A DNA stretch of 64,000 nucleotides from Convolutriloba macropyga (taxonomy: Eukaryota): NCBI RefSeq assembly GCF_964194025.1, contig NC_134473.1:66278001-66342000 (forward strand), written 5' to 3'. Positions within the stretch are counted from its first letter, which is position 1. The number at the start of each line of letters is the position of its first letter. Shown in pieces: positions 1-64,000 of this stretch. The translations under genes were made by a program, and so were the position numbers. A model generated the notes under the pieces. It did not search any database. It had not been told where the DNA came from and saw only the letters and a list, made by a program, of their open reading frames with translations.

Positions 1-503
1 GTCCTGCTATGTTTTTTTACTTCGTCGAACTTTTTTTCGCTTTACCATTTTGCCGCTTTTTCGACATTTTGCGTGAAATCTTTTTGACTTCTCTAGGCTA
101 GTTTCTCTCTTCTCTCATTCTGCTAAAAGTGAATTTGAACATCAGTTGCTAAGCAAAGCAATTCAAAATGAACAGAGTCGGTATAAAAAAATTGAAGTCA
201 GAAATAGAAACCCATAAAGGGATAAACCCATAAAGCCCAATTTTAGATGCCCGCTATTTGAACGTCGTTCCTATAAGTCTTAGTTACCACCTCTAATGCT
301 TATTGGTGTTGATAGTAGCCCCTGTAGCCTCTCTTTAAGAAACAGAAGTATGTTCAACTACGAAATGCCATCAAAATAAATCGGACTTAAAAAATATTTT
401 TGTACAAAAATCTTTTTTTTTCAATATATTCTATTCGTTCAATCCCAATCATGCTTATTGGAATCAACGGCGGCTATTTTCCGGCAATCTGCCGGGTATG
501 TTT
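1..503 (+). mobile_element. 3' part of family-A non-autonomous Helentron-like element in the last ACADSB intron
   Basis: Starts with gtcctgctatgttttt (shared with 4151 and 35985); ends gcggctatttt-CCGGCAatcTGCCGG-gtatgtt (hairpin 481-495). The middle may include other insertions. Confidence 0.55.
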
Positions 504-678
504 TATTGTCGTGAATATGTATTAGAAGAAAATCTGGCCTTCTGATAAACTTGTCGCGCACTGAATCTGACATCTTCTGACTTTTGATTCTCGCAAAGTG
601 ATCTGAGGCAGAATTTTTGTTCGACAATCAGCTCTTTGTGTCCGTCTCGCATTCAGAGATAAAATTCATCTGTTTCAG

Positions 679-834
679 CTAACAAGCAAATGCATTGAGT
701 GGATGGGTGGTGTTGGAATCACACGAGATTATGCTGTCGAAAAATTTTACAGAGATGCAAAGATAGGCGCTATTTATGAGGGAACTTCAAACATTCAACT
801 CAACACAATTGCCAAATTTTTGGACAAGTGGTAG
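679..834 (+). CDS. ACADSB: Terminal coding exon of short/branched-chain acyl-CoA dehydrogenase (upstream exons outside window)
   Basis: Acceptor tgtttcag|679; translates [51 protein letters not shown], matching the ACAD C-terminal motif (CIEWMGGVG...RDAKIG.IYEG.SNIQL) typical of ACADSB. Not in the ORF track. Confidence 0.9.
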
Positions 835-1434
835 TTCCACGTTGATGAAGGATATGATTGAACAACTATGTGCAATAATATAATTATGAGCTATAGTAGT
901 GACAGCGAGGTGTATTGTTTTGGGAAATTCTTTTTTGAATTCTATTCATGTTTGGTCTTTCCCAATATGGCCGCCCCAATTATAGAAAATAGGAAATTAA
1001 TCCCAATTAGGATATAAACACCTTTTTTTGCGGGATGGGGTCTTTAGCTACTACCTTTAATCAGCTGGAGGCAGCTGTTATGGGAAAGTCTTCATCTTAT
1101 TGGTTATTGATGTGTGTATATGATGTACGCTCACAGTTTCATTTTTGGTTGCAGAGATTTGAGTTGCGAGTTGGTAAGGACAAAGCTCCGACAAGTTGAC
1201 AAATCGAGATTTACTTAATTTAGAATTAGTTGCAACGTTTTGCTGGAAAAGAGTTCAGGATAATTTTTATTTAACTTAAACAACTTTTGTGACAATTATT
1301 TGCCTATCGATCAATCCTAAGTAAATACTGACCACGATACATGACATGCTGATTGAAATATTTTCCTCTTCTAAAATTCACATGTAACGTGGATAAAAAT
1401 TTAAGATTATTCTTTTCCAAAGAGAGGAAGAACG

Positions 1435-1458
1435 CCGTTATCGCGCGTGAAGTCATTT

Positions 1459-1534
<76 letters not shown>

Positions 1535-1830
1535 AGCAAAGGTTTTAAGATCATTTGCGTGATTAGATTTGGTCATACGTGACTTACCTCACTCAATAAA
1601 ATGACTTTTGAACTTTAAAACTGAAGTTTAATTTGAATTAGTTTCAGGTCAAAGGAACTTATAAGTGCAGTAAAGGTCCCTAAGGCTTCTGCGGAATGAA
1701 TGCTAACAAGTTTTATTAATTATTCGCTGATTTTTTTACCTAGTTTTTTGAGCGGCGTCGATTTTTTTCAATTTAGATCTGTATCTGTTTATCTCTATTA
1801 TACTGCACGCAAGTCTATTATACTGCTACT
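1435..1830 (+). mobile_element. Partial family-A element with an expanded (CT)n
   Basis: Homologous to 4275-4590 and 36105-36435 (gtgacttacctcactcaataaaatg...atttagatctgt...tctctattata). Confidence 0.7.
1465..1533. repeat. (CT)n microsatellite
   Basis: Direct dinucleotide run. Confidence 0.95.
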
Positions 1831-1929
1831 TGTTTCTACGAGTTCCTACGAGTTTTTATAGGCGCTCAATTATGTTTTAATCAAGAGGATATTGTTTTTT
1901 TAAAATCTGAAACATGTAAATTAAAATAA

Positions 1930-3260
1930 CCACTTGGTTAATGTTACATGTTATAAATTTATTAATCAAACATTGTTATTTTCTAATTCATAACAAACTA
2001 AGGTTCGTTTTTCTTATAATAGTTTAATAAAAAATATGTTTGAACCCTGCAACCCTTCTGTCTATTGGAACTCTTTCGTGTCGTTTAAGCATTTCCGCTG
2101 TAGTTTTTTGTTTAAATTTGGTCTTCCGACGTTTCTTTTCTAATTGTAATTGGAAGTGTGTTCTATTTTCGAATAAAGTTACGAACAATTGAACCATTAC
2201 TCCATTTTGACTTACATTTTTGTTCTAAGAAAAGGTTATGGGTTCGTTTGTTTGCAATAATTGGCACGTTTTCCAAAAATCTGAAATGTATATCAGAACG
2301 ATTTCTTGTTTGTTGGAGAATATTGAAAAACCTATTTAATGACAACCGTGCTATTTGGAGCTCTGCTGGAAGAATTTTAGTCTCCAGAAGTAGATCTCTG
2401 GCAGTATCGTATTTGGTTTTCATTAAACTAACTTTTATGCCCCAGTTTATCTGTTTGTTAATTCTGTCAAAAGAGTAAGATGGTAAATTTTGAAAAAATT
2501 GCACTAAAATCTAAATGAGATAAAACTAGAGAATTAAAAAGATTTATTCTTGTTTTTAACGGTACCTCATAACGAACCAAATATAATGATCTGATTGCTG
2601 AAGCCATTTTACTGATAACCTTATTTAGTTGATTTTGGTATGTCAGTTCCCTATCAATTATTACACCTAAATATCTACATTTTTCAGATGCTTCCAATCG
2701 GTGTCCCTTGAAATCGACAGTTTCAATGATTGGCAATATTTCATTCCTGAACACCATTAACTCCGTTTTTTCCTCATTCAAGGTTAACCTGTTTTGTTTC
2801 ATAAATTGATCTGTCCTGTTTAATGTATCTTTAGCTGTTAGCTGCAAATTTGCTTCATTCTCTGCATGACATAGAATTGCTGTATCATCGGCAAACTGTA
2901 ATACATAACAATTCGTTGATTATCGCTTTACTGAAGTCGTTGACATATAGTATAAAAATTAAAGGCCCTAAGACAGTTCCCAGAGGAACACCGTGATTTA
3001 TGACAAACCAATCTGATTTTGCTATCCCATTTTTTACACACTGTTTTCTATCAAAAAGGAAGGAGTTTAATAAGATTCTTGCATTCTCTCCAATTCCATA
3101 CCTTTTTATTTTATTCAAAAAAAACATCTATAGATATTGAGTTGAAAGCCTTTGCTTAAGTCTAAAAAAAGTGTGACAACAATTTCGTTTTCGTCAACGC
3201 ATTGGTTTATTTTTTCAGTTAATGGAATGATAGTATCGAGACAGGACTTTTGCTTTTGAC
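1930..3260 (-). mobile_element. 5'-truncated, frameshifted non-LTR retrotransposon (LINE) reverse transcriptase fragment
   Basis: Minus-strand ORFs 2885-3127 (GVPLGTVLGPLIFILYVND), FADD motif at about 2880-2895, 2467-2847 (LNEEKTELMVF, YLGVIID) and 2163-2504; several frameshifts. Confidence 0.9.
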
Positions 3261-3711
3261 ATATTGCAGGACATATTGCTGCGCCTCCTTTGTGTTTTAA
3301 TTGGTATTCGCCTAATTTTAACTAAATTTTAGTTCAGAGTTTTTGCCTAATGACTATACAAAAATTCCTTTTGCCCAATCGAGTTTTCGCCTAATAATTC
3401 TACGCCCCATTCAGGCACTCTTGTGTTTTACGTTTCAAAGAACTTTTTATCGTGTCTAAAGATCTTTTCTCTCTAAAGGTTTCTGAAGCCAAATTTGTTC
3501 AGACCAAATCAGTTTTACAGCGTGCAATTGTTTAAAGTCCAAATTTAAAGTAAGTAGATTGAGAAAAGAGTGTTTGGCGACAATTTTGTTTCTCGATTTT
3601 TTTGAGAAGTTGGTTGTTTGTTTATCAGCAATGTTGGTTGTTGATGCGTAGGGAGAAGCTACTAGCTCAGTTGGCTGTTGGTAAGCTACTTTTGTTGATT
3701 GTTGATGTTTA

Positions 3712-4627
3712 TTATAGCTGCGAAGCTGTAAGCTGAGTGGAGCTATATTGTGGTGCTCTTTGTTACAATTCAAAGAATTTGAATTGTATTGGGGCGCTGT
3801 CTTTTTTTTAAGATCTGTTCACACATTTTCATGATTTTTGAAGTCAAATTGGAGTAGTGATTTTGGTCACGCCGAAACAGGAAGTGGAGCGAAAAAGCGA
3901 GTGGTTTTGCGGCGTGAAATTTTTTCGCTCTAAATTTAAAGTAGAATGAGAAAACGGTATTTGAACAAAAATTCGCTTTCTCGCTAGTGGTTTTTTGTTC
4001 ACATGCGCCAATTTTGCTTTGATTTTTTGTTTTTTCGATTTTTTTGACCGGATTTTTTTCTAAATGGTTTTCCCAATCCATTCATAGTCCTTTCTAGGTC
4101 TAGTTTTTTGTTTAGTCCATGAAAATTCTTTGAATTGTACGTCAGGACTTGTCCTGCTATGTTTTTTTTTTGTTTCGTCGTCTGACGCTCTTTTTCGTTT
4201 TACATTTGTTCACACAGCAAAGCTGAAAATGTCAAATTTTGTGAATGACTTCTTCCTCTCACTAACGGCGTTTGTGCGCGTGACGTCATTTCGGCTTCTC
4301 TTTTGCAAAAGTATTTTGCGTGGTTAGATTTTGATCACAAGTGACTTACCTCACTCAATAAAATGACTTTTGCACTTTGAAACTTAAGTTTAATTTGAAT
4401 TTGTTTAAGGTCAAAAGAACTCATGTGCAGTAAAGGTCTCTAATAAGAGGCTTCTGTGAGATGGATTTTAACAAGCTTTATTAATTTATCGCTGAATGTT
4501 GTTTACCTAGCTTTTTGAGCTGCGTCGATTTTTTTTTTCAATTTAGATCTGTGTCTGTTTCTATCTCTATTATACGGCACGCAGGTCTATTGTTTCGCAG
4601 CTTTTCCGGCAATCTACCGCTTATGTT
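3712..4627 (+). mobile_element. Full-length family-A Helentron-like (HINE) element
   Basis: 5' ttatagctgcgaa; 3' ttcgcagctttt + ccggcaatctaccg + cttatgtt; highly similar to 35413-36469. Confidence 0.8.
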
Positions 4628-4922
4628 ATTTGATTACTTAAATAACGTACATCAAATGCGTTATTTGATTTTGTTTTTCGGGTGCGAATATTTGATTTAG
4701 GAGTTTCCTAAGGATAACGCTCTGGTAAATTGAGAAATCAAATGGAACTTCAGTTTGGAATTAGTCGCAACACTTTCGTGTGATTTATTTGCGTAGCGAT
4801 CGATCTTAGCTCTTTACTAAGGACAATACTTGACTTGCAGATATTTTTATTCTAAATTCAATCTGTTACGTTTATCCTTTTCCCCATGTACATTGGACCA
4901 TTTTTTCATCGGGGTTGGGGCA

Positions 4923-4923
<1 letters not shown>

Positions 4924-4983
<60 letters not shown>
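4924..4983. repeat. (TA)n microsatellite
   Basis: Direct dinucleotide run. Confidence 0.95.
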
Positions 4984-4985
<2 letters not shown>

Positions 4986-5861
4986 TCTGAAGCTATATTT
5001 TTAAACTCGTACTGTCGCAATTTTTATGTATTCGTAAATATATTTTTATGTATTCGTAAAAATATTTTTTTATTCGTAAAAATATTTTTGTGTTCAATCC
5101 ATTGCTATTTTAAAGCTTTCATTTGCTTGACGTCATTTCTTGCATTATAAGCAATGAGAGTTTGCAAGTGGAATTGCTTGATTGAATTTTAAACTGGCTG
5201 CGGTATTGAGCTATAGTTCGCTTTCTTTGTTTTTTTTTTAGTTCAAAGGAGTTGGATGGTATTGGTGGGCCCTTTTTTCGAGATCTGTTGATTGTGGGTT
5301 GGGTAATAAGGAAGCATACTTCAACGTAATTAGTGATTTTAGTTCATAGATATTATTGGAATGACGTTCTGCCCGTCATAAATCATCTTTTTGTTTTCTT
5401 GTCAAGTAATGTCACTAATGACAAGTCTTTTCGGCTTTCTAATGGGGCGTAACTGATAGTATTTAATGGTTTCAGTTAATAGCTATTAATTTTCTTTCTA
5501 TAAAACTACTTAAAACTTCAACTGCTGAGTTTCCCTGTAATTATTGTACTTTTGTAGCTTAGCCTTGTTAACTAAAGGTTTTATCAGCTTTCTAATGGGT
5601 CACTTGTGATCATATTTAGGTGTCTGGGTTGACAGCTAATGATTTTTAGAGTTCGAATTAATCCTATAATTTTTTTTAGTTTTAACCCGTTATTTTTGTT
5701 CGTTTTATGCCGTTGCATAAGCTCTGTTATGAAAGGTCTTACAGACTTTCTGATGAAATAATATTGATTTAGTGTAGGTGTTTTCATATGATTGCTGGTG
5801 GCATTTTCGCCTTGGACACTAAAAAATTTTTTATAAAGGTTTAATTGAAGTTTTTATTAAA

Positions 5862-8800
5862 TGGTTTGTGATTGTTTGAGTTTTGGGCATATTTCTTGTT
5901 CTTTCGATGTTCTGTTGCTTAGGCATAATAGTTTAAGGTCTCTTCGAGTTTTTAAAGAAAGTGTAATTTAATTTTAGTTTTAGTATATGGCTACTAATTT
6001 TGTCACCCTGACTTTGTTTTCATAAATTTGAATTGAGGTTTAACCATATTTGCCGTTTCAACCGTAAAATATATTAGCTTTAATGATTTGTCTGTCACTA
6101 AATGTCGTTTATCAGAGGTTTCTCGGCTTTCTCGTCGCTGGATTGTTTTAATGACAGATTTCATCTTATAAAGCTTCTTGATTATGTAAAATTAAATGTG
6201 CCAATGGTTAATTGTGTTATTTCATAATTAATTTATTGGTTTCAGTTAAAAACGAGGAGCTTTGTTGAGGTTGAAATTACTTGTTTTCCTAAAATATTAA
6301 TGATGTTTTCCCATTTGTGCTGTTTTCGTCGTTTTGCTCAGTCTTATTGAACAGAGGTCTCATTAGTTATGTGCACATAATGTTTACTGTTTTTAATTTT
6401 TTGGTACATCTTTTAATGACTAGGACACACTTTGTTTTTTATCCTGCCGTTTTGGCTTCTTTGCCTCTCTTGAAAGCTGATTTATTCATTTTGTGAATGT
6501 TGTTATCAGATTTGCAATACTGGTCGTCTAAAAGACGAGGATTGATAATGGTTTTTTAAGAGTTTTGTTCGTTTTCCATCATGTACGGTTATATGCTTTG
6601 ATAACCATCAAAAGTTGTTCATGACATGTGATTCTTTTGCTTGATCCAATTTGCTTGATCAAGTTTGCTTGATTCAAGTTTTGCTTGATTCAAATTTTGC
6701 TTGATTCCTTTCGTTAATGTCTTTCCTCCTTTCCAAAAGACTTTTCCTTACTTAATTCGTGCATACAAGCAGTATGTCACTCAAATTGAAGATTTTTTTG
6801 ATAGCAGCTAATAGAAACATCAATAAGTTACACAGATTCATTTTCAAAATATAACATCCAAAAATAGGAAGAGAAATTTTGTATTTTTGCGGTCTGTTCA
6901 TCTTTTTGAGACTGAAGGTCTACTGAGCTCTATGAGCTATTGCATCTATTTTCTGTCAATCTCTCCACGATATTTATTATTGATCTCCTCCACTCTAATA
7001 CAATGTGATCATTACTATTAAAAGGACACTTGGGGTTCTTGCTGTAATTTTCAGCCCAAAAAAATGACTCATATTAATGGTTTTCAGAGTCCTTTGATTG
7101 TTTTTTAGGGATCTAAATTTTTGTTCAGTCAATGGATATTTAATTGTAGTTCAGGTACTGTCCTGTTATGTTCTGTTTTGTCATCTGACGCTTTTTTTGT
7201 ATTTCACGCGGCAAACCTCTAAGATCCTAATCATTCAGTCTTTTTGTGACGTTTTTTTGGCTGCTTTTAATGGGTGTGGTGTGACTTTTTGTAGCGGAAA
7301 ATAGCAAAAATTTTTAATTGATTTCCTTGACGAGTTTTTCATTAATAACTTTGCTCACTCACTTTCAACGCCAATAAAAAAGTGCATTAAGGTTTTCTAA
7401 ACCTTTCATAAATCAAAACAGTTCTCCCTTATTATAAATGCATCGCGAAGTTTCGTTGTGTTAAAATGTTTTAAATAATTGGTTTGTGATTGTTTGATTT
7501 TTGGGCATATTTCTTGTTCTTTTGATGTTCTGTTGCTTAGGCGTAATAGTTTAAGGTCTCTTTGAGTTTTTAAACAAAGCGTAATTTAATTTTAGTTTTA
7601 GTTTATGGCTACTGATTTTGTCACCTTGACTTTGTTTTCATAAATTTGAATTGAGGTTTAACCATATTTGCCGTTTCAACCGTAAAATATATTAGCTTTA
7701 ATGATTTGTCTGTCACTAAATGTCGTTTATCAGAGGTTTCTCGATTTTCTCGTCGCTGGATTGTTTTAATGACAGAGTTCATCTTATAAAGCTTCTTGAT
7801 TATGTAAAATTAAATGTGCCAATGGTTAATTGTGTTATTTCATAATTAATTTATTGGTTTCAGTTAAAAACGAGGAGCTTTGTTGAGGTTGAAATTACTT
7901 GTTTTCCTAAAATATTAATGATTTTTTCCCATTTGTGCTGTTTTCGTCGTTTTGCTCAGTCTTATTGAACAGAGGTCTCATTAGTTATGTGCACATAATG
8001 TTTACTGTTTTTAATTTTTTGGTACATCTTTTAATGACTAGGACACACTTTGTTTTTCGTTGTTTTTTATCCTGCCATTTTGCCTTCTTTGCCTCTCTTG
8101 AAAGCTGGTTTATTCATTTTGTGAATATTGTTATCTGATTTGCAATACTGGTCGTCTAAAAGACGAGGATTGATAATGGTTTTTTAAGAGTTTTGTTCGT
8201 TTTCCATCATGTACGGTTATATGCTTTGATAACCATCAAAAGTTGTTTATGACATGTTATTCTTTTGCTTGATCCAATTTGCTTGATCCTGTTTGTGATT
8301 CAAGTTTTGCTTGATTCAAAATTTGCTTGATTCCTTTCATTCATGTCTTTCCTCCTTTCCAAAAGACTTTTCCTTGCTTAATTCGAGCATACAAGGAGTA
8401 TGTCACTCAAATTGAAGGTTTTTTGATAGCAGCTAATAGAGACATCAGTAAATTACAGAGATTCATTTTCAAAATATGACATACAATAAAAGGAAGAGAA
8501 ATTTTGTATTTTTGCGGTCTGTTCATCTTTTTAGACTGAAGGTCTACTGAGCTCTGAGCTATTGCATCTATTTTCTGTCAATCTCTCCATGATGTGTATT
8601 ATTGACTTCCTCCACTCTAATACAATGTGATCATTACTATTAAAAGGACACTTGAGGTTCTTGCTGTAGTTTTCAGCCCAAAAAATTGACTCATATTATG
8701 AAGGCTGTTGATACTAAAGAATCAATATAAAAGATATTTTGTTTAAACAAAATTCTTTTTCTCATTGTTGATTTTTGTCTGTTTTTTAAATGGTTTTCAG

Positions 8801-11800
8801 AGTCCTTTGATTGTTTTTTAGGGAGCTAAATTTTTGTTCAGTCAATGAATATTTAGTTGTAGTTCAGGTACTGTCCTGTTATGTTCTTTTTGTCATCTGA
8901 CGCTTTTTTTGTATGTCACGCGGCAAACCTCTAAGATCCTAATCATTCAGTCTTTTTGTGACGTTTTTTTGTCTGCTTTTAATGGGTGTGACTTTTTTGT
9001 AGCGGAAAATAGCAAAAATTTTTAATTGATTTCCTTGATGAATTTTTCATTAATAACTTTGCTCACTCACTTTCAACGCCAATAATAAAGTGCATTAAGG
9101 TTTTCTAAACCTTTCACAAGTCAAAAGAGTTCTCCCTTATTATAAATGCATCGCGAAGTTTCGATGTGTTAAAATGTTTTTAATAATTGGTTTGTGATTG
9201 TTTGATTTTTGGGCATATTTCATTTTCTTTTGATGTTCTGTTGCTTAGGCGTAATAGTTTAAGGTCTCTTTGAGTTTTTAAACAAAGCGTAATTTAATTT
9301 TAGTTTTAGTTTATGGCTACTGATTTTGTCACCTTGACTTTGTTTTCATAAATTTGAATTGTGGTTTAACCATATTTGCCGTTTCAACCGTAAAATATAT
9401 TAGCTTTAATGATTTGTCTGTCACTAAATGTCGTTTATCAGAGGTTTCTCGGCTTTCTCGTCGCTGGATTGTTTTAATGACAGATTTCATCTTATAAAGC
9501 TTCTTGATTATGTAAAATTAAATGTGCCAATGGTTAATTGTGTTATTTCATAATTAATTTATTGGTTTCAGTTAAAAACGAGGAGCTTTGTTGAGGTTGA
9601 AATTTTTTGTTTTCCTAAAATATTAATGATTTTTTCCCATTTGTGCTGTTTTCGTCGTTTTGCTCAGTCTTATTGAACAGAGGTCTCATTAGTTATGTGC
9701 ACATAATGTTTACTGTTTTTAATTTTTTGGTACATCTTTTAATGACTAGGACACACTTTGTTTTTCGATGTTTTTTATCCTGCCATTTTGCCTTCTTTGC
9801 CTCTCTTGAAAGCTGGTTTATTCATTTTGTGAATATTGTTATCAGATTTGCAATACTGGTCGTCTAAAAGACGAGGATTGATAATGGTTTAAGAGTTTTG
9901 TTCGTTTTCCATCATGTACGGTTATATGCTTTGATAACCATCAAAAATTGTTCATGACATGTGATTCTTTTGCTTGATCCAATTTGCTTGATCCAGTTTG
10001 CTTGAATCAAGTTTTGTTTGATTCAAATTTTGCTTGATTCCTTTCGTTCATGTCGTTCCTCCTTTCCAAAAGACTTTTCCTTTTTTAATTCGAGCATACA
10101 AGGAGTATGTCACTCAAATTGAAGATTTTTTTGATTGCAGCTAATAGAAACATCAATAAATTACACAGATTCATTTTCAAAATATGACATACAATAAAAG
10201 GAAGAGAAATTTTGTAATTTTGCGGTCTGTTCATATTTTTAGACTGAAGGTCTACTGAGCTCTGAGCTATTGCATCTATTTTCTGTCAATCTCTCCATGA
10301 TGTGTATTATTGACTTCCTCCACTCTAATACAATGTGATCATTACTATTAAAAGGACACTTGAGGTTCTTGCTGTAATTTTCAGCCCAAAAAATTGACTC
10401 ATATTATGAAGGCTGTTGATACTAAAGAATCAATATAAAAAATATTTTGTTTAAACAAAATTCTTTTTCTCATTGTTGATTTTTGTCTGTTTTTTAAATG
10501 GTTTTCAGAGTCCTTTGATTGTTTTTTAGGGAACTAAATTTTTGTCCAGTCAATGAATGTTTAGTTGTAGTTCAGGTACTGTCCTGTTATGTTTTTTTGT
10601 CATCTGACGCTTTTTTTGTATTTCACGCGGCAAACCTCTAAGATCCTAATCATTCAGTCTTTTTGTGACGTTTTTTTGGCTGCTTTCAATGGGTGTGACT
10701 TTTTTGTAGCGGAAAATAGCAAAAATTTTTAACTGATTTCCTTGATGAGTTTTTCATTAATAACTTTGCTCACTCACTTTCAACGCCAATAATAAAGTGC
10801 ATTAAGGTTTTCTAAGCCTTTCACAAGTCAAAAGAGTTCTCCCTTATTATAAATGCATCGCGAAGTTTCGATGTGTTAAAATGTTTTTAATAATTGGTTT
10901 GTGATTGTTTGATTTTTGGGCATATTTCATTTTCTTTTGATGTTCTGTTGCTTAGGCGTAATAGTTTAACGTCTCTTTGAGTTTTTAAACAAAGCGTAAT
11001 TTAATTTTAGTTTTAGTTTATGGCTACTGATTTTGTCACCTAGACTCTTTGTTTTCATAAGTTTGAATTGAGCTTTAACCATATTTGCCGTTTTAACCGT
11101 AAAATATATTAGCTTTAATGATTTGTCTGTCACTAAATGTCGTTTATCAGAGGTTTCTCGGCTTTCTCGTCGCTGGATTGTTTTATGACAGATTTCATCT
11201 TATAAAGCTTCTTGATTATGTAAAATTAAATGTGCCAATGGTTAATTGTGTTATTTCATAATATAGTGGTTTCAGTTAAAAACGAGCAGCTTTGTTGACG
11301 TTGAAATTACTTGTTTTTCACAAAATATTAATGATTTTTTCCCATGTGTGCTGTTTTCGTCGTTTTGCTCAGTCTTATTGAACAGAGGTGTCATTAGTTA
11401 TGTGCGCATAATGGTTACTGTTTTTAATTTTTTGTACATCTTTTAATGACTAGGACACCACTTTGTTTTTCGTTGTTTTTTATCCTGCCATTTTGCCTTC
11501 TTTGGCTCTCTTGAAAGCTGGTTTATTCATTTTGTGAATGTTTTTATCAGATTTACAATACTGGTCGTCTAAAAGACGAGGATTGATTTTAGTTTTTTAA
11601 GAGTTTTGATCGTTATCCATCATGTACAGTTATATGCGTTGATAACCATCAAAAGTTGTTCATGACATGTTATTCTTTTTCTTGATCCAATTTGCTTGAT
11701 CCTGTTTGTGATTCAAGTTTTGCTTGATTCAAAATTTGCTTGATTCCTTTCATTCATGTCTTTCCTCCTTTCCAAAAGACTTTTCCTTGCTTAATTCGAG

Positions 11801-12590
11801 CATACAAGGAGTATGTCACTCAAATTGAAGGTTTTTTGATAGCAGCTAATAGAGACATCAGTAAGTTACACAGATTCATTTTCAAAATATAACATCCAAT
11901 AAAAGGAAGAGAAATTTTGTATTTTTTCGGTCTGTTCATCTTTTTGAGACTGAACGTCTACTGAGCTCTGAGCTACTGCATCTATTTTCTTTCAATCTCT
12001 CTCTCCAAGATGTTTATTATTGACTTCCTCCACTCTAATACAATGTGATCATTACTATTAAAAGGACACTTGAGGTTCTTGCTGTAATTTTCAGCCCAAA
12101 AAATTGACTCATATTATGAAGGCTGTTGATACTAAAGAATCAATATAAAAGATATTTTGTTTAAACAAAATTCTTTTTCTCATTGTTGATTTTTGTCTGT
12201 TTTTTAAATGGTTTTCAGAGTCCTTTGATTGTTTTTTAGGGAACTAAATTTTTGTTCAGTCAATGGATATTTAATTGTAGCTCAGGTACTGTCCTGTTAT
12301 GTTTTTTTTTGTCGTCTGACGTTTTTTTTGTATTTCACGCGGCAAACCTCCAAGAGCCTAATCATTCAATCTTTTTGTACCGTTTTTTGGCTACTTTTAA
12401 TAAGTGTGACTTTTTGTTGCGGAAAATAGCAAATATTTTTAATTGATTTCCTTGATGAATTTTTCATTATTGACTTTGCTCACTCACTTTCAATGCCAAT
12501 AATAAAGTGCATTAAGTTTTTCTAAACCTTTCACAAGTCAAAAGATTTCTCCTTTATTATAAATGCATCGCGAAGTTTCGATGTGTTAGA
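5862..12590 (+). repeat. Tandem array of four ~1.7 kb units
   Basis: Units start at tggtttgtgattgtttga at 5862, 7480, 9188 and 10895; unit 1 lacks ~90 bp; each has an internal (tttgcttgat...)x5 minirepeat. Confidence 0.95.
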
Positions 12591-13769
12591 AAGTGATAAG
12601 CACCTAAGCGTTTTGTATATTCACTGCTTGGTGGTCTATGTTAAGCTATTGTCTCCATTTGACTCTCTTAAAGCCGAGAAAAGTTTCCATTAGTATACAA
12701 CTAAGTGCGGGTACATATTGTTTTGAAATAAATCTTAATTCAGATTTTTAACCTGAACAATATTTTTCAGATCGAGTATTTTCTGGCAGGTAACCTTGAA
12801 ATGCATTAATAATTTTTTTTGATATTTTAATCATTTAACTTTGTTAATATGTCCTATAAACGGAATAGAGTGTGTCTTCATTCGTGAGTTTGAATAATAA
12901 ATACAAGAGTTGGCCAAATGTTTAATTACCCTTAAACAAAATTTTCTGGAAATTATCTTAGTCATGCTGGATTTTTTACACTCAAATTTTAATTTTTTTA
13001 CGTAGAAGTTAAGGTTCCTTCGGGGTTTATTCTATTGAGCATGAAACCTTGGTTTATTTGAGCACAAATCTGGGCAAAAGCTTTTCTTTCATCTTTTTGA
13101 TGGTTTTTCGCTCTCGCAAAAAGTATTATTCAGTGGCAAAATATAATGTGAGCGGATCTTTTTTTGACTATAGACGGAATTTTAGAACCATGTTTTAAGT
13201 TTTCTAGATGGGTTATATTTTTACTCTTGGTATCGTTGTTTTTTATAATAACTCGCTCATTGTACTTTTTGAAGGTTACCACTGTAAAGAGGTATTGTGC
13301 TTTAATACGGCCTCCTTGATTGAAAACGAGGTACTATAATGCGTTCGAATTGAGTTAGAGATGAGTTAGAATGGCGGAATAGAGATGTCTTATAGTGCAT
13401 TTGAATTTGCTTCGTGCACTTTTTTGTGCAACGTTTTATGAACATTTTCAACTGGGAAAAGCTGTTGACTCATTAATAATGCAAAATTATTGCCTTATTT
13501 TGTTTGTGTTGAAATTAAACAAAAATTGTTAGATACGGTTTAGCATTATGGCACTGAACAGGTGAATGTACAGTTTTCTACAGTATTTAGAATTTTTCAC
13601 CTTTTAGCATTTACGTAATATGATTTTCCGTCAGCTTCGCACAGAAAGAATCTTTTCTTGGTGAAAAAAAAAATTGTAAATAGTTGATGATAAATTTACT
13701 GCTGTGACCTGGAACTGTATTGGATTGTGGTTCGGACTTCAGATTTTGGTTTTGTGAGTTGTTGCAACT

Positions 13770-16361
13770 ATGTCGAGTGGCCATGACGAATTTGAGAGGC
13801 TGAAGCGGGAGGCGATGATGAGTGGAGGAAATAAGAACGCGGATCTGCCGGGTGTTTTTATTCCCAATACTGTGTTCGCCTTCTTAGGAGGAATCATTGC
13901 TGCTTACTACATGTTCAGGGCTTTCAAAAGTGGACTCAACTTATTCAAGGTGACTTCTTGAGTTTAAAAGATTCGTTCGCAAGACACTTTGATTCTAGTA
14001 CTTTTTCAGAACCGTTTTTGTTGGTGTCTAACAAGACGCCCTGATGCTGAATTTCTTCAAAAACAAAAATTATTAACCCAAAAAGAGCATTAGTATTGGC
14101 CTCATTTTTAAACTAAGCTGTGCATTGTAATCCTGACAACGCGGGCCGGTTAATGCGGCGAAGCGCGACCACCGGCTTGCAAGGGACCATTTATAATGCA
14201 ACTATCTTCTAAATTTTCGCCTTTGCTTAGCCCATTTTTCAAAGCTCAGCTTGCTTGACCGCCACCGGTAAAATTCATTTTTTGAAATACTCTTTTTTGA
14301 AAATTAAATTGATTAAAGTACTCGTAAAATTAAAATCAAACCAACATTTTTTTTATTATTTATTAACATATTATTTTTTAACAGATTAGATATTAAATAG
14401 TTAAGCTAAATAAATTAATTATACTTTTTACTATTTGAAGTTTTTTAAATAAAAAAAATTAAATAAACTAAAATTAAATACTTTCTACTTTCTTTTTACT
14501 TTTAAAAATATTTTTGTATACTAAATAAAGTATATACTGCTTTTCACGTAGGTATTCTGTTTCGGACGTGGAACCGCTGGAACTGTCGACTTCAAGAAAT
14601 TAGGAAAATGGGCCGTGGTGACAGGAGCCACTGATGGGATCGGAAAAGCGTACGCAGAGGAATTAGCCGAGGAAGGAATGAGTGTAGTTCTCATCAGCCG
14701 AACTCAGTCAAAGTTGAACGAGGTGGAGGAAGAGATTCAGAAGAATTCTGGAGATCATGGAATTGATACGAAAACAATCGCTGCTGATTTCTCTAAGACA
14801 GATATTTACGACCTCATCAAAGACGAGCTCAAGGTCTGTGAATTTGCAACTAGTAACCTTGATTGAGTGAGTGTCATTGTTATATCAAGATTTGGTATGC
14901 CATTTAGCAGAACTTTGGCCTGTTTATTAGGAGTTTTGTTAAAATCGCAAATCGGCTTGAAATCTCTTTTTTCCTGTGAAAGGTAAATTACCTGACGAGC
15001 TTAAGCCCAATTTCTATCTCGAGGATGGCTGCTTCAAAAGAGACTTACGAGTTTCTGCAGAAAGCTAAAATAATATTTGAAAATATTTTGACCGATTTTG
15101 TTGCAGAAGTAGTTTTATATCGGTAGCCAGCAAATCTATTCTGCTACTAACGTATTCCTGGTGATCCTAAGGCTATAGTCTGACAATGGAACGACTGTTT
15201 TCGTGCATTGTGAGTTTTCAGTCAGCTTAAAGCCGTTCGAGTCACGATGGTCTATCTGCTCAATTTCTTCTGATGGACTACTTTTGGCAAGCGAGCCTGG
15301 TAGCAATGATTAAACAGGCTATTCTGAGAATAAAAAATTGTGTTGGTTTTGTAGGATCTGGACATTGGGGTACTTGTGAACAACGTGGGCATGTCCTATG
15401 AGTACCCAGAAGACTACGCCCTGGTACCGGAGGAGAAACACGTGGACATCCTCAACATCAACTGTCTATCTGTAGTGAAGATGATGTCAATTGTGTTGCC
15501 TGGAATGTTGGCCAGGAAGAGAGGAGCCGTCATTAATATCAGCTCTGCTAGTGGAATCCAACCGACGCCTTTACTGGCCAGTTATGGAGCAACTAAGGTT
15601 GGCATGTTTCAGATGGAGAATTAACTTGTAAACATTAACAAGCACTAGTTGCAAACATCAATTTACACAAATGCATCGACACAGAGCGTTTTTACGATCA
15701 GCAATACTCGAGTTATGAACGTGTCATTAAATGACAAGCAGGGACTTTTGAGATTTTCGTCGAATTCTGACAATTGCGGAATTCTTCATCTAAATATGAC
15801 GCTAGCGTGGTTATTTTTAACCGCAAACATGTTATAAGAAATTCCACTGAATAATAATAATCCCTTTCCATCGGAAGCAAACGAATTTTTTGTTCCTCTT
15901 TTCATGTGTTTAAATCAATGCTTGGTTCGCTTCAAATCATCTGGTGATAATTTTGGATAAACTGTCGAAATAAGTTTTCTAAAGAACGGATTTTTGCTAA
16001 ATGGAAATGGGAGTATTTTTTTTAGTCGTTCGTGGATGCCCTGTCCAAAGCGGTAGCAACTGAAGTCCTCTACTCTTCTAACCCCAACATCATCATCCAA
16101 AGCGTGACCCCTTTCTTCGTCAAGACCAAGTTGGCTGGAATCCGCCGAAGCTCCTTCTTCGTACCTGAACCAAACTACTTTGTCCAGAGTGCTTTGAACA
16201 CAGTCGGAGTTTTTGACCACACCTACGGGTGTCTGTCTCACGAATTGCAGGCCGCGGGTTTGTCGATAGTTCCAGCTTTTGTGTACCGACTTATGGCTTA
16301 TAGACAGCTGTATGCAGCGAAGAAAAGATTTCTGAAGAAAAAGAATAAAAAAACCGATTAA
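13770..16361 (+). CDS. HSD17B12: Very-long-chain 3-oxoacyl-CoA reductase / 17-beta-HSD12-like SDR, 4 exons, ~346 aa
   Basis: Exons 13770-13949, 14552-14833, 15355-15597, 16026-16361 (all phase 0, GT-AG). N-terminal hydrophobic segment, WAVVTGATDGIGKAYA Rossmann motif, LVNNVGM, catalytic YGATK, C-terminal KKTD di-lysine ER signal; AATAAA at 16539. Confidence 0.92.
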
Positions 16362-17232
16362 AGAAAGCTAAGCAAAACCCACAGGCCATTGTCTCACTTT
16401 TGTTATGAACACCTGAAATTAGTCATGGTCCCTGGGTAATCAAGAACTGAGTCGGTAAATTAGTTTCTGTACTTATATAAGATTTGACTGCTTCTAAGCA
16501 TTTGATTCGTTTAATATATGACGCTGATTTGCCTCTGAAATAAATATATATTCGGCATTAATTTGGAAGCTACGCTCCTGTGATAAATTCCCTTGATGAC
16601 AATCTTTATAGATCATGGCTTTATGTGGTATTGTTTGATGCGAAATCAGGATTCAAGAGGATCTGAGATTGATATATTTGTAATCGTGAGTGATTTCATT
16701 ATCCCAAGTTGTAAAATAATTATTCCCACGAGTGTTAATGTAAGAGTTGTATATTATATTTGGAAATGAAATACTGTCTGATATGATTCTTCTTTATTGC
16801 TCGCCCCAAACGATTTGGTCTTTTTATACGATTTTTTGTTGATCGTTTCTGACGGAATTTTTTGCTGAGAAACGGAATGAGCTGATAAGGCTTGAGAGCA
16901 CGCGGTGTAGCTGGTAGAGATTCACTAGTCTTTGAGCATGCGATCCACCGAAACTGCTGAGAATACTTAAATTAATAGAGTATAGGGCAATTGTTGTACT
17001 TTCGGAACGGTCCCCACTTTTCTGGACCCATTCACCACTTTTCTGTTCTTCAATCTGCAGAGAACAATTTTCTGCTTAAAATTTAAAAAAAAAACAAAAT
17101 TGAAGTGCTTGTAATGTCTGAAGTCAATTGTTTGCAGCTCAGTGATTGATAATGAATATGGTAGATTCACGTTGCAGGCGAGTGTTAAGAAAACAAGAAC
17201 AAGAAAACAAAACATTCACTTTATCTGATTTT

Positions 17233-17622
17233 TAAATTGCTCTCGAATGAAGTTTGAAGATGTTGTAAACGTTTTTTTTTTTGAAAAATTTCTGCTGGAC
17301 CGTTTTTGTGCTTCTGTTCTGGAACATTCTTTTGGTTTCCCTTCTCGAGTGACTTTTCACGCTTGACTTCTTGATTTTTGCGTGATCTAAGTTACTCTCA
17401 TTCAGAAGTTAAATTCGTGGCTAACAGAAATTATATGGAAAGCGCCTGTTAGCTGAGTGTTTAATGTTAATGCTTCAGTCTAGTACGTCGAAGGTCGCGA
17501 GTGCGAACCCTCCTAGTCATTTTTTTGCACCCAAGGAAATTTATCTAGGCTACACTTCCCTCTGAATTAAATTGACCCGCCTGTCAATCGAGATCAATTT
17601 AGAGCGAATTTAGTCGGTTTGT
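17233..17622 (+). mobile_element. Family-B1 Helentron-like element with internal tRNA-like cassette (17442-17519)
   Basis: 5' aattgctctcgaa; 3' tcgagatcaatt...tagtcggttt; A-box tagctgagtgtttaa, B-box-like gtgcgaacc. Confidence 0.7.
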
Positions 17623-17635
17623 GGTTCTTTTTGTT

Positions 17636-18052
17636 TAGTTGCTCTCAAACGAAATTTGAGAGCTATTTTATTCCTGTTCTTTTCGTTGCCTGAACCTTAT
17701 AACTTTACGTCCTCAAAAGCCGATAAACAGGTATAGCCCGGAGGGCATCAATTGGTTGAACAGCTCGCTTAGAGTCTTTCGCCTTTCTAGTCTCGATTAC
17801 TTGATTCCCCAAAACTACTTTGAGTAGACATTTTTGTATTTCTTAGGTTCTTAATCTTTAAAGTTTGACCCCCCGTTTCAGTCACCCCCTTCACTCCACT
17901 CCACCAACGCCAACACTAAACCGTCCACCTTTTATCACTTGATCCCCCAGCTATCCGCTCACCCCCCCCCCCCCCCCAATGCTTGCTTCCCTAATCCGTA
18001 ACTCACTTGCCGGTTGTTTGAGAGCAATTCGCCCGACGTTAGTCGGCTATGT
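17636..18052 (+). mobile_element. Family-B2 Helentron-like element (same termini as B1, C-rich interior)
   Basis: 5' ttgctctcaaac; 3' gtttgagagcaatt-cgcCCGACgttaGTCGG-ctatgt; internal aaacaggta..gcccggagggcat motif. Confidence 0.75.
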
Positions 18053-19226
18053 CTAAATAATAACAGGCTTTGATTTCCAATTCATTTTTTGTAGCCTTTT
18101 TGTGACAACTAGTTCCAGGTTGCTTGTAACTACGGATTTGCGCTAAATGTTTCATACATGATATAGACCAGCTCTTGGCGCCTCTATGCAACGGAAATGA
18201 TTTTCTGTGTGTGAGATGACTTTGCGCTATTCGATAAAAGTTTTTGACCCTGCTTAACTGAGCTTTTTTCTAACCAAAGACATGAAAACCTTATCGAATG
18301 TCATATAAAATCAGATATGCGAAAAGAATGAAATTTGTAAGTTAAATGTGTTTCTGTGTGATAAATGTCATTGGTATTTTGCCTTTGAGCTGTGAAAAAG
18401 TTCATCGCAAGCTATGCTGAATCATTTTGAGAAGAAGATATCATCTTTCAAAACCTACGTTCTTACTGCTTACCTAAATTTTTTTTGCTTTCGGTTACAC
18501 CGATCAACTCCAGTAACAATTTAAAAGAAAATTGCAGGCAACTGCATTTTTCTGGAAATCAGATGGTTGTTTGAACAGGGATAATGGAGTAATTTAAAAG
18601 TTGGAATTGGAGCAATTTTCGTAGTGGTTATTTTTGGGTTGCTAGCATTTTCAAGGTTTCTTGACGATCTTCTCAAGTGAATTAGCAACGTTAATGTTAT
18701 AGCTGCAAGTGTTCATTGTCCGTAATTTTTCGTTCGTTGTTGGGTAATGATTTATTTGGCGACAGGTAATCGGTTTTGCTTTGGTTAAGTTATTTCCCAG
18801 GTTTGTTTTTCTCTTTGTTCTGTGTTAACGAATTTTAAAGATAGATTTGATTATCAATTTTTCAGCGTGTTCACTCTTAGAAAGAGCAGCCTGGTCATCA
18901 TACGCCGTGAAGCACTATCGGCAATTCTAGTCAATTGAACAAACTACGTCCGATTTTCTGAACGGATTTTTGTATTGGACAACGCCTTCAAATCACAAAT
19001 CGTAGCAATTTCGTTCGACCACGTCTTATTTTGTTTTTTTTTTCGTGGCCAGATTGCTTTGTTGCGAGCGTTTGATCAACGGTTCGAAAAGCGCCATTTT
19101 AGAGTTTTTGTCCTTTCTTACGCTTGTCAACTTCACTGGGGTTGGTGGTGTCATCTGTTTCATCAATTAAAGAATTTTGTGATCCTCAATTAGTTACTTC
19201 TGTCGGTCTCGTCTTCGTCGTCAGTA

Positions 19227-22200
19227 TTATTGTTCTGACCCCACTTGTGGGGGGAGGAACTATACACTCAAATGGGATTTTTTGTTCAGTCAATTTTGGC
19301 CGATCGATATATTCATCGAAGAGAAATGTGAGTGATATCATTAAAAAGCTCGTCCAGCGTAAAATTCGAAATTAAAAAGATTTTTTGAATTTCGTATTTC
19401 TCGAGGAGTTGTTGAGGTTTAAAGTTTTGTGTGAAGACGTGATATTTGAATGATTTTGTTCACTTTTAGCGTAATTTTTGTTCAAATTAAGGCTTTTCTA
19501 TAAAAATTTTATTTCAAAATTACATTTCACGTTACAAAATGAAACAATTTTGTGTTACCAGAAGACCGATAAACAGGCTAGATCTGGTCTCGTGTGAAAA
19601 TTTACTATAAAAAAAACTCGAATTCAATTTGAGAGCTGTTTTTTTTTTAGAAAACTTTTCCTATTTTTTATTGTTTTTTTAGTCACTTAGAGACTAGTCA
19701 TTTTCATATCGAGGTTCCTTTAATGGCAAATCTCATTTACAGTCACTTGATAACCAATGAACAAAAAGTTCAACTGCAAGGAAACGCTCATGTGTTTTTT
19801 TTGTCTTCGACTCTGAGTTTTCGAAATTTTTAATGAAATTTTGATTTTCTTTTTGATATGTAACTAAATTTTGGGAGCCCTATGGCATAAACTCGCTAAC
19901 TAAAAGTGCAATCGGCTTTCTAATGTGTATTAGGTAAACCTTTATAGTGCTTTGAATGGACAGCTAATAGCTGTCAAGACTTTAAAAATTTTTCGAAAAT
20001 ATTTTTTAACAATAAACAATATTAAAAACAAAAGTAAGTCAGTTTCGGTAATGGCGGGAGACAGGACCCCATTCTTTTTTACTGCAATCAGAACTAATAT
20101 GGTAAGCGGTTTTATCTGCTAACTATTGGTTTTATGACTTCGATAATACGAGTTTTCGTAATTTCAAAAAAACTTCGGATTTTTTTTTAAATTTTGGTTC
20201 CTTTTGAAATCTTATCTCATTCTGTTCGCAGTCCCCATTGGCTCATTATGTTTGGCAGTCACCATTGGCTTAATCAACACCTCCAATGGATCCTAGATAA
20301 AGTTTTTCAGAGAAAGAAATATGGTTTAAATGACTTCGACACTTTCTTATCAAATTTCCGCTGAATTTTTTTTGGTTTTTGCCTGGTTTTAACGTCGTTT
20401 TCTTAATCATAGGACTTGCTGTGATGTCTTATTGCTGACATATTGATGATAAACATCCAGTTCTGTCCATCGAGGCATAAAATAGTGTATTTTTTTCTTC
20501 TGTTGAAAGCTCTTAAATTTAATGGCTGTTGAGACTTTAATAAATTATTTTTTAGATTGTTTTTGGACATTAACTACTCTTAACCTTATTTTCGTGAACC
20601 TTAAGTCAGTATCAATAATGACATGACATTTTTTTCTGCTGAAACTAAAATGAATCTTGCTAGTGGTTTTATCTTCTAACTACTGGTTTTGTGACTTCGA
20701 GGACTCGAGTTTTCATATTTTTAAAAAAATTTTGTATATTTTTTTTGTAATTTTGGTTCCCTTTGAAATTCATCACCTTAACCTAATATTGATAGTTCTC
20801 ACTGATTATCTCACAGAAGGGGTTCGATGGATCCTGGATAAAGTTTGCAGAAAAAAGTATCGTTTCGACACTTTCTTGCACTTTCCCACTGAATTTTTGG
20901 TTTTTGCCTGCTTTTGTTGTTGTTTTCATAAGACTTATTTTGACTTGTTATTGATAATCTAAGAATGATAAACATCCTTATCTCCCTATTGAGGCATAAC
21001 TTTGTGTAATTATTGATTTCCGTTGAGAGCTATTGAATTTAGTGGCTATTAAGACTTAAAAAAAACTATTTTTGGACATTATAAAACCATTATAAAACAT
21101 TTTTCATGAACTATAAGTTAGTCTCTGTAATGACAGGACCACCCTCATTTTTACTGCATTGGAAAATACTCTGGGAAGCGGTTTTGTCTGGTAAATATTT
21201 TTATGAATTCGATGCCACGAGTTCTCATAATTTCAAAAAAAATATCGGATTGTTTTTTGTAACTTTGGTTCCTCTTGAAATCTTATCTCATTATCCTAAT
21301 ATTGATAGTTCACATTGACTTCTAAAAGACGTCCAAAGAAGCCTTGATAAAGAGTTCAGAGAAACGCGTTTGGTTTAAATGGCTTCGACACTTTCTTCTC
21401 GGACTTTTCTACTGAATTTTCGGTTTTTGCATATACTTGTTGTTTTCATAATCATAAGACTTATTGTGATGTCCTGTTATTGACTGATGATTGACAAATA
21501 TCCCCGCATTCTCATTAAGGCATAACTTAGCGTATTTTTGTCTTCCGGTCAAAGCCATTGAATTTAACATCATTGATATAACGGGTTTTCACAAAAATTT
21601 CGTGGTTTTATTATATTTGTTCATACTTGTTGATTTTTTGAAGTCATATTGTTAAGAATTAGAAGAACCCCATCGCTGCTAAAGATTTATTTGAGATTAC
21701 AATTTTTGCTAAATTTTTTTCCTTTTCTTGGCTTCGACATTTTTCCTCGCTCGTTTTTTTTTTGAATTTGCTGTTCTGCCTTTTTTTAAAATTCTTCATG
21801 TAGGCGTAAAATGCGGACTGGTCGCACAGGCTTCTAATGGAGGATTCAATGAATGATGTTGCCAATGCACTAAGTTTATAGCGAATAGTAGTAAAGTTTA
21901 CAATATTGTTCGTTCAAAAAGATTTTTTTTTACTTTTCAGTTTTTGTTCTTTTCGTCAACTTGTAATTTATTCTCATCCTTGAGAGGTTCCATCCAATTT
22001 TTTGCTTAAATTCAGAAATTATTTTTCCATTGATACCATTTTGTAACTGATGTTTTGTTTGTTGGACAATATGCGTTTTCATAAAAGTTTTGTGAGTGGT
22101 CAATATTTGTGTTTCTTTTTCTCTTCTTTTATCATATTCGCTGAAAAATTTTTGTTTTTCGCTGATTTTGTTGCTTATTTTCTCGTAGTCTTTCTAATGG

Positions 22201-22391
22201 CAGATCTTGTGAGCGCTGTTTTGTGACATGGTATTTTTTATCTCCTTTAGTAGTTCGATTTTTAACGATTTTTCAAAATTCAAACATCTATTTTTAATTA
22301 TCTCATCATTAGGTTGACAATTAAGTAAAAAAGGTAGATGAGCTCGGGTCGGAACATCATGTGCGAACGCACATTAACGAGTATCCTTGTT
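19227..22391 (+). mobile_element. Family-C Helentron-like element (~3.2 kb) with three internal ~530 bp tandem units
   Basis: 5' ttattgttctgaccc; 3' gggtcggaaca (22346-22356) + hairpin ATGTGCGaaCGCACAT (22359-22374) + taacgagtatccttgtt; internal units at about 19975, 20530 and 21050. Confidence 0.8.
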
Positions 22392-23229
22392 GTTTGTCTA
22401 GCACCTCTTCTATAAACTCAAAAGTGCCCTGCTCCTTCATTTTTAGTAAGGTTTGATGCTGGGTGAGATGCTGAATTTTCGATGCAATTTTGAAGTTTTT
22501 TTATTCCCGCTGCCTTTCTTGTATTGTTTTGCAAACCATTACAGTCTTACATCTAGGTGTTCGAAAGAATTTTGTCTAGCTGCCTTAGATTCCGCGGTAC
22601 AACCTAACTAAAAAAGGCTATCTTTTACTTATAATGGCCAAATTTTTAGGCGAACCAACGTCGATTTCAAGTTAGTCAGTGCTTTCGAAGTAAAGTTCTG
22701 TTATACAGCATTATTCTTCTCCCAGACACACAGCCTCTTGATTTTTTGAAGTTCGATTTTAGATGAAAAAGGCGGTTAAATTGCAGGAAAAGGTAGATTT
22801 TTTTGCAAATGCTCTTATTTTTGCTTCGTTGTGGTTTTGTGATTGAAAAACTGGCGCATACCAAATCTGTAGTAGCGACATATTCTGGTGTAAAGTAATA
22901 ATTTTTTGCCTGGGTGTGTTTGCTTGTTATCTGTGTCGTGTACTCGTAGCTAATAAACACGTGGTATATCAGTAACTGCCGAGTTCTGATTCTTTATCGA
23001 GAAATATATCGGCTGTGTATTACGTTGCAAATTTTTTTCAGATTGAAATGATCTCGTGCGTATGTTATTATTGAATCTTGACCTAAAATAAACATTGCCT
23101 TAGAATAAAAAAACAGTCACTTACAAAGACTACGAAACACATACAAACGCTGTTTTTTCAAGTTGGTAAAAGTAGAGCTCATATTCGGTGATTTTACATA
23201 GTAGAACTATTATACAGTGATTTCCCAAT

Positions 23230-26200
23230 ATGCCGAAGTTAGACGATTTGGCTCTCAATCTGAAGTTGCTGACGAAACAGTTGGAGAGGGAAGCTAAGAA
23301 AAGCAAACAGTCTCAACATCAACAGAGAAGTAAGAATATTTATGTCAATTTCAGTTTGAAGAGAGAAAAATTGGCGTTAGACTTCAGAATTTTCAAACGG
23401 TTAATAGGTGGATTATTTAGAGAACGGTCTTTCTGTAACGATAAAGGTAAAACCTTTTACATGAAGCGCAGCTTTTCAAAAAAGGAATATCTTGAATAGT
23501 CAAACCTTGGTTTATTTTGAAAAAGCATTGAGTTACAATAAGTGTGTACCTGAGAGAGAGAGAGAAAAAAAAGTAAATTCACTTAGATAGGCGAACATGT
23601 AGCTAATGCACTTTTGGTCGTTGTTAATTGTTCTCGAACGAGGTTTGAAGCGATTATTGTAAATTTGTCTTTTTTTTGCAGAGTTTTTACTTGCACATAT
23701 TTTCGCTTTGTCTAAAATGTTCTTTGACTTTTGAGTGACTTTCACATTTCAGTACTTAATTTTCGAGTGATATGAGTTGACCTCGTTCTGAAATAGTTTG
23801 GTGGTAAAAGCGATTGTAAGCGAACGCAATCACGAGGCATTGGAGCTGAGTTGCTAAGATTTCAGACTGTGACCCCGGAGGTCAGGGTTTCGAGAGGTAC
23901 CCTTTGAAGTCGTTTGCACCCATTTTTATACCTCCTCTAAATTAAATTTCCCCTCGCCTGTCGTACGAGAGCACTTCAGCCAACGTCAATCTGTTTATGT
24001 TTAAAACTTGAAGATGCAGATATTAGACTAGGTGATGATTGACTGCAATGAACTGAATGGAAGTGACACCGACGTACATGGTTTTGAAATTTTTATGCTG
24101 TCTCGCTATATCATGGTTTGATTTTTTGGATAAATTGCAGAAGTGTGACGTAATTTGTACCCGTTATCCGAGCAGAAATGTCTAATTCAACTATATAGGA
24201 ATACGAGTGTTAACCGACACACAAATTAGAAGACACACGTACTAGTCGACAGATTTCATCAGGACGCAGTTAAAATGACATAAATCAAAATTGGATAGTT
24301 CAGTGTTATTGGAATTCTGAGGCATGGCCAAGTTAGATGATAGTATTTACAGGCGCTAGTGAAAATGGCAGACGTACCAAAATATAGAAATTTTATTGCT
24401 GGCCAATCACAATTGAGAAAATGGGAATAGTGTTTTCTGATTGCTCAACAAACTCTCCATGTTTTATAATAGGATATGAATGTTAACGTAAAATTGCTCA
24501 GAAATCGCGATAAGCCGAAAGAGAAATCGTATTTTTTTTTGGGAGGGGAACTGATCTCATATTCGGTTGTAATAGATTCATATCAAGTCCCACGGGCCGC
24601 TGAGGCATGGCCATGGCCCGTGAGGCATGGCCAGGTGCGGTAAAAAAATACAATCTAGAATTAGGCTAAGGCCCATTTAGGCTAATTGAACGCATAAAGG
24701 TAGTGTTTTAAACTTCTCAACCAATCACATTCGTTGAAAATTCTATATTTTGGTACGTCTATTTGTTAAAACGTCAATTTACAGCCTGTTAATGTTTGTG
24801 TTAAACCAAAAGGCTGCTACTCTACCCGCTTAGTGCGAGGACAATTATCATGAACTTTGGTTTTCGAGTAGTTATATTTGCTTAACTGTCGACTAAAAGG
24901 TGTGTCGGCTAATTTTTGTGTCGTCCAATTGACCGGCCACGTAAATACAGTAACAAATCAAAACTGGTTGTAAAAATTACGCGCGCTTGTTAATTAAGTA
25001 CTAGAGTACTGCTTTTGAATACTCGTTATCAATGGTTTCCACCTATGGCCTATTTGCCTTGTTTCACTCAATTAAAAACTCGATAAAACAAAAAATACTA
25101 ATTGTATATCAAACTGCTGCTTTTCGATGTATCGATTTTTTAATGGACTGAAAGCCGAGAGAAGCTATTAATGACGATAGTTGAAAGCAGTATTCTAATG
25201 TGCTTAATTTAAAAGCGTACGTAGTTTAAGTGTCCGTTTTCATTTCGATCAGTTATTAGAAAGTTTTGTATTCTTGCATTATTTTATTAATGGACACAAA
25301 AAACACTTACGACTGTTATTGAAACACATTAGACTACTGCTTTCGACACTCGTTATTAATGTTCTCACTCGGCCTTGGAGCTCATTTCACTCAATTAATA
25401 ACTCGAAAAAAAATACTTCAGTATCAATTTTGTTCGTAGGGCATCTATATTAAAGAATGCAAAAAACGCACACTTGTTAATTAATATGCATTTAGTGTCC
25501 AAAACAAGTCGCGCTTTTAAAATACAGTAAATCCGCTCAATTCTGGGAAATGTTAATTGTGTTCTTTTTATTGTGTTGTGTAGGTAAACTGAAGAAAGCG
25601 ATAGAGCAGAATAACATGGAGGGTGCCAAGATCTACGCAGAGAACGCCATTCGTAACAAGAACGAGGAGCTTAACTACCTCAAGTTGGCTTCGAGGATAG
25701 ACGCAGTGGCGGCCAGGGTGAACTCGGCTGCCAAAATGGGTGCACTGACTAAGAACATGTCTGGTGTGACCAAGGCACTCGACAGCTGCATGAAACAGTT
25801 CAGTCTGGAAAAGGTAATCACACATTGCTAGGGTGCTTAGCTGGTGCTAAAAACCTATGGATGGAAGAAAAATGTTCATATAAGAAAAATTTGACAAAAA
25901 TGTTCTTTTAAATTCATATGGGAAAAGGAATAATTGATTATTGTTCTTATACAACTGCTTTAACTTTACAAAGTAACGTTATGCATATGAAAGTGTACGA
26001 TCGTTGTGCTATCAATGTTCAACTTAAAAATGTTTACGAATTCGGTTATTTTATTGATTGATAGCAATATTCGACGCGGGAAGGAAAGGAAGCAAGAAAA
26101 TTTGAAATTTTATGGAGAAATTAAATAGATGAAAGAATGAATGCTTGGAAGCGCAAATTTCTCCCCTCCACGGCAAGAATATGTAGAAATGTTTGCGTTT

Positions 26201-29200
26201 GAGTTTGAAAACTAAAAACAGTGAAAATTTGTTCTGTACATTTTTTGATGCCTTGAATCCATAGAACTCAAATGTGGCTTTGTTGTATGTCCTAATGTGA
26301 TTAGGTGCAAGGCCTGATGGAAAAATTTGAGGGCCAGTTTGAGAATCTGGACGTTCAGGCCTCATCAATGGACCAGGCAATGTCCAACACAGTCACCACC
26401 TTCACACCTGAAGACCAGGTGCGGGGCCTCATGCAAGAGGTCGCCTCTGAGGCTGGTCTTGATCTCAACACCCAAATAGCGGTCAGTTCTTTCTACAGTT
26501 TTGTTATACTAACTTCGGATCGTTTCCTTATTTATCCACTCTCCCGGCATATAGTACGACTTCAAAGTGAAATGAGAATTCTATAAAACGACGCTAACTC
26601 AGCTAATTTGTGTTCGCTAAGATGGAAAACAGCAACAAGGAAGATGTTATTTCAGCGAAGGCTGAAGTGTTCATATCTGCTTGCTATGATACCGTTCTTA
26701 ACCCCAACTCGAGATAGAACATGGCGAATTATCTTAGTTTTTGAACTTTATGTGGTTATATTTGCTGAAATGGCCATTCCACAAGCTGAAGAATTTGTTA
26801 TCGATGTAAAATCACTAATTAGGTTGTTCACATAGACTTTGTTCACACAAATTTTGTCCTGGTGAAAGATCCTTGAACCACTTTTTGCACTGCTGACATC
26901 TGTAGTCCGCTCATGCAACGAAGATGTCAGTTCGTCTAGGAAGCTAGAATATTTTTAACTCCTTGTGAACGCTTTTAATTGCTCTCGAATGGGAAGCAAT
27001 TATTGTAAACGTGTGTCTTTTTACGGCTCGAAGAGTATTGGTATTCTACAGGTTTTTTTTAGCTAGAGCAAGTTTGTTCATAACTTGACTTTTGACTTCT
27101 TTCGTTTCGAACTTTTACCTCTGTTTTTGATTCTTGAGTTCTGTTTTCGAACATTGGACTTTAACAGTAGCTTAGTTTGTAATGTAAAGTAATTGGGAAC
27201 TGCTGATAATATTCAAGGTTATGAGGCATTTTGAGATTTTTTGATCCTTTATAAGTCACCCCTACTTTGTCTAAACTACAGACCCCCCTCCCCCCACCTA
27301 CCTACCTGTACCTGCCCTCCCCTACCCACCTACCTCCTCTTCCCCCACCTACCCCCATCAACCTAACCCAACCTACCTACCCTCACCCCTCCCTCACCTA
27401 ACCCCAACACCTACCCACACCCGTGTAATGAAAAATTGTGCCTGTATTTTCTAAAATTCTTTATTGTATTCTATTGGGCTACTTTTTTGTTTTCTCGTTC
27501 TGATGTTTTTACCATTCTGATGGTTCACATGTTTTAGTTTTGATGTTCGGATTTCAGTAAGGTTAGGTTAGAAATTATAATGCCCGACGCTTCAAGTCGT
27601 TTCCGGTATTCTACCGGCTACGTTTTTATGCAAATTTTTCGCTCGACAGTTTTGTGTTTTTCTTCTAGAATAATCTTTGACTTCTCAAGTGACTTTTTCA
27701 CGCACTTCTTGGTTTTTGAGTGATTTCAATTGCTCTCGCTCCGACATAAAGTTTGTTGTTCAAACAAAACCGATTGTTATAGACTCAATGACAAGTCACT
27801 GATAGCCGAGTTGTTAATACCTCCGGCGAGGTGACGTAATCGGACTCAGGAGGTCGTGGTTCGAATCCTACCGCCGGCTGATGTTTTCGCACCCATAAAT
27901 TTATCGAGGCTACAGTCCCTGAATTAAATTGCGCAATTAAATTGCGCCGCCTGTAATTCGAGAGCAATTTTTCGACGTTAGTCGGTTGATGTTAGTTTTA
28001 AAAAAATGTGAAAAAATAATAAAACATCTTGCAGGAATGCTACCATTTTTCTGCTAGGCTACTGCAATCATAATTAATAGCCGAGAAGCGATAGAGCGGT
28101 CATTTGTCTCATCTTGGTTATGGCGATTCGAAGAGGAGTATTGGTTTTCTATCGGTCTTTTTTGTGGGAAATACTTTTGTTCGTGGCGTATTTTGACCTA
28201 AATGCGAAATTGAATAGAATACATGTGAATAATTTTATGATGAACGAGAGTAATTTTTTGGTCATGCGACGCAATTACGGAATGCCTTTTTGACTTAGCG
28301 CAAGTTTTTGACAATGCAATGCATATAGTTAGCTGATTTTAGCTGGTTTTTGTGCCCATTTGTCCATTATTATTGATTGCTCTTTATTGTCGCTTTTTAA
28401 TTGAAAAATGGTTCTTCCATTTGAGAAGCAAAACTATCTATCCTAATAATTTGATAAGTGTTTTTGGGGAGCCCATTAATTGAAGACAAATTTATGGAAG
28501 AATTATGCACTGAAAGCTCGAATTTTAGTTTATTTTTGTGCCTGTTTCATAATTGTTTGTTTTGTATTTTCAAACAATTTTTTTTGTCAATAAAAGCGAT
28601 GGTGGTTTCCATTCAAGTTGTTTGGATTAATGAACTTCTGGCTTGAGTTGCTGACAAAGTGGACATCTTAAAGGTTTTATCGGTCATTTTTTATTCAATT
28701 TTTAATCAATTTTTATCACTTATTATCAGTTGTTAGGTTTTTTGTCACAGTTTAGTTCTGATGAAGCTGTGGATGGATATATGTCAGATCTATGCTTTAT
28801 TAGAAAGAATTTTAGAAAGAAGTTCATAAAAATGTTATAACTTTTTTGCTGCTAATTACTGAAGCTCTCACTGCTTGAGTTCACTGGACCTTCTGTTCAC
28901 TTGCTCGCAAACAAAGTTTTTGGCAATTATATTAGCCCTGTGGTCTTTTTTATGCAATTTTTCCCTTGAACGAATTTTGCGTGACCTTTTTAATTTTTCC
29001 TCAAAAACGTTGAAACAGGTAAAGCCCGGAGGGCATCAGTGTCCGAGCAGCTTTTAGAGCCTTACTAGTCTTGAAGTATGTGATTCTGGGTGTTCTTAAT
29101 TTTAAAAGTTTGGCACCCTCCAATCAGCCCTCACCTCAACACTACCCAGTGCATGAATTCATGTTATTGTAATAATACAAAACATTCCTGTCTTCAAGGT

Positions 29201-30946
29201 TTACGTATTTCCGAAAACTTTCGTTTTAAATTTTCGTTAATTTAAATTGCTTATTTTCGTTAATTTCATGTGAGAGAAGGTTAAAGCGTTCATCATATAG
29301 CATAAGTGAGAAGATCGGAAAAGTTTTGGTAGCTTTGTTTTGGAGGTTTGTTAATCGTTAATTTTTAAATAGTTCAAGATCGATAGGATCAATAAAATTT
29401 CTGTAAAATTTTGTTTTCACTTGATCAATAAAAATGGTGCTGGGAATAAAAGTATTCAGAAGAAATTGTTTGTTGTCAAATTCTACAATTTCATAGAATT
29501 TGATTTTGTTGACTTTTTTATAGAATAAAATTGCTTTTTGTTTAATTGCTCTCAAACGAAGTTTTTAGCAATTATATTAGGTCTGTTGGTCCTTTTATGC
29601 GATTTTTCGTTTGACCGATTTTTCGTCTGACCAATTTGATTTTTCATCCTCAAAAACGGGAGAAACAGGTAGCGACCAGAGGGCATTAGGTGCTCTTTGA
29701 GCCCTTCAGCTCCCTTGTCAGCATGCGATTCACACAAACTGTTTTGGAGACTTATACTTATGGTGTAAATAAAATAAATAAGTGTTTCTGTGTAATCGCA
29801 GCCTTAGGCTTTCAGTCTGCAGTGTATGAACAGTAGCCTGTTCTCAGCTGTCCTTTTTCAATTATTCCCCACACCTCAGACTGTTCATTTGGTGAGCATG
29901 AATTCTCTCTTCTTTTGGTAACTATGGCCACATTTTTTGCGTCTGAGACTTTCACGTGGTACCATTATTGCAGCCAACATTGGCGGTTCTTAGATGTTGA
30001 CCACCCCCCCCCCCCCACTTCACCCCCAATCCCCACCCCTGCACATCATTTGGGTCGTAAGGGTTAAGAGTACCGTGCAGCCAAAGCCCCCCCCCCCTCC
30101 CTCCGTTGCACCCCCCGCTGCGCTCACCTCACGCGCCTGCTATTAAGCTAAAGCTAGCCTCACTAAAACGTAGCTAGCAACTGGCAAAGCTAACCGGTCG
30201 TTTGAGAGAAATTCGCCCGACATTAGTTTTCGTAGTTCTGTTCTGATTCATTTTCAATTAGCCATCCTGCTGTATAAATTGTCTGTCAAAATCCGAGATG
30301 TAATGGCGCTCTTAGTAGTGCGAGCAAATGTTTGGTTTTGTATCTCTCAGTGCTTTTTGGTCAATTTGTCAGGGCTGCCAAAATAAAGCGTTAAATTCTT
30401 GCTTATAATTCTTGGGCAGAGTGTTAGGAGAATTTGTCGTGATCAATATTTGTTTAGACTGTCGTTAAGTTTTATTTAGCGCTTGCTGAAACTCCGAGTT
30501 GTTTCCCGAACTCTGAGCTGAAAAGAGGTCACATAAGCCTGGTAATTATGAAGGTTTTATTACTTGAATGACATCAATTCTAGAAATTTAATTTAAGAAT
30601 AAGGATAATTTGAAATAGGAGTCATTTTTTTCAGCCGCAGTTTTTTCCTTGGGTCTTGATGGTTATCTTAAATATGGAGTCTCAGTGGTCTATTTTGCGG
30701 CTATTGTCCGACAATCTACCGGCTATGATATGATGAATTGTTAGCTATCAATCTCAAATGTGGGAAAATCCTGTGCCACGCACAATCACAGGAGCCTCCT
30801 TAACCTTTGGAACAATTCTAGTTTTTGTATATAAAGCCGTGTGAACTTTGCAGGTGGCCCCGACAGGCGCTGCTGCTTCGTCTCAGAGCGAAGAGCAGGA
30901 GGAACTTTCGAGACGGCTGGCGGCTCTCAGAGACACCCACCAGTAA
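23230..30946 (+). CDS. CHMP1: Charged multivesicular body protein 1 (ESCRT-III, CHMP1/Did2), 4 exons, ~199 aa
   Basis: Exons 23230-23329, 25584-25813, 26305-26481, 30854-30946, phase-consistent GT-AG. Motifs AKIYAENAIRNKNE, MEKFEGQFENLDVQ, C-terminal MIM1 EELSRRLAALR; AATAAA at 31250. Confidence 0.93.
23624..24002 (+). mobile_element. Family-B1 element with tRNA-like cassette (23836-23912), CHMP1 intron 1
   Basis: 5' ttaattgttctcgaacg; 3' cgtacgagagcactt...tttatgtt. Confidence 0.7.
24349..24789. mobile_element. MITE-like element with imperfect TIRs
   Basis: acaggc...agacgtaccaaaatataga versus tctatattttggtacgtct...gcctgt; internal GC-rich gaggcatggccatgg module. Confidence 0.55.
26975..27993 (+). 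mobile_element. Family-B1 element (tRNA-like cassette 27796-27881) interrupted by a nested family-A-like element (27022-27624)
   Basis: B1 sequence attgtaaacgtg...ttttt|atgcaaatttt is split by an insert with subTIRs acggctcgaag / cttcaagtcgt and hairpin CCGGTAttcTACCGG. Confidence 0.75.
27283..27422. repeat. C-rich low-complexity tract (ccta/ccca-like units); G-rich on the minus strand
   Basis: Seen directly; lies inside the nested element. Confidence 0.85.
29543..30230 (+). mobile_element. Family-B2 element, CHMP1 intron 3
   Basis: 5' ttaattgctctcaaacga; 3' tcgtttgagagaaattcgcccgacattagt; C-rich tracts. Confidence 0.7.
30631..30729 (+). mobile_element. Minimal (~100 bp) family-A derivative
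   Basis: agccgca ... tgcggct subTIR pair + ccgacaatctaccgg + ctatga. Confidence 0.5.
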
Positions 30947-32241
30947 CCTCAAAAATGCCATCAAAAAATGCAGCTAACTGAATTCAAATTGTACAAATCA
31001 GAAACCCTGACATAGTCTCTGCGACTAATCATTCCCTTGCTTTAGATGCAGATAGATACCTACAAAGCACATTAGTCATAAAGTTCATCGAGGCTTTTGT
31101 CCCTGCGCTACCTTCTGAGAATTGTTCGATGTTATATTTGAATAATCATTTTGTAGTGACTTTTACTGGTGACATCGGATTCTGTTAACTAAATCGTGAA
31201 ACGATACACCAGTTTTCTGTCGTACTCAAATTTGTTTGTTCACACGATGAATAAATTGGAGAAGTTATTTTCATTCAAGAAAAACGGCTATTATTGTAAA
31301 TGAAATAGTTTTGTTCATTTTCAGTAAAATAAAAGGTTTTGTTACCCAATTCATGAAGACTTCAATCGTTTTATTTGGAAGTTGTCGCTGCGATTTTTCC
31401 ATCTTAACAGCATTGAAGTTTGGTGCTTCTTTTGTGTGAACTGCTTGTCATGTACGTAATACTAAAATTTCGCACAATCCTTTAGTAGTTGAAAATTTAG
31501 CAATTTGGTTAAAAGGAACTTATTTTTAATATCGAGATGAAGCGTTGGTCTTTGAAAAATCCAAAAATGCAGAGTTATAAAAGCTAAGCAGTTTCATTGT
31601 ACGTGTTCAGTGCCCTGTTTCTGTGTCAATTTGTTTCTTCTGTTGATTAACAGTATTGTGAATATTTATTTCCTCAACTCCCCTCTTATAACTGTAAGAG
31701 AAGATTTATTATCATTATAAAGCTTAGCTGTTAGAGTAATTTAAATTTTTCAATCTACAGTTTTTAGGACGTAGTATAGTAGCTTTGAGCTGCCAATCAT
31801 CTAACGGGTTGAATCAAAATTCACTATGGTTGCATTTTTTTATAAAGGTTCTTTGGGGCCTCGAACGGATCAAAGCCCTTTGTCGCTTGTTATCAACTTA
31901 AATATTTTTTATCATTTTGCTAAAAGTTTTTTTAGCTACCGAAATGTGAGAAGCCAGTTTTTGTCTGAAAACCCAATGGTTGGCTGACCATTTTTTGCCC
32001 AATGGAATATCGTTAGGAGCAAGATGTGGGTCGTGATGGTACCTGTTAAATAGATAAACGCAAGTATAGTCAATTTGAACCTTAAAAAAGTAGTTACTGA
32101 ACTTCAAATGCAAACAAAAATAGGCAATAAATATTTCTTCTGGGATGCCTGCTGTTTTTGAGATTCAAGTCTTTTCGCTACGCTTTGGCATTTTGTTACA
32201 TTTTCCTAATTTCTACAGGATTTGGTAATCGCTTTACATTA

Positions 32242-33170
32242 TTAATTGCTCTAAAACGAGCTTTTTGCAGTTATATTTGTCCTGTGGTCTTTTTTATCAA
32301 AGTATTTTTTTATTAGTCCTGTGGTCGATTAGTCCAGTGATTTTTTGTCTGACACTTATGATTTTTCGTCCTCAAAAACGGTATAAAAAGGTAACGCTCG
32401 GAGGTCATTAAGTTCTCTGTGAGCCTTTCGGCTTACTAGACTCTAGGTATGCGATTCACCTGAAATTGTTTTGGAGACATAAATTCATGGTTTGAAGGGC
32501 GGTTCTGAGATTTTGGCCCTCCTTTTCATCCTCCCCCCATCACCCCTCCCCACTCGGTGTTCGTCCCCACCGCCCATAACCCAGCTCGCTCGACCCCCCT
32601 TTTGCCCCTCTCCTGTGACTAGTTTTCAAGTTCAAGTGACTTTTTCACGCTTCGCTTCATTTTTGTTTGTTAAATTAATCTTAATTAGTCTGAAAAAGCT
32701 TAGACTGCAGGAGTTAGCTGCTAAAAGTGTAATGAAAAGTGCACAGAAATTGATTTTACTTATAATTACTCACGAACGAAGTTTTAAGAAATTCATGTAA
32801 AAGGTGTCTTTTTAATGCAAAATTTTTGCTGGGCCGTTTTCTTCCGAAACATGCTTTGGATTTCACTTCTCTATGACTTTTTCACTCGTGATTTTATGGT
32901 TTTTTTGAGTGATTTGAATTGTTTGCTTTCAGAAATTAAGTAGTTTCATAAAAAATGAAACCAATTGTGAGCGAAGAGAGTACATAGCCCGTGTAGCGTA
33001 TGGTTAATGTCCTGTACTCTCAACCGAGATGTCACAGGTTCGAAGCCGTCCTTATTCAAAAGATTTTGCACCAGCTTTGTGATAAGATTTTGCTCTTTTA
33101 TTCAAAAGAGTTTCTCTAGATTTGTGAGTTGTTCGGAAGCAATTTGTCCGACGGTAGTGTTTTCAGTTTA
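32242..33170 (+). mobile_element. Compound B2 + B1 elements; tRNA-like cassette 32986-33058
   Basis: B2 5' at 32242 (ttaattgctctaaaacga); B1 5' at about 32762; 3' ttcggaagcaatttgtccgacggtagt. Confidence 0.65.
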
Positions 33171-33531
33171 AATCCTGTTGTAAATTTATTTCTAATAAAA
33201 GCAGCTAAGGTAATCCCCTTATCCTTCTGGATCAAAATCTTAATTGGTCTTTGCTGGTCGTTTTAGAGCAATTCGTCCTTTTTGTAGGGTTTTCAGAAAA
33301 CAGCCTTCCTTGTCAAAAAAAAGGAACGGCTTTTTCAGTTGTGGTCTTTACTAACAAATTTGGTTCAAATTTGAGTCACGGTTTTCTGGAGCTACGTCAC
33401 TTCTATGGAGTCACAATGTGCTAAATAGAGCGAATTTTTGGTATTATTGTTATTCCACGATTTCCCTCAAAATTGTCATTTTTGTCTAATAGTTACTCAA
33501 GTAGCAATGAGAGTTGCTGTACTGCATCGTT

Positions 33532-33870
33532 TAACTGCCCTCAAACAATGCTTGTGACAATTTTTTAGGTCCTTCATGTTGATCGTTTCAATGCGATTTT
33601 TTGCTTGATCGATTTTTCGTCTTGTGGATTGTCGTCGCAAGCGTGATAAACAGGTGACGCCCGGAGGGTATTGAATCGGCGAGCAGTTGTTAGCGCTTCA
33701 CTAGTCTCTATGTGTACAGTTAGCGAAACTGCTGAAAAGACAAATTCATAGTGTCAGGGGCAATTTTTGGCTGTTTGGACCTCCACCAACAGTTCATTTA
33801 AGCTATCCTCCCTAAGACCAAGCTTTCTACAGCCCAAGCAATTCACCCGACATTTAAATGGTAATGTTTA
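33532..33870 (+). mobile_element. Family-B2 element
   Basis: aactgccctcaaac ... aaacaggtgacgcccggagggtat ... agcaattcacccgacatt. Confidence 0.6.
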
Positions 33871-34564
33871 AGGTATTACTACGTTGGTCTGTCCATAACT
33901 TGAGAAAGTTTGTTGTTTTTGGACGCTTAAAAATTTCAAAAAAGGTACATTGATGTAAAAAAAATTGCTTGTTGGTATTGTGGTTTTTTTCCGGTAAGTA
34001 AGTATAATAGGAGAACCAACCTGAGAAACCATTACGTAAAAAATTGTGCGATTGAGTTGAAAAATTTATCGGCCTTAGTCCATGATGGACTTCATTATAC
34101 CTTTTAAACCAATTTTGCTAGCTTATATACCAGAATTGTCGAAATTTTGAATTTTCATGTTAGATAAGCTTTAGGCAAGTTTTGTATTCGTCAAGCTAAT
34201 CTTGTGTTTTTTTTCAGGTAACAATGATAGGCCATATGCACACTGTCAAATTGCCAAATTAAAATGAATCATTGAGATTTGAAGAGTTTGAGGTTGCTGT
34301 ACATTTTGAGGAATTTGATTACCAGATTTATTTTGATGACGAAATTTATTTCAAAATTCTATCTTGCTTTCTGACTGATCTTATCAATTTGCCTTAGTTC
34401 CCTGTCTTCATTTTGTGATTGTGACTACTCAAGCTATCGATATTATCAGTGCCAATTAAAAACTCCTATTTTGTACAAATTTGCATCAAACTGAAGAACA
34501 CATTCACTACTGCCTCAATCATTAGCGCATCATCAATCAACAAGTGATATCATCTTAAGCGACA

Positions 34565-37500
34565 ATGGCAAGTGGAGAAAATTCCAGTGAGTAGCTAACA
34601 TTTGGGAAAGAATGTTACCACATAATTGTTATCGCTAGCGATAAGTTATCGAACTCCGAGGCGAAATCGAGTTGCTGAAATTTTTCGAGAGGTTGATAGC
34701 AACCTTAGGGTAATGTTTTTTATCAACAGTTGTTGTGATTACAAAATTTGCATAACTTGTACCACACTGTAGCTGATTAAACAATCATTTTTGTCATTCT
34801 TCATATAGCAACAGCGGCGAGAAAAGAGGAAAAAGTGTCTAATAGTAGCAACTGTTTCGGATTTTTGAATTTTTCATCGGGCCCTAATAGGTTATTTCAT
34901 CGGTAATTGCAACATCTTTAATTGATTAAATGAATCAACAAAACAAACAAATTCTTCGCGACTTATGAGGACTAAGAACATACCTAAAAGTTGAGGTGAA
35001 AGTTTGTTGGGTGATGGTGAAATTTTTTATATTGACTTAATTGTTAATCGACAAATGGAGTAAAATACTGTTTAATGCAAGTAAAAGTAACTTTTCAGTA
35101 AGGCTCAACTGTGTTAGCTTGATTTTCTCAGGTCAAACTGGGGATGCGGTGGATGGTATCCCAAATCCGTGGAACAGATTGTCTGTTCCTGGCATGGAGG
35201 CAATGGACATAGATGCTGCTAGTGCTTCTACCTCGACAGCTGCAGAAACTACCTCTGCCTTCAGAGCCTCCATTCCTCGCTCTGAAAGGGCACGATTCAA
35301 GTCATGGATGTTCGAAGTTAGTGCTGCAAAGCCGGCCATGCTGTTCTCTCAACACATTTATAATTTCTCGTCTCTAATGTCAAAAATCTGAGGCTACCGT
35401 ACAATGTTATTTTTATAGCTGCGAAGCTGTAAGCTGAGCGAAGCTATATTGCGGTGCTCTTGGTTTTTTATTACAATTCAAAGAATTTGAATTGTATTGG
35501 GGCGCTGTCTTTTTTTTAAGATCTGTTCACACATTTTCATGATTTTTGAAGTCAAATTGGAGTAGTGATTTTGGTCACGCCGAAACAGGAAATGGAGCGA
35601 AAAAGCGAGTGGTTTTGCGGCTCTAATTTTAAAGTAGAATGAGAAAATGGTGTTTGAACAAAATTTCGCTTTCTCGCTAGTGGTTTTTTGTTCACATGCG
35701 GCAGTTTCACTTTGATTTTAACTGTTTTTTCGATTTTTTTGGATCGGGTTTTTTCTAAATGGTTTTCTCAATCCATTAATAGTTCATTCTAGGCCTAGTT
35801 TTTTGTGTGCACCAAATTGTCATTTCTCGCTAGTGGTGTTTTGTTCACATGTGGCATTTTGACACCGATTTTTTAATATTTTTTATCTGATTTTTTTAGA
35901 AATGGATTTCCCAATTCACTCATAATCCGTTAAGTCATTTATTGTTTAGTCAATGAAAATTCTTTGAATTGTACGTTAGGACTTGTCCTGCTATGTTTTT
36001 TGTTTCGTCGTCTGACGCTCTTTTTTCGTTTTACATTTGTTCACACAGCAAAGCTGAAAAAGTCAAATTTTCTGAATGACTTCTTCCTCTCACTAACGGC
36101 ATCTGCGCGCGTGACGTCATTTCTCACTCGTTTCAGCAAAAGTTTTAAGGTTATTTGCGTGATTAGACTTTGATCATACGTGACTTACCTCACTCAATAA
36201 AATGGCTTTTGCACTTTAAAACTTAAGTTTAATTTGAATTTGTTTAAGGTCAAAGGAACTCATTTGTGCAGTAAAGGTCCCTAATAAGAGGCTTCTGCGG
36301 AATGAATTTTAAAAAGCTTTATTAATTTATCGCTGATTGTTTTTTACCTAGTTTTTTTTATAGCGGCGTCGATTTTTTTCCAATTTAGATATGTATCTGT
36401 TTCTATCTCTATTATATGGCACGCAGGTCTATTCTTTCGCAGCTATTCCGGAAATCTGCCGGCTATGTTACTAATGACCCATTTAGGACCCACTTAAGAG
36501 ATCCACCTCTGTGCATGCAAAATTTCTTGCTAACTGGGTTCAAAATTTATCAATTACAATCAGTTGATGATAGTTTCATATCAAGTCCCACGGGGCGCTG
36601 AGGCATGGCCAAATGATTATTTTACCAAAATTAATAGTACCAATTATATGAAGGAATAGAATTGACATGGGTTTAAACAAATAGGAGTGAAAAAGCGGGA
36701 CACCGACATTATAACCTGTTAAGTTATGGTATAATCTACATTTTGTGTCGATTTTTGAATTGCTGCCGTGGATAGCCAACTGCCTTTCTCACGTTTGGTT
36801 GTTTTTCCTTCAACGCTTAACAAAATCTGCACCTTATTTCGTTTCAGTAAGCACATTGCAACTTGTTCTGCATAGTTTTACTGTTGGTTTTGTGTTACGC
36901 TTGACTGGTTACGGCTTCTGAAATTTCATTTAGTTTGCTCGACTTCAACTTTATATTGCTCCGTTCATATAAGTCTCTGTGCCGATATAATTCTGCTCAA
37001 ACTTACAACTTAAACTGAATTTTGACTACCATTTGCAGTTATAGAGTTATTGCAAAACCTGCTGCCCTGTTTTGATGATTTGATTGGATTGGACAATCTA
37101 CATGTATACTTTTAACTTGACTAAATTATTACGCACTGAATAGAACTGCTGTATCAATATATTGCAATTACGAGCATTTATCGAAATTCGTTCAAATTTT
37201 GTGGCTTTCAAAGAAAGATATGGTAAGCTGTTGCTTTAGGAACTAAACATCCACAATTTAGGCAGCTTTATGTCAGCTTATTTCAAATCGTCACAGAAAA
37301 GTCACTGAAAGTGAGCTTTTGGCCAATATAATAATTGCTGAATCGTTAAGGGTTAAGGTAAATTACAAACCCCCCCCCCCCCCTCAACTCAACTGGAAAG
37401 TTTTTGGTCGTGCTCATTTCCATTTTGGTTCAAGTGAGGTACCAACTTCGGAATGTTTTTGATTATTTCCCTCTACTGTCTACCGTGATTCTCCTGATAT

Positions 37501-40500
37501 TTAGTTTTGAGAAGGCATGCAAAATTTAGCGCCGTCTTTGTCTGTGGTTCAGTTTTCAATTCTATGAAAGTTTTGAGCGGGAATATTGTGAGCAATATTC
37601 CCAATAAAATTCTTGAAAACTTCAGCAACTTGTCGTAATCGTTGTTAAGTTGATTAAAAAGATAAGCACACTTGCTATTAATCACTCAATTTTTTTTAAT
37701 TAACTTGGCTTCACCTTGGAGCTCAATAACTTCTTAAGACTGAAGCAGGCTGCTACAATAGAATCTAACCTCATCAGTTGTGAGCAGTTCGGTCGAGGTT
37801 ATCCGGTCAACGCTCTTTGCGGTTACAAAAGTTACATAACTTACGCCACTGTGCAATTGAATAGAGTTTATTGTTCCGACCCCACTTGTGGGGGGGGGGA
37901 GGAACTATATACTCAAATGGGTTTTTTTTGTTCAGTCAATTTTGGCCGATCGATATATTCACCACAGAGAACTGTGAGTGGTATCATTGAAAAGCTGGTC
38001 CAGCGTAAAATTGAAAATTAAAAAGATTTTTTGGCTTTCGTTTTTTTCGAGTAGTTATCGAGGATTGAAATTTTGTGTGAACACGGGATATTTGTTCACT
38101 TTTAGTGTGATTTTTCTTCAAATCAAGATATTTTCTATAAAAATAGTTTTTCAAACTTAAATTTCTTGCCAAAAAATGAACCAATTTTGTGTTCGTAATA
38201 GACTAAAGGCGTTAAAACATACTAGTTCTGGTCTCATAGGGAGGTTCAATATCAAAAAAATTTGAATTCTGTCTGAGAGCTCTTTTTTTTATAAAACTTT
38301 TCTACTTTTTTTTTGCTTTTTTAAGTCACATAGAGACAAGTCACTTTTCATATCGAGGTTCCGTTAATGACAAACCTCCTTGACAGTTAAATGAAGCCCA
38401 GTCAACAAAAAAAATCGTTTTCAAGGAATTGCTCATGATTTTTTTTTACTTCGAATCTGAGTTTTGTTAATTTTAAAAGAAATTTTGAATTTCTTTTGGA
38501 GGTTTTACTAATTTTTTGGAGTATTATGGCATGGACTCACTGACTAACAATGCAATATGTTCCGTAATGAGATTTAAGTGAACATATCTAATGCTTTGAG
38601 AGGACAGCTAATAGCTGTTAAGACTTTAAAAATAACTTTTCGAAATTTTTTTTCGATTATTCACCAATCGTAAACTTATTATCGTGAACTGTAAGTCAGT
38701 CTCTGCGATGACAGCACCCTTATCCGTCCCACTGTAACCAAATTTGATCTGGCTAGCAATTTTATCTTCTAATTTTTTGTTATATAACTTCAATGACACA
38801 AGATTTCAAAAAAATTTAAAAAACTTTTGGATGTTTCCGTATTTTTCTTTACTTTTGAAATCTTATCGCATTATCCTAAGTTTGACAGCTCCTACTGGGT
38901 TAAAGAAAACCTTAAGTGGATCACATATTTAAATTTTTAGAGAAAAGCTGACGGTTTGAATGGCTTCGACCTTTTCTTCTCGCACTTTTTTACTGAATTT
39001 TTGTTTTTTGCCGGTTTTTGTTGTTGTTGTTGTTTTCATGGTCATAAGACTTCTTGTGAAGTCATATTGATCACCTATGTATGACAAACATCCCTATAAT
39101 CCCAATTGGGGCGTATTTGAGGGTGGTTTTTGGCTTCCGTCGAAATCTATTGAATTTAATGGCTGTTACGAATTTAAAGATAATTTTTTGAAAATTTTCT
39201 TGAACATTAACCAATCTTAAAGTTTTCGTGAACCGTTAGTCGGTCTCAGTTTTGACAGAACCCATTTATTTTCTACTGCAACTGAAATTAATCTCGTTAT
39301 CGGTTTTATCTTCTAACTTTTGGTTTAATGAATTCAGTGACAAAAGAATTCAAAATTTATAAAAAATTTTTGATATTTTCGTATTATTGGTTACTTTTGA
39401 ACTCTTATCATATTATCGAAATATTATGCACATTATCCAATTATTATTCTAATCCCAGTGGCGCAAAGAAGACATTGAGTGGATCACAGATAAAGTTTTC
39501 AGAGAAAAGTTAATGGTTTAAATGGCTTCGTTGTTTTCATAGTCTTAAGACTTATTGTGATAACTTATTGATTATCTATGCATAAATTTTTTTCCCGCCA
39601 TCTTGTTATTTCTGAACTTAGTTATTGACCTCCCTTGAAAGCTTTTGAGTTTAAAGGCTATTAAGACTTTTTTTTGGACATTAACCAATCCTAACTTTTT
39701 TTCGCGAACTATTATTCAGCCTTAGTACTTACAGGATCCTTTTTTATTTCTAGTCCCGCCAAAAATAATCTGGTTAGCGGCTTAATTTTCTACCTATTAA
39801 TTTTAAAACTTCAATGCCATTAGTTTTCATAAATTTTTAATTTTCGGGTACTTTTTCTTATTTTTGGATCCTTTTGAAATCTTATCACATTATCCTATTA
39901 CTGATAGTTCCCATTGGTTTAGGGAAGACGTTCAACCGATCATAGATAAAGTTTTCAGAGAAGGACCTATGATCAAAAATTGCTTCGACACTTTCTTCTG
40001 GCACTTTTCTAATGAATTTTTAGTTTTTGCCTGCCTTTGTTGTTGTTTTCATCGTCACTTGATGTAACATCTTATTGATGAAATTTGAATGACAAACAAA
40101 CTTGTTGTCCCATGGAGGCATAATGTCTCGTATTTAGTGGATTCCGTTGAAAGCTTATGAATTAAATGGCGTTGATACTACGAGTTTTTTCAAAAGTTTC
40201 GTGGCTCTTATGTATTTGTTCATATTTGATTTTTTGAAATTATATTGATAATAAAAGAAGAATCCCAGTTCTGTAAAAATATTATATGAACATAGAAAAG
40301 TTTTTAGTGAAAAGTTCATTTTTTAATGCCTCCGACAATTTTCTCGCCTAATTTTTTTCTAGAAATTGCTGTTTTTGCCTGTTGTTCCTTAGGTAGCCGT
40401 AAATTGCCGACAAATCTCTTAAGCTTGTATTTGAGGATTGAATTAATGATGTTGCCCAAAGCAGTCAGTTCTTAGCCTTTAGTTTTAAATTTTATGATAT

Positions 40501-43500
40501 ACATTTACAAATAATTTTCAAACTTTTCAGTTTTTGATGTTGTTTTTGTCAAATTGTAACTTATTTTCATCAATGAGAGGTCACATCCAATTTCTTGTGT
40601 TTCAAAAAATAACATATCTACTGATATTATTTGTCACTGATGCTTTGTTTGTTGGATAATATGCGGTTTTATAAACGTTTTTTTATTGCTCTTTTTTGCG
40701 TTTCTTTTTCTCTTCGTTCAGAACAATCGCGTAGTAACAGATCCTAATGGTTTTCAAATGTGACCCAAATCAACTTATTTAGTCTCAGTATAATTCCTTC
40801 AATTGAATTCTTAGAAAAAAGATTTCAATTAAAAATACATAATATTCAGATATTAGCTAATGATTTTAATGGTAGCAATAGTTTGTTTTCGCAAATCGTT
40901 TGTAATTTTTTCTATAGTTCGTTTCTAAGGCTTAGTCTATCCAAAGACAGTTCCTTTTGGTTTTGTAATAACTTTTTAGTAATTTATCAAAAATTATTTA
41001 GTTAAAAGCTAATGATTGTTAAGACTTTTGAAATATCTTGGTTTAAAAAATGTTGATCAATTTTTGAAACTCGCCTCATTGATCGTTGTATTTATTGACT
41101 TGCTACGTAGTCTCAGTAAGAAAACTTTCCATCCACAGTTAGAAGAAGAAAATTCGAGTAGTTAAGGTTTTATGCGGTTTTATAATTGTTAAGACTTTTG
41201 AAATATCTTGGTTTAAAAAATGTTGATTAATTTTTGAAACTCGCCTCATCGATCGTTGTATTTTTTGACTTGCTACGTACTCTCAGTAAGAAAACTTTCC
41301 ATCCACAGATAGAAGAAACTAAATTCGAGTAGTTAAGGTTTTATCTGACTGCATTTTGACGTTGTTACTATGTGCTTTTAAATTTAGATTTTCAGTTTTT
41401 GCTGTGAAATTTTTGTTTTTGCCTATTTTGTTTTTTGTTTTTTTTTGTCTCGTAGTATGTTTAATGTCAGATGTCATTGGCGCTGTAATGAGGCATGGTA
41501 TTGTGTAATTCAATTAGTAGATAGGTTGTGTAGCGATTGTTTTAAACTCAAACATCTATTTTTGTTATCTCTTCATTTTGTTGACAATTAAGTCAAAAAT
41601 GTAGATGAGCTCGGGTCGGAACATCATGTGCAAACGCACATTAACGAGCCTCCTTGTTTTCGATTTATTTTCGATTGAATTGTCTGATCGAGCAGAATTT
41701 CGGCACTTTCTCATTTTCGTAGTAGTTTTGGACGCTAACAAGTTATTAACCGGGAAGTTATGCAACTGTTGCTATCACAAGTAGAGTTGATCAGAGCGAT
41801 TTGACTCGTAATGTTTTAACATCTATATAAATTAATATGAGCCAAAAGAGATTGCAGATACCGCTATTGGATTGATCTTTTGTATTTAAAAAAATTGAAA
41901 GACACGAAGAAGTAGTTTCTGCTCTTATGCCTTTTTGAACTAGAGACGTGTGTGGCGTGACTTTTATCAATAATTAACATAAAAGTTGTTGCCGCGACCC
42001 ACCGGTTATTGTTCCAACTGGGTTTTTTTAATGTTCAGTCCATTTTCACCGATCGATATTTTCATCGTACAGAGTTGTGAGTGGTATGATTAGAAAGCTT
42101 GTCAAGAGTAGAGTATCAAAGTTAAAGCATTTTTGAATTTCGCTTTTCCAAGGTGTTGCGGAGGTTTAAAGTTTTGTGAACGTTAGGCTCATTGTTTTGT
42201 TCACAGTTTTTTTAGTTTTGTTGCTGAAATCAATTTTGAAGTTTTAAATGTCATAAAAATTCTGAACGATATTGGTTTTACGTCTAACGATGAAAGAGGT
42301 GCTTCATTTTTTGAACCAGCATTTTGGCTTAGAGTTTGGCTTTTTTCGAAAATTCTGCTTTTTCTTTTTTTTCAGGAGAAATGGCACTAAATCTGCTTTA
42401 GCCCTTCTTGTTCAAATATTCCGGTGCAGACATAGAAACTGTTGACACGATCTTTTACAGAGATGACGGCTATTTTTTCTTAGTATTCTGGAACTAACAA
42501 TTTGGCGGCCTTTCAATAATTTGAATCAATAAAAGTAACCCAAAAAATGCATCATTTATTTGTGATAGAATAGGATTTTCGATTTTCGTTTTGAAGAATA
42601 TTTATTAAGCACTTTTTTGGATCCGTGAAATTTTGGCTGCCATTTAGCGATAGCAAGGTCAGATTTGATTTCATCGGTGATTTTTGCAGTGAAAAAGCAT
42701 TCGGTTTTTGTTTTGGATCTGTTCTTTTTGTAATATTTCTTGCATTTTTCCCAATTTAAGACTAGTTGGTTTTCATCTAGAGGTTAAATTAATGAGAAGT
42801 CCAAATTATATTCAATTGAGGCCCAATGAATAAATATTGTATTTTATGTGTAAGGCTTTTGGTTTTGGTGGTCTCACGACTGATTCACATTATTTATTCA
42901 TCATTTATTTTTGATATAATGACTTGTCACATTAGCTAATGCATTAACATATTGAACAATTATTTGTTGTATCAGACGAGCATCGTTTTAAAAACTAGTT
43001 TTTGCTAAAATTCAAATTTTTACAGTTCAAAAAGTTTTCGGGTTGTAATGGGACGCTTTTTTCTTTTTAAATTTTTAATGTTAATTACAGACCAGAATAA
43101 TTTCAATCAAAATTCAATTACTGTCAACAAAAATTTACTTGCAAATGAAGGTCACTGAAGATACCTTATACTTTAAGCTAAAGTCTCATGGCTTTTAGTT
43201 GCTTGCTGTTCTTTTACACTATTTGCGTAAGTTTTTTGAAAATTTTGCCTGTATTAGTTGGTATTTTGTTGACATTTGACTTAGTCTTTTTAATGACAAG
43301 TCCATTGCCTTCTTAGGCAGTACCAGGTTAATTTGTTTCTACCTTTTTCAGTTGAAAGCGTGTGGTTGTTCTGGCTCTTTTGCAGACATGCCACTTTTCA
43401 TCTTATTTAAGTCAGCTTGTAGCATAATCTAAGAAAAAAAAGGTCGCACATACTTTCAAGTTAATTTCAATTTAGTCCTCACTGATGTCTTATCATGTGA

Positions 43501-46500
43501 AAAATGTTTTTTTTTACTTAAATACTATGAATTTTTTTAAACATTTTCCGGGTTTTTTTTGCTCCGGGTTTTTTTCAGACATGCCACTTTTCATCTTATT
43601 TAAGTCAGCTTGTAGCATAGTCTCAGAAAAAGGTCGCACACACTTTCAAGTTAATTTCAATTTAGTCCTCACTGATGTCTTATCATGTGAAAAATGGTTT
43701 TTTTTACTTAAATACTATGAATTTTTTTCAACATTTCCCGGGTTTTTTTGCTCCTTTTTGCTGTCATGTCATATTATCACACTGAAGACAACTCACACCT
43801 TGAAGGGCACAATTGACTAAGTTTTAAATGTTTTTAGTGAACAGATTACGGTTTTAAAGGCATCGACTCAATGACTATAATGTTAATGACTATATATTAA
43901 TGACTAAAAAATTTTTTTAAAAAAAAAATTTTGCCTGTATTTCTTTTTGTAGGTGTTTGAGATTCTGGGTGATGGCAGGTCTCAATGACTTTCTTTGCAT
44001 GTGCAAATGAAGCCATTTATTGACCAGTTGATAGCTTATGGTTTTCATAACTATAAAATTAATTGTTTTCAAAAAGCATGAACGTATCTTTTAACTTTGC
44101 ACTCTGTTTTTGTCTACATGTTAATTATACTCAATGAAAATCCCATACAGAAGATCCCATATCTTCTGTTGTGCGATGCTTTTCAATTTAATTAGTTTTG
44201 TTCTCTGATACTATTTTGTCTTTGTTTTTAAGTTTTATAAAGTAGGTACAGATTTTCGGTCGTAATTAATGCTTTTTTGCTTTTTTTTTTCATTTTGTTG
44301 TTTGTCTTGTCTCTTAGTTGCCTTAATGGCAGGTTTCTCGGCCCTCTAATGAGGCATTATATAATTTGTTTAATAATTTGAGTTTAAAGTGATTTTTTGA
44401 TGGTTGCAGCAATTATTTTTGAACAATATTTTAATTTTCTTCGTTTTCTATCTCTTGTCCTTTTGGTAGACAATTAAGTCAATAATATGGTTGAGCAGGG
44501 TCGGAAAATTTTGTGTTAATGTACATTTACTGAACCTCCTTTTTTAGCATATTATTAACTTAGTTGTTTTCTTGATAATAGCACTTTTTCTCAGAATAGC
44601 TTTTTAATCGAAGTTAGAGATCACCTTAAAACAAGTATACTCAACTCAACAGGTGCCAGTAAAAGGTTTTTTTTGTGGAAAGGTTCATCTCTGGAAACCA
44701 ATTGAGAGATCGGTTTGGGAACTCAACTGAAAATTGGCCCTTCAAGTGTCTACACAATTGGCGTGTCTTCAATTTGTGATTCGAATTTATTGACTTTTTT
44801 GCGCTACAGCCCTTTGAAGCCAATCACGACAACTCATTCCTGGCAACATTATACTTTTAAACTCTGAATTGGTGCGTAATAGATGTGTGAGTGTTTTTAG
44901 GACCCGTTTGGTGGAGTGTTGAGTGACGAGGCAGATGCAAGCAGAGGTGATCAATCTAACGTGTCTCTTATCAATGTTGCCAGCAGATACAAGAACCCAG
45001 ATCGACAACCCAATACGTAAGGAGACTACCCAAAAACTCTTCTCATTACGATGTGCAACAGTGTTTTGAATTGTATTGAAAACTGATATAAAGCTTATAT
45101 ACTTAGATTGTTATTTAATAAGACAAGGAAGATGGCTGTAATTAGGCGATGAAAAACGAGGCTTGCGAATAAAAATTTCGGAATCAAAATGCCACAAAGT
45201 GAGGGAGAGTGTTTTTTTTTGTATCGTGGATGAATTTATGAAGTTTCTCTCGTATAAAAGATATAAAAATTTGGGCCGGTTCCTAATTGGACCTTTGAAC
45301 CGAATGGATTGTCTAGTGTTTTGTGAGCAATGTTTAAACCGTTGAGGACAATGGAGAATTCTGCAGAGTTTTATAAAAATTTGTCTGGTTCTCTGTCGTC
45401 CGACCGCAGCACCAGCGTCACACTGTGCACATTAGCTAAAATTATGTGAGAAGTATATAGTCAAAATTATTAATGTCAAAATTATTAATTTGTATCCGGC
45501 TCCTCTGGTGAAAGAGGAGTATAGAGTAACAAACACTATATAAATAGTTTTACTCCCCTTTCACCAGGGGAGCCGTATACACTATTAATAATTTTGAAAT
45601 TAATAATGTTAGTTAAAGTGCACATCACTAAAATTACCTGAAGGTGTAACGCCCTCTTGTGGTGCTTTAGATATCCGCCGTTGCATGATCGAGTTGCGAG
45701 ACTGGTGAGTAATGCAGACGGAGATTCTCCTGAACTCTTCTACAAGATAGCAGGCAAGAGTCTCAAAGGCAGGGCTGTCATCATCAACATCTCTAAATTC
45801 ACTGGTATGTTTCTATATGCTATAGGTTGTTGCTGGAGAAAGTAACGGAACATTTTTATAGCAACATCTGATAAATAGTAACGGACGTGTGCCCTGGAAA
45901 TTAATAACTTATTTCTTAACAAAATCAATATGATTAAGCATATTGAGACAAGAACCCAGCAGATACAAGAACCCAGATCGACAACCCAATACGTAAGGAG
46001 ACGATATGAGGTTAATACAAATGTGCTTTGAGATCTGCTCTTTAATCAATCAAATAAACCTCTACCAAATTTATTCTTGACCTTCTGGTGCTCATCGAAT
46101 AAGGTCGTCCAATCATAGACATCAGAAATTTAGAATTGTTGACCCTTCATGCCCCGTGCCGCGTTTGAGTTAACTATTGTTAGTAATGAAGTTTTTCGTT
46201 TTCTATAATAAGGAACTGTTTAGGGGATGAACAGAGCAGACAGGGTTCGCAGAGGGACGCCATTTCCATGCTAGCGTGTTTGGAGTCACTCGGTTTCAAA
46301 GTTGAGGTCTACGACAATCTAACCAGTGCTCAATTCTATCAACTCATTCTGCACTTGAGTTAGTCCTCGTTGTTATAGGCGCTCTTACTCTATTCGAGAA
46401 TACGCTAGGATTATAATTCACGCGCCTATACAGAAATTTAGCGCCGCCGAATTTCAGAAATTGTTTTGAAAAGTGTATTACATAATGGTTATGTAATGAT

Positions 46501-49500
46501 CAGTCACAAAAAAATACAGCATGCACTAAAAATGTGCTGATCAAATTTTGCGATTATTATGAATATTAAGAATTGATATTTGATTTGATAAAAGTCAACA
46601 GTGGCTGTTTGAAGAGTTAAATATTCAACCTTGAACAGCTTAAAGTTTGATAATTCTGTATAGAAGATTTCCCTGATCTGATACTTTTTTTACATGAAGT
46701 GATATTGCGAACGTTGTTTCTTATCACATTGGTTAATTTGTCAGGTGTCGATCCTCGGAAGCAGCACTCAAAAGTAGATGCATTCGCCATGGTCATCTTA
46801 TCACACGGCACACAGTAAGTAACATTTTCCAGTCCTAACTGTATTAAAATTGGGTATTTCCCATTATAGCCCCTACCCCCCCCCCCCCATCATGGTGATT
46901 ATACCGTTATTATAGCCCCACAGCTTACTAGTCAGATAACCTATAAGCCCCCCCCCCCCCTCCGCTCCGTTCCCCCAATCATGGTAATTATACCATAATT
47001 GGGGACTGAAAGACCCATTTAAGTATTAGTTTGCAGTTCGTGATGCATGTCAATAGATGCGAGCTATCACTTCGATACAATTTAAAATGTTGATCTTCAC
47101 GGAATCAATTTACTAAGCAGGTATTCAACAATTTATGTTGACGAAAAGTAGCTCATTTATTTAGATGAAAGTCGCTCTATTGATAAATAGAATCTTGATT
47201 TTTACGTGCTCTCGAACGCAGTTTGATGCAATTATTGTAAACGTGTTGGTCTTTTTTATGCCAATTTTTTTTTTACCGTTTTTGCGCTTTTGTTCTGGAA
47301 CATTATTTCACTCCTTGCGTGACTTTTTCACTGAAATGAAGTTCGTTGCCAATACAAGCGATTATGAGCGAACAAGAATCAAAGCCATCGGAGCTTAGTG
47401 GTTAAATGTGATTTGAGACTGCTATCCTGGAGGTGGTGACCGGACAATAGATCGAAAGGACAACAGATCGAAAACAGAAAAATTGGGACAATAGATCGAA
47501 AATTAATCTCTATTCTTATTGGTATAAATTAAGCATTATTTGCGAGCTGCAATATAATTACCAAATCATGGCCATGCCTCGCTAGCCATGGCCATGCCTT
47601 AGCGGCCCGTGAGACTTAATATGGATCTATCACAACCGAACAAAATATCACAACAGAACATGTTATATACTTGTATAATAAATGAGCGCTTAAATCTGAT
47701 TGGCCAAAACGCAACTTGAATTATTTAATTTTTGATCTATTGTCCCAATTTTCGCTTTCGATCTGTTGTCCTAGCACCTCTGGAGGTTGCCGTTTAGAAG
47801 CCTTCTGGGGTCGCGATTAAACACTAATTTAAATTGCCTCGACTATCGTTCGAGAGCAATTCGCCCGCCGTTAGTCGGTTTATGTTAAATGGTTATAGAT
47901 GTCTTCTGTTAGGAACAGAGAGGGTCATGACGTCATAATGAGCAGTGACTCAGAGGAGATCGAGTTCAAATATATCACATCTCAGTTCGCAGGAAACGTC
48001 GCCAAAACTCTTGCAGGAAAACCAAAGATCTTCTTCGTCCAGGTAAACTTGGTTAAAATTAATTTTAAAAAATTGCTCTAGTAACCTGACGTTTTGATAA
48101 TAAGACAATTAGTAAATAAATGAATTGGTTATGAATTTAGCAATTTGTTCTAATTATTTACTGTAACTATATTATTTAAAAATGGCGCCTTCAAATAACG
48201 ACCTTCAAAATAGCGCTATTGTAATCACAAAAAGGGACCATTCATAAAATGCTCTCGATTTAACAAAAAACGGCTCTTATTTGCCCGCTAACTATTTTTA
48301 ATCAATGCTAAATACTTAACCAAATCATTAATGTACCAATTGGGGCTTTCATCGAAAAGTAAAATTTATAGCAATAGAGCAATTTTTATTTATTAACTTT
48401 GATTAAATTTACCAAAGAACTAACTTTAAATTTCTAACAATTTTTCAGTTGGTGAAGTGTCAGTTATCAGGAAAAAATGATTTTATTTTGAAATAATTTT
48501 AGGCCTGCAGAGGGGACAAGACAGATCCGGGTCGAGAAATAGCGGTGGACTCCTCAGATGGGGTTGAAGGTTTGGGTCGTGGTATGGGAGAGGACGAGAC
48601 TGATTTCTTCTTCCGAACAATCACAATACCAGCTGAGGCTGATATCTTTGTTGCATACTCAACTCCTCCTGGGTAAGGACCTCTGATTTGTAGAACAGCA
48701 TGGAGTCTGTCCTTTACCTTCCCGTGAACAGAATACGTTTTTTAATTGCTCTCCAATGAAATTTGAAGCAATTATTGTAAATGTAAGCAATTGTTGCTGG
48801 CCTTTTTTGCGCTTTTGTTATTGATAGCCGTACAGCGATAGCTGGGGCTATTATTGGCCTTCTCTTGTTTTTTTTGTTGTGATTTTTGTTACGACCATAT
48901 GACGTCACAACCACTTCAAATCTGCTTTTTGTTCATTCATTCATGCAATTTCAACTGAATTACGTGCGTGACGTCATTTTTCGTTCTTAGTGGAGCGAGT
49001 TTTTTCGTTAATTTGCGTGATAAAATTTCCGGTCACACTTGACTTACCTCACTCACAAAAATGACTTCCTCACTTTGAAATTGACTTTTAATTACTTTAA
49101 TTCAAAGAGATAAGGTGAAGTGAATGTGTTTCACTCTAAATGAAGGTTATTAGAGAGCAGGTAATAGAGGCAGCAAAAACTAAAGGCAGCAAAAACAGGT
49201 AATAGAGGCAGCAAAAACAGATTTTTAATCAAAATATAACATATCAGTCTTCAATGAAAAGACGAATTTTTTTGGTCTGTCTTTTTTAATGTTTTTTTGA
49301 GACTGCAGATCTACGAAGTTATTGCGGCTATTTTCTGGCAATCTGCCATCTATGTTAGATCGTTTTGTGACTTTTCAAGTGCCTTTTTCACGCTTGTCTT
49401 CATTTTTGAGTGATTAATTTTTCTTGAACGAAGTTCATAGCAATTATTGTAAACGTGTTGGTTGTTTTTATGCAAATTTTTTGCTTGATCATTCTGCGTT

Positions 49501-52500
49501 TTTCTTCTAGAACCTTCTTTGACTTCTCAAGTGATTTTTTTCACGCTTTCGTTCATCTTTTCTGAGTGATCTCTATGGTCTCACACCGAAGTAATGCTTG
49601 TTGCTAAATTAAAATCTATTGCAGCATAGCTAGAAGAAGGGCCTGATAGCCGAGAGGGCACTGCTTCTGGTCAGTGAGCGGGAGGTCAGTGGTTCAAATT
49701 CTGCTGTGGTAAACTATTTTTGCATCCTTAAAGATAAATTTATCTACGTTATAGCCCCTGAATTAAATTTCCTCTCCTGTCGTTCAAGACCAATTCTTCC
49801 GACGTTAGTCTGTTTGTTTTCCATTGAGCTCACTCCGAAGTTAAATTGGTTGCTATGAAGATCAAAATTGTAGCAGAGGAAATCACAAGGTTCTTGTAGC
49901 CGAATGGATAATGATTACATTGAGTTCTCCGGTAGGTCGGGGGTTGAATCCCTCCATGGTCAGTTTATTTGCACTCATAAAGAAAATATTATCTAGTCTA
50001 CAGCCCTTGAATCAAGTTGTCCCACCTGTCGATTGACAGCAATTTCTCCGACGCTGGTCGGTTTACTAGACTGAACAAAGTAATGCTTGGTTTTTTAATT
50101 CTGATAATTGTTTGCAGGACCTGATAAGTAGCGAGACTAGACATTAAAACATAGATAGTTATGCCATTGCACAGGCTAAAGTTATCGCTTATGGGTTCTT
50201 ATATTCACTGGGCAAACTAAAGCAGTTACAGCCCAATGTTTTCATCGGCGAAGCAAAGTCACCTTCGTACGTCAAATCTATTGCCGTTCTTCTTAACAGA
50301 TTGATAAAAATTTTAGTTAACTTCCCCTAAAATGCATAAGAAAAAAATTACAATGTAAAGCCGCAATATACAGTTAAGAATACAACATGATATACAAAAC
50401 AATAAATAATAAAATATATAGTCTAATGGGTCAGACGAAAAACCGGTCAAGCAACAAATCGCATAAAATGACTAATATATTTGCTTGAAAACTTCGTTTG
50501 ACAGCAATTAACAATAAGTTTTTAGCTGATACTTTTGTTGTTCAAGCCAATCCAATTTAATAAAAATCTGCTTCCAATATCACTCTTAAACAACATCTAG
50601 TTTCCTTGAAACAAATGTTGAAAAAACATTTTTAAAAAGATTTTTTAAAGGATATATATATTTTTAAGAACCTGACCTTAAGTTAGTAAAATCGAGCTTA
50701 AAATTTTATCTACAATTTTCTATGTATATTGTGAACTTTTACAGCGAAAATATAAATGCAGATCCAATGTTTTCAGTGACGTCTTGCAAATGAATTATTT
50801 TTGGGTCCTTTAAAAAATCTTTTTAAAAATGTTTTTTCAACATTTATTTCAAGGAAACTAGATGTTGTTTAAGAGTGATATTGGAAGCAGATTTTTATTA
50901 AATTGGATTGGCTTGAACAACAAAAGTATCAGCTAAAAACTTATTGTTAATTGCTGTCAAACGAAGTTTTCAAGCAAATATATTAGTCATTTTATGCGAT
51001 TTGTTGCTTGACCGGTTTTTCGTCTGACCCATTAGACTTTTCGTCCTTATTAACGGATCAACAGGTAGAGATTCCCCAAATTTGTGATTTGGTGATTACT
51101 CTGGCGATGTGATTAGATAATGGCATTGCGCCCATCCCCACTTGCAATGCTTATAAGGCCCAGCTGGGCACTACCTAAGCCCACCGGTAGCGGCTCGTTT
51201 GAGAACAACTTGACTGAGGTTATTTATGTTTCTTTATTCTTATCAAGCGTAAGTTTTTTTGATCTGTGACGTTGTTCATTTTATTCTCATAGCGGAGAAC
51301 TTAATTTTTATAAGCTGAAAAATTGTCGCTTAGTAAGCGACAAAAAGAATTTTACGAGATCGAGGAGCTCTGGATCGATCATACGTTCTCCTATTAAAAC
51401 AGGTTTTAATTACCCATTTTAATTGAATTTCGCCCAAGAAATTCTGTAGTTGTTACCAAAAACTCTTTCAACAAAGCACGGATTCTCGTTTGGGTCTTTT
51501 TCTATTGTGAAGATTTTTTTAACGTTCGATCTGGTTTTTTTGTTTTACTCAAGAAAAGTGAAGAGAAGTTGTTTTTCAGGGTGCTTGCGGCCGAGTGCTG
51601 GTTACAATTAATTACCGTTTGATAATATGGTATGAAATATTAGTGAATTTTCAATTTCAAAATGGATAACCGTGGAATCGCAATTACATCGCATCGAATG
51701 AATTTCGAGTATAGTGTTCGAGCCAAAGCCAACTTGACAGTTGCCACAAGACCTGTTTGATAATAGGCCTTGAAAAATTGTTTCAGTACCAAAATTGCTT
51801 AAGTATAATAATCGAATCTTGAATGCATCGTATCGATACATTGTTACAACCAACACTCGATTTTTCTGTTATGTTATTAGGTATTACCCCTCATACCTCC
51901 TCCCACCTCCATACGTAGCAGAGTAGTGTGGGCTATGAAGAAGGATAATCGTCAAACATTGATCCAATCACATTGAACGAATAAAAATCGAGTTAACCAA
52001 GACGATCGATGTAAAGTTCTGTTGTGTTCACAGGTATTACTCGTGGCGTAGTCCTGAAAGCGGCTCCTACTTCATGCAGCTGTTGGCCTACAGACTCTTC
52101 CACAATGCATACTTGCAGGACTATGACCTGCAGACTGTAGTCACTCTGGTGAGCCACGACCTCGTTCGCTTCCAGTCCAATGTGCCACAAGACGACAGAA
52201 TGCACAAGAAGAAACAGGTACTCTTTACTGATTAGATTGCACAGAAGTGGATCTAGATCTGGAAATTAGAAATACTGCAGCTGCAATCGATAATAAATTT
52301 TCCAGGAACTATTCGAGTTTGCGGGGGGGGGGGGGGGGTTGTAATGGCATTTTTTAAAAAAAATTGAGCAGTACTACGTTTGATATACAATTAATTAACT
52401 AAGTTGGTTTTCAAAATGTAGCTACAATTATCGCTGATCGCTTACTCGAGTGGACACGACATTATACTTGCTTTTAATAGAATAAATATAAATGGTTTCA

Positions 52501-52795
52501 AAGTGTAGCGAAAATTGTGATAGCGCTCCGCACTTATTCTGGCCCGTAGAACGAGAAAAATTTTAAACAATATCAGACAGCACCAGATCGGGGAAGTGAT
52601 TTGTTCAGCCTAAAATCAAAAATGTGTATGAGCTAAAACCAGGATAACTAATTAAAACTCTACTGATCATTTTGTGGGGATTCACCTGGCGCAAACTGGT
52701 TCTCAAACTCTGCATAGACTATCTTTTGTTTGTTTTGTTTACAGGTGCCTTGGGTGTCATCGACTCTCACTAAAAAGCTCAAATTCAAACCCTAG
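34565..52795 (+). CDS. Effector-type caspase (caspase-3/7-like), 10 coding exons, ~398 aa
   Basis: Exons 34565-34586, 35132-35316, 44901-45016, 45671-45804, 46224-46358, 46745-46814, 47913-48042, 48503-48672, 52034-52217, 52745-52795; all GT-AG with matching phases (1197 nt). Motifs GRAVIIN, RQGS..D, ILSHG, GKPKIFFVQ|ACRG, IPAEAD..VAYSTPPGYYSWR, GSYF, KQVP...STLTK. The first three exons are supported only by splice signals and phase. Confidence 0.88.
35413..36469 (+). mobile_element. Full-length family-A Helentron-like element, caspase intron 2
   Basis: Perfect 11-bp subTIR atagctgcgaa (35415-35425) / ttcgcagctat (36436-36446); hairpin ccggaaatctgccgg; ends ctatgtt. Confidence 0.85.
37868..41658 (+). 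mobile_element. Family-C Helentron-like element (~3.8 kb), caspase intron 2
   Basis: tgttccgaccc / gggtcggaaca perfect subTIR, hairpin atgtgcaaacgcacat, three internal ~500-550 bp units; local 170 bp tandem duplication at about 41015-41344. Confidence 0.85.
42006..44545 (+). mobile_element. Older, diverged family-C element
   Basis: 5' ttattgttccaac...ccgatcgatattttcatcg; 3' gggtcggaaaa-ttttgtgttaatgtacat-ttactgaacctcctt; internal ~195 bp tandem duplication at about 43383-43755. Confidence 0.65.
45424..45624. mobile_element. Foldback/MITE-like palindromic element
   Basis: gtatccggctcctctggtgaaagaggagta versus tactcccctttcaccaggggagccgtatac; outer tgtgcac / gtgcaca. Confidence 0.7.
47205..47886 (+). 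mobile_element. Family-B1 element whose tRNA-like cassette is interrupted by a MITE
   Basis: 5' tgctctcgaacg; 3' cgttcgagagcaattcgcccgccgttagtcggtttatgtt. Confidence 0.75.
47435..47778. mobile_element. MITE with ~24-bp TIRs and 9-bp TSD (Mutator-like signature)
   Basis: TIRs ggtgaccggacaatagatcgaaag / ctttcgatctgttgtcctagcacc; flanks cctggaggt (47426-47434) and tctggaggt (47779-47787). Confidence 0.8.
48742..50070 (+). mobile_element. Cluster: B1 with nested family-A element (48821-49356), then two tandem B1 3' halves with tRNA-like cassettes (49640-49712, 49889-49962)
   Basis: Nested subTIR atagccgta / tgcggctat with hairpin TGGCAatcTGCCA; B1 termini ccgacgttagtc (about 49800) and ccgacgctggtcgg (about 50050). 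Confidence 0.7.
50420..51038. repeat. Near-perfect inverted duplication: 233-bp arms, 153-bp spacer
   Basis: 50420-50652 is the reverse complement of 50806-51038 (one mismatch noticed). Confidence 0.92.
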
Positions 52796-55700
52796 AATGC
52801 CTTTGTCTGCAACTAAAATACTCAAAATGAGAGGACAAGTCTATTGAATGAACTAAAAATAATTCTATCTGGGTGTCTCTTACTGTCAATGATGCTTTCT
52901 TTGTATTTTAGTTTCTATAGTAACAGCAAATGATTTGTAAATTTAATATTTATAAATTTGTATATACACTGCCTCCATTTCAATCAGAGGAATTTAATCC
53001 GTTCAAAATTTTTTTGTTACTCAGTTTGAGTTCTTAACGATTTGCTTGAGTAATCAAATTGCTATAGACAAGAAAAAAACATCTGTGAAAAATTTGCTTC
53101 TTGAAATCGGATGTTGCTAATGAACAAGATCTTAATGCTCAGGACCGGTTTGACTGGCGAATATCAAATCTATGGATCCACTGTTTCATAGAAACATAAT
53201 AGCATTTGCATCAAGATGCAAAAACGAGATGACAACTTGAATGAAAATTGCTATGCATTTTGGTCACTGTTACTTCAACGGAACGCTTCGACAAAATTTA
53301 CTCGACTTCCGACATACGACAAATTTAACTCACATTTGTGAACCAAAAATAGACGAGAAATTTTGAAATATAATGAGCGAATAAGAAGCCGCGTCATATG
53401 CGTTAAACAACTACCACATATTTTTGTATAAAGTTGGATCAATTTTGGACGAAAAATGTACTGCCATCCCACTAGCTATATGTCATTAATCTCACAATGG
53501 CATTGATTTATTGCCTCTTTCTGACTATTGCGTTTTTGTTCCATCAGCTGACCTGAGAGATTTGCTAGACTGAAATATTTTCCAGCAGTTCAAAATGATA
53601 GCTCTCTCCGAACCAGCTGATAATTTCAAAATGATGAGACAATCTTGTCAATAGTTATTTTGCCTCACAATTATTTAGTTGAAAACGCGACGCGACGTAG
53701 ACGCTTTGTAATGGCCTTGAATCATGATTATACAACTTAAATTTTTTAAATGATAAAATGGATGACTGACTGAAATTTGGTTCAGGTGATAGGTGTTTCG
53801 CACGTACGAAGCTAACTTCTCTTAAACGAATCACATCAACTTAAGCAGAAAATCAGGTCTAACAAAATCTTTGACAACAATACAAGTAACGTTCCCAAAA
53901 TTGAGGTCGTTTTACCCCTAAGCAAAAAAAAATTTCGCAACAGTTCAGATAAGTTTAAAATATTGATTGAGTTAGCTTTGCCCAAATACATTTAACGTTT
54001 AGATAACAAAGTCATCTGTCTTAATTTCAGAGAATTTTTTAAACAAAAAGAGCAATTTTTGCCCCATATTTAACGAAGCAAAAAAACACTTCCAATTAAT
54101 CACATTATTATCCGTGTAAGTCCGAAATTCAGTGTCCTTTTTACTTCAAAACAATTTTTTTCTACGTTGTGTTGGTGCATCAATTTTTGTGCAACTCTAT
54201 TTTATCCAAACTGTTATTCTCACGCTTTAATAGGAAGTGATGGGCTTAGGGAATTCAGCCGAAACTTAATTCGTATTTTGTTTTCGGCACTCATAATACC
54301 AAAATGTTCTGAATTCTTAAAAAATCAAAGAAAGGTTGATATTCGGCCAAAATAATTAGACTTTGCAACAGAAAAAAAAACAATTGTTTGATTAGAAACA
54401 CTACAAAAGAATCTCAACGCAGAGACACCTACAAAACTATCAGATAAAAGACGCTAAATTGTTTCATCTTTAATTGTCGGCCTCGAAGCGTTTTTGACTG
54501 CAACTCGTTTTCGCCTAGCTAATTAAAAGTTGTTGCTTTTGTTGAAAACAAATCTTAAATTTGGAGATTTTCTTTGTGTGTTTCCCGTTTTTCTCAGCCA
54601 TCTTTTTGAACAACTCAAGTAACAAAAAATCATGTATCTCTGAAACAACTCTCGCATTTATTCCGTGTAAGTTGTCAGTGAGAGGAGACACAAAGTGTCA
54701 GATATGTCAATTTTTACTAGACATTTTTTGCCTCTCACTCGATTGAACAGATTAAACAGAATTGATATTGTGAGAGAATTCGTTTTGAGACATGTGAGAG
54801 AATTCGTTTTTCGTTTTTTTTGGTTTTTTTCATTTATCTTTTATTTCAGTAGCTGAATAAATTTGAGTTATCTTGGCTGTAGTTTTAATTTGTTTGGGAC
54901 TAGAAATTCCGCCCATAAAGTGGAAGGGTTTTGTCAATCTAGGTGTAAAACATTTTCTTGTTGGGTAAAAACAAAAAGCTTGTTGCAAATACCTTAGGCC
55001 TCACGATATTTTTATTCGCGTTTTTTCTTTCGCCGATTTTTCCTCTGGATGTTTTTACGGAGTTCATGTGGTGTGTCATTTTTGTTGCTGAATGCTCAGT
55101 CACTGATGTCAATTTTGTGGTAAGACTTATTGGTTTTACTCTAGTTTTTTAAAGTTTCTGTTTTTATTATTATTGATGGTTTTTTAATGCAAACTTATAG
55201 ATATGTGTCTACAGTTTTGTTCTGTTGTACACAAACTGTTCACGTTTTCAAAGAAATTTTATCTGTGAATAATATAGATTTTGAGATGATGTTTGTTTTT
55301 TGAACTTTATCTTATTATTTCAGCATTTTTTGTGATGGGTTAGTAGGTTCGAAGAATTCTGTTTAGTTATTTCTATCACTGGCTGTAGATTTTTTGTAAT
55401 AGAGTGTCTTAAAGCTCAGTTTGTCTCAAAAATCAGCCCGCTTAAATTCCATGTCTCAAAATTATGATGTAAATGTTTCTCATTAATTTGAAGATTAGCG
55501 ACATCAGTCCGTTTGGTCAGTCTATTGCTTCGATTTGTTTTCATAATACTTCTGGTGAAGTTTTTTGTGCAAATTTTTTGTTTGACCGTTTGTTTTTTGA
55601 GAGAATTCTTCATTTGCTTCTTCAATTTTAAAACGCGGTTTAAAACGCTCTCTTTTTCACGATATAGCTTATTCAATTTGACAATTTAGAACAAAAGGCT

Positions 55701-56618
55701 AAAAATATATATGCCAAAAAAGATTAGTTTCAATTGAAGTAACTGGATTGAAGTAAACAAAGGCAGAATGACATGTTTTTGAATCTTTTTGGGTGATTTC
55801 ATGGCCCAGTCTTTGTCACAAAAGCAGTTTACAAGCATCGCTAGAGACAGCTAGCTTCTGTAGAATGAATCCCCCATCGATCAATATGAATACTTTGTAT
55901 GATCGATTTTTCAACAAAGCTTGCTCACAACCGTCCGTTGATAGCTCTTATACTGCACTGAAATTTTCTCGACCTAAAATTTTATCGGAAATAATGTGGC
56001 AGAAACTTTACTGTTGTAGGTAGATACCTGTTTAAAAATAATAGTCGCAACAGAGAGTGGATTGAATTTGAAAATTTCATTTCGTTGCTCTCGGGCTGCT
56101 CTTTTAGCTAAAGTTTTGTCAAACTTTTGTAAATTGCTCAGATCTCAGAAATGATTTAACCTTACGACATATTTTTGTCACAGCAACTCATGAAAATCAG
56201 ATGTTTGTTTTTGTTTAAGAACACATTTCTTGTGTTAGTTTCCAAGAGTAATAATGATCATGTGGTCCAACTTAGAAAAAATGAAATAATCACAAGCGTT
56301 TAGTCTAGAAGGGGAAAGTAGAAAGCGCAACTCGAAAATGGGAGAGTATATCTTCTGTGTTGTCCCCTCCCCTGATTTTGTTAATTTGCCTAGCAAACTA
56401 CATTACGAAAAAGCCATCAAAGGTTCGTGCTCCCATTCAGAAATTTGAAAGAGAACCAGCAATGATTTGATCAGAATGTATCGGCGCAGTATCCACGCCA
56501 AAATTTAATCTACCCAAGAACAATTTGCTGTGAATAACCCTGGAGACCTTCTTCGTTTTTCCATCCTAGTTTTAAGAGCAGAATTGAGGCGAATTGAAGA
56601 GTCAGGATCATAAATGCT

Positions 56619-59600
56619 AATTTGATGTTTTTTGACAAAGAAATTTTGAGACTCGATAGAAGCCACTTTAAATCACACAAGTTTTTGGTTGGCCAAAGAG
56701 ATTTGGATATGGTCAACTTGAGAATGAGGTAGAAAGGCTTGCCAGATGTCGGATAAGCTTATTGCTAACAAGCTGGATGGCAGCATACGCAAAGAGGGCT
56801 GTTGATGGAGGCAATTGTTGAGAATCCCGCGTTGAGCATTGTACTAACAAGGAGGCTCCTTTATATGCGTTCGCACATGATGTTCCGACCCAAGCGCATC
56901 TACATTTTTGACAACCTAATGAAGAGATAACAAAAATGGATGTTTGCGTCTAAAAAAATGTTAAAAAACCTAACTACCAATTGAAATACATAATTTCATG
57001 CCTCATTACAGCGCTCACGAGATGTGCCATTAAAAGGACTACGACAGAAAAAACAAACAACAAAGTAAGCAAAAACAAAAATTTCACGGCAAAAACTCAA
57101 TATCTAAATTTAAAAGCACCTAGTAACAACGTCAAAATGCAATCTGATAAAACCTTAACTACACAAATTTACTTTTTCCTATTTATACAGCAGATGAAAA
57201 TTTTTCTTAATGAGACTAGATAACAAGTCGACAAAAAGACGGAAAAAATGAAGCGAATTCCAAAAATCAATCAACATTTTTCAAATCAAATAATTTCAAA
57301 AGTCTTAACAATCATTAGTTTATAACGAAACAAGTCTTGTTAAAATTACTGAAAAGTCACTAAGCCATAAGAACGGACTAAAGATGTGGAAAAACTCAAA
57401 AATTTACAAACAATTTGGGAAAACACAAACTATTCAAGTCATTAAAATCATTAGCTGTTAGCTGATATTTTGTATTTGGGTTTCAATTTTTCGTACTATT
57501 TCAGCTAAAATTATACTGAAAGAATAAATTTGTACATTTGGACCACTTTTGAAAATCATTGGGATATGTTATTACCCGAATGTGATAAAGAGTGGAGAAT
57601 AAGGATCAAAAATACACCACTCACAAAATTTCTATGAAAACGCATATTGTCCAACAAAAAAATCAATAACAAAACAAAATCAGAAGACCTGTTATTTTTT
57701 GAAATTAAAGGAATTGGATGGGACTTCTCAATGATGAGAACAAGTTACAATTGACGGAAAGAACAACAAAAACTGGAAAGTTTGCAAATTCTTTGAAGTG
57801 TGTTTTAACAAACTTTAAGACTATTCGCTATGCGACTGTTTTGTGTAAAATTATTCAATCCTCAATTACAAGTTTATAAAGGAAGCAAAATTCCGAAAAA
57901 AAACTTTTTAAAAAAATTAAGAAAACTTGTTCATCGAAGTCATAAAATCAAAAAATAAAAGATAAAACAGCTAATCAGATCATTTGATTCCAGTAGTGAA
58001 GAGGAGGTCCGGTAATTCCTGAGACTGATTTACCGTTCATGGAAATAAGTTTAAAATTGATAAATATTCAAAAAAAATTAAAAAATTTTAAAATCTTAGC
58101 AGTTTTTAGATTAAATAGTTCAACGGACGTCAAAAAATACGTTCAGTTATGCCTTGATGGACGGAAAACGATGTTTGTCATGTATAATATTTGACCATTG
58201 ATAAAATTTTTAGATAAAAACTTATGGTTTAAATGGCTTCCACACTTTCTTTTTGCACTTTTCTAAAAAATTTTTTGTTTTGGCTTGTATTTGTTGTTGT
58301 TTTCATTGTCATAAGGCTTATTGTGATGTCATATTATTTACATATATATGACAAACATCTTTTATAGGCCCATTGAGGCACAATTGAGCGTATTTATTGA
58401 GGTCCGTTGAAAGCTATTGAATTTATTGGGTGTTAAGACTTAAAAAGTGTTTTTTGAATTTTTTTTTGAACTTTGATCAATCTTAAACTTATTTTCGTGA
58501 ACAGTTATTTAATTGTAGTAATGACAGAATCCCTTCTTTTCTGATGCAATAAAAATAATCTTGTTAGCAGTTTTATCTTCCAGCTTGATTATATGACTTC
58601 AATGCCACCAGATTTCAGAAAATATTTTATAATTTTTGGACATTTTTGTATTATTGTTTCTTTTTGAAATCTTATCACGTTATCTTTATATTTATAGCAC
58701 CCATTCCCTTAGAAAAGACGTTCAAAGGATCATTGAAGAAGTCTTCAGGGACAATTTTAAGGTCTAAATGGTTTCGGCACTTTCTTCTCGCGCTTTTCCA
58801 AGGATTTATTGGTTTTTGCTTGTATTTTTTGTTGTTTTGATAGTCAAAAAGTTTAATGTGATGACTTATTTATTACCTATACATGACAAACATCGTTTTC
58901 CGTTAATCAAGGCATAACTGAACGTATTTATTGACGTCCGTTGAAAACTATTTAATCTAAAGACTGCTAAGACTTTAAAATTTTTTAATTTTTTTTGAAT
59001 ATTTATCAATTTTAAACTTATTTTCAAGAACGGTAAATCAGTCTCAGGAATTACAGGACCTCCTCTTTACTAATGGAATCAAATGATCTGATTAGCTAAT
59101 TTATCTTTTATTTTTTGATTTTATGACTTCGATGAACAAATTTCTTAATTTTTTTAAAAAGTTTTTTTTTCGGAATTTTGCTTCCTTTATAAACTTGTAA
59201 TTGAGGATTGAATAATTTTACACAAAACAGTCGCATAACGAATAGTCTTAAAGTTTGTTAAAACACACTTCAAAGAATTTGCAAATTTTCCAGTTTTTGT
59301 TGTTCTTATTGTAACTTGTTCTCATCATTGAGAAGTCCCATCCAATTCCTTTAATTTCAAAAATTAACAGGTCTTCTGATTTTGTTTTGTTATTGATTTT
59401 TTTGTTGGACAATATGCGTTTTCATGGAAATTTTGTGAGTAGTGTATTTTTGTTCCTTCTTCTCTACTTTTATCACATTCGGGTAATAACATATCCCAAT
59501 GATTTTCAAATGTGGTCCAAATGTTCATATTTATTCTTTCAGTATAATTTTAGCTGAAATAGTATAAAAAATTGAACCCCATATACAAAATAGCAGCTAA

Positions 59601-60439
59601 CAGCTAATGATTTTAATGACTTGATTAGTTTGTGTTTTCCCAAATTGTTTGTAAATTTTTGAGTTTTTCCACATCTTTAGTCCGTTCTTATGGCTTAGTG
59701 ACTTTTCAGTAATTTTATCAAGACTTGTTTCGTTATAAACTAATGATTGTTAAGACTTTTGAAATTATTTGATTTGAAAAATGTTGATTGATTTTTGGAA
59801 ATCGCTTCATTTTTTTCGTCTTTTTGTCGACTTGTTATCTAGTCTCATTAAGAAAAATTTTCATCTGCTGTATAATTAGGAAAAAGTAAATTTGTGTAGT
59901 TAAGGTTTTATCAGATTGCATTTTGACGTTGTTACTAGGTGCTTTTAAATTTAGATATTGAGTTTTTGCCGTGAAATTTTTGTTTTTGCTTACTTTGTTG
60001 TTTGTTTTTTCTGTCGTAGTCCTTTTAATGGCACATCTCGTGAGCGCTGTAATGAGGCATGAAATTATGTATTTCAATTGGTAGTTAGGTTTTTTAACAT
60101 TTTTTTAGACGCAAACATCCATTTTTGTTATCTCTTCATTAGGTTGTCAAAAATGTAGATGAGCTTGGGTCGGAACATCATGTGCGAACGCATATAAAGG
60201 AGCCTCCTTGTTAGTACAATGCTCAACGCGGGATTCTCAACAATTACCTCCATCAACAGCCCTCTTTGCGTATGCTGCCATCCAGCTTGTTAGCAATAAG
60301 CTTATCCGACATCTGGCAAGCCTTTCTACCTCATTCTCAAGTTGACCATATCCAAATCTCTTTGGCCAACCAAAAACTTGTGTGATTTAATGTGGCTTCT
60401 ATCGAGTCACAAAATTTCTTTGTCAAAAAACATCGAATT
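56619..60439. repeat. Large inverted duplication: ~1.57 kb arms, ~690 bp spacer
   Basis: 56619-58186 is the reverse complement of 58878-60439; also visible as near-identical ORFs 56981+ and 59835-. Confidence 0.92.
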
Positions 60440-61339
60440 GGTGAAAATGATTCTCAAGTTAATTGCAGTAAGAAGGAAGGGCGTCCCATCATTATTGAAT
60501 TTGACTTACAGTTCATGAAAATTAGTTTATGATCGGTTAATTTTAAAAAAAAAGTCAAAAACTTGTTTTCAAAGTCTCAACAGCCATTAGCTGCCCATTC
60601 AAAGCACTACATGGGTTGATCTAATGCTCACTTCAAAACCTATCGCAGTTCTAGTCAAGAAGTTGATTCAATAGGACTCCAAAATTTTTGCAAAACCTCA
60701 AACAGAAAATCATATTTTCATTCAAAATTATGAAAACAGAGTCGAATCCAAAAGAACATGAGCCATTCCTTGAAAGCGACTTTTTTGTTCGTTGGCCATC
60801 ATTTGACTGTATGACTGTAAATGAGGTTTTGTCATTAACGGAACTGTGATATGAAAAGTGACTAGTCTGTTGGTGACTGAAAAAAACAATAAAATTATGA
60901 AAAATTTTCAAAAAAAGTGCTTTCAAATAGAATTCGATTTTTTTTGGTAGTTAACTTCCCTATGAGACCAGAACTAGTCTTTTTATTGCCTTTTGTCTAT
61001 TAGGAACACAAAATTGGTTTACTTTGTGACGTGAAATGTTATTTTGTAGTTTTACTATTTTTATAGAAAAAAATCTTAATTTGTAGAGAACTTACACTAA
61101 AGTGAACAAAATCATGCCAAATATCCCTTGTTCACACAAAATTTCAATCCTCGATAAATCCTTAAAATAATCGAATTTCAAAAACAATTTTAGTTTCGAG
61201 TTCTACGCTGGACGAGCTTTTTAATGATACTACTCTCATTTCTCTACGATGAATATATCGATCGGCCAAAATTGTCTGAACAAAAAAAACCCATTTGAGT
61301 ATATAGTTCCTCCCCCCACAAGTGGGATCAGAACAATTA
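56846..61339 (-). mobile_element. Rearranged family-C Helentron-like element (minus strand)
   Basis: 5' end at 61339 (reverse complement of ccccccacaagtgggatcagaacaat); 3' end at 56846 (aacaaggaggctc...tatgcgttcgcacatgatgttccgaccc); second, inverted 3' end at 60212. Confidence 0.8.
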
Positions 61340-62210
61340 TGAACATCGGCATTACAAAAAATACGAAATTGCAGTAATTTAACAGAAAATTCAAAATCTC
61401 TCCAAATCATACTGCCTTTAGTTGCCTTACGATAATCTGACGACACTTTTCTTTGATGGCTATGAAAACTTTGACAGGCTAAGCTTGAGTTGTATGTGAA
61501 AACTTTCTCTGCTATGCACAAAATCTATCGAGTATTTTTGTTCCGTTTCTTACAGCTGAAAATTTCAAATCGTATTTGCTGTTCTTGGGCATTATCACGT
61601 GAACAGATTAATATTGATCGGATTTTGAGTACTCGCCTAGATTTAAGTAAAAACATAATTATACACCCTTAGTCAATTTTCCTCAAGTTTGGCTGCTAAT
61701 TATCAATCGCTCGGCCAAGGGGACCGACAAACTTAATCTAAATCGAATTTGCTCACTATTTTGTCTATAAATGATTGCGAACAACCTTGAATTGAATCAA
61801 GCTGCTGTCGCATAGGATTAAACTAGTGTCTGCAGCAAAATCCTGCAAACAAATAAGGCAGACTTAATGTTCGGTTCATGATATGTTTGAGGAAACTTTT
61901 GAGGCCAACGAATTCATTGAACTAACGACAATTTCATTCGAGAAATATCAAATTATAACTTCAAAACAATGCCGACTTTGAAACCTAATGAGCCTCTAAA
62001 TACAATCGCCTCGACAAAACAACTCGAAATTTTGCATTAACACACAGTTTCAATATTTACCACTAATTTGTTCAGATTGTGTCAAATATTGGCTAACTAA
62101 TGTTGAAATTTGTTGGTTTGAAGTTGACTACTGTTATTACTGTTATATAACTTGGAATATAAATATAACTTATAATATAAGGCTCTTGCGTTGGTTGGTG
62201 AATAAACTCA

Positions 62211-62900
62211 ATGTCAGCTTCTGGAACTTTAGACGTTATTGACGGGGAATCGTCGGTTGATGTTAAAGTCGCTTTGAGTGGAGAAACGAACGAAATGTCT
62301 GATTATGGTTCCGAAAACGTCGCAAACGACCTCAGCATGAGTCCTCCAAGCGTCGAGATCCTCGGATCCGATTCAGCTTTTGATACCTCTTCAGGTATGG
62401 AATCCCAGGCAAGTCATTCGCCCCCGAGAGATTTAGATCCCATTAGCCAGAGCCCGAGGACTGGCAATGACCGAACCGAAACATTGGTGGAATCTGTAAA
62501 TTTTGGCACGTCTTTAGAAAATCATTCACGTGCGGGAACCATCAACGCTTTCGAACAAAATGCAAAAGAGGTTGACCTTGAAGCCCCGCCAGATCTGTTA
62601 ACAGTTCAGGAAACGCCTGGTCACGATTCCTCGGATAATAAGTCGGAACAAAGTGTGAAAACAGAGACTAGTTTTGAGATCGTTACCCACGAAAGTGAAG
62701 ATCGGTTAGAGAGTGAGAGATTGGTCAGTGCGAGGTCTGATCCCTCAATCAGCGTTACAGAAGATCGACAGGGAACCATTTCCTACGATGATCATACTCA
62801 AGATGTCTTCTTAAATGAGGATGGTTTAGACACTGACTTACACGTAAGAGCTCAACAGACGTTAGATGACCAACTACTTGAAAAAAAAGAACATTGTTAA
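62211..62900 (+). CDS. Probable first exon of an unknown gene; acidic Ser/Asp/Glu-rich, likely disordered
   Basis: 229-codon ORF with clearly higher GC than its flanks; candidate donor cac|gtaaga at 62844; no recognisable domain. Confidence 0.55.
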   Translation: MSASGTLDVIDGESSVDVKVALSGETNEMSDYGSENVANDLSMSPPSVEILGSDSAFDTSSGMESQASHSPPRDLDPISQSPRTGNDRTETLVESVNFGTSLENHSRAGTINAFEQNAKEVDLEAPPDLLTVQETPGHDSSDNKSEQSVKTETSFEIVTHESEDRLESERLVSARSDPSISVTEDRQGTISYDDHTQDVFLNEDGLDTDLHVRAQQTLDDQLLEKKEHC

Positions 62901-64000
62901 TTTCCTCTGGTACACATAAGTATAAAAAGCAAATGGTAAAAGAGGCAATGTAAAGTTAAGAATACAACATTATGTAAAATTATAAAATCATTAAATTACT
63001 TAACTAAAAATTTGACCTTACATTATCAAAAAATGGCCTAAAATGCGAGCATAAAATGTTCTCACAATTTTATATGTACATCATGAAGATTAAAAAATAA
63101 AATTAATATCTAATGCTCTCAATGTCATCTTTTATATCAGGTACTTTTGGGTCCTTCAAAAATTCTTTCCAAAAATATTCTTTCAGTTCTTTTTTTAAGG
63201 AAGCTTTCGATGTTGTTTTCAGTCTAATATTAGAAGGCAGACTATTATAAACTGGAATGGCTGGTGCAATAAAAGAATCAGTTAAAAACGTATTGTTCTT
63301 TCTTATATCGAACGTTACTTTTTTTGACCTGTCATGTTGTTTTATTCTCATGGTAGAGAGAGGTTCAATTTTATATGCTGGAAGATCGTTGCTGAGTAAG
63401 CGAAAAAAATATTTTGAGCAATGGTATTTCAAGAGAAAAGAAACTGGTACTATTTTGTTGCGAAGTTTGAGATCTGTAGACCGATCGTATTTTCTCCTAT
63501 TAAAAATGGATTTTATTCCCCAATTCAGTTTTTTTTCTAAAGTTGTGAGTAAGGACTTTTGCAACCCTATCAGAATAAGAGCGGGATAATGTAGATGACT
63601 TATTACTATTGCATTAAGTAATAAGACTTTCCTTTTCTCTGGTAAATTTTTACTTAGTGTTTTCAAAACTTTTATTCCACAAGCCATTCTCTGAAGAATC
63701 TTTTTCACTTCTCCATCAAATTTTTTATTGCGAACAATAGTTACGCCAAGATACTTCATACTATTGGATTCTGCTATTCTTTCATTGTCGACATTCAAAA
63801 CAGTATTTGTTAACCTCTTCCTGGTGCTGAACACAATATATTCTGTTTTTTGTTTGTTCACTACTAACTGGGACTTTGCAAAAAAGTCAATAATTTTTGA
63901 AATGTTATGTTCAAGTTTTATTTTTGACGACATTTCATCAGTGTCCGATGTAAAAAGAAAAGTGTCGTCTGCGTACTGGACGAACGTGCAATCTTTTTGT
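62895..64000 (-). mobile_element. LINE ORF2 3' part (RT C-terminus) plus 3' UTR; runs off the window edge
   Basis: Open frame from the window end to 63103: VQYADDTFLF...VNKQKTEYIVF...KYLGVTI...; same general type as the fragment at 1930-3260 but not the same copy family. Confidence 0.9.

Follow-up and report, generated by a model that had tools for sequence, protein, structure and literature searches.

A Helentron-type element family with an internal tRNA-derived module, probably acquired once and inherited vertically

The window (the whole 64,000-nucleotide stretch of DNA analyzed here, from a 1.18-Gb animal genome) contains seven copies of a repeat, designated B1, each carrying a tRNA-like cassette between similar flanks. 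This raises the question of what kind of mobile element carries such a cassette, and whether the cassette was captured repeatedly from different tRNAs, diversified as a structured small RNA, or was gained once. We assign a probability of roughly 0.7 to the following reading: B1 is a ~400-bp non-coding, non-autonomous Helentron-type (HINE, DINE-1-like) family that made one early tRNA-derived acquisition and inherited it vertically.

Copies in the window and structure of the element

All seven predicted copies were found in place, all on the + strand. They are given below together with related features.

17233..17631, +, copy w1, full-length, with a diverged D-like cassette at ~17442-17519
17637..18055, +, element of a sister HINE family, immediately after w1
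23624..24002, +, copy w2, subfamily A, cassette ~23836-23910; the 3' module carries a deletion
26975..27993, +, copy w3, subfamily C, cassette 27796-27878
29544-30227 and 32244-33290, other members of the sister HINE family
32762..33168, +, copy w4, subfamily D, cassette ~32986-33060; 3' module degraded
47202..47886, +, copy w5, subfamily A, cassette starting at 47383
48744..48784, +, lone 5' terminus fragment of B1 (m5t match, E = 1.8e-8)
49412..49820, +, copy w6, subfamily B, cassette 49640-49715
49823..50070, +, copy w7, 5'-truncated, beginning at an internal subTIR-like motif, cassette 49889-49965

In w1, the matches to the modules m5t, m5 and m3 fall at 17235, 17337-17430 and 17522-17625, and the cassette has 79% identity with the D consensus; in a genome search using the cassette only, w1 is a singleton. 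Another singleton in the genome search is w7, which adjoins w6 directly and has a D/A-like cassette, about equally close to D and A. The 13-nt subTIRs of w3 (26977-26989 and 27957-27969) are perfect, and its terminal branch of 0.029 in the flank tree marks it as the youngest window copy; an unrelated insertion of ~600 bp occupies 27024-27620. Copy w4 is nested within the sister-family element at 32244-33290, and a 345-bp TIR element (47435-47779) sits within the w5 cassette, bordered on both sides by the 8-bp duplication CTGGAGGT, target duplication and TIR being read directly from the sequence. The sister family has a 3' hairpin as in B1 and the subTIR AGTTGCTCTCAAA / TTTGAGAGCAATT, and is without a tRNA-like module.

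B1 consists of a ~210-nt conserved 5' module, the tRNA-derived module, and a ~110-nt conserved 3' module. The 5' end is a T-run followed by the 13-nt AATTGCTCTCGAA; the 3' end comprises, in order, TTCGAGAGCAATT, the CCGACGTTAGTCGG hairpin and TTTATGTT. With at most two mismatches, the 13-mer AATTGCTCTCGAA occurs 24 times versus 3.2 expected, and the GGAGGTC...GGTTCRA motif 10 times versus 3.8 expected, while CTGAATTAAATT by itself is not enriched (27 versus 28.6 expected) and is informative in context only. Homology begins at the subTIR, ~215 nt upstream of the A box, in 79/88 copies, and conservation stops 8-9 nt past the hairpin (63 ends). Across 74 junctions, T accounts for 64-91% at the five positions 5' of the 5' subTIR and drops to the 27-46% background farther upstream. 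Neither a poly(A), microsatellite or LINE tail nor a variable target duplication was found at the 63 ends, where a TT(T) duplication of 2-3 bp is indistinguishable from insertion into a T-run. Head-to-tail tandems occur at L016, L019 and L037/L039.

HINEs are defined by subTIRs of 12-15 bp, a nested inverted repeat, a palindrome and a TT/T-rich target; the distance to the element end is 2-4 nt for the 5' subTIR, 38-60 bp for the 3' subTIR and 8-35 bp for the palindrome (PMC4067079; PMC7492417). All structural features listed for HINE in PMC4067079 are present in B1, which bears out the predicted Helentron/HINE (DINE-1-like) architecture and, as claimed, sets B1 apart from ordinary tRNA-SINEs. 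The copies also show the claimed flank similarity, 3' hairpin and T-run behind the cassette. Judged by this structure, B1 would transpose at the DNA level, without target duplication, by a rolling-circle mechanism with Rep/helicase provided in trans, and would insert into T-runs. The putative 5' signals are the T-run and the 13-nt subTIR with its nested inverted repeat, and the putative 3' signals are the subTIR, the hairpin with its 5-bp stem and the TTTATGTT tail. Helitron-type Rep proteins are encoded in the host genome (at least 90 matches), and one intact ORF of 2514 aa has OTU, Rep and PIF1 domains; an autonomous element with B1 termini was not found, and the one large Rep ORF region examined contains none.

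Promoter boxes and folding of the cassette

We compared the subfamily consensi, each built from 11-17 copies, block by block. The flanks of the A, B and C consensi are 79-89% identical (5' module, 83-85%), and the 3' module is 79-89% identical between subfamily consensi. Within the cassette, identity is 67-93% in the A box, 71-94% in the GAGGTC-B box stretch, 42-67% in the leader, 26-59% in the middle and 25-54% in the 3' acceptor. The canonical Pol III boxes, TRGCNNAGTGG and GGTTCGANNCC, are matched exactly by 4/4 consensi, whereas each box is strictly kept in only 24/69 individual copies, suggesting that copies decay and that the founder lineages retained the boxes. A T5-6 run lies immediately 3' of the cassette. 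The cassette retains a predicted Pol III promoter and terminator and, as far as its sequence can be read, no longer encodes a foldable tRNA.

ARAGORN called no tRNA in the window and a tRNA in one cassette among ~70 copies, and an Rfam search of the cassettes returned nothing, even at E <= 1. The MFE z-scores of the cassettes are ~0, compared to -1.3 to -3.4 for host tRNAs, i.e., the folding energies are no better than those of shuffled sequence. Fitted to the cloverleaf frame, the cassettes pair in 56.3% of cells versus 55.4% in shuffled sequence (the observed value was reached by 129/500 shuffles), and a covariation analysis gave none for the cloverleaf (score 0.181 versus 0.175 in shuffles). 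The T-stem had been described as mostly still pairing; however, the sole pairs kept are two G-C pairs belonging to the B box, and pairing is lost at the three outer positions in 12-19 of 28 sequences. These results speak against diversification of a structured small RNA, one of the two origins suggested for the cassette.

Subfamilies and origin of the cassette

Genome searches with w2 (subfamily A), w6 (B), w3 (C) and w4 (D) yielded at least 911, 688, 591 and 31 candidates, at identities of 68-78%, 84-89%, 85-91% and 74-89% (mostly 75-80%), respectively, with within-subfamily cassette conservation inflated because B, C and D were selected via cassette similarity. A, B and C have hundreds of genomic copies each, with a cassette that is stable within the subfamily. 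In subfamily A, agreement with its own consensus is 0.80 for the cassette and 0.84-0.88 for the flanks. Cassettes vary from one old subfamily to another, not from copy to copy, and each subfamily has a stable one. At least four old subfamilies lie side by side in the window, which made the cassette appear to be a hypervariable payload, unrelated in every copy. Instead, w2 and w5 carry the same type of cassette, that of w1 is related to the w4 type but diverged, the types follow the flank phylogeny, and many type pairs, although not all, are significantly alike in the 24-nt middle.

In the flank-only ML tree, copies cluster by cassette type, with clades B (94), C (99), D (86) and B+C+E (97), and cassette labels require 3 changes, compared to at least 12 in 200 shuffles. 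The cassettes have a common insertion point and one length frame, and their 24-nt middles show chain-linked similarity (E-C 75%, B2-B 71%, C-w1 71%, D-A 58%; each p <= 0.001). The grouping of the flank tree by cassette type, together with one length frame and graded similarity, favors a single old capture of a tRNA-derived module over the repeated capture of different tRNAs that had also been suggested. The original prediction named as its contrary outcome one ancient decayed tRNA capture, lacking covariation, in a cassette diverging no faster than the flanks. This is largely what we found, except that the parts of the cassette outside the promoter boxes diverge much faster than the flanks when subfamilies are compared. 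The module would have been gained once, early in B1, and then inherited vertically. In the lineages founding subfamilies, both flank modules, the A box, the GGAGGTC-B box stretch and the T-run would have been conserved, whereas the leader, anticodon-arm region and 3' acceptor would have drifted outside the promoter boxes; the subfamily C cassette would have gained a 12-nt insert.

The strong divergence of the cassette could also result from repeated capture or replacement, in which a HINE backbone took different tRNA genes or tRNA-derived repeat heads at the same internal site, through template switching in rolling-circle replication or gene conversion seeded on A-box/B-box microhomology. Between B and C, the flanks are 85-89% identical, the cassette 51% and the middle 29%, a contrast also compatible with cassette replacement in one lineage, and the A-D pair, with the highest cassette identity (68%), ranks among the least similar in the flanks (72% and 62%). 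Cassette types differ by 0.60-0.79, compared to 0.58-0.76 for host tRNA species, save an anomalous host pair (0.22); the genomic pool of tRNA-like sequences is very large (88,012 first-look candidates); and oyster HINEs pair related flanks with unrelated central repeats (PMC7492417). Box conservation is expected under repeated capture as well, because the boxes are parts common to all tRNAs. Conversely, the divergent block has the same boundaries in all subfamilies, the length frame is identical except for the one 12-nt insert, B, C and E have the first 16 cassette nucleotides in common, and the significant chain-linking of the middles and the congruence of flank tree and cassette type point the same way. 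Moreover, the top matches of each cassette all lie in HINE context, and none of the host tRNAs, sampled from five tRNA types only, is close to any cassette. We consider repeated capture unlikely.

Much less probable is a functional, diversifying small-RNA cassette, i.e., Pol III units spread by the element, with selection acting on the variable middle as a payload (such as a guide or decoy RNA). As this explanation would have it, every subfamily consensus retains the boxes and terminator, and the consensi differ in the middle, which occupies the anticodon-arm position; however, within-subfamily variation of the middle does not exceed neutral decay (the subfamily A values above), neither covariation nor a stable fold was detected, and the leader and 3' acceptor have diverged as much as the middle, as expected of unconstrained sequence. 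It is barely credible that B1 is an ordinary tRNA-derived SINE beside or inside another repeat, the true unit starting at the tRNA-like head. Apart from the head with its A and B boxes and the richness of the host genome in tRNA-like repeats, the structure of B1 contradicts it: copies are homologous from the subTIR onward, the ends lack SINE-type tails and variable target duplications, and the 13-nt inverted repeat, 3' hairpin and head-to-tail tandems argue otherwise. Furthermore, Pol III would halt at the T5-6 run behind the cassette and at the T-runs of the 5' module, so that the full unit would not be a Pol III transcript.

Comparison with known systems

A Pol III-type module within a DNA transposon family is apparently undescribed in the literature searched. 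B1 resembles HINE/DINE-1-like elements (Thomas et al. 2014, PMC4067079; oyster Cg_HINE, PMC7492417) in the 13-nt subTIRs, of which the 5' one contains a nested inverted repeat, the 3' hairpin 8-9 nt and the 3' subTIR ~38 nt from the end, boundary T-strings, a T-rich target with no clear target duplication, conserved left and right modules flanking a variable center, high copy number and head-to-tail tandems. The center of HINEs, however, is a microsatellite or satellite-like tandem repeats, whereas that of B1 is tRNA-derived, with Pol III A and B boxes and a T-run; tRNA has 0 occurrences in both papers. With tRNA-derived SINEs, B1 has in common a decayed tRNA-related part retaining the A and B boxes, and subfamilies that differ in this part while other modules are common. 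Unlike in SINEs, the tRNA-like part lies inside the element, ~215 nt from the 5' end, with a terminator directly behind it, and the element has inverted repeat and hairpin ends, without a poly(A)/LINE tail or variable target duplication.

The TRIMp3 elements Cassandra (5S), Helenus (tRNA-like) and Ajax (PMC10886601; PMC7215508) are, like B1, non-SINE and non-autonomous, with a conserved internal Pol III promoter module from a small-RNA gene; Helitrons and DNA transposons are both unmentioned in the paper on them that was searched. TRIMp3 elements are LTR retrotransposons (LTRs, PBS, PPT), in which the promoter can produce the RNA intermediate, whereas B1 has DNA-transposon ends and no LTRs, so that it is not obvious what the promoter would contribute to its movement. 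The Arabidopsis tRNA-Cys cluster over annotated Helitrons (PMC10701932) likewise combines tRNA genes, rolling-circle-type repeats and tandem amplification, and its authors noted that Helitron capture of non-coding RNA would be a first. In that case, genuine tRNA genes form one local cluster, for which Helitron predictors gave no confirmation, whereas the thousands of dispersed B1 copies carry a decayed tRNA between defined Helentron-type ends.

Copies in the window and stability of the cassette types

The window (C6:66,278,001-66,342,000) has a G+C content of about 35%, with T exceeding A on the plus strand, and belongs to a genome of 1.18 Gb in 4694 contigs. Its introns, caspase-like exon and densely scattered repeats are those of an animal genome; no tRNA or other known RNA was detected in it by ARAGORN or by Rfam at gathering scores. 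The original prediction claimed seven copies of B1, a Helentron-type (HINE, DINE-1-like) repeat family with an internal tRNA-derived module (the cassette), and all seven (w1-w7) exist, all on the plus strand. Also borne out were the shared terminus AATTGCTCTCGAA, with 24 matches in the window (two mismatches or fewer) versus 3.2 expected, and the GGAGGTC...GGTTCRA motif, with 10 matches versus 3.8 expected; the 12-mer CTGAATTAAATT was not enriched on its own in the window.

Features of the window
17233-50070, plus strand: span of the seven B1 copies
17637-18055: member of a sister HINE family, without a tRNA-like module
27024-27620: unrelated insert of ~600 bp within the 5' module (the conserved flank upstream of the cassette) of w3
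29544-30227: member of the sister family, without a tRNA-like module
32244-33290: member of the sister family, without a tRNA-like module
47435-47779: 345-bp TIR element inserted in the w5 cassette, with inverted ends of ~20 nt (GGTGACCGGACAATAGATCG...)

The insert in w5 is bracketed by an 8-bp duplication, CTGGAGGT, at 47427-47434 and 47780-47787, which is the pattern of a putative hAT-like MITE. Within the insert in w3, positions 27270-27420 are C-rich and of low complexity (CCCCTACC-like), and w7, truncated at its 5' end, adjoins w6. An isolated 5' fragment lies on the same strand as the seven copies, the T-rich strand in the window. A caspase-like exon, matched below the cut-off (Pfam PF00656, E = 0.004) on the plus strand at 47941-48042, suggests that B1 copies are in sense orientation within introns, a placement consistent with insertion into T-runs. 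Elsewhere, two tandem-repeat blocks with a period of ~520 bp (19200-21600 and 37900-40200), 18.6 kb apart and up to 88% identical, suggest a segmental duplication within the window.

The cassette had been described as hypervariable, and this description did not survive genome-wide comparison: each cassette type is stable within its subfamily, with hundreds of copies for the w6 and w3 types. Using cassette-only genome searches, we found 688 candidates for the w6 type (subfamily B; 84-89% identity), 591 for the w3 type (C; 85-91%) and 31 for the w4 type (D; mostly 75-80%). The w2 type (A), which is shared by w5, is the commonest, with at least 911 candidates for a whole-element query. The w1 cassette is a diverged relative of the w4 type, and the w7 cassette resembles types A and D to about the same degree; at the sensitivity of these searches, each of the two was a singleton. 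Further types (E, F, G and B2) came from bystander copies in the fetched loci. In subfamily A, which was sampled regardless of cassette, agreement with the subfamily consensus was 0.80 for the cassette versus 0.84-0.88 for the flanks; thus, the cassette is slightly more variable than its flanks and is not hypervariable. The apparent hypervariability results from the presence of several old subfamilies in one window. The A, B, C and D consensi align end to end, with identity distributed as follows.

Identity between subfamily consensi, by part of the element
5' module: 83-85% among A, B and C; 72-74% to D
~20-nt leader: 42-67%
A box: 67-93%
anticodon-arm region: 26-59%
GAGGTC-B box: 71-94%
3' acceptor: 25-54%
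3' module (flank downstream of the cassette): 79-89% among A, B and C

In a maximum-likelihood tree built from the flanks only, cassette types correspond to clades (B 94, C 99, D 86 and B+C+E 97), and the cassette labels require 3 changes on this tree versus at least 12 in shuffles; this congruence indicates that cassettes were inherited with their flanks and were not shuffled. The divergent block has identical boundaries in every subfamily, and the cassettes fit a single length frame, the exceptions being a 12-nt insert in C and 6 nt in w1; the first 16 nt are common to B, C and E. In the 24-nt middle, identity is chain-linked (E-C 75%, B2-B 71%, C-w1 71% and D-A 58%; each p <= 0.001 compared to shuffles). 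We read these sequence patterns as pointing to one old acquisition, which would have been followed by drift outside the conserved blocks. Conversely, the cassette may have been replaced in some lineages: the flanks of B and C are the most similar, yet their cassettes are only 51% identical; the A and D cassettes are the closest pair, yet their flanks are distant; and divergence among cassette types is about as large as that between different host tRNAs. Such replacement has to be set beside the few label changes on the flank tree and the shared boundaries, which favor a single acquisition.

Element ends and class assignment

Genome searches, together with alignments of ~100 copies, delimited a B1 unit of ~400 bp. 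Its 5' end consists of a T-run followed by the 13-nt subterminal inverted repeat (subTIR) AATTGCTCTCGAA; T content is 64-91% at positions -5 to -1 of the 5' subTIR and falls to background from -6 outward (74 junctions). Copy w3 and the consensi of A, C and D have perfect subTIRs (AATTGCTCTCGAA and TTCGAGAGCAATT), and the B consensus has one mismatch on each side. In all consensi, AGCAATT at element positions 24-30, ~10 nt past the subTIR, pairs with AATTGCT at positions 1-7. The 3' end comprises, in order, TTCGAGAGCAATT, 3 nt, the CCGACGTTAGTCGG hairpin (CCGAC-GTTA-GTCGG), TTTATGTT(T) and unrelated flank. Among 63 ends, conservation stops 8-9 nt past the hairpin, which places the start of the 3' subTIR ~38 nt from the element end, and B1 has no A-rich or simple-repeat tail. 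No recognisable target duplication was found at B1 ends; the boundaries are T-rich on both sides, and a TT(T) duplication would be indistinguishable from insertion within a T-run. Terminal direct repeats were not detected in B1, the 5' and 3' modules being unrelated except for the inverted 13-mer. In head-to-tail tandems (loci L016, L019 and L037/L039), the tail of one B1 runs directly into the next subTIR. It should be noted that a tandem array at loci L018/L027 (G000:C11:22.188-22.194 Mb), which repeats every ~1.14 kb, contains a subfamily A element; at least three units have identical 5' flanks, indicative of satellite-like amplification that included the element.

In 79 of 88 copies, ~215 nt of the element precede the A box, so that the tRNA-like part is internal; this agrees with the prediction that B1 is not an ordinary tRNA-SINE. 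A short form starting at an internal subTIR-like motif, a candidate inspired by w7, was rejected, as only 9/88 copies lack the 5' terminus and their breakpoints vary.

The predicted Helentron/HINE (DINE-1) architecture fits in subTIR length, subTIR spacings, palindrome, nested inverted repeat and boundary Ts. HINE and DINE-1 elements have (i) subTIRs of 12-15 bp, the 5' one separated from the 5' end by 2-4 nt, and a T-string at the boundary; (ii) on the 3' side, a short palindrome and a subTIR, which lie 8-35 bp and 38-60 bp from the 3' end, respectively; and (iii) a TT or T-rich target without a clear target duplication (PMC4067079). HINEs also share their termini with an autonomous Helentron that encodes a Rep/helicase and often an endonuclease. 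In DINE-1 and in oyster Cg_HINE, the 5' subTIR is followed after a few nucleotides by an inverted repeat that is complementary to it (PMC4067079; PMC7492417). The features seen in B1 are typical substructures in the oyster Cg_HINE study, in which HINEs are modular with variable central repeats (PMC7492417). By structure, we assign B1 to the HINEs.

The three members of the sister HINE family in the window share the CCGACGTTAGTCGG hairpin with B1 and have a one-base variant of the subTIR (AATTGCTCTCAAA / TTTGAGAGCAATT); w4 is nested in the member at 32244-33290. Sister-type 3' ends account for about 15 of the 63 sampled genome-wide. Because the sister family has the hairpin without the tRNA-like part, the module of B1 must have been added within one branch of a wider HINE group.

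A decayed tRNA with persistent promoter boxes

The original prediction also raised the possibility of a structured small RNA and stated that the T-stem mostly still pairs. B1 cassettes show neither a tRNA-like fold nor covariation, and only the two G-C pairs of the T-stem that belong to the B box are retained. ARAGORN called 1 cassette among ~70 copies, and Rfam had no match at gathering score, nor at E <= 1 in 14 loci. The minimum free energy of cassettes has z of ~0 compared to shuffles; five host tRNAs have z of -1.3 to -3.4. When the cloverleaf was imposed on a cross-subfamily alignment of 28 sequences, pairing cells were 56.3% versus 55.4% in shuffles (129 of 500 randomizations gave at least the observed figure), and the covariation score was 0.181 versus 0.175. 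The true cloverleaf register pairs best among slid registers, which is the expected imprint of tRNA ancestry without maintained structure.

A genome tRNA search gave 88,012 first-look candidates, of which 63 were scored and 20 fetched; the latter represent five types (Thr, Ala, Cys, Lys and Arg). No cassette was clearly closer to these five types than the tRNAs are among themselves. By-eye likeness of A to Arg or Gly, and of D to Lys, Glu or Thr, was dropped as unsupported. The number of first-look candidates is far above a normal tRNA set, and B1 copies inflate such tRNA-like counts. Dense arrays of real tRNAs are located at G000:C13:31.09-31.23 Mb, C7:44.04-44.10 Mb, C1:20.08-20.12 Mb and C15:4.79-4.83 Mb; tRNAs read in them include Thr-TGT/CGT, Lys-TTT, Arg-TCG and Cys-GCA.

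We defined a Pol III type-2 unit by a B box ~30-45 nt downstream of an A box and a terminator of at least four T. All four subfamily consensi match exactly the A box TRGCNNAGTGG and the B box GGTTCGANNCC, and in each the cassette is followed by T5-6 and then GCACC(C). Among 69 copies, the strict A box is found in 24 and the strict B box in 24 (chance ~0.001 or less), with a T-run 10-19 nt past the B box in 21/24; most single copies have lost one box or the other. Boxes mostly lost in copies and kept in consensi indicate decay after insertion, with the founder lineages of the subfamilies having retained the boxes. This persistence may mean either that the boxes are used, through TFIIIC/Pol III occupancy or short transcripts, or that they reflect the origin of the cassette. 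That a Pol III promoter and terminator were held by selection in founder lineages of a rolling-circle DNA transposon seems to us the less probable outcome, with a probability of roughly 0.3.

Movement and comparison with known systems

B1 would move as DNA, with a Helentron-type Rep/helicase acting on the subTIRs and the hairpin. The Pol III unit lies ~215 nt inside the element, has a terminator directly after it and is preceded by a 5' module rich in T-runs; it therefore cannot transcribe the whole of B1, and an RNA-mediated route is unlikely. There are at least 90 Helitron_like_N matches in the genome, and intact ORFs of 2468-2515 aa occur in several copies (locus L089, 598-8142 on the minus strand, at G000:C4:51.24 Mb; C10:43.25-43.64 Mb; C2:35.75 Mb; C807). 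The one ORF that was read (2514 aa) contains OTU protease, Helitron-type Rep and PIF1 helicase domains; these ORFs possibly represent active Helitron2/Helentron-like elements. B1 termini and modules were absent from 21 Rep loci (20 Rep-domain loci and the 10-kb region with the 2514-aa ORF).

If the boxes were kept by selection, a DNA transposon would be using Pol III or TFIIIC in an undescribed way, and no "small-RNA-gene-derived" DNA transposon family would have preceded B1, the HINE counterpart of SINEs and TRIMp3. In that case, TFIIIC/Pol III occupancy could keep B1 accessible to its Rep or help it to evade silencing; alternatively, B1 could use short tRNA-like transcripts. At least thousands of potential TFIIIC/Pol III sites would have been seeded across the genome, many of them in gene introns. 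If there was no selection, B1 would be a documented Helentron-type carrier of a non-coding-RNA gene remnant; according to a 2023 paper, capture of non-coding RNA by a Helitron, treated there as unreported, would be a first (PMC10701932). We found no description of a tRNA-derived Pol III module in a Helitron/Helentron-type element in the open-access literature (Repbase being outside this scope), nor of the B1 terminal motifs in open-access papers. Promoters derived from small RNAs have been described in SINEs, Cassandra, Helenus and Ajax (PMC10886601; PMC7215508).

Assignment of B1 as a SINE, a TIR MITE, an LTR-type TRIMp3 or a tRNA gene was rejected, since the defining tests of each failed. 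A tRNA-derived SINE has its head at the 5' end of the unit, an A-rich, simple-repeat or LINE-derived tail and variable target duplications, whereas the B1 cassette is internal and the element ends in a subTIR, a hairpin and TTTATGTT. A TIR MITE, which moves by cut-and-paste, has inverted repeats at its very ends and a fixed-length target duplication; in B1, by contrast, ~25 nt of conserved hairpin and tail extend beyond the 3' inverted repeat, so that the ends are asymmetric. Unlike TRIMp3 elements (Cassandra, Helenus and Ajax), which have two direct LTRs with a PBS and a PPT between them, B1 is without terminal direct repeats. Repeat annotation pipelines could mislabel B1 as SINEs.

B1 is a real and abundant HINE family with an internal decayed tRNA-derived module of Pol III type. 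Pol III promoters are the engines of retroposons such as SINEs, Cassandra and Helenus, in which they make the RNA template for new DNA copies. The Pol III-type module of B1 resides in an element whose ends indicate rolling-circle DNA movement, and in several old subfamilies the promoter boxes and the terminator have persisted longer than the remainder of the tRNA.
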